Source of the DNA: an uncultured bacterium
GTDB taxonomy: Bacteria; Hydrothermota; Hydrothermia; LBFQ01
Direction of reading: 5' to 3'
Length of the DNA stretch: 59,933 nt
Assembly (NCBI GenBank): GCA_964473735.1
Contig: CAYYQD010000004.1
Span: 1 to 59,933, forward strand
Position 1 is the first letter of the stretch, and every line of letters starts with the position of its first letter. A program made the position numbers and the translations under genes. A model generated the notes under the pieces. That model was not told where the DNA came from. It was given only the letters and a program-made list of their open reading frames with translations, and searched no databases. Positions 1 through 59,933 of the stretch are shown piece after piece.

Positions 1-1122
1 CTGTTCTACGACTCAACCTTTAAAGGCAGGCTGGACCTTTCGGGTATCAGGATGGAGAGGGCGGTGGCAGGTCTCGGCGGTGAGTTTTCGGGTAAGGTGG
101 AGGGGGAGGCTCTGAGTGGGAGGGTTGAGCTCAAAGAGTCGGTATCGGCACCGGGTGGCAGGCTGGAGCTGATAAAGGTAAGGTTTGAGAAAGGAGAGGA
201 TAGTAAGCCTTCTTTTGTCCTTTCCGACATAACAGCAAAACTGGACGAGAGGAACTTCTACGTGTACGACCTTGACCTCTCTAAGGCCGAGGAGATACAC
301 ATAGAGAACGTAAACGTTGAGAACGTCAAATTCACCAACGTCTCGTGGGGGAAGGTGAGTACAGAACGCGTATCTCCCACCCTGCTTAAAAATAACCCTC
401 GTGCGGCGCGGGACATATACCGCCAGATAAAGTTCGCCCTTGACAGACAGGAGAACTACATAGACGCCCGCAGGTTCTACGCCGTTGAGCTGCAGGCCCA
501 CCGCCGTGAGCTGGAAGAAGGGCTCCTGTCCGTCCTATCACCGCGCCTGAGGGCACCTTTAGAACGGTTCGGTGTTAAGGTCGGGGTCTATCTCTCGGCC
601 ATTTTGATTGGAGCGCTGGTCTTTCTATCCCTCTACCTGATGCACCTGCTCCTTATCGTGCTAAAACTCAAAGGTCATGCGTTTTTCTCCATCCTCTTCA
701 CAGCGACACCCTTCGTCGTCATTGGGCTCATTTGCGCGCTCTTTCGGAAAGAGTGTGGTAAAATCCTCCCGGCATACGAGAAAATTCTGGTGTATTACCT
801 CTACGAAGACACGGCCGGTTTTGGCCTTACGTGGAGCAGGCCCGCCTCCGGTCTCCTTATCTCCCTCTTCGTTTATGAGCTCCTCCTATCGTTGTGGAAG
901 ATAGGGTGGCCCTACGTCTTCCTGTCAGATAGCCTTGGCGAGGCCTTCGCCAGCCTGTCAGGAGTTATGAACGCTATGGGGCGTACCCTTATACCCTCCT
1001 TTGTAGCATCGCAACTTAAGAACATAGAGGGTTTTGAGTTCGTCTCCTTCGTCTTTTACCTGCTCTTTGGCTACTTCATATACCAGACCATTCTGGCCCT
1101 GCGCCGTCAGGTGAAGCGTTAG
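1..1122 (+). CDS. Pentapeptide-repeat-like protein with C-terminal membrane domain (5' partial)
   Basis: Frame is open from base 1. Beta-repeat-like segment (IENVNVENVKFTNVSW), then ARDIYRQIKFALDRQENYIDARRFY and several hydrophobic helices, as in pentapeptide-repeat/ion-channel-like membrane proteins. Confidence 0.55.
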   Translation: MFYDSTFKGRLDLSGIRMERAVAGLGGEFSGKVEGEALSGRVELKESVSAPGGRLELIKVRFEKGEDSKPSFVLSDITAKLDERNFYVYDLDLSKAEEIHIENVNVENVKFTNVSWGKVSTERVSPTLLKNNPRAARDIYRQIKFALDRQENYIDARRFYAVELQAHRRELEEGLLSVLSPRLRAPLERFGVKVGVYLSAILIGALVFLSLYLMHLLLIVLKLKGHAFFSILFTATPFVVIGLICALFRKECGKILPAYEKILVYYLYEDTAGFGLTWSRPASGLLISLFVYELLLSLWKIGWPYVFLSDSLGEAFASLSGVMNAMGRTLIPSFVASQLKNIEGFEFVSFVFYLLFGYFIYQTILALRRQVKR

Positions 1123-1315
1123 AACACTCACCTCAACGGGAGCGTAGGACACGACCACCTCGCCTCTACCGCTGGCCTTTAACATCGCCAATACGTATCC
1201 GGCGGGAGGGCTAACGTGATCCGTCCTCCCAGTAATCGGGCCGAGCACTACGTCCGGGAGTGAAACGGCAGAGGGCGTTCCGTACCCTTCCGTTATCTCC
1301 GATAAAATACCCACG

Positions 1316-3940
1316 ATGCTCCTACTGACTCTCGTTCAGGTTAAGCTACCCCCGGGGCTGAGATTTCGCACCTACGAGAGCCCACACTTCTTAGTGCATT
1401 ACCATAAGGGTACAGAGAGGTGGGTCCCCAAAGTGGTGGATGTTGCCGAGAGTCTCTACACATCATACAGCCGTACTTTCGGATGGTCCCCGGGCAAGGT
1501 CAATATCGTCCTTATAGACGCCTACGATTTTTCCAACGGCTTTTCAACCCCCTTCCCCGAAAACGTAGTTACCCTTTACCTACAGCCCCCGGTGGGAGAG
1601 CCTTACTTCGGCAGTATGGAAGGATGGATTGAGGAGCTACTATCCCACGAGCTGGTTCATACCTTCCACCTTGACAAACCCCACCCCCTATGGGGAACTT
1701 TGCCTCTACCGGAGCTCTCACGTTTCATCTTCGGAAGGAACCCGGCCATGTGTGCCTTTCCCAACCTGCTGGACCCCGGATGGCAGATAGAGGGGATAGC
1801 GACGTACTACGAGTCTAAGGGGGGGTTCGGCAGGCTCAACAACCGCTACTTCACGGATCAGATGTTGGCCTACGTCAGGGACGGTGGAAGACTAACACCC
1901 GACCTCATGAGCATGTACGTGGATGAGTGGCCCTTCGGCAGGTGGTACCTGTGGGGAGGTATGTATCTGGACTTCTTAGCCCGCAGGAGGGGAGAGATGG
2001 AGGTGGTGGATAGGGTGGTGAATTCCTCCTACTTTGAGGATCCTATAACCTTCTGTTCCTGCGGGTGCATACCCGGTCCTTATCTCCTTCGGGAGATGGG
2101 GGATTTTGCCCGGTGGAGAACGGCCCTTAAGCTCAGGGCTATAAATCTCAAAAGGATGGGGTACAGGCTTCTGACGGAGAACGGTAGCGGTAAGGGTACC
2201 CTCTCCCTATCTCCCTCCGGTAGGTACCTCGCCTACACGGAAGACAACACCTACGAGTATCTGTCTCTGAAGGTGATGGACCTCAAAAGCGGAGAGGTCG
2301 TTCGGTCCGTCCGGGCCCTGACCACGGGCTCCGTCTCGTGGATGGGAGACAGCGTGGTACTCTTCGCCCAGTATCGGGTGGTGAAGAACTTCTACGTCTT
2401 TTCCGACCTCTACTCCCTCAACGTCGGCACCGGAGAGGTGAAGAGGCTAACCCGCGGAGAGAGGGCGCATTCTCCCGTCTCTACTCCCTACGGCATAGCC
2501 TACGTGCGGAGGGAGGGGCCGAGGCAGAGTATAGTACTTTTGGGCGGCGGGGTGCTGCTGCGCGGAAAGGAGTGGGAGGGTTTCACGGACCTGAAGTTCC
2601 ACGGAGATACCCTCTACTTCACCCTCTACCATCACGGATGGACGGACGTGGCCTACCTCCCCTGGGGAGAGGACTCCGTACATCTCCTTACCCAAACGAG
2701 GGAGCCGTCCCTCCTCTCCTACGTCGGAAAGGAGGGGGTACTCTTTACGGAGAACTACACCCCGGTTCTATTTAGGGATGGCGAGTTCCGGAGGCTGGCG
2801 CGGAACCCCCTCTCCCTCCTCTACCCCCAGCCTCATGGCGACAGCCTGATAGCGCTGGCACTAAGGGGAAAGGGCCTTGACGTGGCCGTGCTTCCGATCA
2901 GAAGCGAGGCCCTCTCACTACCCAGAGATTACCGAAAGGATACGAAGGTGCCACCCCTTGACCTGTCGTCCTCCCGCCCCTACAACCCCATACCCCACCT
3001 GCTACCCAAGTTCTGGCAACCTTTGGCCTTCGCTTACGAGTCGTGGGACACCTCCCTTATAACCATGTTGGCCGGCTTTTTTACCCTCGGAAGCGACGTC
3101 CTATACAGACACTCCTACACCCTCACCTACATAAGTGGCGTCCAGATAATAAACCCCGACACCTCCCTCCACAACGACCTCTTCCTATCCTACACTTACG
3201 ACGGCCTCTTCCCTACTCTGGGCTTTAACCTTCAGATGAGCACCGCCACCGATCCCCGCTTTCGGCTGAAGTCGTACGACATCACCCTTGAGCCTGAGGT
3301 TATGGTACCCTTCAACCACATAGACGGCGAAGAGAGGATAGGCTTATTCCTGACCGGCAGGTGGTTTTCGGACACGAGCACCTTAGCAGTGGGGGTAGAG
3401 GGGAGCATAACGCGAGCCTACGCGTACAAGCCCACGGCTACGGTCGTAGCGGACGGTTTCGCCCTCAGGGGGTACGTATCTTACAACGGTGCCCCCGGAT
3501 TCGGCCTGTCCGGGGTTCTGGCCTTCAGGAAGTGGCTCCTCTTAAACGTCAGGTTTGATGGGTTCGCCCTCCCCTATCCGTCTTACGTTCCCCTGTACAA
3601 CTACCCCAGTTTTACCGTTATCTCCGATACTTTCGCCCACGTTTCCCTCTCGCTCTATCCGGACATCTTCTCCCCCGGTTTTCCCGACCTGTACGTGAGC
3701 CTGATACCCCCATCCCCATGGGCCTTCTTCTCCCATCTGGCGCTGACACGGGCCTACCCGAGCCTGACGCTTGAGTACCTGCATTACGGTGGAGAGGTAC
3801 TCTCGGACTACGAGGAGGACGTCCCCCACCTCATAATCAACGGCAACTTTGAACTCCTCCTGTTTTCCCGGGTCCCCTTAAGGCTCACCGTAGGGTACGA
3901 GGTCTTTCCGCAGAGAGGAGTTAGAGCATCTTTGAGATAA
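1316..3940 (+). CDS. Secreted/outer-membrane protein: HEXXH metallopeptidase-like domain, TolB/PD40-like beta-propeller and probable C-terminal beta-barrel
   Basis: SHELVHTFH followed by EGIATYYE (gluzincin-like); SLSPSGRYLAY and LTRGERAHSP propeller repeats; C-terminal amphipathic beta-strands. Confidence 0.7.
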   Translation: MLLLTLVQVKLPPGLRFRTYESPHFLVHYHKGTERWVPKVVDVAESLYTSYSRTFGWSPGKVNIVLIDAYDFSNGFSTPFPENVVTLYLQPPVGEPYFGSMEGWIEELLSHELVHTFHLDKPHPLWGTLPLPELSRFIFGRNPAMCAFPNLLDPGWQIEGIATYYESKGGFGRLNNRYFTDQMLAYVRDGGRLTPDLMSMYVDEWPFGRWYLWGGMYLDFLARRRGEMEVVDRVVNSSYFEDPITFCSCGCIPGPYLLREMGDFARWRTALKLRAINLKRMGYRLLTENGSGKGTLSLSPSGRYLAYTEDNTYEYLSLKVMDLKSGEVVRSVRALTTGSVSWMGDSVVLFAQYRVVKNFYVFSDLYSLNVGTGEVKRLTRGERAHSPVSTPYGIAYVRREGPRQSIVLLGGGVLLRGKEWEGFTDLKFHGDTLYFTLYHHGWTDVAYLPWGEDSVHLLTQTREPSLLSYVGKEGVLFTENYTPVLFRDGEFRRLARNPLSLLYPQPHGDSLIALALRGKGLDVAVLPIRSEALSLPRDYRKDTKVPPLDLSSSRPYNPIPHLLPKFWQPLAFAYESWDTSLITMLAGFFTLGSDVLYRHSYTLTYISGVQIINPDTSLHNDLFLSYTYDGLFPTLGFNLQMSTATDPRFRLKSYDITLEPEVMVPFNHIDGEERIGLFLTGRWFSDTSTLAVGVEGSITRAYAYKPTATVVADGFALRGYVSYNGAPGFGLSGVLAFRKWLLLNVRFDGFALPYPSYVPLYNYPSFTVISDTFAHVSLSLYPDIFSPGFPDLYVSLIPPSPWAFFSHLALTRAYPSLTLEYLHYGGEVLSDYEEDVPHLIINGNFELLLFSRVPLRLTVGYEVFPQRGVRASLR

Positions 3941-3951
3941 CGGGGACAGCC

Positions 3952-5334
3952 ATGGGGTTGCTCCATCTCAACGTCCCGGGTAGAAAGAGTCTCAAGGAGG
4001 TCCTTGAAAAGGACTGGGAGAGGGTAGAAAAGGCCTTCTCCTCCCCCGTAAGACGTCGCGGGGAAGATTACTTCTCCTCGGGGAAGGTCATTCCGACGGA
4101 CATAATGGAGAACTTGGCCTTTTTCAGGTCTTCCGGTCAGTTTGCCACCTCCTACTCCATAACCGTGTCCTACGATAAGGACACCCTTATCGGCACCTGT
4201 ACCTGTCCAGCGGACCCCCCATGTAAGCATATATACGCTTCCCTTCTCTTACTCAAGAGGAAAGGAAGGCCGGGAGTCAGAGAGGTTCTGATGAGGTTGC
4301 ACAAGGAGGAGCTGGTTGAGGTCCTGTTGGACTACCTGCCCGATGACGTGAGGATCGCTCTGACGTGGGGGCCGCAGAGGGCTCTCCTTGAGGCCCAAAA
4401 GGGGGATGTATTCCCTCTCATAGAAGTTCTCCCTTTCGTCCCGGCAACATACGACCCCTTTGAATCTCTGGCATTCCTTAAGAGGGCTATGAAAGTCCTG
4501 TGGGAGAGCGAAGTCCCCTGCCCTCACACCTTCTCCCTCGCCTTCAGGAGCGTGGTCAGGAGGGCGGAGGATAAGGTGCGCACCCTCCTACGGATACACG
4601 AGATGCTCACCTCGTACGAGTGCGACCTACCCCTGAACTTCGGGGACTTACTGACGGAGGAGGAGAGGAGAAGGGCCTACGAGGAGGGGGTACCTTACGA
4701 CCTCATCAAGGTTGCGGGGGAGACACCTCCGAAACGGTTGGCCTTCTCCAGCGCCGAAGCCTGTATGGACTACCTCCTGAACACACCCTTACCCGAAGAG
4801 GAGGCCAGAGAGATGGCGAGGGAGTGCATAGACAGGTTCGGTCTCTTTCCACCCCTCGTCCTGTTCTACCTTCAGGTCGGAGGAGAGCCGGAGATTTCTC
4901 TGAAACTCCTATCCAACAAGCCAAAGGCATCTCTACTCTTAGCGTTAAAGGACTTAGTATCCGACGAGACCTTTTCCCGGCTGAAGAGCATCCTTAAGAG
5001 CCTGTCCCCGGAGGAGTACGCCCTATACGTAGCGGAGAGCTCTCCGAAGGACCTGTTTAGCCTGAAAGGGGAGGTGGATGAGGACTTCCTCACTGATCTG
5101 ATCCTCAAGAACGCCGGACGGATAGGGGAACCAGTATTACCCTTGGTGAAAGAGGAGGTCATGCGGATAGCCTCCGGCAGGAGGTGGAGGCTGTACCCCA
5201 GAGCCATTGAACTTCTTAAGGTTATGCGAGAAATATCGCCTCGCGAGTACGAGCGCACCGTAAAGTACATAAGGGAGAACTTCCGGGGAAAACGGAGATT
5301 AATGGAGATGTTAGAGGAGGAGTTAGGGGATTAG
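3952..5334 (+). CDS. SWIM zinc-finger domain protein
   Basis: CTCPADPPCKHIYA (CxC..CxH) preceded by RGEDYF; helical remainder. Confidence 0.8.
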   Translation: MGLLHLNVPGRKSLKEVLEKDWERVEKAFSSPVRRRGEDYFSSGKVIPTDIMENLAFFRSSGQFATSYSITVSYDKDTLIGTCTCPADPPCKHIYASLLLLKRKGRPGVREVLMRLHKEELVEVLLDYLPDDVRIALTWGPQRALLEAQKGDVFPLIEVLPFVPATYDPFESLAFLKRAMKVLWESEVPCPHTFSLAFRSVVRRAEDKVRTLLRIHEMLTSYECDLPLNFGDLLTEEERRRAYEEGVPYDLIKVAGETPPKRLAFSSAEACMDYLLNTPLPEEEAREMARECIDRFGLFPPLVLFYLQVGGEPEISLKLLSNKPKASLLLALKDLVSDETFSRLKSILKSLSPEEYALYVAESSPKDLFSLKGEVDEDFLTDLILKNAGRIGEPVLPLVKEEVMRIASGRRWRLYPRAIELLKVMREISPREYERTVKYIRENFRGKRRLMEMLEEELGD

Positions 5335-6774
5335 CACCGTGGTCGTCCGCCCTCCGAACCTGACGAACCACAGACCCTTACGGAGTTTTACCCTTCTCCT
5401 CCCGGATACTTTGATATCCATCACCTTACGACCGTCTATATCGTAAACGGTCAGGCGACCCTCCCCCTCAATCAGAATGCCACCCTCCACAGGGACGACG
5501 GACAGGGACCTCCGGGGGGCTTCGGCTACGGAGGTCGGGTCCCCCACCTTGAGTACCAATATGTCCGCGTCCGTAGGGGAGGACTGGGACAGGGCGCACA
5601 CGTAGACGGCAGCATCGCCGTAGAGTACGGCGCGGGCGTCGTCGTCTAAGGAGTAGGGGGAGTCATACACGAAGGTCCATAGGGTGTCTCCGCTCTCCGG
5701 CTCCAGTTTAACGATAAGTACGTCCCTACCCGTGCCGGCTCCTACGGAGTACCCCACAGCCACGACCCCACCGTCTGGGGCCAACACCACCTTACGGAAT
5801 ACGTCGTCCGAGTTGAAAGGGCCGTTGTAGGAGAACTCCCACAGGAGGTTGCCCAGGGTGTCCAGCTTCACGACGTAGGCGTCCCTCCCGTTTATGCCGT
5901 TGTCCAGATAGCCCACGGCGTATATGTGACCGTAGCCGTCGCCGGTGAGGGCGAGGGCAATATCGTTATCGTTGTTTGCACCGTTCCTGCTGTAGTACCA
6001 CCGGACCCCTCCGGTCTCCCTCTGGAGCTGTGCGACGTAGAAGTCCCCGTCCTTTATCCCCGCCACCACCGGATGACCGTTCGGAGCTTCGGCCACGGCC
6101 CAGAACTTTCCGTTGTTAGGTGTTATGCTCCAGATTTCACTGCCGTCCATCCCAACACTCTGGGCCTCCGCGTCCGCACCGAAGCCCACGGCGACGATAG
6201 AGCCATCGGAGAGAGGGGCAGCGGCCGTGTAGGAGTACCCTCCCGGCTGGTACCTCCACACCTTGGATCCCGTGCTCCTATCCACCTTCAGGACGAAGCG
6301 CCGGCTCGGGGTAAAGAGGCTGGAGCTGTAAGTCTCGTAGTCCGTACCGTAGGCGTAGTAGTGCCCGTCTCCCCCTATAACCACCCCGGAGAACCCCTCC
6401 CTGCGGCTGCAACCGTCGGCCGAATCAACGTACATCCAGACCGTACTCCCGTCCCGGACCTTGGCGACGAAGCCGCAGGCCTGATCGTCCCCCGAATAGG
6501 GGTAGGAGGTACCACCCAAGACGAAGGTGGAGTCCGAAGGGTCAAGCAGTACGCTCTTAACGTTGGATCTACCGTTTCCGGGAAAGGCGAAGATGTACTG
6601 CCAGAGAAAGGAGCCGTCGTAGGAATCAAGCTCGGAGACGTACAGGGCGTCTCCGTAGTTTCCGGCTACCACCGGATTGCCGCTAAGGGAGAAGGCCATG
6701 GAGTAGCAGAGGTCGTTCCCTCCACCGTCTATACGGACTTCCCATATAGGAGACTGCACTACCAGAAGGAGCAT
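5323..6774 (-). CDS. Secreted beta-propeller repeat protein with T9SS-type C-terminal sorting domain
   Basis: Repeated VVKLD..G..LW blades; C-terminus TSVAE...VYDIDGRKV...GLWFVR...VLIP. Confidence 0.75.
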   Translation of the reverse strand: MLLLVVQSPIWEVRIDGGGNDLCYSMAFSLSGNPVVAGNYGDALYVSELDSYDGSFLWQYIFAFPGNGRSNVKSVLLDPSDSTFVLGGTSYPYSGDDQACGFVAKVRDGSTVWMYVDSADGCSRREGFSGVVIGGDGHYYAYGTDYETYSSSLFTPSRRFVLKVDRSTGSKVWRYQPGGYSYTAAAPLSDGSIVAVGFGADAEAQSVGMDGSEIWSITPNNGKFWAVAEAPNGHPVVAGIKDGDFYVAQLQRETGGVRWYYSRNGANNDNDIALALTGDGYGHIYAVGYLDNGINGRDAYVVKLDTLGNLLWEFSYNGPFNSDDVFRKVVLAPDGGVVAVGYSVGAGTGRDVLIVKLEPESGDTLWTFVYDSPYSLDDDARAVLYGDAAVYVCALSQSSPTDADILVLKVGDPTSVAEAPRRSLSVVPVEGGILIEGEGRLTVYDIDGRKVMDIKVSGRRRVKLRKGLWFVRFGGRTTTVLIP

Positions 6775-6822
6775 ACCGAATTCTACGCCGGGACATCGCC
6801 ACCCGTAAGGTTTTACCCCGGG

Positions 6823-7428
6823 TTATACGACCATCTCCTCCGGAGGTCCGAATCTGGCGTGGAGATAGGTGTAGAGCTCGTTGGGACTTACGACGCTGCA
6901 TCCGTGCTCCATCTCCCTGAATAGCTCCGGGAACATCTTATGCACGAACTCGGAGCATATCAGCGCTGTCTCTCTGCCTCTCACGTACGGGAAAAGGAAG
7001 GAGAGGACGTCCTTCCAGTAGTACCCAACGAAACCCAACGGGTGCCTCCTCCTCCACCTGCACTCAAACTCCCTCGCCTTTATTCGGAAGAACCGCTCTA
7101 CGAACTCCCGAAGGCTCACCCTGTAGTGAAACCTCACGATCCGCATACCCCTGACGAAGTGGAGGTCGCTCCTTCTGATGACTATACCGTGCTTGTAGTC
7201 CGACTCAACGATATAGTCGGTGCCGTCCAGATTGAGCATTATCCCGGCGTGGGAGAAGATATTTTTAAAGTGTTCGTTCTCCTTGACGTTGAATATGTGT
7301 TTCAGGGTGATAAGGACCGACCTAAATGCGGGCCATCCTAAAACGCAATGGTAGAAGCTGTACAGTCCTATCCCCCTGCTGATGAGGGAAGTGTATTTGT
7401 AGGAGAAGTAAATATACACGTCAAGCAT
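6823..7428 (-). CDS. Permuted papain-like (YiiX/YebB-like NlpC/P60) hydrolase
   Basis: FSHAGI (His) N-terminal to ICSEFV (Cys), VSPNEL near the end; TAAAAT 6 nt before ATG. Confidence 0.7.
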   Translation of the reverse strand: MLDVYIYFSYKYTSLISRGIGLYSFYHCVLGWPAFRSVLITLKHIFNVKENEHFKNIFSHAGIMLNLDGTDYIVESDYKHGIVIRRSDLHFVRGMRIVRFHYRVSLREFVERFFRIKAREFECRWRRRHPLGFVGYYWKDVLSFLFPYVRGRETALICSEFVHKMFPELFREMEHGCSVVSPNELYTYLHARFGPPEEMVV

Positions 7429-7434
7429 TCGGAG

Positions 7435-7462
7435 ATTTTACCGGGGACTCCGACCTTAGAAT
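7435..7462. promoter_or_regulatory. Back-to-back divergent leaderless -10 elements
   Basis: TAAAAT (minus, 7440-7435) and TAGAAT (plus, 7457-7462), 6 and 8 nt from their start codons. Confidence 0.7.
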
Positions 7463-7470
7463 CCGCTGGC

Positions 7471-8010
7471 ATGCTCCTCTTTCCCCTCCTGTCGGCCGAT
7501 ACCTCCTCCGCGGACACCGTAGATACCCTGATAAGGAGGGATACCTTCCTCAGGTCCCCTACGGCCGCGGCCGTCAGGTCCGCCGTGCTGCCGGGATGGG
7601 GCCAGTGGTACAACGGGGCCTACGCCAAAGGTGTAGTCCTGGGACTAATAACCGTGGGCGCCACGGCCAACACCATTTACAGGTACCTTCAGATGAGGAG
7701 GGTCGGGTCCTACTCCCACGACCTCACCTCCGCCTTCCTTGGGGCACTCATACTCAACGTAGCCGCTTGGGGATACACCGTAGCCGACGCCTTCGTGGAC
7801 GCCTACCTCTACGGCCTCAAAGAGTACAGGGACACCCTAAAGGCAGACCTATCCACCCCCGGCTCCCCCCCTTCAGCGCAGGAACCTCCTGATAAAAAGT
7901 ACGACCAGAACGACGACGGCGACGGCGGTAAGGTTGATGTTAAGGGCTCTGGCGAACCCAACGTGAGAGGCGAGGATGTCGTTCCACCTTCCGAGGATGA
8001 GGACCGTTGA
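7471..8010 (+). CDS. DUF5683-like membrane protein
   Basis: RSAVLPGWGQWYNG and ADAFVDAYL motifs; start reassigned to ATG 7471 after TAGAAT. Confidence 0.75.
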   Translation: MLLFPLLSADTSSADTVDTLIRRDTFLRSPTAAAVRSAVLPGWGQWYNGAYAKGVVLGLITVGATANTIYRYLQMRRVGSYSHDLTSAFLGALILNVAAWGYTVADAFVDAYLYGLKEYRDTLKADLSTPGSPPSAQEPPDKKYDQNDDGDGGKVDVKGSGEPNVRGEDVVPPSEDEDR

Positions 8011-9120
8011 GGTAAAGGTTAAGGCATTCACTATGTCCTTGAGGATCACAACCCTGCCCAGGTACTCGGCGGTTGAGTACTTCTGAAAGATAGAGTCAAG
8101 GGCTATAAAGCCTATGGAGGTAAATACACCACCCAGAGCCGCGATGGGAAGGAGGATCCAGACGTTGGTCGTAAGGGCGAGACCGAACATGGATAGGGCT
8201 AAGAAGAATATGCTGTTCCACAGGTTCCTGTACTCCTTTGACGGCAGGACCCTCCCGGCCAGATAGGATCCAAGGAAGAGGCCGAGCCCATACACGCCGC
8301 CCGCGACCCCGAGCTGCGAGGTAGTGGTGTGCCCTATCTTCTGGAGCTTCACGATACCTAAGATGTACGTCGCTCCACCCACGAAGGATATGAGGGCGGC
8401 GGCTATTAGTGAGTGCATAAGTATCTTCCTCTTACGGACGAACCTTACGGCCTCCTTCACGGCCGAGACGTAGTGTAGGCTCGTCCCGTTCCCCTGGGGT
8501 TTTATGTACTCGCCGGATACGGCTAAAAATATCAGGAGGAAGGCCGACGCGAAGAAGGTGGTCGCATCCACCGTGAGGCCCACCTCCCAACCCTCAAAGC
8601 CGAACCTCTTCCACAGATGCTGATCCGATATTATGCCCCCTAAGAGTATGCCCAGACCCGTGGCTATCCTCCCCCAGAAGCTCATCAGTCCGTTTATTAC
8701 GGCTATCCTGTCCTTACTCCGGGCCACATGTACCACCACGCCGTTCTTGGCGGAGTTGAACAGGACGGTGAAGGTGAATACGGCGAAAACGGAGGCGTAT
8801 ACCACGACCATCCTTCCGGTACTCTTAAACAGGAAGGGGATAGCAAGGACTATGAGGCCCCGCATGATGTCGGCGAAGGCCATAAGGTACTTCCGGTTGA
8901 AACGGTCGGCTATCGCTCCAGCGATGGGGCCGAAGACGGCTACGGGTATGACCGTCCAGAAGGCCAAGAAACCGTACTCCGTGGAACCCGTGGCGTGGAG
9001 GCCCAATAGGCCTAAGATGGCCATGTTGTTTATACGGTCCCCCAGCTGCGATATTGCCTGCGAAAAGGTCAGTATAGCCACGTTCCTGTCCTTCAAGAGC
9101 TTGACTTCCTGTATGGGCAA
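7873..9120 (-). CDS. MFS transporter
   Basis: QAISQLGD and GAIADRFNRK (MFS motif A), about 12 TM segments. Confidence 0.9.
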   Translation of the reverse strand: MPIQEVKLLKDRNVAILTFSQAISQLGDRINNMAILGLLGLHATGSTEYGFLAFWTVIPVAVFGPIAGAIADRFNRKYLMAFADIMRGLIVLAIPFLFKSTGRMVVVYASVFAVFTFTVLFNSAKNGVVVHVARSKDRIAVINGLMSFWGRIATGLGILLGGIISDQHLWKRFGFEGWEVGLTVDATTFFASAFLLIFLAVSGEYIKPQGNGTSLHYVSAVKEAVRFVRKRKILMHSLIAAALISFVGGATYILGIVKLQKIGHTTTSQLGVAGGVYGLGLFLGSYLAGRVLPSKEYRNLWNSIFFLALSMFGLALTTNVWILLPIAALGGVFTSIGFIALDSIFQKYSTAEYLGRVVILKDIVNALTFTSTVLILGRWNDILASHVGFARALNINLTAVAVVVLVVLFIRRFLR

Positions 9121-9128
9121 AGGATGGG

Positions 9129-9158
9129 ATTCTACAGGAGGAGTTTCACCTCTAAAAT
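9129..9158. promoter_or_regulatory. Back-to-back divergent leaderless -10 elements
   Basis: TAGAAT (minus, 9134-9129) and TAAAAT (plus, 9153-9158). Confidence 0.7.
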
Positions 9159-9164
9159 TCAGCG

Positions 9165-10949
9165 ATGTGGCTCCTCGTTGCTTACTCGCACGATTTCTAT
9201 ATGGTCCCGATGAGGGACAGCGTCAGGCTCGCCACGGACGTCTATAAGCCGACCCTTTACACGGGGAGGCTGCACACCATCCTGGTGCGGACCCCTTACG
9301 ACCGTACGGCCGTGGGTTTAAACGCCTTCATACCTTACATAACCGACGTCAGAGGCTACGCTCTGGTGATACAGAGCGTCAGGGGTTATCAGGGTAGCGA
9401 GGGGGACCCTCAGGTGTTCCGCACGGACGCGTGGGGGGAACTTCAGGACGGGTACGACGCCGTTCAGTGGATAATCTCGCAGGACTGGTCCAGCGGGAAG
9501 GTGTGCGGGGCGTGGTTCTCGGCCATGGGGATAACCCAGTACCTGCTGGCCGGCACCTATCACCCGGCCTACAAGTGCGCCGTTCCCCTCGTAGGTGCGG
9601 CGGACCTGTACCACTACGCCGCCTTTCAGGGCGGGGAGTTCAGGAAGAATCTGGTGGAGAACTGGTTGGGGGGCCTCGGTACCCCCTTCCTGATAGACAC
9701 GGTCGCCTCCCATCCCTCCTACGACAGCTCGTGGTACATCCTGAACCTGAACAGGAGGGTCTCCGGTGTGAATATTCCCATGCTTCACTTTGCAGGGTGG
9801 TTTGACCTCTTCCTTGAGAGCCAGATTGAGATATGGAACAGGCTCCAGTTTCAGGGCGGCCCCTTAGCCCGCGGAAACCAGAAGCTGATAATAGGACCGT
9901 GGACCCACCTCGCCTTCGGGCAGGCGGATCAGGGGGACATCTCCTTCCCATCCAACGCCTCCCTACCCGTCACCACGTTGGTTGATATGATAGCGGACTG
10001 GTACGACTACTGGCTCAAGGGGGAGAGCAACGGGGTGGAGGACTGGCCTCCTGTCAAGTTCTACGTAATGGGGCTGAACGAGTGGGCCACGGCCGACACC
10101 TTCCCCCCACGGGGGATACGCTACCGCCGTTGGTACCTTCACGGGGACGGGAGTATAAGCATCCTGCCCCCCGCGGCTCCGGACAGCTTCTCGGCCTACA
10201 CCTACGACCCCAACGACCCCACCCCCTCCATCGGTGGAAACGAGATGGACCTTCCCGGTGGGGACGGACCGAAGGACCAGAGACCCCTCCTAACCCGGAG
10301 CGACGTTTTAGTCTTCCAGACAGAACCTTTAACGGACACCCTGGTGGTCATAGGGAGCGTAAAGGCCAAGCTCTACGTGGAGAGCGACAGGTACGATACG
10401 GACTTTATCGTCAGAATAGCCGACGTGTATCCGGACGGTACGGCCATGCTGGTAGCCGACGGCATAATCAAGGCCCGGTACCGGTACGGCTTTGACCGGG
10501 AGGTTCTCCTGACCCCCGGGAGCATAGACTCCGTTGAGGTGAAGGTCTGGAGTACGGCGTGGGCCTTTCTGCCGGGGCACAGGCTCATGGCCATAATCTC
10601 CTCCGCCAGCTACCCGAGGTTTGAGGCCAACCCCAACAACGGAGGCCCCTTCGTGAGGGACGACACCCTCCGCTTGGTAGCCCACAACCGTATATACCAC
10701 TCCCCCCAGTACCCCTCCTACCTCGCCATCCCCATGCTCCCCTCCACGGACGTTAGGGAGTACGTGGGCATAGAGGGGCTTCCGGATTACACCCTGAAGG
10801 GCAGGAGGATATGTTCGGAGGTGTCGGCCCGGATATACGACCTCTCGGGAAGACTCCTGTTCTCCGGAAAGGGATGTACTAAAAATCTCCCCATCGGCGC
10901 CTACTTCGTAAAAACCCGCCGGAAGACCGGAAAGGTTATAGTCAGGTGA
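9165..10949 (+). CDS. CocE/NonD family hydrolase with T9SS-type C-terminal domain
   Basis: VPMRDSVRLATDVY, RTPY, GWFDLF, IGPWTH, YTYDP; nucleophile region GAWFSAMG; CTD IYDLSGR...GAYFVK...KVIVR. Confidence 0.9.
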   Translation: MWLLVAYSHDFYMVPMRDSVRLATDVYKPTLYTGRLHTILVRTPYDRTAVGLNAFIPYITDVRGYALVIQSVRGYQGSEGDPQVFRTDAWGELQDGYDAVQWIISQDWSSGKVCGAWFSAMGITQYLLAGTYHPAYKCAVPLVGAADLYHYAAFQGGEFRKNLVENWLGGLGTPFLIDTVASHPSYDSSWYILNLNRRVSGVNIPMLHFAGWFDLFLESQIEIWNRLQFQGGPLARGNQKLIIGPWTHLAFGQADQGDISFPSNASLPVTTLVDMIADWYDYWLKGESNGVEDWPPVKFYVMGLNEWATADTFPPRGIRYRRWYLHGDGSISILPPAAPDSFSAYTYDPNDPTPSIGGNEMDLPGGDGPKDQRPLLTRSDVLVFQTEPLTDTLVVIGSVKAKLYVESDRYDTDFIVRIADVYPDGTAMLVADGIIKARYRYGFDREVLLTPGSIDSVEVKVWSTAWAFLPGHRLMAIISSASYPRFEANPNNGGPFVRDDTLRLVAHNRIYHSPQYPSYLAIPMLPSTDVREYVGIEGLPDYTLKGRRICSEVSARIYDLSGRLLFSGKGCTKNLPIGAYFVKTRRKTGKVIVR

Positions 10950-11636
10950 TCAGAGGCGAATACGCCGGGTGCCCTTCAGGTACTCCACAGAGGGACTGAC
11001 GGAGTAGCACAGGTCCGATATAGGACACATGAGACACTTGGGCTTACGGGCCGAACATATCTTGTTCGCGTGCTCCTTCAGGGCTAAGTAGAGCTCTTTA
11101 TGGGGCACTCCCTCTATGCTCTCAAAGTACTCGCTTATCATCTCCTCGGTGGCGTTGTTGCCTAAGATACCCAAGCGACGGATCACCCTCTTTATGTGGG
11201 TATCAACGGGGAAGACGGGCATACCGAAGCTGAAGGCCAAAATATAGCGAACGCTCCGGGAGGGTATGCCCCTTATCTGTTTGAGGACCTCTATCGCCTC
11301 CTTGGGTTCAAGGTCCTTTATCCACGATAGGTCCCAGTTATGCTCGGCGACGAAACGGAGGAAACGCTTTATGTAGTTCGTCTTCTTGTTGGAGTAGCCG
11401 GCCACCCGTATGGCCTCCGCCACTTTCCAATCCGGAGCGTTGAGGACCTCCTCCCACGACCCGAACCGGGTGCGGAGGTTCTTGTAGGCCTCGTTTACGA
11501 CCTTCTCGCTGGCGTTCTGACCGGCCAATATGAACTTTACGATGAGCTCTATGGGGTCCTTCGGCTCCAACTCCCTGGGATCCGGGGGAAAAGTCTCAAG
11601 CAAAACCTTTATAAAATCACCGACCTCAACCTTCAC
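10950..11636 (-). CDS. Endonuclease III-family HhH-GPD DNA glycosylase with 4Fe-4S cluster (variant active site)
   Basis: FPVDTHIKRV; CSARKPKCLMCPISDLC Fe-S motif; HhH segment reads IRGIPSRSV. Confidence 0.85.
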   Translation of the reverse strand: MKVEVGDFIKVLLETFPPDPRELEPKDPIELIVKFILAGQNASEKVVNEAYKNLRTRFGSWEEVLNAPDWKVAEAIRVAGYSNKKTNYIKRFLRFVAEHNWDLSWIKDLEPKEAIEVLKQIRGIPSRSVRYILAFSFGMPVFPVDTHIKRVIRRLGILGNNATEEMISEYFESIEGVPHKELYLALKEHANKICSARKPKCLMCPISDLCYSVSPSVEYLKGTRRIRL

Positions 11637-11851
11637 AAGAAGGGATTATACGGCCGAAAATGGGGGTAGAGATAGGGTCATAAACGGAGCATGCGGGTAA
11701 AGGGCGCATATTCGGACCTACGGAAACTGCAAAGGATAACTTGAAGTAGCACTTTTTTGTGTAAGGAAGTTTTATCTTTAGAGAAGTTTCCGACGAGCGG
11801 CCTTACAATGAGCGGTGCGATGGGGCTGAAATCCTGAGCATCTTAAGAGCT

Positions 11852-12352
11852 ATGATGTCTAAGTTGGACAAGTTAGATAAGCTGGACAAGCTGGACAAGT
11901 TGGATAAGCTGAACAGACTGGACGAGATAACTACCATCCTAAAAGGCATAAAGGAGGCCATTGACGCCAAGGTTTCCGACACCGAAACCCGGATGGTGCT
12001 AAAGGTTCGCCCTAAGGAGACCGTGATAGCGCTTAAACCGGACCTCTTACCCGGAGGGAGGGCGATGGCCGATGCCGTCTTCGTATATTCGCGCGGTGGC
12101 AAGACCGTGGCGCGTATCGTTGAGGCCAGGGCCGTATGGGGAAGGGATACCACGTGGGATAGGATCCTTGAGAAGTTTGAGAACACACGGGAGTACGTTG
12201 AGGAGATGGTGCGGGAAGGACGCTTACCCTCCGTGGAGGAGTACGAACACTTCGTGGTGGTGAAGCTCTCCAAGCCTCTCGCTCCTCCGGAGAACGTGAG
12301 AGTGGTGGAGCTCACCCTTAAGGAGGTTGAGGGTGAAAGGGGGAAGCTATAG
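11852..12352 (+). CDS. Hypothetical protein with KLD tripeptide repeats and a possible PD-(D/E)XK-like domain
   Basis: (KLD)n N-terminus; ADAVFV...IVEAR resembles the D..E-x-K nuclease motif with K changed to R. Confidence 0.55.
   Translation: MMSKLDKLDKLDKLDKLDKLNRLDEITTILKGIKEAIDAKVSDTETRMVLKVRPKETVIALKPDLLPGGRAMADAVFVYSRGGKTVARIVEARAVWGRDTTWDRILEKFENTREYVEEMVREGRLPSVEEYEHFVVVKLSKPLAPPENVRVVELTLKEVEGERGKL
11861..11923 (+). repeat. 9-bp coding tandem repeat, 7 degenerate units (AAGYTRGAY)
   Basis: aagttggac aagttagat aagctggac aagctggac aagttggat aagctgaac agactggac. Confidence 0.9.
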
Positions 12353-12410
12353 CCTTAGAACGCATCAACTCACGATTCAAGGGTAGAAAGCCCGGGTATC
12401 TATAAGCGTG

Positions 12411-12448
12411 GGTACCACTCTGGGTATAAATCCTGCAGAAGTGGTACC
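12411..12448 (+). repeat. 38-bp palindromic intergenic element, copy A
   Basis: GGTACCACTCTGGGTATAAATCCTGCAGAAGTGGTACC; perfect 9-bp terminal inverted repeats; aligns without gaps to three other copies. Confidence 0.85.
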
Positions 12449-12515
12449 GTGGACGGACGGCCCCGTACCCATTTTCTCCCTACCGGCACGGCAAACTTAC
12501 GGCTACTAAATAACG

Positions 12516-13196
12516 TTGAGCATCATGGGAACGTTATTTAACGTGTGGGTGCTGAGCTTGATTGGTGGGAGGACGGTGGTAAGAGAGTGGGATGTGAAGG
12601 CATCTGTGAGAGATTCCCTAATCACGCGCCTTATAGATCCCGATACGGGAGCAAAATCCACCTTCATCATAGGTAAAACGGGCGGAAAACGTGTGATCGT
12701 TTCCCTCTTCGCTACACCCGTAGAGGAAAAGGGTAAGATGGCTCTTGGGATGGAAGTGAGAATTGGAACGGTGGCTGTGGGCGGGAGTAGATACGGTGCA
12801 TTTATGAACGTTTCCCGGGATACTCTGAACACCCTACTGAAGGCCACGGAAAAGGCCGTAAAAGTTGCGAAACTCAAACAGCTGGACGATGGAACCTTCA
12901 TGTTAGAATTGGCATACGGTGATGAATACGGCTACCAATTTGAAATATGGGTAAGAAGACCTGACGGACTATGGTACGCCCTATATCACTTTTTGAAGGG
13001 AATCTGCGAGGATACACCCCCACCGGCCATTTACTCCACCCTGCTTCCGTCCGGCACTTTGAGGTATGAGATGATCTGCGGTCAAACGGTGAGGATATAC
13101 GGAGCTTTTAACGAAGAAACGCTTGAGCATATCTACCACCTGACGGGATCTCCGGAAGAAAGCCATGAGACGGACGTGGTTGTAATGAAATGGTAA
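12516..13196 (+). CDS. Hypothetical protein, possibly secreted
   Basis: 226-aa ORF with a hydrophobic N-terminal segment; more A/T-ending codons than neighbours; start may be ATG 12525. Confidence 0.6.
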   Translation: MSIMGTLFNVWVLSLIGGRTVVREWDVKASVRDSLITRLIDPDTGAKSTFIIGKTGGKRVIVSLFATPVEEKGKMALGMEVRIGTVAVGGSRYGAFMNVSRDTLNTLLKATEKAVKVAKLKQLDDGTFMLELAYGDEYGYQFEIWVRRPDGLWYALYHFLKGICEDTPPPAIYSTLLPSGTLRYEMICGQTVRIYGAFNEETLEHIYHLTGSPEESHETDVVVMKW

Positions 13197-13274
13197 TGGA
13201 AAAATGGAAAACGGCACGCTCCCATCCCCTACGGTTTATCGGGACGGCTCAAGACCCGGTCACCTTAAAGTGTC

Positions 13275-14552
13275 CTACCTCCTTAGGACCCTCCTTACAC
13301 CCTCCGGTGTTCTGATGAGCCTTATACCTTTCGGGTTTCTCACCTTCCTGCCCGCCGGGTCGTATATGCCGAACCCACCTCTGCACACCCCAGAGGACCT
13401 TTCGGAGACGGATACGGGGACGCACGCCGGTAATACCTCGGCGGATAAGGGGGATACGACCGGATCCACATCGCGGGACAGACTCAGGGGACTGGAGACC
13501 ACACCCATGCTATCCGAAGTGATACTGGTGTTAGATACGCTCAGGGAATAAGGTTGGGTACATGAGAGGAGGCCGTTGTCCGCGCTCACCCTCACCAGAT
13601 AGGCCGTGTCCGTATAGGAGGACGTAATATCACCGTAGGCAAAGAGGTAGTTCCCCCTAACGCCTACATCAAAGAATATGTGGTTGTAGGATGTGTCGGT
13701 GTTGTAGGTCCTGCTCCATATCGGACTCCCGGTGCTATCAAGCTTGGCCACGTAATACGCCGCCACGTAGATACCTGTACTATCCGTCGTCATGGCCCTG
13801 AGGTTTCCGTTTATCATCTTCGCCCAGAGAACCGAACCGCTCCCGTCAAGATGCAGGAGAAAGGAGCTGGAACCCGTGACGGATACCACAAGCCCGTTTC
13901 CGAGGGGGGCTATGGAGTGAGTCTTTACCCCTAAAGTCACACTAACCCCGTAGCGCTTTGCCCATTGAACGTTGCCCGACGTGTCCAGCTTTACCACCAC
14001 CAGATTGGAGAGGGAGTCGGTGGCAACCATGTACAACCCCCCCGTGTGCCATACGATGCCTCCCGGATGGCGTAGACCTCCGAACACTCTGGCCGTCTGC
14101 AGGTTTCCCATGGTGTCCAGAGACACGAGGGCGGGGACGTAGGAGGATAGGGCGGTATCGTAGATACGGTACAGGAGCAGGATTTTCGTACCGATCCAGA
14201 TAACGGATTCGGTGGATACGTAAAGGTACGAGGACGGAAAGTCGTAGGAAGCGCTCCACAGCAGGGAGCCATCCTCCGCGAAGGAGTAAAGGCCCGACCC
14301 CCCGGCCACCACGTACCCTCCCGGATACCTCCCCACACTCTGCGGGTCAAAGCTCAGGCCCTTCTGCCAGACGATATTCCCCGCCGAATCCACCTTCAGA
14401 ACCCCGTAACTCGCAGCGAGCACTGTCCCCCCGTCCGGTGTCGGCCATACCGTCCCAAAAGCCGCCTTCCGGAACACCTTGAGGGACATCGGAGAGGCGT
14501 ACCCCAGTCCCGCAAAGACAACGGGGGAAGCTATCGCTAAATACACCTTCAT
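13275..14552 (-). CDS. Secreted beta-propeller protein with very short T9SS-like C-terminal domain
   Basis: Repeated KLD..G...W blades; C-terminus VSVSE...IYDPAGRKV...VRRVLRR. Confidence 0.7.
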   Translation of the reverse strand: MKVYLAIASPVVFAGLGYASPMSLKVFRKAAFGTVWPTPDGGTVLAASYGVLKVDSAGNIVWQKGLSFDPQSVGRYPGGYVVAGGSGLYSFAEDGSLLWSASYDFPSSYLYVSTESVIWIGTKILLLYRIYDTALSSYVPALVSLDTMGNLQTARVFGGLRHPGGIVWHTGGLYMVATDSLSNLVVVKLDTSGNVQWAKRYGVSVTLGVKTHSIAPLGNGLVVSVTGSSSFLLHLDGSGSVLWAKMINGNLRAMTTDSTGIYVAAYYVAKLDSTGSPIWSRTYNTDTSYNHIFFDVGVRGNYLFAYGDITSSYTDTAYLVRVSADNGLLSCTQPYSLSVSNTSITSDSMGVVSSPLSLSRDVDPVVSPLSAEVLPACVPVSVSERSSGVCRGGFGIYDPAGRKVRNPKGIRLIRTPEGVRRVLRR

Positions 14553-14808
14553 AGTACCGGAATGTTAGACGGGCGATAGGGGGCCATCTGCAGGTAGTTA
14601 AACTACCCGTGTTGAACCATATCTTCCCCTTCGTGATATGAACCCACATAACGGCAGCCGCATACCAGAGATAAGTTCCACGCAGCGTAATTCGGCCATC
14701 CTACCATTGTTGGGCTAACTGATACACCCGAACCCAAAATTCAGGTAGGCCGTTAAAACGTCCGTATAGCTGATGGAAGCATGAACACAGGAGAGGGGTC
14801 TATACGAC

Positions 14809-15447
14809 CTATCGCCCTGCTGCTCTCTTTACCGCCTTCAGGACCTTTTCGGGATCTGCCGCGCTCCCCTTGTAGTAATCTACGATGTTCCCGTTGGGGT
14901 CCACCACGTGTATCCTGTCCGTATGGACTATCTCGTAGCTATAGACCGTATCCACGACCACCTTACCGCCCACCGTGTCCGTCCTGACCTCCACGTCCAT
15001 CGGCCCGACCTCAACCACTATCCCGAGGTCCTTCATGAGGGAGTCTATAACGTCCCGGTCCCCCGTCAGGAAGATCCAGTTGGACGTGTCAACCCTGTAG
15101 AGCGTAGCGTACTCCTTCAGTACCTCCGGCTTATCCCTGCGGGGGTCAAAGGAGATACTTACGAAAAGCACCCTGGACCTGAGTGAGGGGTCCGCGTTTA
15201 CGAGCCTCTGGATCTTCTTCATGTTGCTGGTTATGAAGGGGCAGATGTCCGGGCAGTGGGTGTAGATGTACCCCACGACCAGCACCTTACCCTTGAGGTC
15301 GTCCAGTTTGACCGTATCCCCGTTCTGGTTCACCAAGACGTACCCCTTTCCATAGGGAAAACGGTGGGCGTAGTTAAGGCCCTTACCACATCCGAAAGCC
15401 CCCGCTCCCAACGCCCCCAGTGCCAGAGCTAAGAGTAGGCGACGCAT
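14809..15447 (-). CDS. SCO family copper-chaperone lipoprotein
   Basis: Lipobox AFGC; YTHCPDICP; SFDPRRD; WIFLTG; conserved His in IVHTD. Confidence 0.92.
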   Translation of the reverse strand: MRRLLLALALGALGAGAFGCGKGLNYAHRFPYGKGYVLVNQNGDTVKLDDLKGKVLVVGYIYTHCPDICPFITSNMKKIQRLVNADPSLRSRVLFVSISFDPRRDKPEVLKEYATLYRVDTSNWIFLTGDRDVIDSLMKDLGIVVEVGPMDVEVRTDTVGGKVVVDTVYSYEIVHTDRIHVVDPNGNIVDYYKGSAADPEKVLKAVKRAAGR

Positions 15448-15456
15448 GAAGTTCCA

Positions 15457-15500
15457 ATTCTACGGTTGGTGGCACACGGTACAGCCGGCGGGGGTAGAAT
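15457..15500. promoter_or_regulatory. Divergent leaderless -10 elements (sco / sdhA)
   Basis: TAGAAT on each strand, 9 nt before each ATG. Confidence 0.65.
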
Positions 15501-15509
15501 TACAGGCCT

Positions 15510-17258
15510 ATGAAAATTTCAAGGGTCCATAGGTACGACGTCGTCATCTTGGGCGCGGGGTTGGCCGGTTTGAGGGCGGCTACCGAGATTGCACGTAAGT
15601 TCGGAGACAAGGTTAAGGTCGGGATAGTCTCCAAGGTACAGCTCATGAGGGCCCACTCCGTGTGCGCGGAGGGGGGTACGGCGGCCGTTTTAAGGCCGGA
15701 GGAGGGGGATTCCTTTGAACTTCACGCCTGGGACACGATAAAGGGAAGCGACTTCTTAGCCGACCAGGACGTTGTGTTCCGTTTCGTTAAGATGATGCCC
15801 TACGAGATCCTCCTACTGGATCACTGGGGGATACCGTGGTCCAGAAAACCCGACGGCAAGATAAACACCCGCCCCTTCGGAGGACACTCCTTCTTCCGTA
15901 CGGTATTCGCACAGGACAAAACGGGCTTCTTTGAGATGCAGACTCTGTACGATACCCTCCTGAAGTTCTCCAACTACGACCGGCACGACGAGGTCTTCGC
16001 CACCCACATAATAATGAAGGACGGAAAGTTCGCCGGACTTACGGCCATAGACCTGGTGCACGGCGAGGCCGTTCTCATAACGGGTAAGGTTCTCATAATA
16101 GCGACCGGAGGGGCCGGAAGGCTTTACGGTTTCACCACCTACTCCCACTCCGTTACCGGGGACGGTCTGGCCATGGCCTACAGGGTGGGGATCCCATTAA
16201 AGGATATGGAGTTCATCCAGTTCCACCCCACGGGCCTCGTACCCTCGGGAATACTCGTGACGGAGGGGGCCAGAGGGGAAGGGGGCTACCTGCGGAACAA
16301 CACGGGGGAGAGGTTCATGAAGAAGTACGCCCCCAGCAAGATGGAGCTGGCCCCGAGGGACATCGTCTCCCGTGCGGAGATGACGGAGATAGAGGAAGGT
16401 AGAGGTTTCAAGGGGCCCGACGGCCTTGACTACGTACACCTTGACCTGACCCACTTGGGTAGGGCCAAGATACTGGAGAGGCTACCCCTGATAAGGGAGC
16501 TGGCCATAAAGTTCGCCGGCGTAGACCCCATAGAGGAGCCCATACCCGTCAGGCCGGTGGCCCACTACTCAATGGGTGGTATTCACGCCAACATAGACGG
16601 TCAGGTCATGTGGGACGGTGAGAGGGTGGTGGAGAACGTCTTCACAGCGGGTGAGGCCGCCTGCCTTTCCCTCCACGGTGCCAACCGTCTGGGATCCAAC
16701 TCCACGGCAGAGTGTCTGGTCTGGGGCCGCATAACCGGGGAGCTGGCCGCCCAGTACGCCCTCGCCAACGAGTACAATTTCAAGGAGGAGGAGGTCCTTC
16801 AGGAGGCGGAAAAGGAGTTCAAGAGGATAGAGGGGATCCTCAACAGGAAGGGGGAGGAGAGCCCCTACAGGATAAGGAGAGAGCTCCAGCGCACTATGGA
16901 CCTCAACGTGGGGGTGTTCCGCACCCGGGACGGCCTTGAGAAGGCTCTGGACAAGATAAGGGAGCTGAAGGAAAGGTTCAAGAAGGTAGGGGTGAAGGAT
17001 AAGAGCCTCGTCTGGAACACGGACCTGATCTTCACCTTAGAGACGGAGTTCCTTCTGGACTTGGCCGAGGTGGTGGCCATGGGAGCCCTACTGCGGGAGG
17101 AGAGTCGCGGTGGGCACTTCCGCAGGGACTTCCCCAAGAGGGACGACGAGAAGTGGCTGAAGCACACCTTAGCCTTCAGAGGGGAAGACGGCAGCCCCCG
17201 GTACGATTACATCCCCGTGAATATAACCTACTGGAAGCCGGTAGAGAGGAAGTACTGA
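15510..17258 (+). CDS. sdhA: Succinate dehydrogenase/fumarate reductase flavoprotein subunit
   Basis: GAGLAG, RAHSVCAEGG (FAD His), QFHPT, TEGARGEGG, HYSMGG, HGANRLGSNS, ESRGGH. Confidence 0.93.
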   Translation: MKISRVHRYDVVILGAGLAGLRAATEIARKFGDKVKVGIVSKVQLMRAHSVCAEGGTAAVLRPEEGDSFELHAWDTIKGSDFLADQDVVFRFVKMMPYEILLLDHWGIPWSRKPDGKINTRPFGGHSFFRTVFAQDKTGFFEMQTLYDTLLKFSNYDRHDEVFATHIIMKDGKFAGLTAIDLVHGEAVLITGKVLIIATGGAGRLYGFTTYSHSVTGDGLAMAYRVGIPLKDMEFIQFHPTGLVPSGILVTEGARGEGGYLRNNTGERFMKKYAPSKMELAPRDIVSRAEMTEIEEGRGFKGPDGLDYVHLDLTHLGRAKILERLPLIRELAIKFAGVDPIEEPIPVRPVAHYSMGGIHANIDGQVMWDGERVVENVFTAGEAACLSLHGANRLGSNSTAECLVWGRITGELAAQYALANEYNFKEEEVLQEAEKEFKRIEGILNRKGEESPYRIRRELQRTMDLNVGVFRTRDGLEKALDKIRELKERFKKVGVKDKSLVWNTDLIFTLETEFLLDLAEVVAMGALLREESRGGHFRRDFPKRDDEKWLKHTLAFRGEDGSPRYDYIPVNITYWKPVERKY

Positions 17259-17602
17259 TGCTGTTGGTGGCCCTCCTCTCGCTCCCTCCGGAGGTGGCCT
17301 CCAACCCTCCTAAGTTAGTGGCGTGGGCCGTTATCCGGATTTATCAGATGTTCCTCTCCGACATCCAGCCCGACGTGTGCAACTTCGCCCACCCTATGAC
17401 CTGCTCACGGTACGGGAGGAGGGCCGTTGAGAAGTACGGTGCGTGGGGGATCCTCATGGCGGCGGACAGACTCCAGAGGTGCAACCCGGTCTCTCACGAA
17501 CTGGTAGGATACATATACGACTCCAAAGACGGCAAGCTGGTGGATACCCTTGACCTCTTCTCCCCGAATGCCGAGGAGATACCTAAGGTCCTGCTGCGAT
17601 GA
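17258..17602 (+). CDS. yidD: YidD-like membrane protein insertion efficiency factor
   Basis: IRIYQ..S...CNF...TCSRY...A..KYG...RLQRCNP; ATG overlaps the sdhA stop (TGATG). Confidence 0.75.
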   Translation: MLLVALLSLPPEVASNPPKLVAWAVIRIYQMFLSDIQPDVCNFAHPMTCSRYGRRAVEKYGAWGILMAADRLQRCNPVSHELVGYIYDSKDGKLVDTLDLFSPNAEEIPKVLLR

Positions 17603-17676
17603 TATACTTAGTACTGGCTTACATCATATTCTGGGTGGTGGCTCTGGCGTACGGGTACTACCTCCTTAAGGCGTGA
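17599..17676 (+). CDS. Small CcmD-like membrane peptide, 25 aa (not in ORF track)
   Basis: MIYLVLAYIIFWVVALAYGYYLLKA; Y-L-x-x-A-Y-x-x-x-W pattern typical of CcmD-family peptides; ATGA and GTGA overlaps with both neighbours. Confidence 0.7.
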   Translation: MIYLVLAYIIFWVVALAYGYYLLKA

Positions 17677-18611
17677 TAGGGGATACAACATCCGGGAGGG
17701 TAAGGGGAGGTTTCCTTGGACACGCCGTAGGGGACGCTTTAGGGTTCCCCTACGAGGGGAGGAGTCGTGAGGAGATGAGGACCCATCCGGTAGAGGGATT
17801 ACCTCCCGACCCCGTACTGTCCGACGATACGGCCATGGTGATATGTACGGCGGAGAGCCTGTGCGAGAGGGGGGAGGACGTGGAGGACGTGGCCAAACGG
17901 TTCCTCTCGTGGTTGCACGCCGGGGAATGCACTCCCCACGGTAAGGCCGTAGGGGTGGGGCGTGCCACCTCCCGCGCCCTCAAGCGTATAGCCTCCGGGG
18001 TACCACCATCGGAGGCCGGGGGACGGGAGGAGAGGGATAACGGGAACGGCTCCTTAATGCGTATGCTTCCCCTCGTGTTCTACCTGTACGGTGAGGGGGA
18101 CAGTAGGGTACTTGAGGTGGTCAGGGCCTACTCCTCCATAACCCACGCCCACCCCCGCAGCATTCTGGGGTGCCACCTCTACGTACTTTTGGGCATGGCC
18201 CTGTACGGAGGGCTCTCCATACCGGAGGCCTACGAAACCGCCGTAGCGAAGGTGAAGGCCGTCTGGAGAGGACACCCGGAGACGATACATTACCGGCGGG
18301 TGTTGAGCGGTGAGATAGCCTCACTCCCCGAGGGGGAGATAGTCTCCAGCGGGTACGTGGTGCATACGGTTGAGGCAGCGTTCTGGGTCCTGCTACGGAC
18401 GAGGTCCTTCCGTGAGGCCGTCCTCAAGGCCGTCTCCCTGGGCGGGGACACGGATACCACCGCCGCCGTCGTAGGAGGTCTGGCCGGAATACACTACACC
18501 GCCTCCTCTATACCCAGAGGGTGGGTTGAGAGGCTCCCGATGAGGGAGAGGATAGAGGCCCTGGCCGGATGTTTTTCGCGCAGATGGGGAAAGCGCAAGG
18601 GAACTTTTTAG
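17673..18611 (+). CDS. ADP-ribosylglycohydrolase (DraG/ARH family)
   Basis: GDALG, SDDT, GNGSLMR, ITH, GGDTDT. Confidence 0.92.
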   Translation: MIGDTTSGRVRGGFLGHAVGDALGFPYEGRSREEMRTHPVEGLPPDPVLSDDTAMVICTAESLCERGEDVEDVAKRFLSWLHAGECTPHGKAVGVGRATSRALKRIASGVPPSEAGGREERDNGNGSLMRMLPLVFYLYGEGDSRVLEVVRAYSSITHAHPRSILGCHLYVLLGMALYGGLSIPEAYETAVAKVKAVWRGHPETIHYRRVLSGEIASLPEGEIVSSGYVVHTVEAAFWVLLRTRSFREAVLKAVSLGGDTDTTAAVVGGLAGIHYTASSIPRGWVERLPMRERIEALAGCFSRRWGKRKGTF

Positions 18612-18643
18612 CGATTTCCGTTCTGCTTTAAAATGATAACTTA

Positions 18644-19969
18644 ATGCGTTTGAAACTATCCGACATCGCCCGCATAACTAAGGGAACGCTGATAGGGGAA
18701 GATAGGGAGGTGCTGGGAGTGGCTACGGACAGCCGCAAGGTGAAGCCGGGACAGCTGTTCGTCGCCGTCAGGGGAAACAGAATGGACGGCCATACTTTCG
18801 TTTCGGACGCCTTCTCCAAGGGGGCCTCCGGGGCCATAGTTGAGAGGGTCGTGCCCGGTCTGGAGGCCGGTGTGGTGGTTAAAGACACCTACGGCGCCCT
18901 CAGGGAGATGGTCCGTTTCCGAAGGGAGAGCTTTAACGGACAGGTGGTGGCCGTTTTGGGTGCAGTCGGTAAGACCACGACGAAGGAGATGCTCCTTCAG
19001 GTTCTGCGAAGCTTCTACAGCGTAGCCGGACCCATAAAGAGCTTCAACAACCTGATGGGAGTGGCCCTGACAGTTCTGAACACCACGGGCAAAGAAGACG
19101 TATGGGTTCTGGAGCTCGGGACGAACCGTAAGGGAGAGATAGAGGAGTTGGCCTCCATCACCCTGCCGGACCACGTGATATACACCAAGTTGGGTCCGGA
19201 GCATCTGGAGGGTCTGGGGAGCACCCACGGGGCGGTTGAGGAGGAGTACTCCGCCCTGAAATGGTCCTCCGGCTTCGTGCTGGTACCGGACGACGCCCCC
19301 CACTTCCCGGACGTACCCCATTACCGGTACGGCTTCTCCGAAGGGGCCCGGTTCAGAGGAGAGGGCCTGCGGTTGTCGGAGGAGGGGGTGTCCTTCACGT
19401 TTGAGGGGTACGAGTTCTTTATACCTTACCCTCACGTGGGCTTCGCCGACAACGCCCTGGCCGTTGCCTCCTTTTCAAAGCTCTTTGGGGTACCCCTGCC
19501 GGACGTCGCCGACATCCTCCGGGGGTTCAAGGGCCAGCCCATGCGTATGGAGAAGGTACGGGTCGGTGGGATGCTCATCATAAACGACGCCTATAACTCC
19601 AACCCCATATCCGTTGAGGGTGTCCTCCGCTCCGTCTCCATGCTTTACGGTGATCGTAAGGTGCTCTTCGTCTTCGGGGATATGCTGGAGTTAGGTGAGG
19701 AGTCCGAATACTGGCACCGGTGGGCGGGCAGGAAGATGTGTAAGTACGGCATATCCGAGGTCGTGGGGTACGGAAATCTCAGCCGTTTCACCGTAGAGGA
19801 GGCCGGAGGGTGCGGGGTCCCGGGCTGGGTGGCCTCCTCCCACGACGAGGTAGTGGCCTACCTCCAGAGATGGGGGGGAGAGGTCGTGGTGGTCAAGGGA
19901 TCAAGGGGGATGGAGATGGAGAGGGTGGTTGAGGGGGTGTTGAGGGCGTACAACGTGGAACGTTTATAA
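18644..19969 (+). CDS. murF: UDP-N-acetylmuramoyl-tripeptide--D-Ala-D-Ala ligase
   Basis: TDSR, GKTTTKEM, SFNN, NDAYNSNP, GDMLELG, VKGSRGM. Confidence 0.93.
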   Translation: MRLKLSDIARITKGTLIGEDREVLGVATDSRKVKPGQLFVAVRGNRMDGHTFVSDAFSKGASGAIVERVVPGLEAGVVVKDTYGALREMVRFRRESFNGQVVAVLGAVGKTTTKEMLLQVLRSFYSVAGPIKSFNNLMGVALTVLNTTGKEDVWVLELGTNRKGEIEELASITLPDHVIYTKLGPEHLEGLGSTHGAVEEEYSALKWSSGFVLVPDDAPHFPDVPHYRYGFSEGARFRGEGLRLSEEGVSFTFEGYEFFIPYPHVGFADNALAVASFSKLFGVPLPDVADILRGFKGQPMRMEKVRVGGMLIINDAYNSNPISVEGVLRSVSMLYGDRKVLFVFGDMLELGEESEYWHRWAGRKMCKYGISEVVGYGNLSRFTVEEAGGCGVPGWVASSHDEVVAYLQRWGGEVVVVKGSRGMEMERVVEGVLRAYNVERL

Positions 19970-20138
19970 AGTTTCACGCCCATTAGTATAAGGTCCGGAG
20001 ACGGCGGCGAACTGGTACGGGAGAGTGCGCACATCTCCAGCAATTTCGGGCCACAAACGGTAAGATTCGTGGATGTGGGCATCCCCATTGTGCGTCGCCC
20101 CTTCGGTTGTAGATGGCCTGAGCTTATAATAAGCGGTC

Positions 20139-20543
20139 GTGTGGCTTCTGTACTCCCTTCTGACGATCCTCTTCTGGGGAGCGTGGGGATTTCTGGTAAA
20201 GGTGGCCTCCTATCACCTCCGGTGGTACCAGATTTACGTTTTAGGGAACGTGGCAGCCCTGCTCCTGTCTTTCGCTCTGACCGTCCATGGGGGGTGGAGG
20301 GACCTCCTCTCGGGTAAGTACGCCCTCTACGGGGTCTTAGCCGGCGTTATGGGTACCCTCGGCTACATCTTCTTCATACTATCCACGGAGAAGGGTAAGG
20401 TCTCAATAGTGGTCCCCCTCACCGCCACCTACCCCGTAATCACCTTTCTGTTGGGGGTATTGCTCTTAGGAGAGAAGGTGGAGATGAGGCACGTACTCGG
20501 TACTCTACTCGCCGTAGTGGGGGCCATCCTCCTATCGCTGTGA
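20139..20543 (+). CDS. EamA/DMT family small transporter (single domain)
   Basis: About 5 TM helices; GKVSIVVPL..YP and LLGEKV. Confidence 0.85.
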   Translation: MWLLYSLLTILFWGAWGFLVKVASYHLRWYQIYVLGNVAALLLSFALTVHGGWRDLLSGKYALYGVLAGVMGTLGYIFFILSTEKGKVSIVVPLTATYPVITFLLGVLLLGEKVEMRHVLGTLLAVVGAILLSL

Positions 20544-20566
20544 ATTCCACCTTTAGAATACGGTGA

Positions 20567-23500
20567 ATGATAGCCTTCCTCTTCGCTTCCTTCGTTAAGG
20601 AAGTCAAGCCTTTACCGGGTGAGGTGGTGACCTTTAGGGTTCAAATACCCCATGGGGCGCGCTATGAGGTGTCGTGCGGTGCCTGTACCTACAGGGAAGT
20701 CACTTCCGAGGGCGTCAGGTACCTGTTCTTTACGGTGAAAGATACGGACAGGGTTTCGGTCCTCTTCCCGGGGGTCAGAGGGGAACCTCCGGCAAGGATA
20801 AACGAGAGGACCCACGCCCTGCTTTACTCTATGGAGAACCCCCATCCGGAGTGGGTAAGGAAACCGGCATATAAAACGCCGGCGTTTGAGGATCCGTTTT
20901 CCAAGGCAGAGGTATGGGTGAAGCTGAAGATCACCAGAGCGGGTGTGTACGAGATAACCTACGACATGCTCCGCTCCCTCGGGGTGGACCCCACCCTTTA
21001 CCCCATATCCTCCTACAAGATGATAGCCATGTTAGACACCTTTCCCTCCAGATTGGACTCGGCCGGCGTGTGGGGTAGAGAGGTCAGGATATGGGTAGAT
21101 ACGGCCGGACGGAGGATCCTCTTCTGGGGGGAACCTATGGCCTCGTACAGGGTTAAGGACACGACCGTTCTGTTCTTCCGGAACCCGTACACCGACACCT
21201 CGGTGTATTTCCTTGGACTCGGTGGGGAGCCCGGCAAGAGGATTGAGGTGGCCCGCTTCTCCCCCGGAGACCCCGTCAGGCCTTTGAACGTATACAGGAG
21301 GGAGGAGGACCTCTACAACGTGGGGAAGAAGGGGAGAGTATGGCTCGGACGGGAGATGATCAGGCTGGCTACGGACCCCGACAGGACCTTCCCCGACACC
21401 TTCACCCTACGGGACTTAGACGAGAATTACGGGGCCGTACTTCTAAGGAGCGCCGTGGCTACGGACGAGTTCTCCGACTCCGCCGTGGTCGTCCTCAGCG
21501 TGAACGACTACTTCTGCGACTCCGTACACCTCCTATCCGCCCGGTACGGTACCATGTCCTGCGTACCTACGGTCGTACGGGGCTCCAACGACATAGCATA
21601 CACGCTTATGGCTGTGGGATCCGCCCAGACGGTCTATCTGGACTACTACGAGATACTGTATTACTCCGTAGGAACGTACTCCAACTCGGGAACCTTCTTC
21701 GTTAAGCATCCCGGACGCTTCACCCTGACGCTCCACGGAAACCGCCCCGTATTCGTGTGGGACGTGAGCGACATATACTCGCCCCGGATACTGGAGGGCT
21801 ACACCTACAGCGGGGGGAACCTTGTAATAAACGACAGCTCCGGTCCCTCCGGCTGGGCCAAGATATACGTCTCCAACTTCACCCGGAGACCCGTATCGCT
21901 TGAGCTGTTCAGCCCGAAGGGGTTGAGGGGCCTCAGGGTTGATTACGTCGCCATAGGGTCCGATAGGTTCAGGGGAGTGTTCGCACCGTTCCTGAACTAC
22001 CGGAAGAACCACATGCCCCGCCTTGAGGGGAGCAGGTGGGTGATGGGGAGCGGAACCGTAGCGTGGGTGAGCCTAAGGGACATATACGACGAGTTCGGCC
22101 TTGGCAACCCCGATCCCACGGCCATACGGAACTTCCTGTACCAGATGAACGTCGCATCCTCCGGACAGCAACCCCTATACGTGGTCTTAGTGGGAGACGG
22201 CACCTACGACTACCGGGGCCTAACCTCCTCCTACTTCCCCGATGGGGTGCCGCCCTTCTACTACAAGGACCTCAGCCTATCCATAAACCGTGAGACCTCG
22301 GGTGCATCCGACGACTACTACGTAGATTTTGACGGGGACCGGTACGGGAACGTCGGGATAGGCAGGATACCCGTACGTACGGAGGAGGAGCTACAGGAGT
22401 ACCTTGATAAAGTGCGCGATTACGAGGCCCTGCGCTACGATGGGGCGTGGAGGTTCAAGGTGATGTTAGTGGCGGACGACCAGTACGGCAGTACGCTGTG
22501 CGAGACCGTACATACCCTGGACATCTTCTACCGAATAATGCCGGAGATACCGGATTGGATGGTGGTCAATCCCTTCCTGCTTCAGGAGTACCCCTTTGAA
22601 GGCCCCACAAAACCGGAGGCAACGAGAGACCTCCTCCGCTTCCTCAACAGGGGGTACCTGATGGTCAGCTTTTTCATCCACGGGAACCCTCTACTCATGG
22701 CCCACGAGAAGCTCCTCACGATGGAGGACGTTCCCAAGATAAAGACCGACGGTAAGCACCCGTTTATAACCGTCCTATCCTGTAAGGTGGGAGCCTACGA
22801 CAGGCTGGATCCACCGCACGTTCTGGGTGAAGAGCTGGCCCTGACGCGGGACCGTGCCATAGCCGTACTCTCCTCTACGGCCCTATCTTACGCCAACGAC
22901 AACTCCTCCTACGCCCGGGTCATCTACAGGTACATCCACGATCACGGCAAGACCCCTATCGGCTATCTGGCCATCGCTGGTAAGAACCTTCCATTCTACG
23001 TTCTACTCGGGGATCCGGCCGTTATGCTGGCTTTACCGGACTCCTCGGGTAAGGTCCTGACCGAGGACGTATTCCTGACGCGCGGTAAAAAGAACTCCGC
23101 CTTAGGGGGTGGCGAAGGGAAGTTCGCCGCCTTTGACCTCCCGGACGAGGATACGGTGGTGTTCTACTGCGGCAGCAACGTTTACGAGTACAGCTACTAC
23201 CGTATGAGGCCCACCGTATTTGAAGGACCGTCGCCTTCCGACACCGTGCGCTTCTGGATACCCCTTCGGGGTCGCCTCAGTAAGCCAACCTACGTCTCCG
23301 TAGGTCAGGGGCACGCTGTCGTCCCCGTTTATAAAGAGCCCACCGAACACGCCGTTCTGATATGGTGGAACGGATGGACCTCCCGCATCGGCATGTACCC
23401 CATAACCCGGGTCAATCCCGTCTTAGGTACCGAAAAGCCTAAGGTCAAGGGTTTCTACGCCGGGGACGAGCTCCAGAGCGGTTTCCGTCTTCCCGTGAAA

Positions 23501-24043
23501 GCTACGCTTAAGTTCAGGTTCTACAGCCGGGAGGGCTTTGATATAAGGACAACTGGTAGGGAGGCCTCCCCTCCGAGGATAATCCTTGACAACAGCTCCG
23601 CAGACGTCCTTCAGGCCCACATTCTGGACGATACGACGGCGGAGGCGACCTACACCGTGGATTACTCCTCCGACCCCGGCACCCACAACGTGGCCGTATC
23701 CATAACGAGCGCCCTGGGTATAAGGGGGTACTCCACGTGGGACCTCGGCTTCGTTGAAAAGGACCTCAAGGTTAAGGACCTTCTGGCCTATCCCAACCCT
23801 TACAGAGGTGGGAACTTTTACCTCACCTTCAAGCTGACCAAGGACGCCGACGTACAGCTCCGCCTATACACCCCTACGGGCAGGCTCGTAAGGTCTTACG
23901 ATTTGGGGTCCATGAGCGCCGGTTTCAACAGCGTACCTCTTGACCTTCCGGATCTGGCCAACGGGATATACGTGGTGGTGGTGGATGCGTGGAACGACAA
24001 CGGATCCAACAAAGCCTTTACGAGGATTTTAGTATTGAAATAG
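20567..24043 (+). CDS. porU: PorU-like C25 (gingipain-family) cysteine peptidase, putative T9SS sortase
   Basis: WVKLKITRAGVYEITY, NPYTD..YFL, IYDEF..G.PDPTAIRNF, GDGTYDYR, IGRIPV, catalytic HG (IHGN) and SC (LSCKVG), LLGDP; CTD beginning YPNP. Confidence 0.8.
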   Translation: MIAFLFASFVKEVKPLPGEVVTFRVQIPHGARYEVSCGACTYREVTSEGVRYLFFTVKDTDRVSVLFPGVRGEPPARINERTHALLYSMENPHPEWVRKPAYKTPAFEDPFSKAEVWVKLKITRAGVYEITYDMLRSLGVDPTLYPISSYKMIAMLDTFPSRLDSAGVWGREVRIWVDTAGRRILFWGEPMASYRVKDTTVLFFRNPYTDTSVYFLGLGGEPGKRIEVARFSPGDPVRPLNVYRREEDLYNVGKKGRVWLGREMIRLATDPDRTFPDTFTLRDLDENYGAVLLRSAVATDEFSDSAVVVLSVNDYFCDSVHLLSARYGTMSCVPTVVRGSNDIAYTLMAVGSAQTVYLDYYEILYYSVGTYSNSGTFFVKHPGRFTLTLHGNRPVFVWDVSDIYSPRILEGYTYSGGNLVINDSSGPSGWAKIYVSNFTRRPVSLELFSPKGLRGLRVDYVAIGSDRFRGVFAPFLNYRKNHMPRLEGSRWVMGSGTVAWVSLRDIYDEFGLGNPDPTAIRNFLYQMNVASSGQQPLYVVLVGDGTYDYRGLTSSYFPDGVPPFYYKDLSLSINRETSGASDDYYVDFDGDRYGNVGIGRIPVRTEEELQEYLDKVRDYEALRYDGAWRFKVMLVADDQYGSTLCETVHTLDIFYRIMPEIPDWMVVNPFLLQEYPFEGPTKPEATRDLLRFLNRGYLMVSFFIHGNPLLMAHEKLLTMEDVPKIKTDGKHPFITVLSCKVGAYDRLDPPHVLGEELALTRDRAIAVLSSTALSYANDNSSYARVIYRYIHDHGKTPIGYLAIAGKNLPFYVLLGDPAVMLALPDSSGKVLTEDVFLTRGKKNSALGGGEGKFAAFDLPDEDTVVFYCGSNVYEYSYYRMRPTVFEGPSPSDTVRFWIPLRGRLSKPTYVSVGQGHAVVPVYKEPTEHAVLIWWNGWTSRIGMYPITRVNPVLGTEKPKVKGFYAGDELQSGFRLPVKATLKFRFYSREGFDIRTTGREASPPRIILDNSSADVLQAHILDDTTAEATYTVDYSSDPGTHNVAVSITSALGIRGYSTWDLGFVEKDLKVKDLLAYPNPYRGGNFYLTFKLTKDADVQLRLYTPTGRLVRSYDLGSMSAGFNSVPLDLPDLANGIYVVVVDAWNDNGSNKAFTRILVLK

Positions 24044-24058
24044 CCGTAGAATAGACGC

Positions 24059-24682
24059 ATGTTTCCCATCAAGGACGACGTACCTTCCCGTAGCGTACCC
24101 TATCTTACGTGGCTCATCGTGGTGGTAAGTACGCTCATATTCCTCATAGAGACCCCCGCCATGATACAGAAATGGGGTTTCGTCCCCGCGAGGTTCTGGA
24201 TGGGGGGGGACGAGGTTAACATGATAACCTACGCCTTCCTGCACGGCAACCTCCTCCATATCTTCGGCAACATGTACTACCTGTACATCTTCGGGGACAA
24301 CGTTGAGGACGGGCTCGGGAAGGTGGGTTATATCGCCCTGTTCCTGACGTCCGCCATACTCGGTGCCTTCTTTCACGCCGTAGCCTATCCCCACTCCTTA
24401 GCCCCCCTCGTCGGAGCTTCGGGAGCCATATCCGGAATATTGGCGGCTTACATGATAATGTACCCCACAGCACGGATATACACGGTTATATGGTGGTGGA
24501 TATACGAGATCCCGGCCTACTACTATATAGGTCTCTGGATAGCCATGCAGTACTTCTACGCTCTTACGGGTGTGGAGAGCGGGGTGGCGTGGTGGGCCCA
24601 CATAGGGGGCTTCGTCGGTGGAATACCCTTCGGGATAATAGGGCGCTTTATAAGGAGGGAAGGAAGGTACTGGGACGTGTAG
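24059..24682 (+). CDS. Rhomboid intramembrane serine protease
   Basis: FLHG, FGDNVE, GASGAISG, WWAHIGGF. Confidence 0.93.
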   Translation: MFPIKDDVPSRSVPYLTWLIVVVSTLIFLIETPAMIQKWGFVPARFWMGGDEVNMITYAFLHGNLLHIFGNMYYLYIFGDNVEDGLGKVGYIALFLTSAILGAFFHAVAYPHSLAPLVGASGAISGILAAYMIMYPTARIYTVIWWWIYEIPAYYYIGLWIAMQYFYALTGVESGVAWWAHIGGFVGGIPFGIIGRFIRREGRYWDV

Positions 24683-24750
24683 ACGCCTCCTCTTCGGTGG
24701 GGGTTATCCGTTAGTTAGGGACACAAACGGTATGCCCGCAACGGTGAGCC

Positions 24751-27700
24751 TTAATCTTCGTACAGCTCCTTTCTGACACCGTAGATCTCCTTCAGTACAT
24801 CCCTCCAATCCACCTCCCCCCTCTCTATCCTGTCCATAGCCTCCTCAATCCTCCTCGTAAGGTCCTCGCTCAGGTACTCACCGTATCGGCTCATCAGAAA
24901 CCTGTAGACCCTCTCCCCCAGAGGGGTTGAGTACAGATAACCCGCTTTACTCCTGACCACGTACCCTCTCTTGAGCAGGGTCTCTACTATCTTGGCGTAG
25001 GTGGAGGGTCTCCCCAAACCCCGACGCTTCATCTCCTGAATAAGGGTTCCGTCCGTAAACGGTCTCACTCTGGGCACCTTCCTTATAAAGGGCTTACCTA
25101 TATCCGACTTTCCGCTAAAGAGTACGAACGTGGGCCATATAAGGTCAAACCCCCTCTGGGTCACCTCCAGAACCACCTTTGCCTCTAAGGTCTTTACCGT
25201 TACCTTACCCTCCAGAGCTACGACAGGCCTCATCTGGGATGCCATAAAGCGTTTGAAAATAATGTCGTACAGCTCAAGGGCCCTCTCGGGGATCTCAAGG
25301 AGACCCGCCGCCACCATTGAACGGAGGGTGTTAGCCGTAAGGGGCCGGGTGGGTCGGATGCACTCGTGAGCCCCTCCCTCCCCCCAGCTGCGCGGATAGA
25401 AGTACTCTTCACCGAAGCTCTCGCTTATGTAAGGTTTGGCTACCGAGTACTTGCCGAAGTCGGAGACCCGGGTGGAGTCCGTGCGATGGTAGGTTATCAA
25501 CCCCTTTTCAAAGAGATCCTGAAGGAGGTGCATAGTCTCACCGGCGTCCATCCTCAACCTCACGTTGGCGTCCTCTAAGACCGTGTCCGTCGTGTAAGGG
25601 GGAAGCGGTCGGTATTCGCTCTCACCCGTGGGGATTACCTTCACGTCGCTCGGGGTTATATTCTGTAGGTCGTTAAAAACCTCTCGGGCCCGTCTCCAGT
25701 CGTCGTACCGTCTCTCTAAAGTGACGTTCCCGACCCCTACACCCACCACGTAGGCCTTCCGGCGACTCTCCTTCGTGCGCTCTATTACCCAGCCCAGTAC
25801 GGGAGTTTGAACCCTCCCGGCCGATAGGTGCTCGTTCTTGAACACCTTCCAGAGTATCCGTGAGAAGGTAAAACCTACCCACCTGTCGGCTATGCGTCGG
25901 GTCATCTGGGCCTTGACCCGGTTCAGGTCCGTGTCGCGGGGGTTCTCAAGTGCCTCTTTGAAGGCCCTCGGCGTTATTTCGTGGAACTCGGCCCGCTTTA
26001 TCCGGGCGTTAAAGGGACGGACGTTTAGGAAAAGGTCGTAGGCTATCTTCTCCCCTTCGGCGTCGGGATCCGTAGCCACGAAGACCTCATCCACCTCGTA
26101 GCCTATCTCCCTTATGGCCCGAAGGACGCCCAGTTTGTCCTCTACGTTCTTCTCTCCACAGCGGCGCCGCAGGTAATCGTGGTCGGTGTGTTGCTCCCCG
26201 GTCGTCCTGCATCGTTTGATTGTGTCGTATATTCCTACGTACTTGTGATCCTCCGTCAGGACGCCGAAGAAACCTCCCTCACTTACCAGATCCAGAACGT
26301 GGCCAAGAGAGGCCAGTACAGTTAGGACCCTCTGACCGACAGGTATCTCGTAGGCTACGGCCTCTCCGACGATGCGCACCTGTGGTCTGCCGAAGAAAGA
26401 GGCTATGGTGCGGGCCTTGTTGGGCGACTCAACCACCACCAGGGTGCTCCTAAACAGGTCCCTGCTCTCCGCCCTTATGCGACCCTCCAATATCTCTCTG
26501 GCCCTACGACGATCCTCGTCAATCCTGCGCAGGACCTCACGTAGGTCTATATCTCCGAAGTTCTTGAACTCCACGTCGTGCTGCATGAAGTAGAAACGCA
26601 GGCGCTTCTGCAGGCTGCGGAAGGCCTTACCGTCCCACACCATGAGGACGCTTAAACCCAGAGTCATACCCCCGGCGACCAGTCGGGAGGTCCTCCCCGA
26701 CGCCTGCAGGTAAGTGCTGGCATCCGCCACCACCAGATATAAGTTCCCCTCCTGCTCCACCAAACCTACATCCGGAGACTGCTGAACCTTCTCAAGGAAC
26801 CCGGGATCCTTCAGAATACCTTGAAGCCAATCCCTGATCCTCTCCACCTCCGCCTTTACGCGTGCGTACCTGTCCAGATCCTCCTCCCGCATAGTCAGAT
26901 ACCGACGTAGGTAGGACATGGCCCGGCGGGCCTGCAAACGCTCCCCTTCGTCCTCCAAGAGGTCGGCTACGGCGAGCACCGTCGCGTACAGGGAGGAGGG
27001 ACGCAGACCCAACTCCAGCGGTAGCAAAAACTTGGGTACGTCCAGAAAGATGGCATATCGCACGATGTGGGGTAAGTCCAGACCGCGAACGAGGGGGTTG
27101 TTTATACGGGCCAGACCTACGGCCACATCAAAATCCTCCCCCTTCATCTTTTCGTAGATCTGCTGCGGTCTTCCGTCCAGATAGGATACGACCTTCAGGC
27201 CCCCTCTCCTGAGGTCCTCCGTCACCTTCTGAACCTCATCCCTTCCGGCGTACGATGGGAGGAATAGGAGCCCTCCTTTACCCAACCTCCTTATCAGCTC
27301 CACCATCTCCTCTCGGGCCTTCTCGTAGGATTCAACCTCGTAGTAGGTATCCAGCACGTTTCTCAGACTGGTGGTGGCCTTCTGGACGTCAAAGCCCAGA
27401 AGCTCCCTGAAGAGTCTGACACGGTTGCCCTTCGGCCTCAAAGTAGCCGACGATACCACCAGAACCGTTCCCCTCGGCCTCTCCCTGATACGTTTAAGGA
27501 TTTCGTTTTCCCTTTCGCTCCTCTCCCTCTTGAGGGCCATCTCTATCTCCCGGTCTTTAAAGCCCATAAGCCTGAACAACCTATCAACGTTCTTCCCTCT
27601 CTTGAGGAAGGAGTCTATGTCGTCCAAGAATATGAAGGCCAGATCGCCCGAGAACCCTAAGAGGCTCTCGTGATTCCTGTGGAAGAACATGTTGGTCCCG

Positions 27701-28215
27701 ATCAACACGTCCCATTCACCCGAGAGAAAAGCCTCCTTGACTCTCTTCTTGCTCTCGTAGAGCAGGATGCGCCTTTGAGTTTTGAGGACGCCTTCCATAG
27801 ACGTAAGGCGGTCGGCCGCCTGAGAGGCGAGGATGCGGGTGGGGAAGAGCAGAAGGGCTTTCCCTTTAAGGTAAAGGGCGGTTATTAGGCCGAAGGTGGT
27901 CTTCCCTACGCCCGTCGGGGCCACTATGGCAAAGGAGCGTCCCAATAGGACCCTCTTCATCCACGTTCTCTGCAGGGACCACGGGTCTCCCACGACTCTT
28001 CTGAAGGCCTCCTCGTAGCCCCTGATCTCCTTTTCCACCCGACAGTAAGCATGGAGGCCCTTCGTCTCCCTTAAATCCGAACATATCCTTAGAAGCCCGG
28101 GGGTTTTAGGGGGCTCTGGAAGGCATCTGTGGCAGGGTAGCCCCAGCGAAAGGCGGTCGTCGGATACTGGACCACCGCAGTTAGGACATCCCCGTTTGAT
28201 AAGCATCAGGGCCAT
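24751..28215 (-). CDS. rgy: Reverse gyrase
   Basis: CPNCGG Zn finger, APTGVGKT, DDID, YLQASGRTSRL, VESPNKARTI, DPDAEGE, SAGRVQ, ITYHRTDS, GLGRPSTY. Confidence 0.97.
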   Translation of the reverse strand: MALMLIKRGCPNCGGPVSDDRLSLGLPCHRCLPEPPKTPGLLRICSDLRETKGLHAYCRVEKEIRGYEEAFRRVVGDPWSLQRTWMKRVLLGRSFAIVAPTGVGKTTFGLITALYLKGKALLLFPTRILASQAADRLTSMEGVLKTQRRILLYESKKRVKEAFLSGEWDVLIGTNMFFHRNHESLLGFSGDLAFIFLDDIDSFLKRGKNVDRLFRLMGFKDREIEMALKRERSERENEILKRIRERPRGTVLVVSSATLRPKGNRVRLFRELLGFDVQKATTSLRNVLDTYYEVESYEKAREEMVELIRRLGKGGLLFLPSYAGRDEVQKVTEDLRRGGLKVVSYLDGRPQQIYEKMKGEDFDVAVGLARINNPLVRGLDLPHIVRYAIFLDVPKFLLPLELGLRPSSLYATVLAVADLLEDEGERLQARRAMSYLRRYLTMREEDLDRYARVKAEVERIRDWLQGILKDPGFLEKVQQSPDVGLVEQEGNLYLVVADASTYLQASGRTSRLVAGGMTLGLSVLMVWDGKAFRSLQKRLRFYFMQHDVEFKNFGDIDLREVLRRIDEDRRRAREILEGRIRAESRDLFRSTLVVVESPNKARTIASFFGRPQVRIVGEAVAYEIPVGQRVLTVLASLGHVLDLVSEGGFFGVLTEDHKYVGIYDTIKRCRTTGEQHTDHDYLRRRCGEKNVEDKLGVLRAIREIGYEVDEVFVATDPDAEGEKIAYDLFLNVRPFNARIKRAEFHEITPRAFKEALENPRDTDLNRVKAQMTRRIADRWVGFTFSRILWKVFKNEHLSAGRVQTPVLGWVIERTKESRRKAYVVGVGVGNVTLERRYDDWRRAREVFNDLQNITPSDVKVIPTGESEYRPLPPYTTDTVLEDANVRLRMDAGETMHLLQDLFEKGLITYHRTDSTRVSDFGKYSVAKPYISESFGEEYFYPRSWGEGGAHECIRPTRPLTANTLRSMVAAGLLEIPERALELYDIIFKRFMASQMRPVVALEGKVTVKTLEAKVVLEVTQRGFDLIWPTFVLFSGKSDIGKPFIRKVPRVRPFTDGTLIQEMKRRGLGRPSTYAKIVETLLKRGYVVRSKAGYLYSTPLGERVYRFLMSRYGEYLSEDLTRRIEEAMDRIERGEVDWRDVLKEIYGVRKELYED

Positions 28216-28222
28216 GGAGAGG

Positions 28223-28305
28223 ATTTTAGAGTAGAGCCTTAAGGACGGACGCGCGTCCTAACGATGCACCTTCTTTACAGGTACCACGCCCTTCTACGTT
28301 AGAAT
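28223..28305. promoter_or_regulatory. Divergent leaderless -10 elements (rgy / mtnP)
   Basis: TAAAAT (minus, 28228-28223) and TAGAAT (plus, 28300-28305), each 7 nt before ATG. Confidence 0.65.
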
Positions 28306-28312
28306 CCCCCCT

Positions 28313-29173
28313 ATGCGTATAGGAATCATAGGCGGTTCAGGTTTCTACAACATAGAGGGGTACGACATCCTTGACCGGAGGCACATACTGAAGACCCCGT
28401 GGGGAGAGCCCTCCGCCGACTACGTCATCGCTGGCAAGGACGGGTTTGAGTTCGTATTCTTAGCCCGCCATGGCAAGAACCACGATATACCTCCCCATCG
28501 CATACCCTATAGGGCCAATCTGTGGGGTTTCAGGCTCCTTGAGGTGGATAGGATATTCGCCATCTCCGCCGTGGGTGCCGTAAATCCGGACCTTGAAGTG
28601 GGGGACATAGTCATACCGGATCAGCTCCTTGACCTGACCCGAACCCGCGGCCAGATCTCCTACTACGAGGGGAGATTCACGCCGGATGGGGAGTTTGAAC
28701 ATCCGGGCAGGGGCAAGGACAGGGTGTATTACGCCCTAAAGGAAAAGAAGGTGGTTCATATAGACGTAACGGAGCCCTTTGATCCGCAGGGTAGGGAGGT
28801 GGCCTTTCAGGTCCTATCCGAAGCCGGTCTGAAGGTGATACCGAAGGGTACCTACGCTGCCATGGAGGGACCGAGGCTGGAGACGGCGGCGGAGATAAGG
28901 GCTCTCCGTATCTTAGGGGCGGATCTGGTGGGTATGACGGCCGTACCCGAGGCCTTCCTCGCGAGGGAGCTGGAGATGTGCTACACCCTAATAACGGTCG
29001 TCACCAACATGGCGGCGGGCATATCCCCCACCAAGCTAACCACAGAGGAGGTACTTCAGGTCTCCTCAAGTAGAAAGCAGAGGATAATTGACCTGATATA
29101 CGAAATAGCGAAGAGGCTACCCGAAGACCTACCACCGGAGTGCGGAGAAGCCCTAAAGGGCACGATGATGTAA
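28313..29173 (+). CDS. mtnP: S-methyl-5'-thioadenosine phosphorylase family protein
   Basis: GIIGGSG, RHG..H..PPH, EGPRLET.AE, VGMT, VTN. Confidence 0.88.
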   Translation: MRIGIIGGSGFYNIEGYDILDRRHILKTPWGEPSADYVIAGKDGFEFVFLARHGKNHDIPPHRIPYRANLWGFRLLEVDRIFAISAVGAVNPDLEVGDIVIPDQLLDLTRTRGQISYYEGRFTPDGEFEHPGRGKDRVYYALKEKKVVHIDVTEPFDPQGREVAFQVLSEAGLKVIPKGTYAAMEGPRLETAAEIRALRILGADLVGMTAVPEAFLARELEMCYTLITVVTNMAAGISPTKLTTEEVLQVSSSRKQRIIDLIYEIAKRLPEDLPPECGEALKGTMM

Positions 29174-29216
29174 CCTACGGCGGGGTTGCACGACGGACCG
29201 ATAGGGTATCCCCGGG

Positions 29217-29254
29217 GGTATCACTTTGGGTACAAAACCTGAGGAAGTGGTACT
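29217..29254 (+). repeat. 38-bp palindromic intergenic element, copy C
   Basis: GGTATCACTTTGGGTACAAAACCTGAGGAAGTGGTACT; lies between convergent mtnP and sod. Confidence 0.8.
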
Positions 29255-29287
29255 GTAGGTAATACCTGTACTAAAGATGCGGAACAT

Positions 29288-29314
29288 AAAAAAACCCCGC
29301 CAGAGGGCGGGGTT
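29288..29314 (-). terminator. Intrinsic terminator of sod
   Basis: Stem AACCCCGCC-agag-GGCGGGGTT; the A-run on + gives a U-tract on the minus strand, just downstream of the sod stop. Confidence 0.88.
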
Positions 29315-29335
29315 CAACGCAGGCGTACCCTGAAC

Positions 29336-29965
29336 TTAGCCTATGGCCTCTTTGTAAAGCCTCTCCACCTCCTCCCAGTTCACCACGTTCCACCAGTTCT
29401 TGACGTAGTCCCCGCGACGGTTCTGGTACCTTAGGTAGTACGCGTGCTCCCAAACGTCCAGACCCAGTACGGGCGTACCGGTGAAGCCGGAGATGTCCTC
29501 TGGCATCAAGGGGTTATCCTGATTGGCCGTGGAGCCTATGAGGAGCTTCCCGTCCTTCACCACGAGCCATGCCCATCCGGAGCCGAACCTCCCCAAAGCG
29601 GCCTTACTGAACTCCTCCTTAAAGGCCTCAAATCTCCCGAAGGTATCCTCTATGGCCTTCAGGAGCTCCCCCTTGGGCTTGCCACCACCGTTGGGGGACA
29701 TGACCCTCCAGAAGAGGGAGTGGTTGTAGTGGCCTCCACCGTTGTTCCTTACGGCCGTCCTTATGTCCTCAGGCACCTCGTGGAGCTTGCTCAACAGGTC
29801 TTCAAGGCTCCACTCCTGAAGCTCGGGGTGCTTCTCCACAGCGGCGTTCAGCTTCTTCACGTAGCCACCGTGGTGCTTGTTGTAGTGTATCCACATGGTG
29901 GCCACGTCCACGTAAGGCTCAAGGGCGTCGTACCCGTAAGGTAGATCCGGCAGCTTGAACTTCAT
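29336..29965 (-). CDS. sodA: Mn/Fe superoxide dismutase
   Basis: [34 protein letters not shown]. Confidence 0.97.
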
Positions 29966-29971
29966 GCTCTT

Positions 29972-30009
29972 ACCTCCTTTTTATCCTGACCGATGAGGTA
30001 AGGATTATA
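29972..30009 (-). promoter_or_regulatory. Leadered sod promoter: -10 TATAAT and strong Shine-Dalgarno AGGAGGT
   Basis: TATAAT at 30009-30004; AGGAGGT at 29978-29972, 6 nt before ATG. Confidence 0.7.
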
Positions 30010-30033
30010 CGGGTGAAATCGGAGACGTTGGGG

Positions 30034-30402
30034 CTACCCCCCGTAGGTGTGGGGGTCGTACGTTGTCTTAAAACGCTCCACCTCGTCCGATAGGGTCTTG
30101 AGTACGTACGTTAAGACGGCAGCATCATCTACGTACCCGATAAAGGGAAGGAAGTCCATTATAGCATCTGTCGGAACTACGAAGTACAGGAGGGCGGCCG
30201 CGAGGGTGAATAGGGTTTTGCGGCTCATCCTGTACCTCCCTTTCACGCTCTCTTTCACCATCGCCGCTATGAGGAGGACGTCCTCTACCACACCTCTGGG
30301 CCCTCCACTCCTAACCTTCCCCTCCACGGCATCCATTATCCTCATCACATCCCCCATTCCCTTTACCCGCGAGAGAGCCATCCTTAGAAGTACCCTACCC
30401 AC
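30034..30402 (-). CDS. YkvA/DUF1232 family protein
   Basis: ALLYFVVPTDAIMDFLPFIGYVDD. Confidence 0.9.
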   Translation of the reverse strand: MGRVLLRMALSRVKGMGDVMRIMDAVEGKVRSGGPRGVVEDVLLIAAMVKESVKGRYRMSRKTLFTLAAALLYFVVPTDAIMDFLPFIGYVDDAAVLTYVLKTLSDEVERFKTTYDPHTYGG

Positions 30403-30469
30403 TTTTTTATTTTAAGGCCGTCTTCCCGGCTATGACGTCCCGTCTCCCTCGGTCGTATAATAGTCGCCT

Positions 30470-32584
30470 ATGAGAAGGACTACGGCTCTGGCGGTTTTAA
30501 TGTTGGCCGCTGGATTTACTTCGTGTGCCAAGCGCGTCCCGGAGGACGCTTACATTTCGGATCCCAACCTACAGGCGGGGCTCTTCGCGGAGCTCAGAGG
30601 GGACTACACTACGGCGGAGAAGGTGTTTAAGTCCTCTCCCGACAGGTACTGGGGAGGTCTCCTCCTCTCCGACCTCTACTTCTACCGCAAGAGGGACTAC
30701 AAGCGGGCCCTTTCGGAGGTGGAGAAGGTTGAGAAGACGGTGAATAAGAAGTCTCCCAAGGCCGAGAACGTACTCTACCGCAAAGGACTGATCCTCCAGA
30801 GTATGGGGAGGTACCGTGAGGCCGGAAAGGTATTTGAGTACGTCGCCGTTAACTTCCCCGATGGCCATTACTTTGAGGACGCCACCGAGGCCGTGGAGGA
30901 GATGTTCCGCAGGAACTTCCCGGAGACCCTCGCCGTATACGACGGTGGGTACGTCAGCTCCATGATGCTGGAGTGGGCTCTGGAGAAGATCCCTCCCTTC
31001 CAGAGGAGCCGGTTTGACAACCCCGAGGGACGTAAGAACCTCGTGGAGAGGATAGCCATAGAGCAGGTGGCCCTCAAGGAGGCCGAGGCCATGCACCTTG
31101 ACACCACGAAGGAGGTACGGGAGAAGCTGGAGGTGGAGAGAAAGTCCGCCCTCCGTCAGGCCTACTACCAGTACGGCATAAAGGCCAAGGCTAAGGCCAC
31201 GGAAAAGGAGCTGAAGGCTTACTACAACGCCCACAAAAGTGACTACAGGGAGCCCGCCCGCATAGACATCGTCAGGGTAGGGGTTAAGGACAGCGCCAAG
31301 GCCTACGAGATACTGAAGGCCGTGAAGGGTGGAGCGAAGATAGACTCCATAGCGAGGGACACCACCATAAACGTGTTTAAGCGCGAGGCCCAGAGGGGTG
31401 GGAAGCGGGTAATATACGACACCTACGAGGCGTACAAGGGACTCTTTAAAGAGGCCTTCAAGCACGACACGGGCGACGTCTTCGTATATCACGAGGACAC
31501 GCTCTGGATGGTCGTCAAACTACTTGACAAGAAGCCCGAAAGGTACAAGAGCTACGACGAGGTCAAGAACATAGTTAAGAACGCAGTTGAGGGGAAGAAG
31601 GAGAGGGAGCTATACCAGAAGGACAGGGAGAGGTTGAGGGAGTTCTACGGTGTAAAGATCTTCATAAAGGCCGAAAAGGACACCAGCAAAAAGGCGGAGA
31701 GTATGGAGCCCGAAGGTGAGGAGGGCCCGGAGGTCGGAGCCTTTGACCGGCTGGAGAAGGAGCTACCCGATACCGTGGCCGTCATTGAGAGGCTGGGGAA
31801 GGTCATAACGGACAGGGATCTAATAAACCGCATCATGAAGCTCCCAAGGAGGTACCAGAACCTCTACACCACGCCGTCCGGAGCCCGGGAGTTCCTTGAA
31901 AACGCAGTACTGCCCGAGATACTTGAGGTGGCGGACGCCGAGCTCCACAGGTACTACCTCCATTACCCGATATACTCCCGTATGAGGCAGGCTTACAAGG
32001 ACGCCATGCTCATGGCCCTCTACAAGAAGCTGGTGAAGGATAAGGTGAAGGTGAGCGACGAAGAGGTCCAGAAGTACTACGAGGACCACAAAGACAACTA
32101 CAGGGAGGAGGGAAAGGTAAAGGTCCAGAGGATCGTCGTGAAGGACCGTAAGACGGCCTACAGGCTCCTATCCCAGATCCGCCGGAAGAAGGTCAATCCC
32201 GACTCCATCGCCCGGAAGATGACGGACATAAGGTCCGAGAGGGCGATGGTGGGGTACGTGTTCGTGAGCGCCTCCTCCGAGCCCGACTTCTACAGGAGGG
32301 CCATGAGGTCCCCTATGAAGAGGTGGAGGGTCACCCGACTCAAGGACGGACGCTGGGCCGTGTACAGGGTCCTGATGAAGAAGAAGCCGAGGGTTAAACC
32401 TCTGGACGAGGTGGCGGATATGATCCATCAGGAGCTCTCCTACAACAAGGAGAAGGAGCTGTACGAGAAGGCCCTGGACTACCTTAAGAAGAAGTACCAC
32501 ATTAAGGTCTTTGAGGACAGGATAGAGGCCTCCTTCAATAAAAAAGATGAGAGGAAGGAGGGTGGAAATAAAGAGAAGAAGTGA
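30470..32584 (+). CDS. Lipoprotein foldase: TPR domain plus two PrsA/PpiC-like modules
   Basis: Lipobox FTSC; TPR-like LYRKG..Y.EA..F; duplicated (E.E...YY..HK..YRE ... K...EVK) modules. Confidence 0.75.
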   Translation: MRRTTALAVLMLAAGFTSCAKRVPEDAYISDPNLQAGLFAELRGDYTTAEKVFKSSPDRYWGGLLLSDLYFYRKRDYKRALSEVEKVEKTVNKKSPKAENVLYRKGLILQSMGRYREAGKVFEYVAVNFPDGHYFEDATEAVEEMFRRNFPETLAVYDGGYVSSMMLEWALEKIPPFQRSRFDNPEGRKNLVERIAIEQVALKEAEAMHLDTTKEVREKLEVERKSALRQAYYQYGIKAKAKATEKELKAYYNAHKSDYREPARIDIVRVGVKDSAKAYEILKAVKGGAKIDSIARDTTINVFKREAQRGGKRVIYDTYEAYKGLFKEAFKHDTGDVFVYHEDTLWMVVKLLDKKPERYKSYDEVKNIVKNAVEGKKERELYQKDRERLREFYGVKIFIKAEKDTSKKAESMEPEGEEGPEVGAFDRLEKELPDTVAVIERLGKVITDRDLINRIMKLPRRYQNLYTTPSGAREFLENAVLPEILEVADAELHRYYLHYPIYSRMRQAYKDAMLMALYKKLVKDKVKVSDEEVQKYYEDHKDNYREEGKVKVQRIVVKDRKTAYRLLSQIRRKKVNPDSIARKMTDIRSERAMVGYVFVSASSEPDFYRRAMRSPMKRWRVTRLKDGRWAVYRVLMKKKPRVKPLDEVADMIHQELSYNKEKELYEKALDYLKKKYHIKVFEDRIEASFNKKDERKEGGNKEKK

Positions 32585-33537
32585 TGCGTGAGGACGACCT
32601 AATAAGGCGACTGACGGAGCGTTTTGGGGCCCCCCACCCTCGTGTAAAGGTGGGGGTGGGGGACGACTGCTCCGTTATAAAACAGAACCCCGGTAAGGAC
32701 CTCCTCGTAAGCGTTGATACCTCCGTTGAAGGGGTACATTTCAACTTTGACCTGCTTAAACCCGAGGAGGTGGGGTACCGGGGGTTAGCCGGGGCCCTAT
32801 CGGACATAGCCGCTATGGGAGGAGAACCCTTAGCTTTCCTGCTCAACGTCCAGACACCGAGGGATTATCTGGAAAGGCTCACGAAGATATACGAAGGGTT
32901 TCTACCGCTTAGCGACAGGTTCTGCGTACCCCTGGTGGGGGGGAACGTGAGCCGGGGCAGGGACCTCGCCCTGACCTTCGTGGTGCTGGGGGAGGTATCC
33001 CGTAAGGGCAAGTGGTTGAGGAGTGGGGCCGACGACGGGGACGTTCTCTTCATCACGGGGGACGTGGGCAGGGTGAAGGCGTTCTTTATGGCCGCGAAGC
33101 TCTCGCCCAAGGGAAACGAGTGGTGGTACGTCAGGGCGAGGGAGAAGTTCGCCAAACCCACGCCCCGCATTGAGGAGGCCCAGAGGTTGAGGGCGGAGGG
33201 GGTTGAGGTCACGGCCGCCATTGACGTCTCCGACGGCCTATCTACGGACGCCTACCGGCTCGCTATGGCATCGGAAGTTAAGATAGTGCTGGATACGGAG
33301 GCCATACCCGTGGACGATTCCGTAAGGTACGTGGCTGAGAACCTGAACAGGGACCCCCTTGAGATAGCCTTAGGAAGCGGCGAGGAGTACGAGCTGCTAT
33401 TTACCGTACGAAAGGAGTGGGAGGACACGGTAAAGTCTATGGGTTTCATCAGGATAGGGCACGTGGAGCTGGGGCCGGAGGGTGTATACGACGAGAGGGG
33501 GAACGAGATAGTCCCTTCAGGGTGGCAGCACTTTTAG
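32584..33537 (+). CDS. thiL: Thiamine-monophosphate kinase
   Basis: GVGDDC, EGVHF, LSDIAAMGG, DVSDGL, GEEYELLFT, GWQHF. Confidence 0.93.
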   Translation: MREDDLIRRLTERFGAPHPRVKVGVGDDCSVIKQNPGKDLLVSVDTSVEGVHFNFDLLKPEEVGYRGLAGALSDIAAMGGEPLAFLLNVQTPRDYLERLTKIYEGFLPLSDRFCVPLVGGNVSRGRDLALTFVVLGEVSRKGKWLRSGADDGDVLFITGDVGRVKAFFMAAKLSPKGNEWWYVRAREKFAKPTPRIEEAQRLRAEGVEVTAAIDVSDGLSTDAYRLAMASEVKIVLDTEAIPVDDSVRYVAENLNRDPLEIALGSGEEYELLFTVRKEWEDTVKSMGFIRIGHVELGPEGVYDERGNEIVPSGWQHF

Positions 33538-34667
33538 ACCTCAACGAACTCCACGGTGGTATCCACCTTTCCCCAATATACGATCTCGTCGGGGGTGTAA
33601 TCCATTACGAACATGAGGGCGCGGGCACCCGGTTCTATCCGCCCGACACTCCCCAGAGATAGGGAATCCGCGGCGGCGGACGTATGAAAGGCGAAGGCCT
33701 CCTCCGGGGTGATACCGTACCCGAATACCGCCAGCGTGATGGTCAGGAAGGGGTTGAGGAACGGTGCCGTTCCCGGGTTGTGGTCCGAAGAGAGGGCGAC
33801 CCTCACCCCGTAGTCCCGTAAGAGGTCGTAGGGGGCGAACCCCTCCCTAAGGAAGAAACCCGTAACTGGACACAGGACCGCCATCGTACCGCTTAGCGAT
33901 AGGACCTTTACGTTCTCCTCCGTCGTATGTATCAGATGCTCCGCCGACACGCACCCGTACCTAACGGCCAGCTTGGAGGCGAAGGGCTTGAACTCGTCGG
34001 CGTGCAACCTGCAGGGTACCCCCTTACTCCGGTAGAAGGAGAGTATCATCTCCGTCTCCTCCGGACCGAAGGCCCCCTCATCGGCGAACACGTCCACGAA
34101 CTTCAACAGATGGGCGTACTCTTCGTACCTCTCAAAGAACTCCCTGAGGTACTCCTTTACGTTCCCCTCCTCGGGTGGGACGTGAAAGAGCAGGGTCGGT
34201 ATCACTACGACGTCCGTCTTTATGGCCACCTCGTTTATCAGCTTGAGAAGGCGTATCTCCTGTTCGTAAGAGACCCCGTACCCCGTTTTAATCTCCACGA
34301 CCCCCACACCTCTGCGCTTCAGCTCGGCTATCCTTGATAGGGTTAAGGACACCAGCTCCTCGTCCGACGCCTCCACCGTGGCCTTCACCGTGGACCTGAT
34401 CCCTCCCCCCTCCTTCAGAATGTCAAGGTAGGATGCCCCGGATAGCCTCATTCCCAGCTCAAACACCCTATCCCCGGCGTATATGAGGTGGGTGTGAGCA
34501 TCCACGATGGCGGGATATAGGACCTTACCTTCCAGGATGATGTACTCGTCCCCCTTCAGATTCTCCCCTATCTCAACCACCTTACCGAACTCCACGGCCA
34601 CGTCAAGGCCGTTCCGGAGGGTGTAGCCGTCAAAGACGGCCCGCATCCCCTTTAGAACTGTACGCAT
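33534..34667 (-). CDS. hutI: Imidazolonepropionase
   Basis: DAHTHLIYAGDR, SYLDI..GGGI.ST, EIKTGYG, HADE, SAEHL, DHNPG. Confidence 0.9.
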   Translation of the reverse strand: MRTVLKGMRAVFDGYTLRNGLDVAVEFGKVVEIGENLKGDEYIILEGKVLYPAIVDAHTHLIYAGDRVFELGMRLSGASYLDILKEGGGIRSTVKATVEASDEELVSLTLSRIAELKRRGVGVVEIKTGYGVSYEQEIRLLKLINEVAIKTDVVVIPTLLFHVPPEEGNVKEYLREFFERYEEYAHLLKFVDVFADEGAFGPEETEMILSFYRSKGVPCRLHADEFKPFASKLAVRYGCVSAEHLIHTTEENVKVLSLSGTMAVLCPVTGFFLREGFAPYDLLRDYGVRVALSSDHNPGTAPFLNPFLTITLAVFGYGITPEEAFAFHTSAAADSLSLGSVGRIEPGARALMFVMDYTPDEIVYWGKVDTTVEFVEV

Positions 34668-34673
34668 CCCGTT

Positions 34674-34709
34674 AGTATAACGGTGTTGGCAGATGTCAAG
34701 CCGTATAAT
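34674..34709. promoter_or_regulatory. Divergent leaderless -10 elements (hutI / glmL-like)
   Basis: TATACT (minus, 34679-34674) and TATAAT (plus, 34704-34709). Confidence 0.65.
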
Positions 34710-34718
34710 ACCGTCCCG

Positions 34719-36548
34719 ATGCCGAACAGGTACATAGCAACGGACTGCGGTAGTACGACCACTAAGGCCATAATGGTGGAGAGGAAGGAAGAAGGATGGC
34801 GTCTAATCGCCAGAGGTGAGGCGCCCACGACCGTAGAGAAGCCCTTTGAGGACGTTACCATAGGGGTGAGGAACGCCGTCAGGGAGCTGGAGGAGATAAC
34901 CGGTATAAGGCTTTTGGACGACGAAGGGAACATCATTAAGATGGATGAGCCGACGGAGAGGGAGGGGACGAACATATACGTATCCACCTCTTCGGCCGGC
35001 GGAGGACTTCAGATGCTGGTGGTGGGAGTAGTGAAGAACATGACGGCGGAGTCGGCCGCCCGCGCCGCTCTGGGTGCCGGGGCCATAGTGATGGAGGTAA
35101 TATCCGTAGATGACGGCAGGAAGCCCTACGAGAAGGTTGAGCTGATAAGAAGGCTGCGCCCAGATATGATACTGTTAGCCGGCGGAGTTGAAGGGGGGAC
35201 GGTTAAACACGTAGTGGAGCTGGCGGAGCTCATAGCGGCAGCCGACCCCAAGCCCCGCTTCGGCTCAACCTACAAGATGCCGGTAATATACGCGGGGAAC
35301 TCTCAGGCTCGCGAGGAGATAAAGAGGATTTTAGGGGATAAGGTCGCCCTCTACATCGTGGATAACATCCGACCCACCCTTGACACGGAGAACCTACATC
35401 CGGCCCGTGAGAAGATCCACGACCTCTTCCTTGAGCACGTTATGCAGCAGGCCCCGGGGTACTCCAAACTTATGAAGATGGTGGATGCCCCCATAGTACC
35501 CACCCCCGGAGCCGTGGGGATGCTCATAGAGAGGGTCGCGAGGAAGGAGCAGATAGAGGTGTTAGGTGTGGATATAGGCGGTGCTACAACCGACGTCTTC
35601 TCCGTATTCAGGAACTCCGAGGGGGAGCTCGTCTTCAACCGTACCGTATCCGCCAACTTAGGGATGAGCTACTCCATCTCCAACGTTATGGTTGAGGCCG
35701 GAATAGAGAACGTCCTGAGGTGGGTACCCTTCAAGATAAAGGAGTCCGACCTGAAGAACCGCATCCGCAACAAGATGATCCGCCCCACCACCATCCCCAT
35801 GACCATAGAGAGCCTGATAATTGAGCAGGCCATAGCGAGGGAGGCCCTGCGGCTCTCCCTTGAGCAGCACAAGATGTTCGCGACGGAGCTGAAGGGCGTC
35901 CAGAAGGGGGGCGATATAGCCAGAGCCATAGGAGGGGAGGAGGAGGAGACTCTGGTGGATATGATGGCCCTTGACCTGATAATAGGCTCCGGAGGGGTCC
36001 TGTCCCACGCTCCGCGCCGGGTCCAATCCACCCTGATGATGTTAGACGCCTTCCAGCCGGAGGGGGTTACCAAGCTGGCCGTTGACAGCATCTTTATGAT
36101 GCCCCACTTAGGCGTCATATCCACAATAGACGAGAAGGCAGCGTGGGAGGTGTTTGACAGGGACTGTCTCATACGCTTAGGTACGGCCATAGCCCCCAAA
36201 GTGGTGGCGAAGGAGGGGAAGCTAATTCTACGTGCCAAAATAGAGTATCCCGACGGCCACACCCAGCACCTTGACCTACACTTCGGTAAGATACACCGCA
36301 TTGACCTGCCCCTCGGCGTAAAGGCCAAGGTATATCTTGAACCCGTAAGAGGCGTAGACGTTGGCGAAGGCAGGGGCAAGAAGCTCGTAGCCGAGGTTGA
36401 GGGAGGAATAGTAGGCCTGATATTTGACGGCAGGGGGAGGCCCATACAGATACCGGAGGACGAACACAGCAGGGTGGAGAAGCTATTTGAGTGGTTTGAG
36501 GCCCTGCAGGTCTACCCCAACTTAGATAGGCTATCAAGGGCCGCTTAA
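34719..36548 (+). CDS. GlmL/MutL-family (glutamate mutase L) ASKHA ATPase
   Basis: TDCGSTTTKA, TSSAGGGL, YAGN, VDIGGATTDVFS, RTVSANLGM, GSGGVLSH; start at ATG 34719 after TATAAT. Confidence 0.85.
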   Translation: MPNRYIATDCGSTTTKAIMVERKEEGWRLIARGEAPTTVEKPFEDVTIGVRNAVRELEEITGIRLLDDEGNIIKMDEPTEREGTNIYVSTSSAGGGLQMLVVGVVKNMTAESAARAALGAGAIVMEVISVDDGRKPYEKVELIRRLRPDMILLAGGVEGGTVKHVVELAELIAAADPKPRFGSTYKMPVIYAGNSQAREEIKRILGDKVALYIVDNIRPTLDTENLHPAREKIHDLFLEHVMQQAPGYSKLMKMVDAPIVPTPGAVGMLIERVARKEQIEVLGVDIGGATTDVFSVFRNSEGELVFNRTVSANLGMSYSISNVMVEAGIENVLRWVPFKIKESDLKNRIRNKMIRPTTIPMTIESLIIEQAIAREALRLSLEQHKMFATELKGVQKGGDIARAIGGEEEETLVDMMALDLIIGSGGVLSHAPRRVQSTLMMLDAFQPEGVTKLAVDSIFMMPHLGVISTIDEKAAWEVFDRDCLIRLGTAIAPKVVAKEGKLILRAKIEYPDGHTQHLDLHFGKIHRIDLPLGVKAKVYLEPVRGVDVGEGRGKKLVAEVEGGIVGLIFDGRGRPIQIPEDEHSRVEKLFEWFEALQVYPNLDRLSRAA

Positions 36549-36565
36549 GGGTGGGCTACCCTTAA
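36545..36565. terminator. Perfect 8-bp inverted repeat over the glmL-like stop (possible terminator hairpin)
   Basis: TTAAGGGT-gggct-ACCCTTAA; no U-tract. Confidence 0.35.
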
Positions 36566-36662
36566 ATCCGAGTACGGGTACCTTCGCGCGGTGTTTGGGG
36601 TTAGCCCCCAAGGTCCCCCGTAAGTTAATTTTATGGGAACTTCCACGGTATAATTGCCACTT

Positions 36663-38564
36663 ATGTCCGACGCGAGGAACGATTACAGAGCGGAGGCGAT
36701 CCGCGTACTGAAGGGCCTTGAAGGGGTGAGGCGTCGCCCCGCCATGTACATTGGCGACACGGGACGCAGAGGATTCCACCACCTGCTCCTTGAGATACTT
36801 GACAACGCCGTTGACGAGGCCCTTGCGGGTTATTCCAAGAACATAACCGTCACCCTACACACCGATGGTTCCGTATCCGTTGAGGACGACGGGCGCGGAA
36901 TACCCACGGATCCCCATCCGGAGCTGGGTATAAGCGGGGTTGAGGTGGTCTTTACGGTATTGCACGCCGGAGGCAAGTTTGACAGAAAGGCCTATCAGGT
37001 TTCTGGAGGGCTCCACGGTGTGGGGGCGTCCGTAGTGAACGCCCTCTCCGAATGGACAGAGGTCGTGGTCAAGAGGGACGGGAGGACCTGGAGGGCGAAG
37101 TTCAGCAGAGGGGAGATCGTGGAGCCCCTCCGGGCTATAGGAGAGGCGGAGGGTACGGGTACTCTGGTGAGGTTTAAACCTGACCCCGAGATCTTCGGAC
37201 ATCAGGAGTGGGACAGGGACTTCATAAAGCAGAGACTCCGGGAGCTCGCCTATCTCGTTTCCGGGGTAAGGTTCAGGTTCAAGGACGAGACTACGGGTGA
37301 GGAGGAGGTGTACGAAAGCGGGGGACTCGTGGATTTCCTGCTGTACGTGGATGAGGGGAACCAACCTCTCTTCTCCCCACCCTTTTACGTGAAGAAGCGG
37401 GAGGGGGACTACGAGTTAGAGGTCGCCCTCCATTACACGGATACGGACGACGAGAGGATACTATCCTTCGTCAATACCATCCAAACTACGGAGGGTGGCA
37501 CCCACGTCACCGGACTCAGGGCCGCTCTGACCAAGACCATAAACGAGTACGCTCAATCCCACAACATGCTCCGGGAGCTGAAGGGGAAGAGCCTGTCCGG
37601 TGAGGACGTCAGGGAGGGGATCACGGCCATAATCCACGTTAAACTTCCCGAGCCCCAGTTTGAAGGCCAGACCAAGACTAAGCTCGGAACCGCCGCCGCG
37701 CGGACCTTCGTTGAGAGCGTTGTGGCCAGAGAGCTGAGGAGGTTCCTGGACGAGAACCCCAAGGCGGCGCAGTCCATAATACAGAAGGCCATACTGGCCG
37801 CCAAGTCAAGGGCTGCAGCCCGGAAGGCCCGGGAGCTGGTGAAGCGCAAGAGCTTCCTTGAGTCCGACACCCTCCCCGGCAAGCTGGCCGACTGCATAAC
37901 CAGAGACCCGAGTGAGGCCGAGCTGTTCATCGTGGAGGGCGATTCTGCCGGGGGATCCGCCAAGCAGGCGAGGGACCGCAGAACGCAGGCCATACTCCCC
38001 ATAAGGGGTAAGATAAGGAACGTTGAGAAGGCCGAGACGGTGAAGGTCCTGTCCAACGCGGAGGTCAGGGCCATCATAAGTGCCATAGGGTGCGGAATAA
38101 AGGACGAGTGCGACCCCTCCAAGTCCCGATACGGCAAGATCATAATAATGAGCGACGCCGACGTAGATGGGGCCCACATCCGTACCCTTCTCCTGACCCT
38201 GTTCTGGCGATTCATGAAACCCTTAGTGGAGAAGGGGTACATCTACATAGCCATGCCACCCCTCTACAGGGTGCAGAAAGGGAAGCAGGTCAGGTACGTC
38301 TATTCCGACGAGGAGTTAGAGGCCGTAAAGCGGGAGTGGGGAGATAACCTGACCATACAGCGGTACAAGGGGTTGGGTGAGATGAACCCCGAGCAGCTCT
38401 GGGAGACCACCATGAACCCCGAAACCCGTACCCTTAAGAGGGTCACCGTGGAGGACGCCGTTGAGGCCGACCACCTCTTCTCCGTCCTGATGGGAAAGGT
38501 GGTTGAGCGCCGAAGGGAGTTCATAGAGCAGAACGCGCGGTTCGTAAAGAACCTGGACATCTAA
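36663..38564 (+). CDS. gyrB: Type IIA topoisomerase subunit B (DNA gyrase B-like)
   Basis: VRRRPAMYIG, DDGRGIP, GGLHGVG, EGDSAGG, DADVDG, RYKGLGEMN, C-terminal NLDI; ParE not excluded. Confidence 0.88.
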   Translation: MSDARNDYRAEAIRVLKGLEGVRRRPAMYIGDTGRRGFHHLLLEILDNAVDEALAGYSKNITVTLHTDGSVSVEDDGRGIPTDPHPELGISGVEVVFTVLHAGGKFDRKAYQVSGGLHGVGASVVNALSEWTEVVVKRDGRTWRAKFSRGEIVEPLRAIGEAEGTGTLVRFKPDPEIFGHQEWDRDFIKQRLRELAYLVSGVRFRFKDETTGEEEVYESGGLVDFLLYVDEGNQPLFSPPFYVKKREGDYELEVALHYTDTDDERILSFVNTIQTTEGGTHVTGLRAALTKTINEYAQSHNMLRELKGKSLSGEDVREGITAIIHVKLPEPQFEGQTKTKLGTAAARTFVESVVARELRRFLDENPKAAQSIIQKAILAAKSRAAARKARELVKRKSFLESDTLPGKLADCITRDPSEAELFIVEGDSAGGSAKQARDRRTQAILPIRGKIRNVEKAETVKVLSNAEVRAIISAIGCGIKDECDPSKSRYGKIIIMSDADVDGAHIRTLLLTLFWRFMKPLVEKGYIYIAMPPLYRVQKGKQVRYVYSDEELEAVKREWGDNLTIQRYKGLGEMNPEQLWETTMNPETRTLKRVTVEDAVEADHLFSVLMGKVVERRREFIEQNARFVKNLDI

Positions 38565-38565
38565 G

Positions 38566-39645
38566 GTGTTAGCCGACCTGCTCCAGAGCCTGCGGCACCT
38601 GAACATCGTCTTCAACCTCTTCTCCTATCTGACCTTCCGCTCCGCCATCGCCTTCGTTCTCTCCTTCGTACTTACCTACTTCCTCCTGCGATGGTACATA
38701 AGGAGGTTCGGCTCCAGCCTGTACGAGCGTATATCCGAAGACGTACCCGAGAGACACAAGAAGAAAGAGGGCACACCCTCCTCCGGAGGGATCATCTTCG
38801 TATCCGTGGCCCTGGTGGTCACCCTGCTTATGGCCTCTCCGGTTCCCGCCGTACTGACGGCCGTCTTCACCACGGCGGTTATGGGGGGGATGGGACTGAT
38901 AGACGACCTCTCAAAACTTCGGAGGGTGGAGAAAAAGGGAGGGTTGTCCAAGAGGGTCAAACTCGTCTTCCAGATCGGCTTAGGATTCGTGTTCGCGTTC
39001 GTATCCCTGCACATCTTCGGAGATAAGGCCTTCACTACGCAGATACTCTTCCTGAAGAACTACTTCATATACATGGGGTGGTTATACGTCCTGTTCGTCG
39101 CCCTGGTGCTCTCCGGCACGGCCAACGGGGTGAATCTGACGGACGGTCTGGACGGTCTGGCCACGGGGGTCGTGCTCTTCCCCTTAGTCATATTCGGCAT
39201 CATAGCGTACGTTGAGGGGAACGTCAAGTTTGCCACGTACCTGAACGTCCTCTACATCAGAGATGCCGGGCAGCTGGTCGTCTTCGCGTCCTCGTTGGCC
39301 GGGGCCCTCGTAGCCTTCCTCTGGTACAACACCCATCCGGCCGAGGTATTTATGGGAGATACAGGATCCCAGGCCATCGGAGGTGCCCTCGCCTCCCTCG
39401 CCATACTGACGAAACAGGAGCTCTTACTGGCCGTAGCCGGCGGGGTTCTGGTCTTAGAGACCCTCTCCGTAGCCCTCCAGATATGGTACTTCCGTATGAC
39501 GGGTGGTAAGAGACTCTTCCTTATGGCCCCCCTACACCATCACTTTGAGAAGTTAGGCTGGCACGAGAACAAGATAGTCGTTCGTTTCTGGATAATGTCC
39601 CTCCTGTTCTCCCTCCTCGCCTTAGCGACCCTTAAGGTCAGGTAA
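38566..39645 (+). CDS. mraY: Phospho-N-acetylmuramoyl-pentapeptide transferase
   Basis: KEGTPSSGG, NLTDGLDGLA, VFMGDTGS, MAPLHHHFE. Confidence 0.96.
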   Translation: MLADLLQSLRHLNIVFNLFSYLTFRSAIAFVLSFVLTYFLLRWYIRRFGSSLYERISEDVPERHKKKEGTPSSGGIIFVSVALVVTLLMASPVPAVLTAVFTTAVMGGMGLIDDLSKLRRVEKKGGLSKRVKLVFQIGLGFVFAFVSLHIFGDKAFTTQILFLKNYFIYMGWLYVLFVALVLSGTANGVNLTDGLDGLATGVVLFPLVIFGIIAYVEGNVKFATYLNVLYIRDAGQLVVFASSLAGALVAFLWYNTHPAEVFMGDTGSQAIGGALASLAILTKQELLLAVAGGVLVLETLSVALQIWYFRMTGGKRLFLMAPLHHHFEKLGWHENKIVVRFWIMSLLFSLLALATLKVR

Positions 39646-39706
39646 TGCATCGCCTGTCTGAAGTTCAACGGTATAATCTTCGGCCTGTGCTAAAGGAGGG
39701 GGACAG

Positions 39707-40822
39707 TTGAAGGTAAAGGGGCCCATTCTGATAACGGGGGGGTTGGGGTTCTTGGGTAGCTGGACGGTGGAGGAGGCCGTGCGGCGCGGGTACAAGGTCG
39801 TGGTGGTGGATGCTCTGACCTACGCCGCCAACCCGGATAACCTCTCCAGCCTTAAGGTACGGTTCGTGGTGCCGTTCAGGAGACACTTCTGGACTCTCGT
39901 CCGTTTTGGCTCTGGTTCTCCCGAACCCCTTGGGGATCCCCCCGACGTTTCCAGCTTAGGGGTGGCAGGGGATCCCGAGAAGGAGATACTGGACTTCCTA
40001 TCCTCGGATCTGGACGTTCTCGTTATACTCGCCTCGGTTGAGGATTACCCGCTCATGAAGGCGGTCATGCCCCACGTTGAGGGAGTAATACACTTAGCCG
40101 CGGAAACCCACGTGGATAGGTCCATTGAGGACGCATGGGACTTCGTAAGGGCCGAAATCCTTGGGTTCTACAGTACCGTGGATGCCTTCCGCAGGGCAAA
40201 GGGAAGGGACGGTAGGTTCCTCCTAATATCCACCGACGAGGTCTTAGGGGAGGTGATGGAGGGTGCGGTGGGGGAGGACGCCCCGCTGATGCCACGGAAT
40301 CCGTACGCTGCGGCGAAATCCTCGCAGGAACACTTCGCCCAGAGCTACATAAACACCTACGGTATCCCCATAACTATCCTCAGGCCCACCAACGCCTACG
40401 GCCCACGCCAACACTCCGAGAAGTTCGTACCGAAGATCATCCTGAACGCCCTGCGGGGTGCTCCCATTCCGGTCTACGGGGACGGAAGGCAGAGGCGCGT
40501 ATGGATTTACGCCGAAGACGTTGCCATCGGTATAATGGACGTGTTTGAGAGGGGGAACTTTCCCGACATTTACCACATGGCCAGCCCCGACGAGATGGAA
40601 AACCTCGCCCTCGTCAAAAAAATCCTGAGGATGATTGGAAAGTCAGAGGACCTCATAACCTTCGTAAAGGACAGGCCGGGCCACGATCGGAGGTACTCCC
40701 TGAGGTGGGATAAGATAAAGGCTCTGGGGTGGTCGCCCAGGACGTCTCTGGACGCCGGGCTCAGGGCCACGATAAAGTACTACGTAGAACGTTATGCTAA
40801 CAGACCTTCTGTTCGCGGATAA
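39707..40822 (+). CDS. rfbB: dTDP-glucose 4,6-dehydratase
   Basis: TGGLGFLG, DALTYA, AAETHVDRS, STDEV, YAAAK, DRPGHDRRY; SD AGGAGG before TTG. Confidence 0.9.
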   Translation: MKVKGPILITGGLGFLGSWTVEEAVRRGYKVVVVDALTYAANPDNLSSLKVRFVVPFRRHFWTLVRFGSGSPEPLGDPPDVSSLGVAGDPEKEILDFLSSDLDVLVILASVEDYPLMKAVMPHVEGVIHLAAETHVDRSIEDAWDFVRAEILGFYSTVDAFRRAKGRDGRFLLISTDEVLGEVMEGAVGEDAPLMPRNPYAAAKSSQEHFAQSYINTYGIPITILRPTNAYGPRQHSEKFVPKIILNALRGAPIPVYGDGRQRRVWIYAEDVAIGIMDVFERGNFPDIYHMASPDEMENLALVKKILRMIGKSEDLITFVKDRPGHDRRYSLRWDKIKALGWSPRTSLDAGLRATIKYYVERYANRPSVRG

Positions 40823-41879
40823 CCCCTGGTGGCTGGGGAAGGAGGTGCCGCTACCGGAGAGGCTCCTACCCTTCTCTGATCTACCGGGTACGTACAGGTT
40901 CTGGGTACCGCCGGGAGGAATATCCGTGAGGGACCTGAAGGGGATGGCTTACGGTTGGACGAAGAGGTGGGGTCAGTACTCCGCCTTTCTTATAGACCTC
41001 TCGCGGGTTGAGATCCCCATCTCGGAGTTTGAGAACGCCCTTGACTTCTATCTGAGCCGCCTCCACGTGGCCAGCGAGAGGCACCTCCTCATAATAAACG
41101 CCGCCCAGTGGGTGGAGGAAACCGTCCTGCGGGAGTTCCTTGACGAGAGCTACACGACCCTGCTCATATACGGGGTGAGACCCAGGGGAAAACACAGGGT
41201 AATACTCCCGTACTACCCCGACTCCCCATCCACGGGTGAGGTGCGTGAGGCCTTCTGGAGTGGGGACGTGGCCAGGGCGAAGGAGATCCTATCCGGATAC
41301 GGACGTACGTTTATGCGAAAGGTAAAATCCTACTTCTGGAAGTACGTGGTGGGATTCCCACCCGACGAGCGCATGTACGAGAGCATCCTTAAGATGTACG
41401 CCATCGTCCACGAGTACTACGACGTCAGGGAGAAGGAGATGTTCCGTAAGGTCCTGTCCTATCTGGTCGGAAACGCCGGAGGGAGGATAAAGTTCCGTGA
41501 GGCTGCGGAGTCCATAGGAGTCAGGTTTGAGACCTTCAGGGCCTTTATGGATCAGCTGATAAGCGTAGGATTGATATACGAGTTTTACCACGTCAACAGG
41601 GAGAGTCCGAGGGCACCGAGGATCGTGCTCTTAGCCAACGGACACTTCCATCACCTGCTTAAGCACACCGACCAGAGGGACATCCTCATGCTGGACGAAG
41701 GATCGGACGACGTCCTCCCTTTCCTCCTACCCTACGTCATCGGTAAGGCTATGGAGAGAGGGGTCTCCGTAATGTTTGAGGACGAGGGCGGAAAGCACCT
41801 GTACTTTGATACCGAAGAGCCCTTCACCGTGCGTCTGGGTGAAGAAGTATCTCCGATTGAAATAGTGGGAATGCTATGA
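40794..41879 (+). CDS. Hypothetical protein resembling a degenerate AAA+/DUF4143-type ATP-binding protein
   Basis: N-terminal NPWW, GFP motif and winged-helix-like segment as in that family, but no Walker A/B. Confidence 0.5.
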   Translation: MLTDLLFADNPWWLGKEVPLPERLLPFSDLPGTYRFWVPPGGISVRDLKGMAYGWTKRWGQYSAFLIDLSRVEIPISEFENALDFYLSRLHVASERHLLIINAAQWVEETVLREFLDESYTTLLIYGVRPRGKHRVILPYYPDSPSTGEVREAFWSGDVARAKEILSGYGRTFMRKVKSYFWKYVVGFPPDERMYESILKMYAIVHEYYDVREKEMFRKVLSYLVGNAGGRIKFREAAESIGVRFETFRAFMDQLISVGLIYEFYHVNRESPRAPRIVLLANGHFHHLLKHTDQRDILMLDEGSDDVLPFLLPYVIGKAMERGVSVMFEDEGGKHLYFDTEEPFTVRLGEEVSPIEIVGML

Positions 41880-42850
41880 GGTACACGGACGCCGGCGTCT
41901 CTCTGGGTAAAGCCAGTGCCTTGGTAGGATGGTTAAAGGGGCGTCTAAAGGGGGAGGTCGGCTCCTTCTCCGCCCGCGTGAAGCTGGGGGGAGATACCCT
42001 TCTCCTATCAACCGACGGTATAGGAACTAAAATCCTCCTCGCCCTTAAGTACTACCGTTTAACCGGGGATGGAGGGGTTCTCCTCGCTCTGGGACAGGAC
42101 CTGGTGGCCATGGTATCCAACGACATCTTAGCCGATGGAGGGCGTACGCTCTACTTCCTTGACTACTTCGCCACCGGTAATCTGGAACCGGAAGTGGCCC
42201 GGATCGTCCTGGAGGGGATTATCAGGGCCACACGTAGGGTGGGGGCCAGACTCGTGGGAGGAGAGACGGCGGAGCTACCGGGTATGCTGCCCAAAGGTAC
42301 GTTTGACGTGGCGGGGTTCGGCGTGGGCGTTCCCATGCTCAAGAGGAGGAGGAGGGTGAAGCCGGGCGACGTCCTGATCGCCTTCCCATCCTCGGGGTTC
42401 CACTCCAACGGCTACTCCCTGATAAGGCGTATAGTTGAAGAGAGGGGACTGGACCTCCTTAAGACCTACAGGGAAACGGGGAGCAGGAAACCTCTCGGGG
42501 CTTTGCTCCTTAGACCCACGCGGCTTTACTATCGGGTAGGCAGGGAGATGTTCCTGAAGTACGGAGCGAAGGCCGGAGCCCACATAACGGGAGGGGGAAT
42601 ACCCGAGAACCTTCCGAGGGCCCTCTCCGGCTACGACGCCAGCGTCCGCTGGGATGCGGTGCCCACACCACGGTTTATGAGGTTCCTCCTGCAGGTTGGT
42701 GAGGTACCGGAGGACGAGGCCCGCAGGGTCTTCAACATGGGCGTGGGTTTCGTTTTCGTGGTGCCAGAGCGGAGGGTAGGGGCGGTGCTCAGGAGGTTTA
42801 AGGAGGCCTTCGTCTTGGGGGAGGTCGCAGGGAGAACTCCGTCCGTTTAA
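41876..42850 (+). CDS. purM: Phosphoribosylformylglycinamidine cyclo-ligase
   Basis: DGIGTK, GQDLVAMVSND, FLDY, GGETAE, SSGFHSNGYS, HITGGG, FNMG. Confidence 0.95.
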   Translation: MRYTDAGVSLGKASALVGWLKGRLKGEVGSFSARVKLGGDTLLLSTDGIGTKILLALKYYRLTGDGGVLLALGQDLVAMVSNDILADGGRTLYFLDYFATGNLEPEVARIVLEGIIRATRRVGARLVGGETAELPGMLPKGTFDVAGFGVGVPMLKRRRRVKPGDVLIAFPSSGFHSNGYSLIRRIVEERGLDLLKTYRETGSRKPLGALLLRPTRLYYRVGREMFLKYGAKAGAHITGGGIPENLPRALSGYDASVRWDAVPTPRFMRFLLQVGEVPEDEARRVFNMGVGFVFVVPERRVGAVLRRFKEAFVLGEVAGRTPSV

Positions 42851-42908
42851 TTGGTGTTGTACTGAACGCAGCATCTAAACCCGTCCCGTACATCGGGCGT
42901 ATTGAGAC

Positions 42909-42946
42909 GGTATCACTTATGCTGATTTTATACCCAGAGTGGTACC
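42909..42946 (-). repeat. 38-bp palindromic intergenic element, copy B
   Basis: Reverse complement GGTACCACTCTGGGTATAAAATCAGCATAAGTGATACC; first 20 nt identical to copy A. Confidence 0.85.
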
Positions 42947-43029
42947 TCCACCTTCGGACGGCGTGAATCTTGAAGAGTTGGCAGTATCCGGTAAAACACT
43001 ATAACCCCCCTATTGGTCGCCTGTACCGA

Positions 43030-44016
43030 TTATCTTACGATCACGCGGTAAATCCTCCCCTTAGAGCGTACGAAGAACACACCGGAGTATCGGAACGTGT
43101 AAGATCCGCTGAAAGTGGCGACCGTACGGCCGGAGGCATCATAAACTACCCCCTCCCGGGCATATACGGTCCTGCCCACGATACTCAGAGATTCGGTTCC
43201 GTACGGTGCCTCGGATACCCCGGTACCTACGGGACGCACGAACAGGATGGCCGTACCGCTGTCTGGGACGTGGCCCGAGGGGATGGCGTCATAAACGTAC
43301 TGGAGGTACCAGTCGGGATTAACCCCGGTGGCGGCGGTTGAGTCCTGTATTCCTATCGTAGCGTTATCGTAGTAAATGCGTGAGTTGTACTGGAGCTTTA
43401 TGTTGCCGTTGTCGTAGAAAACGACCTCAAAGTTCATGGGGATGGAGTACATACCCCTTACCGGTACGTTGTAGTACTGTACCACGGCACACGCACCGCT
43501 ATAACCGTCGGGACAGGAGGGGAAGGACTGGAAGTACATTCCACCCGTACTGTAGGCCGACGGGTCAAGGTCGTCCCACATCACGAACACCGCACCTATG
43601 CTATCTCTGGGGTAAGGGAGGGAGTCGTTTGTAAAGGAGAGTATGTTCCCGGTACCCTCTAACAGTACCCCTCCGTTGGAGCATACGGAGACCGAGTCTA
43701 TACTCTGGTCGTAAAAGGGAAAGGGAAATCCGAGGTAAAACAACGTAGAGCTGTCAGCCCCCGAGCACCAGTCGTCATCGGCATCCATGAAAACTCCGGT
43801 AGAAGTTATATCAACGTAGTTGAAAGTGACCCCGGTATCTCCGTCCTGTGTAGATAGGTAGATATATCCGTAGCCGTCTGGACCTCCGCTCGGGAGTTTA
43901 AGGTCCGTGCTACCATCCGTACGTACGGACGCGACAGGTTCAACCCTGGAGCCTCCCTTTACCGACGGGATGGCATCCGAACCCTCTAAACCTATAAATG
44001 CTAAAAGTACCATCAT
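43030..44016 (-). CDS. Secreted protein with GGPDxYGY/nidogen-like beta domain and T9SS-type CTD
   Basis: GGPDGYGY, LGFPFPFY, WDDLDP, FEVVFYDNGNIKLQY, ATIGIQ; CTD TGVSE...VYDASGR...SGVFFVR...RVIVR. Confidence 0.75.
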   Translation of the reverse strand: MMVLLAFIGLEGSDAIPSVKGGSRVEPVASVRTDGSTDLKLPSGGPDGYGYIYLSTQDGDTGVTFNYVDITSTGVFMDADDDWCSGADSSTLFYLGFPFPFYDQSIDSVSVCSNGGVLLEGTGNILSFTNDSLPYPRDSIGAVFVMWDDLDPSAYSTGGMYFQSFPSCPDGYSGACAVVQYYNVPVRGMYSIPMNFEVVFYDNGNIKLQYNSRIYYDNATIGIQDSTAATGVNPDWYLQYVYDAIPSGHVPDSGTAILFVRPVGTGVSEAPYGTESLSIVGRTVYAREGVVYDASGRTVATFSGSYTFRYSGVFFVRSKGRIYRVIVR

Positions 44017-44162
44017 GAGCGCCCCATTATAGGGCTGAAATGGGAAAATTGTGAAATTATTTTAAATCACGATCGCCACTTTTTAAAATCGTGTATCGTC
44101 GTTATCTGCTCCACGGCCGTAATGGAATCGTGCCGATGGTGGGTACGGGATTGGGCGGGAGA

Positions 44163-44200
44163 GGTGCCGCTTCCGTCAGCTTTACGTCCGAAATGGTACC
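44163..44200 (-). repeat. 38-bp palindromic intergenic element, copy D (diverged)
   Basis: Reverse complement GGTACCATTTCGGACGTAAAGCTGACGGAAGCGGCACC; like copy A, followed 13 nt later by CCCGTACCCA. Confidence 0.7.
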
Positions 44201-44302
44201 TCCGCACCGTAATATTCCCACATCGTAAAGAGGGGATGCCGGTTATCAGCTACGGTATCCGTTAGGCCCCATGCGGGGGGCGTTCCAGCGGTAAAATTCA
44301 GA

Positions 44303-46039
44303 GTGAGAAAGAACGAAGAGGTAGCGGAGATACTGGATCGGCTGGCGGATGCCCTTGAGTTCTTAGGGGAGATCCCCTACAAGGTCAGGGCCTACCGAAA
44401 AGCCGCCCGTGTGATAGAGGGTTACCCCGAGGACATAGAGGACCTGTACAGAAGGCGGGGGCTTGAGGGACTCAAGGACCTCCCCGGAGTGGGAGAGAGG
44501 ATAGCAAAGAAGATAGCCGAGTACCTTGAGACGGGCAGGATGAGTAAGTACGACGAGGTGATGGCACGGGTACCCAAGGACCTCATAGACCTCCTCACGA
44601 TTCCCGGTATAGGCCCGAGGACGTTGAAGGTGGCCTACGAAAAGCTGGGAGTTCGCACTAAGGAGGACTTCCGCAGAGTCTTAGAGGACGGCTCTCTGGC
44701 GAGGCTTCCCGGATTCGGCCCAAAGAAGGTGGATAACATAAAGAGGGCCTTAATGCTCCACGAAAGGATGGCCGGTCGTATACCCCTCGGCCTCGCCTAC
44801 CCCATAGTCCAGCACGTAGTAGAGGAGCTCAAGGGGATCCCGGAAGTTCTGGAGATACACCCGGCAGGGTCCTTCCGTCGCATGAAGGAGACCGTTGGGG
44901 ATATAGACGTACTCGTCTCGGCAGACCCCCTAAATGGTCGCGAGATAATAGAGAGGTTCGTGAGCCTGCCGGAGGTGGTTCAGGTCTTAGCCGCGGGAGA
45001 CACCAAAGGATCCGCCGTATTCGGAAGGTATCAGGTGGACCTGCGGGTTATACCGCCGGAGTCCTACGGCGCCGCCCTCCAGTACTTCACGGGAAGCAAA
45101 CAGCACAACATACACCTGCGGACGATAGCGAGGGCCAGGGGACTGAAGATATCAGAGTACGGAGTTTTTAAGGGCAACGAAAAGGTCGCCGGTGAAACCG
45201 AAGAGGAGGTATACGGGGCGGTGGGGATGCTCTGGATACCCCCGGAGATACGGGAGGACAAGGGGGAGATAGAGGCGGCCATGGAGGGCAGGCTTCCGGA
45301 CCTCGTGGATTACACGGACATAAAGGGGGACCTTCACGTCCATAGCCGATATTCTGACGGTACGGCCACCCTGGAGGAGATAGCTCTGGCAGGCCTGAAG
45401 ATGGGATACGAGTACGTGGCCGTATGCGACCACTCCCAGAGCGTGAAGTACGCCGGTGGTCTGGACATAGACACCTTGAGGTATAAGAACAGGGAGATAG
45501 ACCGCATAAACGCCTCGCTGAAGGGTATCCGGCTACTGAAAGGCACGGAGGTGGATATACTGTCCGACGGTTCCCTTGACTACCCGGACGAGGTGTTGGC
45601 CGAGCTGGACTTCGTAATAGCCGCCGTCCACTCCTGGAGAAGGGACGAGGACGTCACGGAACGGATCCTGAAGGCTATGGAGAACCCGTTCGTCCATGCG
45701 ATAGCCCATCCCACGGGAAGACTGATAGGTAAACGGGAGGGGTACAGGGTGGATATGGAGGAGGTCGTGAGAAAGGCGAAGGAGACGGGCACCTTCCTTG
45801 AGATAAACGGCTACTACGAGAGGCTTGACCTCAACGACGTCAACGCCCGATTGGCGAAGGAGAACGGTGTGAAGATAACACTGGGTACGGACACCCACCA
45901 GATAGGTCAGCTCTGGCAGATGAGGTTGGCCGTCGGTACGGCCCGAAGGGGGTGGCTGGAAAAGGGGGACGTTATAAACGTCCTTCCGCTGGAGGATCTA
46001 CTTGGGGTGCTAAGGAAAAAGAGGATGAAATCCGCCTGA
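44303..46039 (+). CDS. polX: DNA polymerase/3'-5' exonuclease PolX
   Basis: AGSFRR, GDIDVL, QVDLR, YFTGS, PHP domain GDLHVHS..SDG, DHS, AHPTGR, TDTH. Confidence 0.95.
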   Translation: MRKNEEVAEILDRLADALEFLGEIPYKVRAYRKAARVIEGYPEDIEDLYRRRGLEGLKDLPGVGERIAKKIAEYLETGRMSKYDEVMARVPKDLIDLLTIPGIGPRTLKVAYEKLGVRTKEDFRRVLEDGSLARLPGFGPKKVDNIKRALMLHERMAGRIPLGLAYPIVQHVVEELKGIPEVLEIHPAGSFRRMKETVGDIDVLVSADPLNGREIIERFVSLPEVVQVLAAGDTKGSAVFGRYQVDLRVIPPESYGAALQYFTGSKQHNIHLRTIARARGLKISEYGVFKGNEKVAGETEEEVYGAVGMLWIPPEIREDKGEIEAAMEGRLPDLVDYTDIKGDLHVHSRYSDGTATLEEIALAGLKMGYEYVAVCDHSQSVKYAGGLDIDTLRYKNREIDRINASLKGIRLLKGTEVDILSDGSLDYPDEVLAELDFVIAAVHSWRRDEDVTERILKAMENPFVHAIAHPTGRLIGKREGYRVDMEEVVRKAKETGTFLEINGYYERLDLNDVNARLAKENGVKITLGTDTHQIGQLWQMRLAVGTARRGWLEKGDVINVLPLEDLLGVLRKKRMKSA

Positions 46040-46078
46040 AACGGGCCTTATCCGTGCCGTACGGCTTTACAATTCGTT

Positions 46079-46657
46079 ATGCCCCTGAGTAAAGGGGAGA
46101 AGAGGATCCTGCTGGACGTCGCCCACTCCGCCATATCGCGGGCCTTTAGAGGGGACTTTACACCTCCTCCGCTGGAAGGGATACCCCCGAGTCTGCTGGA
46201 GTACGGGGCGAGCTTCGTCACCCTAACGAAGAACGGACGGCTTAGGGGGTGTATAGGTAGCGTTGAGGCCTACCGCCCCCTGATACTTGACGTGCATTAC
46301 AACGCCTTAGCCGCCGCCTTCCGGGACCCCCGCTTTCCCCCTCTGACCCCTGAGGAGTGGCCCCATACGGAGGTTGAGGTAAGCGTACTTTCCGAGCCTG
46401 AGGTTTTACCCTACGAGGATGTTGAAGACCTTGTACGTAAGTTGCGACCGGACATGGGCCTGATACTGGAACATCCGAACGGGAGGGCAACCTTCCTGCC
46501 CCAGGTCTGGGAGAAGATACCGGATCCCCTTACCTTCCTGACCGAGCTGTCCTACAAGGCCGGCCTCCATCCCTCGGTCTATAACGACCCCCGTACCGTG
46601 GTGAAGTACTACACGGTGGAAAAGTTCACCCGTCGGGACCTTGAAGGTTCAGATTGA
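46079..46657 (+). CDS. amrA: AMMECR1-domain protein (AmmeMemoRadiSam system protein A)
   Basis: SFVTL...LRGCIGS, AAFRDPRF, EVSVL, ATFLPQVW, KAG. Confidence 0.9.
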   Translation: MPLSKGEKRILLDVAHSAISRAFRGDFTPPPLEGIPPSLLEYGASFVTLTKNGRLRGCIGSVEAYRPLILDVHYNALAAAFRDPRFPPLTPEEWPHTEVEVSVLSEPEVLPYEDVEDLVRKLRPDMGLILEHPNGRATFLPQVWEKIPDPLTFLTELSYKAGLHPSVYNDPRTVVKYYTVEKFTRRDLEGSD

Positions 46658-47371
46658 ACCCCGCACGAAGTTAAGGACGTCCCTCCAGTCCCTGTAAAGG
46701 GCCCGGTAAGTTTCGGCCGAGGAGAAAACCCCGATTAAGGTTGATAGGGCGGTATCGGAGATGGCCCCGGGATTCAGGAGGTTCTCCATGGCGAACAGGT
46801 AGGCCTCGTACCAGTCCATCCTCTCTATGAGGGTGTCGCCCTCGGGGAGGTACCGGACTATGAACACCCGTTTGAGCGGAACCGGAGGTGAGGGGGAGAG
46901 CGAGGGGATGGAGGGGTCAACCGGTAGCGTAGGGTAGAGGAGACCGTCCCCGATGCCAACGGAGGCCATGTCGTCGGACAGGTAGCGGTACCCGGAACGC
47001 ACGAAACCCCTCAGTACCGTACTCTTTCCCCACGCGTGGTACCCCAAGAACACCGTTCCACCCCCACCGTCCGATACGGCGCTGGCGTGGAAGAGGGCGA
47101 ACCGCTTGGTGTTGGGGCCGTAATAGTTCCTCAAGGCCCGACCGAAGAAGGAGGCCACCTTTAAGGGATTCTCCGGCCTGACGTGTATTACCCCGTTGGT
47201 GGGGAGGAACTCGTTCCTGTGGGACGGGGAGACGCACACGGTGCGCGCGCACTCGCACGGGTAGTACGACGAGATCTCTTTAACCAACTTCAGATGGGGG
47301 GCGAGGGAAGGGGGATGCCGAAGTAGGATGTGGGAGTCGTATATACCTATCCCGAGCTCCATCCTACCCAC
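46649..47371 (-). CDS. HPr kinase-related P-loop protein
   Basis: FHASAV, GYHAWGKST, YLSDD. Confidence 0.7.
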   Translation of the reverse strand: MGRMELGIGIYDSHILLRHPPSLAPHLKLVKEISSYYPCECARTVCVSPSHRNEFLPTNGVIHVRPENPLKVASFFGRALRNYYGPNTKRFALFHASAVSDGGGGTVFLGYHAWGKSTVLRGFVRSGYRYLSDDMASVGIGDGLLYPTLPVDPSIPSLSPSPPVPLKRVFIVRYLPEGDTLIERMDWYEAYLFAMENLLNPGAISDTALSTLIGVFSSAETYRALYRDWRDVLNFVRGSI

Positions 47372-48293
47372 CTATCCTGTTGGTTAGGGTACCGTACCCT
47401 ACCAGCTCAAGGGTTATTACGTCTCCCCTTTTGAGGTACCTTCCTATCTCAACCCCGCAGGACCCCGGTACGGTCCCGGTCCCCATAAGCTCCCCCGGGT
47501 AGAGCGTCTCCTCAAGACCGGCGTAGGCCACCATATCCCGGGGGTGATGTTGCGCTCCCCTCGTCGTGGATTCGGACACCTTCTCGCCGTTTATATACAC
47601 CCTGACGGTCAGACTTTCAAATTCGGTGAGAATCTCCGACGCCGGTATCACGAAGGTGGAGATGGACGTAGCGAAGTTCTTGGCCTTCACCACGGGCCCG
47701 AAGGGACTACCGTAGAACTCCTCTACCTGCATGTCCCGCGCGGTGAAGTCGTTGAGGAGTACGAATCCCCCTATCATACCCTCCGCCTCCTCCGGTGATG
47801 GGTTCCTGCCCCCCCGCACCATCACCAGACCCAGCTCCAGCTCGTAGTCAAGGTAGCGGGTGTAGGAGGGATAGGGAATAACGTCCCCGTCGGTGTAGAA
47901 CTGCAGGTGGTTCCCGACGTAATAGACGGGCCTTTCGTAGAACATCCGGGGAGGTCTAAGGATCCTGTCCGCACCCGGAAGGGACAGAAGACGGTATAGG
48001 AAAGGGCGAAAGGTCCTTATCAGGCCGAGTTTGGCCTGAACGTAGTGCCTCTCCCAGAGCATAAAGTCCCTGAAGGATAGGGGGCGGAAAGGGATAAGGG
48101 GGCGGCCCTTTATAGGCTCAACGTCCTTTAACCCCCTCTCAACCCTCTCTTTAACCCCCTCCCAGTCCCGTAGAAGAGCGAGGAGGTCGTCGGAGTACTG
48201 ACCCAAGCCTAAGATCTCCACGGGTACCCACCCCTCCCCCTTCATTACGGCGACCGACACCCCGTCTTTGAACCTTACCCTACCTAACTTCAC
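47364..48293 (-). CDS. Fumarylacetoacetate hydrolase family protein
   Basis: SFRDFM..E.H, LDYELELG, NDFTARD, KAKNF, GTGT. Confidence 0.9.
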   Translation of the reverse strand: MKLGRVRFKDGVSVAVMKGEGWVPVEILGLGQYSDDLLALLRDWEGVKERVERGLKDVEPIKGRPLIPFRPLSFRDFMLWERHYVQAKLGLIRTFRPFLYRLLSLPGADRILRPPRMFYERPVYYVGNHLQFYTDGDVIPYPSYTRYLDYELELGLVMVRGGRNPSPEEAEGMIGGFVLLNDFTARDMQVEEFYGSPFGPVVKAKNFATSISTFVIPASEILTEFESLTVRVYINGEKVSESTTRGAQHHPRDMVAYAGLEETLYPGELMGTGTVPGSCGVEIGRYLKRGDVITLELVGYGTLTNRIGG

Positions 48294-49104
48294 CGAAGAC
48301 CTCCTTTAGGAACTCCCTTAGATGGCGGTTGAACTCCTCCGGATTTTCTATAGGGGAGCTGTGCCCCGCCTCAGGTATCACCACCAACCTACTACCCTCT
48401 ATCGCCCGGTGCATCTGCAGTGCCTCCTCGTACGGCCTCGCCCTGTCCTCCTCTCCCACGACTATCAGGGTGGGAACCTTTATCCTCCCCAGCTCCCGGG
48501 TGAAGTCCGGACGGTTGAATATGGCCCACGCCGTGTGGATCAGGGCATCCCTCCTCCTCCTGTCCCGGGACCACTCCATCCACTTCCTTTCGTACTCCTT
48601 TACGAAGGGTTTGTCCATAGAGTGGGGGGAGAAGAGGGCTCGCTTTATACCGTTGGATACCGCCGAGGGGCCGACCACCCTGAAGGCCATGGCCATCAGA
48701 GACCACACGAGTTTCTTCGTGAGCTTCTCCTTAGTGGCTCCGGTCTCGGCCAGGACCACCCCCCTAACCAGGTCGGGGTTTCTGGCCGCCAGTCTCATCC
48801 CCACGAATCCCCCCATGGACACCCCAACCCACACGCACGGATTCTCTCTACATCCGAAGGCCTTAAGTAGGTCCACGGCGTCCCTGTACAGGTCCTCTAT
48901 ACCGTACCCACACGGTACGGCCTCGCTCCGTCCCTGTCCCCTCCAGTCAAAGGCTACGCACCGGTACTCTCCGGAGAACTCCTCCATCTGATAGCGGAAG
49001 AGCCCGGAATCCAGCAAAAAGCCGTGGGAGAACACCACTGTACGCTCCCCCTCTCCTCTCTCCTCGTAGTAATACTGTGCGCTTCTTACGTTTAAATAAG
49101 GCAC
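48280..49104 (-). CDS. Alpha/beta fold hydrolase
   Basis: HG, DWRGQGRS, GVSMGG, GEED, AGHS; start reassigned to GTG 49104 after TATAAT. Confidence 0.9.
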   Translation of the reverse strand: MPYLNVRSAQYYYEERGEGERTVVFSHGFLLDSGLFRYQMEEFSGEYRCVAFDWRGQGRSEAVPCGYGIEDLYRDAVDLLKAFGCRENPCVWVGVSMGGFVGMRLAARNPDLVRGVVLAETGATKEKLTKKLVWSLMAMAFRVVGPSAVSNGIKRALFSPHSMDKPFVKEYERKWMEWSRDRRRRDALIHTAWAIFNRPDFTRELGRIKVPTLIVVGEEDRARPYEEALQMHRAIEGSRLVVIPEAGHSSPIENPEEFNRHLREFLKEVFGEVR

Positions 49105-49172
49105 GACCGCCATTATAGAGGCGATGCCTCCGTTCCGATACACTGCGGCATCCGGAGGTAAAATAACCTCCC

Positions 49173-50003
49173 GTGATAGGTCTCATAGGTTCTACGGGTA
49201 CTCTGGGTAGGGCCCTGAAGGAGCTCCTCCCGATCCTCAAGTTCCACTCCCGGAGGGACTTTGACCTCAGACGCCTGAGGGATGCGGAGAGGTACCTGCG
49301 CGGGTTCTTAAGGGACCTGAAGTTCGTTATAAACGCTGCAGCCTATACGGACGTAGACGGCGCGGAGAGGAACAGGGTGGAGGCTACCCTGGTAAACGCC
49401 GACTTTCCCAAAGTGCTGGCCAGGGTGAGCAGGGATATGGGGGTTAGGCTGGTCCACGTATCCACCGACTACGTCTTTGACGGTAGGGTGGGCTTTTACT
49501 ACGAGGACGACCACCCCCAACCCCTTGGCGTATACGGTAAGAGCAAGCTCCTCGGGGAGAGGTACGTACTTGAGGAGAATCCGGACGCTATAGTTATAAG
49601 GACCTCATGGTTATTCGGGCCCGGGGGCAGGAACTTCTTCAGCAGGCTACCGGCCATGCTCCTCAGGGGTGAGAGGATTCACGCCCACGACCGTCAGGTA
49701 TCCTCCCCGACCTACGCCCCCTTCTTAGCGAGGGTAATATTTGAGATGATAGAGGGAGACGTCCCCGGAGGGATATACCATATAACGGGGAGGACACCCA
49801 TAACCCCCTTTCAGGCCGCCGTACTTCTGGCGGACGACCTCAACTCCCCGTCGGAGATAGTCAGGTACGACCCCGGAACATCCATGGGGATAAGGCCCCG
49901 GGTCTCCGTCCTCCTGTCCTCGCGCTACAGGTACGCTCCCCCCTCCTTCCTGACCTGTATGAGGGACTACGTGGAGAGACTGCGCACCGCTCCTCCGGTG
50001 TAA
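49173..50003 (+). CDS. rfbD: dTDP-4-dehydrorhamnose reductase
   Basis: GSTGTLG, NAAAYTDVD, STDYVFDG, YGKSK, RTSW. Confidence 0.92.
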   Translation: MIGLIGSTGTLGRALKELLPILKFHSRRDFDLRRLRDAERYLRGFLRDLKFVINAAAYTDVDGAERNRVEATLVNADFPKVLARVSRDMGVRLVHVSTDYVFDGRVGFYYEDDHPQPLGVYGKSKLLGERYVLEENPDAIVIRTSWLFGPGGRNFFSRLPAMLLRGERIHAHDRQVSSPTYAPFLARVIFEMIEGDVPGGIYHITGRTPITPFQAAVLLADDLNSPSEIVRYDPGTSMGIRPRVSVLLSSRYRYAPPSFLTCMRDYVERLRTAPPV

Positions 50004-50013
50004 AATCCCCTCC

Positions 50014-50991
50014 ATGATAGAGAACATAAGGAAGTTCCCGGAGATGCTCAGATACACCCCGGAGGTCTCGGGGCGACTTCACGAGTACCGTGGGGGTAAA
50101 ATAGTCGTAATGGGGATGGGAGGATCGGCCGCTGCCGGAGACTTCTTCGCCGACTGGACGGGGTTGGACGTCAGGACGGTGAGGCATTACGACCTTCCCG
50201 CCTTCTACGGTGAGGGAGATACCTTCATCGCCGTGAGCTACTCCGGGAATACGGAGGAGACCCTCTCCGCCTACAGACAGGCCGTGGATAGGGGGATGAC
50301 CGGTTTCGTGATAACTACGGGAGGGAAGTTAGGGGAGATGGCCAAAGCGGACGGGGTGCCGGTTCTGTTCGTCCCCGAGGGGTACCAGCCGAGGGAGGCC
50401 TTCGGGTACCTTCTGAAGGCTCTGGTATTCGGGGCCAAGGAGATGGGGATGGTGTCGGACGAGGCCTACGGAGAGTTTCTCAAGGCGGTTGAATCGCTCC
50501 CCAGGTACGGGGAGGAGCTGGGAGGGGGAGATTCCCCGACGTACGAGGTAGCCAGCCACATATACCGCAGGATCCCCATGATATACTCCGATGCCCACAT
50601 TCACTCCGTCGCCGTCAGGTGGAAGAACCAGATAAACGAGAACTCCAACGCCTTCGCCCACGTTATGCCCTTCCCCGAGCACAACCACAACGAGATAGAG
50701 GGGTTTGACCATCCGGAGTTCTTAGACACCAGAGCGTGGCTCCTCTTCCTGAAGACGGACTACGACCACCCGAGGGTCAGACTGCGCATGGAGATAGTTG
50801 AGGACGTTCTAAGGGACTACGTCCTGGGGTCTTACAGCGTCGTGGCGAAGGGGGAGAGCAGGGTGGAGCAGATGCTGTATCTGGTGTGGTTCGGGGACTT
50901 CGTATCCTACTGGCTCACGGTGGAGTACGGAGGAGACCCCTACAGGATTGACAGAATAAAGAGGTTAAAGGAAACTCTATCCCGCAGATGA
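50014..50991 (+). CDS. Bifunctional phosphoglucose/phosphomannose isomerase
   Basis: GMGGS, SYSGNTEET, QPR, RWKNQINEN, PEHNHNE. Confidence 0.92.
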   Translation: MIENIRKFPEMLRYTPEVSGRLHEYRGGKIVVMGMGGSAAAGDFFADWTGLDVRTVRHYDLPAFYGEGDTFIAVSYSGNTEETLSAYRQAVDRGMTGFVITTGGKLGEMAKADGVPVLFVPEGYQPREAFGYLLKALVFGAKEMGMVSDEAYGEFLKAVESLPRYGEELGGGDSPTYEVASHIYRRIPMIYSDAHIHSVAVRWKNQINENSNAFAHVMPFPEHNHNEIEGFDHPEFLDTRAWLLFLKTDYDHPRVRLRMEIVEDVLRDYVLGSYSVVAKGESRVEQMLYLVWFGDFVSYWLTVEYGGDPYRIDRIKRLKETLSRR

Positions 50992-51890
50992 GGTTTGATA
51001 GAACCGTAGGTCAGGAAGTCGCCAAGAGGGTACTGGGTAGGTTGTCGGATTACGGGAACCTCCCCACCCTCATGCTCGTGGGACCCGAGGGGGTGGGCAA
51101 GGCGACCCTCGCTTACGAGTTCGTTGAGCTCTTAGCGGAGGGGAAGGGGTTAGGTCAGAAGGTCAGGAGCCTGACCTGTCAGGACCTCGTATTCCTCTCC
51201 CCTGTCCCTCCGGTACCGGGTAAGCCGAGACCCGACGACTTCTACGACACCCGGGCGACCATAGGGATAAACCGAATACGCTCCGTTAAGGGAGAGGTGG
51301 TGAAGCCCCCGGTAGCCCTTGACAGGAGGGTAGTGGTTATAATGAACGTGGAGAACGCCACGGTTGAAGCCCAGAACTCCATGCTGAAGCTCCTTGAGGA
51401 GGGATGGAGACGCACCCTCTTCCTCCTCATCGTATCCAACCCCCACAGGGTACTACCCACCATCAGGTCTCGTGCCCTTAAGGTACGGCTATCTCCCCTG
51501 CCCTATTCCGACTTCGTGAAGGTGGTGGGGAAGGAGGACCCCATCCTGTACGAAGCCTCTGGCCACAGCCCGGGGGTAGCCCTCCGGATACTCTCAAAGG
51601 TCAGGGATTACCGTACGGTAATAAAGACGTGGAAGGAGTACGCTCTGGGCAGCAAGGTGGCCACCCACTCCCTCCTTGAGGCCCTTGATAACGGGGGGAT
51701 TCTGGTGCTGAGACTCGGATACTACGCCCTAAGAGAGCTCTACAGAGACGGCGCAATAACCCACCGGAGGTTCAAAAGGATGTACGAGGCCATAAGGGAC
51801 ACCGAGGAGGGATACCGCAGGTACCTACCGTCCCCCTTCCTTCACCTTCTATCGGTATGGACCCCGGAGTACTCAACGGTTGAGCCTTAG
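50988..51890 (+). CDS. holB: DNA polymerase III delta' subunit-like clamp loader protein
   Basis: GPEGVGKA, AQNSMLKLLEE, LPTIRSR; no obvious Zn finger. Confidence 0.8.
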   Translation: MRFDRTVGQEVAKRVLGRLSDYGNLPTLMLVGPEGVGKATLAYEFVELLAEGKGLGQKVRSLTCQDLVFLSPVPPVPGKPRPDDFYDTRATIGINRIRSVKGEVVKPPVALDRRVVVIMNVENATVEAQNSMLKLLEEGWRRTLFLLIVSNPHRVLPTIRSRALKVRLSPLPYSDFVKVVGKEDPILYEASGHSPGVALRILSKVRDYRTVIKTWKEYALGSKVATHSLLEALDNGGILVLRLGYYALRELYRDGAITHRRFKRMYEAIRDTEEGYRRYLPSPFLHLLSVWTPEYSTVEP

Positions 51891-52627
51891 CGGAGGTTCA
51901 ACCTCTTAAAGATGGGCTCGGGTATGGCCCTGATGATCCCCATTATCACACCCCAGTACCACGGGGTATAGACGACGTCCCCTCCCCTCTCCATGGCCCT
52001 GACGATGTCCCGGGCGACCCTCTCCGGCTTAGAGACCAACCGTTTCGGCAGGTTGAGGTGGGCGGTCATGGGGGTATCCACGAAGCCCGGCTTAATAGTA
52101 ATTACCCGTATTCCCTTCCGAAAGAGCCGATTTCGTAGTCCGCTTAAGTATATGCTCAAACCCCCCTTGGCACTCCCGTAAGGGAAGTTGCTTCCCCTAC
52201 CCCTGTCCCCGGCGACGGAGGATATGGCGGCTATTACGCCCTTACCCCTTTCCTCCATGTACGGCACGATGTGCGTCAGGATGGAGACCGCTCCCAAGTA
52301 GTTTATCTCAACTATCTTACGGGCTTCGTTGAAGTCCCTCACGGCTCTCTCCTGATCCCCCAGGTACCCGAAGGCTATGAGGACCCGGTCTATCTCCCCC
52401 ATCCTCTCAAGGACACGCCCCACGAAGGGGCCGTGGGAGTCGTAATCCGTCGCATCAAAGCGGTCCGCGTAGGCTTTTACCCCGTACTTTATCTTAAGAT
52501 GTGAGGCAAAACGCTCCGTCTCCTCGTAATTCCTGCTCGCCAGATAGAGAGTGTCCCCCCTTTGCGCTAAGATCTCCGCCACCGCCCGGGCTATGGCGGA
52601 GTTGGAGCCGAGTATGAGGGTCTTCAT
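51887..52627 (-). CDS. Short-chain dehydrogenase (DprE2-like)
   Basis: ILGSNSAIA, SSVAGDRGR, YGSAK, KPGFVDTPMT; start reassigned to ATG 52627. Confidence 0.85.
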   Translation of the reverse strand: MKTLILGSNSAIARAVAEILAQRGDTLYLASRNYEETERFASHLKIKYGVKAYADRFDATDYDSHGPFVGRVLERMGEIDRVLIAFGYLGDQERAVRDFNEARKIVEINYLGAVSILTHIVPYMEERGKGVIAAISSVAGDRGRGSNFPYGSAKGGLSIYLSGLRNRLFRKGIRVITIKPGFVDTPMTAHLNLPKRLVSKPERVARDIVRAMERGGDVVYTPWYWGVIMGIIRAIPEPIFKRLNLR

Positions 52628-52634
52628 GGTTGGG

Positions 52635-52720
52635 ATTTTAAGCCGGTGAGATTGCGGGTGCGTTTTCCTAAAACTCTGTACGCCTACGCTCCACCACGTG
52701 GAGGCCTTCCCACGTATAAT
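52635..52720. promoter_or_regulatory. Divergent leaderless -10 elements (SDR / aminotransferase)
   Basis: TAAAAT (minus, 52640-52635) and TATAAT (plus, 52715-52720). Confidence 0.65.
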
Positions 52721-52729
52721 CTTCGGATT

Positions 52730-53809
52730 ATGCATAAAAAGCTGTTCCTGCCGGGGCCGGTTGAGGTGTTGGATGAGGTTTTAAAACAACAGGCGCGCCC
52801 GCTCATAGGACACAGGAGTAAGGAGTTCTCCCAGCTCTACGAAGGTGTCGTAGAGAAGCTCAAGAGGCTCTTCAACACGGAGTATTACGCCTTCGTCTTC
52901 ACGTCTTCGGGGACGGGGGTGCTGGAGGGCTTCATAAGGAACTTCGTCAGGAAGAGGGTTCTCATACCGGTGAACGGCTCCTTCTCAAAGAGGTGGGTTG
53001 AGGCTGCGCACCTGAACGGTAAAGAGGTAAAGGCTCTGGAGTTTGAGTGGGGTAAGGCCGTCCGCCCGGACGTGGTGGCAGAAGAGCTGAAGAGGGGAGA
53101 GTACGACGCCCTGATGGTGGTGCATAACGAGTCCTCAACGGGACTGACCAACCCCCTTAAAGAGATAGCCGAAGCGGTCCGGGGTGTATCGCCCGACACC
53201 TTGGTTCTGGTGGACGCTGTCAGCGGCATGCTGGGGGTACCCCTTGAGCTGGAGGGATGGGGTGTGGATGCCGTAGCGGCGAGCGTTCAGAAGGCCTTCG
53301 GCCTCCCACCCGGTATAGCAGTGGCCTACGTCAGCCCCCGGGCGATGGAGAGGTCTAAAGGGATTGAGAACCGTGGTATGTACTTCAACTTTGAGAGGAT
53401 GCTGGACTACTACAACAAGAAGCGCCAGACTCCGTTCACCCCTAACGTATCCCTCATGTACGCCCTTGATTACCAGCTGGACCGTATCCTCGCCGAGGGT
53501 ATGGAGAACCGGTACGAGAGACACCGGAGGATGGCCGAGATGACCCAGAGGTGGGCCCTTGAGAGGTTTGACATGTTCCCGGAGAGGGGGTACTGGTCCC
53601 GTACCATAACCTGCGTTAAGAACACCCGCGGGATACCCGTGGCCGAGCTCATAGAGGAGCTGGGGAGACGGGGGTACGCCATAGCCAACGGGTACGGCCC
53701 TCTTAAGGAGAAGACCTTCCGCATAGGCCACATGGGGGACCTGACCGAAGGGGACCTCGCCGACCTCTTAGCCACCATGGACGAGGTCATCAAGGAGAGG
53801 GGGTGGTAG
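52730..53809 (+). CDS. Class V PLP aminotransferase (serine/alanine-glyoxylate type)
   Basis: [42 protein letters not shown]; start at ATG 52730. Confidence 0.92.
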
Positions 53810-54813
53810 TGCGTCTGCCGAAGGCCTCGGAGATAGCGGAGGTGGTTGGGGGAGAGCTGGTAGGAGACGGGGAGTTCGCGCCCGATGGAATAGCCGAGTC
53901 CAAAGAGGCGGGCCCTAAAGACCTTACCGTATGGGACGGCAAGTCCCCCATATCGGAGGACGTGGGTGTAGTAATAGGGGTGAAGGAGCCCCCGGTCAGG
54001 TACAGGGCCTTCATCAGGGTAGGGGACTACAGGGAGGCTTTGGCCCGCCTCCTCTCTCACTTTGAGCCACCCCATCCCTTTGAGGGCGTGAGCCCGGCCG
54101 CCTTCGTTGAGGAGGGGGCCCGTATAGAGGAGGGGGCCGCCGTTGGACCCTTCGCCTACGTCTCCAGAGGCGCCGTCGTTGGCAGAGGGGCCGTAATCTA
54201 TCCCTTCGCGTACATCGGTCCGGAGGCGCGGATAGGGGAGGGTACGGTGGTGTATCCCTTCGCCTACGTCGGTTGGGGTGTGGAGGTCGGCAAGGGTTGC
54301 CTCATCCACCCCGGAGCCGTCATCGGGGCGGAGGGATTCGGCTTCGTCCCCTCCGAACGGGGCTGGATCCGGATCCCGCAGATAGGGAGGGTGCGGATAG
54401 GGAACGGGGTGCGGATAGGGGCGAACGCGACCGTAGATAGGGCCACCTTCTCCGAAACGGTCATCGGTGAGGGGAGCAAGATAGACAACCTGGTCCAGAT
54501 AGCCCACAACGTCCGCATAGGGAAGCACACGGTCATAGCCGCCCAGACGGGTATAGCGGGAGGGACCCGTATAGGATCCGGTGTGATATTCGGGGGGCAG
54601 GTGGGAGTGGCGGATCACGTGGAGGTGGGGGAAGGGGTAGTGGCGGCGGCCGGGTCCGGTATAAGCGGGAGCGTGCCACCGGGTAGGGTGCTGGCCGGGA
54701 AGATACCGGCGCGGGATAGGGGCAGGTTCAACCGGAGCGCCGTACTCTTCTACAGGCTCCCCGAGATATACGCACGCTTGCTGGAGCTTGAGAGGAAGCT
54801 GAAGGATAAATAG
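53803..54813 (+). CDS. lpxD: UDP-3-O-acyl-glucosamine N-acyltransferase
   Basis: Hexapeptide repeats, [32 protein letters not shown]. Confidence 0.93.
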
Positions 54814-54857
54814 GCCCGGGTTGTAGAGGGTCGGTCTCCATCTTAAAATACCTTCCC

Positions 54858-55787
54858 ATGCCCTCAAACCTCTACGCCGTGATACTGGCCGGGGGAAGGT
54901 CCCGGAGGATAAAGTCCAGGGTCCCAAAGGTCTTCCACAGGGTATCCGGCAGGATGATGATAGAGTGGGTGATAGAGAGTACTATGGATCTGGGCCCGCG
55001 GAAGGTGGTGGTTGTCGGGAACTCCTCCAACCACACCCTCTTACGGGAGATAGCCTCACGGTACCCCAACGTATCCGTCATAGTGCAGGAGGTTCCCAGA
55101 GGTACGGGGGACGCGGTCCGGTACGCCGAAGGTGAGGTGCCAGAGGACTCTCTCCTCTACGTTGGGAGCGGAGACGCCCCCCTGATCCGCGGAAGCACCT
55201 TAAAGGAGATGTACCGCAAGATAACCTCCACGGGTGCGGACGCCGTGATACTGACGGCCGAGGTGCCGGACCCTTCAGGATACGGTAGGGTGATCCGGGA
55301 GGGGGACAGGTTCGTACGTATAGTGGAGGACAGGGACGCTACGGAGGAGGAACGTAGGATAAGGGAGGTAAACGCCGGATTCTATATGTTCCGTGCCGGT
55401 CCCCTATTTGAGGCCTTGAGGGGGCTCTCACCGGACAACGCCCAGGGGGAGTACTACCTTACGGACGTCTTCAACTTCATGGATAAGGTGGTGGTTCATA
55501 GGACGGAGGAGTACGAGGAGATCTTAGGCGTAAATACCCGTAGACAGCTGGCGAAGGTGGAGGAGATAATGCAGAGGAGGATACGTGGGAGGTGGATGGA
55601 CGAGGGGGTGACCTTCGTCTTGCCGGAGACCGTGTACGTTGAGTACTCCGTCCGCATAGGGCGGGACACGGTCATATACCCCAACGTTGCCCTGTTAGGG
55701 AATACGGAGATAGGGGAGGAGTGCGTGATAGGGCCCGGTCGCGTCCTCAGGGACGAAAAGGTGCCGGATGGGACGGTTCTCCTATGA
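54858..55787 (+). CDS. GlmU-like nucleotidyltransferase lacking most of the acetyltransferase domain
   Basis: LAGG.SRR.KS..PK, GTGDAV, GDAP, GYGR, NAQGEYYLTD, GVN; only 309 aa. Confidence 0.8.
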   Translation: MPSNLYAVILAGGRSRRIKSRVPKVFHRVSGRMMIEWVIESTMDLGPRKVVVVGNSSNHTLLREIASRYPNVSVIVQEVPRGTGDAVRYAEGEVPEDSLLYVGSGDAPLIRGSTLKEMYRKITSTGADAVILTAEVPDPSGYGRVIREGDRFVRIVEDRDATEEERRIREVNAGFYMFRAGPLFEALRGLSPDNAQGEYYLTDVFNFMDKVVVHRTEEYEEILGVNTRRQLAKVEEIMQRRIRGRWMDEGVTFVLPETVYVEYSVRIGRDTVIYPNVALLGNTEIGEECVIGPGRVLRDEKVPDGTVLL

Positions 55788-56560
55788 TAAATCTGGTCGG
55801 AATACCCTTTGAGACGGAGGCGAACTTCTTAAGGGGAGCGGCATTAGGGCCGGCTCACATCAGGTGGCACGCGTGGGGAATAGATCCGTACAGTCCCCTA
55901 CAGAAGGCCAAATCTCCGCCTTACAACGACTCAGGAGACCTATGGACGGACTTTGACCTCCCCCCAAAGGAAAGGCTGGAGCGCATAACCGTACGGATAA
56001 AGTCCCTCTTCGCCAGACACGACCCCAAGCGGGCACCCTACCTGTTCTTGGGTGGAGACCACACCGTGACGTGGGCCACGGCACGGGCCCTCAGGGACTG
56101 GATAGGTGAGTTTGCCATCCTGCATCTTGACGCCCACCTTGACCGCTGGGACGATTACGGAGGGAAGTTCTCCCACGCGACGGTCATGAGGAGGCTTGAG
56201 GAAGAGGGTTTCGTCGTGGGCACCTTCGGGTACAGGACGGTGGGGGAGCAGGAGTACGTTCCCCGATACGGGAGTATGTACGACCTCTCCGGCGCTCTGG
56301 ACTTCGTAGATAAGTACGGTAGGGTGTTCCTATCCCTTGACGTGGACGTTCTGGACCCTTCGGAGTTCCCCTGCGTGAGCAACCCGGAACCCATGGGTGT
56401 CAGGTTTCCCGGCCTCTTAAAACTACTCTACTCCCTCAAAGGTAGGTTGGTGGGGGCGGAGATGGTGGAGTATCTCCCCACGCTGGATCACTCTCACAGG
56501 TGCGGTAGCGTGGCCGCCGTACTCTTCAGGGAGATGTCCGTGCTCTTAAGCGGAAGGTAG
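55784..56560 (+). CDS. speB: Agmatinase/arginase family ureohydrolase
   Basis: GGDH, DAHLD, SHAT, SLDVDVLDP; ATG overlaps the upstream stop. Confidence 0.82.
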   Translation: MINLVGIPFETEANFLRGAALGPAHIRWHAWGIDPYSPLQKAKSPPYNDSGDLWTDFDLPPKERLERITVRIKSLFARHDPKRAPYLFLGGDHTVTWATARALRDWIGEFAILHLDAHLDRWDDYGGKFSHATVMRRLEEEGFVVGTFGYRTVGEQEYVPRYGSMYDLSGALDFVDKYGRVFLSLDVDVLDPSEFPCVSNPEPMGVRFPGLLKLLYSLKGRLVGAEMVEYLPTLDHSHRCGSVAAVLFREMSVLLSGR

Positions 56561-56591
56561 ATGGCGGTGGTGCGGCGTTAGAATATACACT

Positions 56592-57146
56592 ATGAACGAG
56601 ATTTACAGGAAGATGGAAGACTCCATGAAGCGGGCCGTGGAGTACCTCAAGAGGGAGCTATCCCGTATCCAGATAGGCAGACCTAACCCGGCCATCCTTG
56701 ATGGCGTAAAGGTGGATTACTACGGTCAGAAGGTGCCCCTGCGTCAGATAGCAGGGATAAATCCTTCACAGGAGGGTGCCCTGATAGTGCAGCCCTGGGA
56801 TCCCTCCGCCATAGGAAACATAGAGGTCGCCATACGGGCGGCCAACCTGGGGCTGAATCCCATCCGTGAGGGAAAGGTGCTTAAGATACCCATCCCCAAA
56901 CCCTCGGAGGAGCGCCGCAAGGAGCTCGTGAAACTCGCCCGCCAGCTCGCGGAGGAGACCCGGATACACATCCGGAACGCTCGGAGGGACGCCATAGAGC
57001 AGGTGCGCGAGATGGAGAAGGCCAAAGAGATCACGGAGGACGACCGTTTTCGCGCCGAGAAGGAGATACAGAAGATAACGGACAAGTACATAGAGCAAGT
57101 GAACGATATACTCAGGAAGAAGGAAAAGGAAATACTTGAAGACTAA
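56592..57146 (+). CDS. frr: Ribosome recycling factor
   Basis: GR.NP, VDYYG, QPWD, EERRKELVK, IRNARR. Confidence 0.97.
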   Translation: MNEIYRKMEDSMKRAVEYLKRELSRIQIGRPNPAILDGVKVDYYGQKVPLRQIAGINPSQEGALIVQPWDPSAIGNIEVAIRAANLGLNPIREGKVLKIPIPKPSEERRKELVKLARQLAEETRIHIRNARRDAIEQVREMEKAKEITEDDRFRAEKEIQKITDKYIEQVNDILRKKEKEILED

Positions 57147-57825
57147 GGTTCCCACACACGTCGGCATCATAATGGATGGCAACGGTCGGTGGGCCCAGAG
57201 GAGGGGCCTGCCGCGGGTTATGGGACACAAGGTGGGGGTGGAGTCCGTAAGGTCCGTGATAAGGGCGGCCAAAAAGGCCGGTGTAAAGTACCTGACGCTT
57301 TACACCTTCTCCTCCGAAAACTGGCAGCGACCCGCCGAAGAGGTGGGAGCCCTGATGTACATGCTTAAGGTACTACTGAAACGTGAGATAAAGAACCTGA
57401 ACCACCTCGGCGTTCAGGTCAGGGCCATAGGGGAGCTCCATCTCCTTCCACCCGACGTGCGCAGTGTCCTTGACTACGCCATAAGGGAAACGGCAGAGAA
57501 CCGGGACCTGATCCTGACCTTAGCCCTATCCTACGGGGGGAGAAGGGAGATAGTCTCGGCCGTAAACCGTGCCATCCGTTCCGGGGTAAAGGAGGTGGAC
57601 GAGGAGGGCTTTCGGGCTTTCCTGTACGACCCCGACCTCCCCGACGTGGACCTGATAATAAGGACGGCAGGGGAGTACAGACTGTCCAACTTCCTGCTGT
57701 GGCAGTCGGCCTACGCCGAGCTGTACTTCACGGAGACGCTGTGGCCTGACTTCCGTGAGGAGGACTTCTTCAGGGCGCTTGAAAGCTACTCAAAGAGGGT
57801 GAGGAAGTTTGGGAAGGTTCTCTGA
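57136..57825 (+). CDS. uppS: Undecaprenyl diphosphate synthase
   Basis: IMDGNGRWA, FSSENW, YGGR, RLSNFLLWQ. Confidence 0.97.
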   Translation: MKTKVPTHVGIIMDGNGRWAQRRGLPRVMGHKVGVESVRSVIRAAKKAGVKYLTLYTFSSENWQRPAEEVGALMYMLKVLLKREIKNLNHLGVQVRAIGELHLLPPDVRSVLDYAIRETAENRDLILTLALSYGGRREIVSAVNRAIRSGVKEVDEEGFRAFLYDPDLPDVDLIIRTAGEYRLSNFLLWQSAYAELYFTETLWPDFREEDFFRALESYSKRVRKFGKVL

Positions 57826-58573
57826 CCTCCTCCCCCGCGTAATCGTGGCGGTTGTCCTGATAGGTATCCTCGGGGTCGCCCTGTACTTTGGAGGATGGGC
57901 TTTCCGTATCGTGGCCTACCTCGCGGTGCTTCTGGTCTATTACGAGCTCTACAGACTCTTAGCCTTTAAGTTCAGCCTCCTGAGCTTCCTGGCCGGGGCC
58001 GTGGCCATATCCGCCGCTTTCTGGACGGAGAACGTGGCCCTTACGGTCGTACTTCTGGCGATCTTCGGTCTGGCCAACTACCTTATGGGGTTCTCTGTCA
58101 AGGAGGCCTTCATGCTCATATCCGTCGCTATCTTTATCCTGATCCCGGCCTACGTGGCCGTGAAGCTGAGGGACGAGTCCCTGTGGCTCTTGATTTACGT
58201 AATGGTGTGCAACTGGTCCGCCGACACCTTCGCGTACTTCTCCGGCAAGCTATTCGGAAAGCACAGGGTGTTCCCGCAGATAAGCCGTGGGAAGACCCTT
58301 GAGGGGTACGTGGGGGCCGTAGTGGGTAGCGCCCTCGTAGGAGGCGTGTTGGGATACTTCCTCCATTACAACCCCTTCGTCTCCACCATCGTAGGGGCCT
58401 ACATAGGTATCTTCGCCCAGATAGGGGACCTCGTAGAGTCCGCCCTAAAGCGGGAGAAAGGTGTAAAGGACTCCGGAAGGCTACTGCCCGGACACGGGGG
58501 ACTTCTGGATAGGGTGGATAGCCTCCTTCTCTCCCTCCCAGCCTTCTGGGTCGTGAAGGACCTGTTCTTCTAA
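57809..58573 (+). CDS. cdsA: Phosphatidate cytidylyltransferase
   Basis: DTFAYF.G, KTLEG, GDLVES..KR..GVKDSG..PGHGG.LDRVDS. Confidence 0.96.
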   Translation: MGRFSDLLPRVIVAVVLIGILGVALYFGGWAFRIVAYLAVLLVYYELYRLLAFKFSLLSFLAGAVAISAAFWTENVALTVVLLAIFGLANYLMGFSVKEAFMLISVAIFILIPAYVAVKLRDESLWLLIYVMVCNWSADTFAYFSGKLFGKHRVFPQISRGKTLEGYVGAVVGSALVGGVLGYFLHYNPFVSTIVGAYIGIFAQIGDLVESALKREKGVKDSGRLLPGHGGLLDRVDSLLLSLPAFWVVKDLFF

Positions 58574-59655
58574 CGTACGAACAGCCTGTATATCAGGTAG
58601 GAGGTGCCAACGTCAAGGCCTATCTGTACTAAGGGTATAAAGCTCCCGTAGGGCCGGGGATCCTTCTCAAACAGAATAAGAGGAGCATAAGCGGCCCAGT
58701 ACGCCATGGCAGGTACGACGGAGTACAGGACGCCGGCCATTGTAGGTACGTGGTGCTTCCTTATGAGCATGTAGGATACTCCGGCCCCTAAGATGCCACC
58801 CACTATCTGGCTCGCCCCTCCCAACCTGTTCATGGTGGGGTTGTCGGGGTAGTAGTACCCCTGTGTTAGAACGGCAAAGTACTTATCCCTCTCCCTCTCC
58901 CATCTGTCCTGAGACCAGAAGGTCTGAAGGTAAGCCGTGCGCAGAACGTTGCCGAAGACCAACGACCCTTTAGATATGTTGGCAGACAGGAAGAGGGCGT
59001 CCCCCGCCGTATAACCCTCCCATCCGGCCGTGGATATGAAACCTCCGAGGGCGGAGGATACGGAGATGACGGGAAGGAGGGTAAAATCAAACTTCAGCTC
59101 GCTGTACGAGGGAGCCCCTGTGGAATCGTAGCGCACGTAATCCCCGAGTAACGTTCGTTTTAACTGGTAGTAGTAGTACAGGCTCTGAAAAGCGAACAAC
59201 GTCTTCGTCACGTAAGCCCCCTCCGACGCCCGGGAGTTCTGGGAGTACGCGAGACCTGCAGCGTTGAGGATCAGGCTCGTGGTTAGAGGGATACCGGGCG
59301 TTGCCCATTCGGGGAGACGTACATCGTAGGATATTAGGGAGTTCTCTATAAGGTACCCCCACAGTAATCCGTCCACTCCCCCCGTGAAGGAGGCTATGGC
59401 TCCGGGAGATTTTACTCCCACCTTCATAGAGTAGGCCGCAGAAGCGGCCATGCACATCAACGGGGTAGCCGATCCCACGCACATTCCCACCTTCCAATCC
59501 CATACACTTCCGACGAAGGCCCCTCCGAGCCACGAGTACGCGCAGCAGCCCAGTACCGTCTGCCCTGCGACGAAGCCAACGCGTTCAATAGCTTCATCCC
59601 GCTTGAACTCCTTAACCGTGTCCGAACTGCTTACGGCCAGTAATACTACCATCAT
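58570..59655 (-). CDS. Hypothetical membrane protein
   Basis: 361-aa ORF with multiple Gly-rich hydrophobic segments; TAAAAT 7 nt before ATG. Confidence 0.65.
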   Translation of the reverse strand: MMVVLLAVSSSDTVKEFKRDEAIERVGFVAGQTVLGCCAYSWLGGAFVGSVWDWKVGMCVGSATPLMCMAASAAYSMKVGVKSPGAIASFTGGVDGLLWGYLIENSLISYDVRLPEWATPGIPLTTSLILNAAGLAYSQNSRASEGAYVTKTLFAFQSLYYYYQLKRTLLGDYVRYDSTGAPSYSELKFDFTLLPVISVSSALGGFISTAGWEGYTAGDALFLSANISKGSLVFGNVLRTAYLQTFWSQDRWERERDKYFAVLTQGYYYPDNPTMNRLGGASQIVGGILGAGVSYMLIRKHHVPTMAGVLYSVVPAMAYWAAYAPLILFEKDPRPYGSFIPLVQIGLDVGTSYLIYRLFVR

Positions 59656-59933
59656 AGATAAGATTTTAGGGTGGAAGTGGGGATAGGTTATACGTTTTCG
59701 CTGCTTAAGTTGGCCACAGTGTTGCTATGCCGGAATGGGGGAGAGGATACAGGCCCCAAATGAGGGATAAATTTGTCAGCACACTGTAGAGATAACATCC
59801 CTAACGTATGGAAAAATTGGGGAAAGACCTTGAGATGAGACGATCCACTTGACAAATTTCTAAAATACACCATTATTATAAGTTTTCGGAGTTTAACCCC
59901 TTTATCCGGAGACGTTCCTTAGGGCAAAGGGGG

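Follow-up and report, generated by a model that had tools for sequence, protein, structure and literature searches.

Short dispersed palindromes are common in bacteria; how they spread and what they do is known chiefly from the REP-RAYT systems of Proteobacteria, in which the RAYT gene usually has the repeats on its flanks. In E. coli mRNAs, REP hairpins protect or end transcripts. The Correia/NEMIS elements of Neisseria are MITEs of ~100-160 bp, which are non-coding, intergenic, high-copy and carry terminal inverted repeats. IS200/IS605 ends and PATEs are oriented imperfect palindromes that insert in an orientation-specific manner without target duplication, and integron attC sites and Vibrio VCR repeats are imperfect palindromes that run in one direction within a cluster, between unrelated segments. 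In the parts of the REP literature that we draw on, a REPIN is described as two REPs in inverted orientation (PMC8049555; PMC3337134), the picture used for REPINs is that of a quasispecies (PMC8049555), and TnpA-REP requires a conserved GTAG tetranucleotide on the 5' side of the hairpin foot (PMC3479197).

We analyzed a window of 59,933 nucleotides from an uncultured bacterium, in which a first-pass annotation had reported four 38-nt palindromic copies (A, B, C and D), two of them between convergent genes. We verified all four at the coordinates and on the strands listed in Table 1, and a PWM scan of the window matched these four only. Copy A is placed in a 200-nt gap, upstream of an ORF at 12516-13196(+). 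Copies C and B are the convergent cases. The neighbours of copy C are a purine/uridine phosphorylase-family gene, 28313-29173(+), and an Fe/Mn superoxide dismutase (SOD) gene, 29336-29965(-), and those of copy B are an AIR-synthase-related gene, 41876-42850(+), and a secreted-protein gene, 43030-44016(-). Copy D occupies the divergent gap between this secreted-protein gene and a PolX/PHP polymerase gene, 44303-46039(+); it has the same direction as copy B and is 1254 nt apart from it. Copy C was ruled out as the terminator of the SOD gene, because this gene has its own hairpin and T-run at ~29296-29325. A contig joint from 42946 to 44459, considered as a B-D recombination, was discarded for its poor fit and a shorter side of only 20 letters.

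Table 1. Copies of the 38-bp element and accompanying motifs in the window.
Feature	Position	Strand	Description
Copy A	12411..12448	+	38-bp element with perfect 9-bp arms; top PWM score, 55.0; 0 mismatches vs degenerate pattern
CCCGTACCCA box	12462..12471	+	13 nt downstream of copy A; minority subfamily extension
CGGCACG	12484-12490	+	after the CCCGTACCCA box of copy A
Copy C	29217..29254	+	between convergent genes; contigs of 4 runs span the site, 0 gaps
GGTGTTGTACT box	42853..42863	+	inverted relative to copy B, 83 nt downstream of the start of B
Copy B	42909..42946	-	between convergent genes; contigs of runs X1 and X4 span the site, 0 gaps
CGGCACG	44135-44129	-	downstream of copy D; common to A
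CCCGTACCCA	44149-44140	-	13 nt downstream of copy D; common to A
Copy D	44163..44200	-	the most divergent copy among the four (PWM score 42.1); contigs of runs X1 and X3 span the site, 0 gaps
CCCCTCTTTACGATG	44221..44235	-	long-form 'head' motif by copy D; 20-nt insertion between CCCCTCTTTACGATG and the 38-mer

The PWM built from the four window copies was used to scan the 1.76-Mb draft genome. It detected 114 copies at a score of at least 21, and 107 of them scored at least 30; the range between 20 and 30 was almost unoccupied (7 windows). The family consensus is GGTAYCACTYTGGGTAYAAAAYCnnnnnAAGTGRTACC. A degenerate 38-nt pattern, for which at most 3 mismatches were allowed, gave 101 matches in the genome and the reversed control pattern gave 0. 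The suspected dispersed family is far beyond chance. The copies are spread over at least 55 contigs and form no single array. Conservation in register stops at GGn on the 5' side of the element and at G on the 3' side, and the unit has 38 bp, or 42 bp if the G-rich edges are counted. These edges are sharp, and the flanks of near-identical copies are unrelated. We found no target-site duplications (k = 2-8 bp, offsets -6 to +6 outside the element). Rfam models gave 0 matches in the window at gathering scores and 0 on nine long-form loci at E up to 1, and a literature string search with four 16-mers of the element returned no occurrence.

The family is private to its species. The degenerate pattern had no match in any of 40 relatives, 6 of which belong to the same genus, and public species genomes gave 4 single matches, where by our arithmetic ~4 are expected by chance. 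In strains sampled by 3 studies, contigs of 4 runs spanned copies C, B and D gap-free, and in these runs no gain, loss, excised or empty form was seen at the three sites. Most metagenome loci (39 of 45) came from the same population, being 97-100% identical to the assembly; near the copies they differed by 4-10-nt indels only, and no copy was gained or lost. Polymorphism was lower in the elements (5/1465) than in the flanks (68/5900), a comparison that is biased because the contigs were chosen by exact match to positions 1-21. Synteny across the junctions at C, B, D and six further copies was found in none of the 6 congeners, whose gene order is broken at almost every gene boundary, with almost every gene on a different contig.

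Further, we assessed the position of the copies relative to genes and to each other. ORFs of at least 150 aa make up 86% of the genome and contain only 5 of the 114 copies, all within ~110 nt of an ORF end. By gene orientation, 23 copies were divergent, 17 convergent, 13 tandem-same and 14 tandem-opposite. The downstream gene was co-oriented with the copy in 51 cases and opposed in 49, which is no bias toward genes, and there was no link to GC skew or coding strand that would indicate a replication-strand bias. Adjacent copies less than 2 kb apart were co-oriented in 24 of 24 cases, with no inverted pair, and beyond 5 kb the orientation of neighbours was random. The spacers between parallel neighbours are unrelated DNA, not homologous between loci, and therefore the clusters did not arise by tandem duplication. 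Spacings inside clusters are irregular (80 to 386 nt); together with the dispersal of the copies this ruled out a CRISPR array. One copy precedes a two-repeat CRISPR array by 62 nt and shares its direction. No enrichment was observed at tRNAs (a copy within 600 nt of 7 of 47 tRNAs, compared with 10.4% of protein genes), and GGTACC is not avoided in the manner of a restriction-modification target (observed/expected 0.96). Copy pairs 0.5-5.5 kb apart bracket 26 ORFs, none of them a transposase, recombinase or HUH nuclease. The 23 with Pfam matches are all core genes (ClpB, Lon, TyrRS, TatC, Asd, PurL and OGG among them), with no mobile or accessory gene.

The 9-bp terminal inverted arms described for all four copies are perfect in A only; complementarity is 8/9 in B, 7/9 in C and 6/9 in D. 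Family-wide, a perfect Watson-Crick stem is present in 22 of 114 copies (56 if G-T is allowed), and 58 have at least one true stem mismatch. Positions 5 and 34 combine as TG (43), CG (27), CA (21) and TA (21), which fits independence. We detected no stem covariation, and long-range mutual information did not exceed the maximum of the shuffles. On average, the predicted RNA fold has an energy of -12.3 kcal/mol and a z of -3.2 relative to shuffles; in it Y22, Y23 and R25 face G14, G13 and T11, which is also compatible with G-U tolerance in the inner stem of an RNA. Since changes in one arm are independent of the other arm and uncompensated, a putative dimeric protein most likely reads the element in double-stranded form, and reading as an RNA or DNA hairpin is improbable. 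Sequences were distinct in 103 of 107 copies and the largest identical class had 2 members. An abundant master sequence is lacking; none of the copies is identical to the consensus, from which their modal distance is 5-8. Five adjacent nucleotides (positions 24-28) form a hypervariable patch.

It had been suggested from the sequences downstream of A and D that the unit is longer than 38 bp. The shared CCCGTACCCA and the later CGGCACG are real, but the longer unit holds only for subfamilies. CGTAYC occurs within +39..+108 of 13 of 114 copies compared with 6.6% of random intergenic windows, and no second conserved downstream box in register was found family-wide. The GGTGTTGTACT box, seen 22-30 nt upstream of ~8 other copies and in the same orientation as the copy, is one mosaic module of the 38-bp family. 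Several longer repeat families carry the 38-mer at one edge. Among 12 copies of the long form, pairwise identity was 0.82 in the 38-mer (0.92 at conserved positions), 0.48 in the head and 0.44-0.54 in the tail. A profile of the tail alone detected 17 tails; a scoring 38-mer stood immediately before 15 of them, and an indel-bearing copy before another one. The tail gave 19 matches in its own genome and one marginal match (E 0.0075) in 6 congeners, and no consensus RNA structure was predicted for it. From this one subfamily of 12-17 copies, the conservation of the 38-mer suggests selection in place. Alternatively, the 38-mer was inserted later into an older repeat.

We searched the assembly, which is 95% complete, for enzymes that could move such a unit. 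Pfam models Y1_Tnp, Resolvase, DDE_Tnp_1, TnpB zinc ribbon, DEDD_Tnp_IS110, rve and Transposase_mut gave 0 matches, so that Y1/RAYT, IS256-type and serine recombinase genes were not found in it, with the reservation for Y1_Tnp that a repeat-flanked gene can escape binning. None of the 11 genomes from the bacterium's own family had a Y1_Tnp (PF01797) match, and 6 of the 40 relatives overall had one. The only recombinases detected were two XerC/D-like proteins, with 123-127 bits against the integron-integrase model (cut-off 265). A metagenome contig, L044, joins assembly contigs C82 and C85 and encodes a 279-aa DDE_Tnp_1 transposase (E 2.6e-23). Its segment with this IS5-family IS starts at a 38-mer with the first 23 nt intact and ends on the other side in TCTGGGTA, which is inverted and matches 8 nt of the element core. 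In one metagenome contig, identity to a sister contig stops at position 23/24 of a copy. The binned assembly lacks the IS, and therefore its copies may be under-counted. Since no mobilising enzyme, empty site or presence/absence polymorphism was found, it is the distribution of the 38-mer that suggests its mobility.

Compared with described systems, the family is most like REP, BIME and REPIN elements: these too are short (~20-40 nt) imperfect palindromes, high in copy, strictly extragenic and lineage-specific, often clustered, mosaic with other short modules and without target duplications. It differs from the REP-RAYT systems of Enterobacteria and Pseudomonas, as no Y1/RAYT gene was found here or in the 11 genomes of the bacterium's family. 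Neighbours are parallel, unlike the inverted doublet of a REPIN, and an abundant master sequence of the kind expected from the quasispecies picture is absent. There is no 5' GTAG either; the upstream flank is GGn, the element starts with GGTAY, and position 5 is C or T, with G in 1 of 114 copies. A conserved asymmetric 20-nt core stands where REPs have a small loop. The REP-like or MITE relic of the first-pass annotation was thus the closest of its three options as to copy number, intergenic position, palindromic form and restriction to the species, but not as to Y1, inverted doublets, GTAG, master sequence and target-site duplications, all of them absent. Like the Correia/NEMIS MITEs, the family has terminal inverted repeats (here the 9-bp arms), is non-coding, intergenic and high-copy, and an IS with a DDE transposase is present in the population; in contrast, the unit has 38 bp and no target-site duplication. 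The one IS copy seen abuts a truncated 38-mer and shares 8 nt with the element at its other end. It shares the oriented imperfect palindrome, the absence of target duplication and the orientation-specific insertion with IS200/IS605 ends and PATEs, but Y1 TnpA and TnpB were not found, stem mismatches are scattered rather than conserved features, and the spacers of parallel copies lack homology from one locus to the next. The imperfect palindrome, the single direction per cluster and the unrelated segments between copies recall attC and VCR repeats; here, however, the copies are dispersed, there is no integron integrase, and housekeeping genes lie between sites.

The strict co-orientation of neighbours also fits a site-specific recombination site, integron- or att-like, which had been proposed and which we consider quite unlikely. 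A one-site circle integrating at a chromosomal site would leave two parallel sites around unrelated DNA, as in the 24 close pairs, and the absence of target duplications, the inverted arms around a directional core with its hypervariable patch, the 38-mer at one edge of several repeat families and the break at position 23/24 agree with this. The reading is weakened because core genes lie between the pairs, the sole recombinases detected are two Xer-like proteins that stay below the integron-integrase cut-offs, no serine recombinase was found, and C, B and D showed neither gain nor loss, nor any excised or empty form, in the 4 runs. Tyrosine-recombinase crossover regions are, moreover, far shorter than the 20 bp between the arms. 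It is very doubtful that the 38-mer is a MITE or a solo end of the IS5-family IS, moved by its DDE transposase. The bridging contig with its transposase, the intact 23 nt and the inverted TCTGGGTA at the segment ends, and the possible under-counting speak for it. DDE transposition, on the other hand, produces target-site duplications, which the 38-mers do not have; the true ends of the IS are undefined because a single copy was seen; the same IS in congener G003 differs at the 8-mer of that end; and the join in L044 might have arisen during assembly, by way of the shared 23 nt. To our knowledge, described MITEs are all longer than a 38-bp unit with 9-bp arms.

There is only a slight chance that the 38-mer acts as RNA, a transcribed hairpin, its outer stem of 9 bp and its inner stem of 5 bp, that protects or ends transcripts like the REPs of E. 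coli. The stability of the predicted fold, the G-U/U-G tolerance at Y22, Y23 and R25 and the many copies just past gene ends are in line with such a role. Against it, compensatory changes are absent, the outer stem has a true mismatch in 58 copies, arm changes are symmetric on the two DNA strands and not on one RNA strand, Rfam gave no match at the window or the long-form loci, and copies prefer no strand (tandem same 13, opposite 14), with 23 in divergent gaps. A host promoter or operator module, with TATAAA in the core as a -10 box between two operator half-sites, is highly improbable. TTTACG, 18-19 nt upstream in the long form, is like a -35 box, and the copy ahead of the CRISPR array has a suitable direction, but 17 copies lie between convergent genes, downstream genes are co-oriented and opposed about equally, no -35 box is conserved family-wide, and the motif was not found in the 40 relatives, which share homologues of the neighbouring genes.

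For the remaining reading the chances appear to us evenly balanced: the four sites would be members of a ~114-copy, species-private, REP-like dispersed palindrome that is an old, conserved protein-binding site in double-stranded DNA. A mobile activity working without target duplication may have scattered the unit through intergenic DNA, alone and inside several longer composite repeats, and put new copies beside and parallel to old ones. This spread would date after the split from the sampled congeners, and the present family would be a set of old copies rather than a replicating population. A putative dimeric sequence-specific protein would bind two inverted GGTAYCAC half-sites ~30 bp apart, which span the A-rich asymmetric core GGGTAYAAAA; ~25 positions would be held nearly invariant and ~12 would drift freely, mostly as Y or R. 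A protein site fits because there is no stem covariation and conservation is strong compared with the co-duplicated flanks. The chromosome-organising protein site, the third option put forward earlier, gains from the same two observations. It is possible, but rather unlikely, that the family is a domesticated cis-element, with more than 100 private putative protein sites installed by an extinct or unassembled mobile element and held by purifying selection since the species arose. Such installation would have been duplication-free, orientation-coupled and outside any known transposase family.

In summary, this family, hosted by an uncultured hydrothermal bacterium of the FCB group, combines four features not expected from the REP-RAYT model: neither RAYT nor any other known transposase was found, neighbours are strictly parallel, a master sequence is missing, and the core is conserved while co-duplicated flanks decay. 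New here are the co-orientation of neighbours, the missing master sequence and the conservation of the 38-mer inside longer repeats. If there is no selection in place, the family would be one more lineage-specific REP-like filler. If the conservation does reflect selection in place, it would offer a clear natural example of how a selfish repeat becomes a host motif, and the 38-bp unit may serve as bait for finding its reader protein.

We scanned the whole draft genome (1.76 Mb, 104 contigs, 56.6% G+C, 95% complete, fragmented), of which the window is contig C4, with a weight matrix derived from the four copies of the 38-bp palindromic intergenic repeat (38-mer) in the window. The first-pass annotation had reported these four strings and proposed such a scan. 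All four are present exactly where it placed them, and 114 sites scored at least 21, with only four of them in the window. The score range 20-30 was almost empty, and 107 sites scored 30 or more. A degenerate 38-nt pattern, allowing three mismatches at most, gave 101 matches in the genome, while the reversed pattern gave 0. Further, 23 copies lay no more than 300 nt from the end of a contig (3.5% expected). The family breaks the assembly, and its real copy number is probably above 114. Neither a tRNA nor, at gathering scores, an Rfam match was found in the window.

Coordinates of the 38-mer copies in the window and of other features mentioned in the text
Feature	Sequence	Position	Strand	Remark
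Copy A	window	12411..12448	+	
Copy C	window	29217..29254	+	
Copy B	window	42909..42946	-	parts of the long-form tail
Copy D	window	44163..44200	-	long-form head motif
328-aa protein	window	43030-44016	-	no Pfam or NCBIfam match
Scrambled gene order	window	26813-31465		
Scrambled gene order	window	40376-47539		
Scrambled gene order	contig C6	10000-29999		locus L024
Scrambled gene order	contig C8	5000-24999		locus L025
Two-repeat mini CRISPR array	contig C8	14232-14328 (L025 9233-9329)	-	Rfam CRISPR-DR2, 47.6 and 43.8 bits
IS5-family element	metagenome contig L044	190-1229		279-aa DDE_Tnp_1 transposase

The 328-aa protein of the window belongs to a multi-copy family: this genome has at least four additional members, and every congener has several. 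Visual inspection suggests a signal-like segment at the N terminus and, at the C terminus, a tail that appears to resemble a type IX secretion sorting domain.

The consensus of the family is GGTAYCACTYTGGGTAYAAAAYCnnnnnAAGTGRTACC, and in-register conservation ends with GGn at the left edge and G at the right edge. About 25 positions are conserved at >95% and about 12 are degenerate, mostly C/T or A/G; positions 24-28 are almost free. The 38-mer is the sole part common to every copy, yet it is nested in several longer repeat families. The largest composite, the long form, consists of a head of ~55 nt ending in CCCCTCTTTACGATGGA, the 38-mer, and a tail of ~112-160 nt. A profile of the tail alone found 17 sites (E ≤1e-3). 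A scoring 38-mer stands immediately before 15 of them, and before a sixteenth there is a copy carrying a 1-nt indel. In pairwise comparisons of 12 copies of the long form, the 38-mer had a mean identity of 0.82 (0.92 at conserved positions), the head 0.48 and the tail 0.44-0.54. No consensus structure was predicted for the tail, and a search of it against Rfam (E up to 1) returned nothing. The tail, too, is private to this genome: a sequence model located it at 19 sites here and, across six congeners, at a single marginal one (E 0.0075). The CCCGTACCCA box noticed earlier in copies A and D was confirmed, although only a minority of copies have it. Two 38-mers in the same orientation and a long-form-like tail also occur on a 2865-nt metagenome contig (L065/L066) that matches nothing in the assembly. 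None of its ORFs (159, 80 and 249 aa) could be assigned clearly to a family; the contig may come from an extrachromosomal element or from a portion of the genome missed by binning.

We observed that adjacent copies less than 2 kb apart were parallel in all 24 cases (two-sided binomial p = 1.2e-7). Pairs 2-5 kb apart had the same orientation in 6 cases and the opposite in 2, and orientation was random beyond 5 kb. The DNA flanking neighbouring copies was unrelated on both sides (21 pairs, top z 3.2). Therefore we rejected an origin of the clusters by tandem duplication of some larger unit. At 17 switch points of orientation the copies faced each other in 13 cases and pointed apart in 4 (p = 0.049), for which we have no explanation. 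Copy orientation was linked neither to GC skew nor to the local coding strand, and copies were not enriched near tRNA genes.

No 38-mer was found in 40 relatives, six species of the same genus among them, even with 3 mismatches permitted. The 21-nt core pattern had four matches in public species genomes, each single and each in an unrelated genome, which by our own arithmetic is about what chance would give. In public metagenomes the same pattern was found at 45 loci. Since 39 of these were 97-100% identical to our assembly, they belong to its own population, and no gain or loss of a copy was seen among the metagenome loci. Copies C, B and D are spanned gap-free in contigs from four sequencing runs (three studies), and these contigs contain 64-93% of the words sampled from a 6-kb stretch of the window. 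Among 107 copies, 103 were distinct, the largest identical class had two members, there was no master sequence, and no copy matched the consensus itself. Taken together, the absence from relatives, the lack of strain gain or loss, the gap-free bridging and the lack of a master sequence point to an expansion later than the split from the sampled congeners and well before the present strain diversity, with the core retained since. Polymorphism in elements versus flanking intergenic DNA (5/1465 vs 68/5900, Fisher p = 0.003) points the same way, in a comparison biased by the choice of contigs, all of which had to match positions 1-21 exactly.

The gene neighbours of copies C, B and D and of six further copies nearly all map to another contig or another place in each congener. 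This was so whether or not a junction held a copy, and the copies lie at block borders, as does every other intergenic gap. In four regions (see table) gene order was scrambled almost gene by gene against all six same-genus genomes (70-89% nucleotide identity): genes adjacent here lie on different contigs or far apart there. Two of these genomes, G002 and G005, share their arrangement at some junctions.

Some other repeats and words were observed in the genome. The mini CRISPR array lies 62 nt downstream of the copy at C8:14396, in the same direction, and its repeat occurs nowhere else in the assembly. The commonest 21-25-mers (12-14 copies) come from another repeat of ~29 nt that is CRISPR-repeat-like, and a G+C-rich palindromic 16-mer with 18 occurrences may be a terminator hairpin family. 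The palindromic words GTATAC (observed/expected 0.21) and GTGCAC (0.39) are strongly avoided genome-wide, like restriction-modification targets, and GGTACC is not avoided (0.96).

The 38-mer could act as an RNA hairpin, and its predicted RNA fold is good (mean -12.3 kcal/mol, z -3.2), while its predicted DNA fold is weak (-4.8 kcal/mol, z -1.8). The 9-bp inverted arms recognized in the first-pass annotation are present family-wide, but only 22 of 114 copies have fully complementary arms. Pairing is perfect in 56 once G-T is allowed, and each of the other 58 has one or more true mismatches. The bases at positions 5 and 34 vary independently of each other (TG 43, CG 27, CA 21, TA 21). No pair of distant positions exceeded the shuffle maximum of mutual information, the exceptions being neighbouring positions within 21-28 and the pair 14/21, which equals that maximum. 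Each arm, read outside-in, is GGTAYCACT, and its changes are mirror-symmetric across both DNA strands, which fits a dimeric protein reading duplex DNA and not a folded strand. We consider the hairpin improbable. A promoter or operator is another reading. As gene map we used our own crude longest-ORF call (ORFs ≥150 aa span 86% of the genome). Five of the 114 copies fell inside such ORFs, all within ~110 nt of an ORF end, and these are probably over-extended calls. Gaps with copies were divergent (23), convergent (17), tandem co-oriented (13) or tandem opposed (14); the remaining copies lay at a contig edge (23) or inside short doubtful ORFs (24). Since the gene on the 3' side had the orientation of the copy in 51 cases and the opposite one in 49, a general role as promoter or terminator is unlikely, and we give a promoter or operator little chance.

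The 38-mer might also be a recombination site, which we regard as quite unlikely. The genome encodes two tyrosine recombinases, both XerC/XerD-like, and both score far under integron-integrase cut-offs. Pfam searches of the 95%-complete assembly gave 0 matches to Y1_Tnp, Resolvase, DDE_Tnp_1, TnpB zinc ribbon, DEDD_Tnp_IS110, rve and Transposase_mut, so neither a RAYT/Y1 transposase nor a serine recombinase, for which a search near the copies had been suggested, was found. Y1 transposases occur in 6 of the 40 relatives, but in none of 11 genomes of the same family. Between pairs of copies 0.5-5.5 kb apart there are 26 ORFs, which include ClpB, Lon, TyrRS, TatC, Asd, PurL, OGG and further core genes, with no transposase or recombinase among them. 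An origin as a miniature element derived from an IS5 transposon has one lead. Metagenome contig L044, which joins assembly contigs C82 and C85, carries an IS5-family element missing from the binned assembly. In the truncated 38-mer adjoining it, identity to the sister contig L047 ends after position 23, and the opposite end of the repeated segment of L044 holds inverted TCTGGGTA, an 8-nt match to the 38-mer core. The element was seen as one copy only, and a fragment of it at a contig end of the congener G003 differs at the TCTGGGTA end. The link is therefore unproven, and we hold this origin to be a slim chance.

The proposal of a REP-like or MITE relic stood in part. Like REP elements, the 38-mer is a short palindrome dispersed in intergenic DNA of one lineage. 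Unlike them, it comes with no RAYT, inverted doublets, 5' GTAG or master sequence, and therefore it is not part of the REP/REPIN-RAYT system as defined in PMC8049555, PMC3479197, PMC3337134 and PMC3116915. The copies also lack the target-site duplications expected of a MITE (2-8 bp, all offsets from -6 to +6), a feature that the first-pass annotation had suggested examining. The element is not in print as far as one literature string search with four of its 16-mers, and a search of the REP literature, can show. In summary, we see roughly an even chance that the 38-mer was scattered as a unit by a mobile activity that left no duplication and was coupled to orientation, that the copies are now old, and that the core is kept because a putative dimeric protein reads it as duplex DNA.
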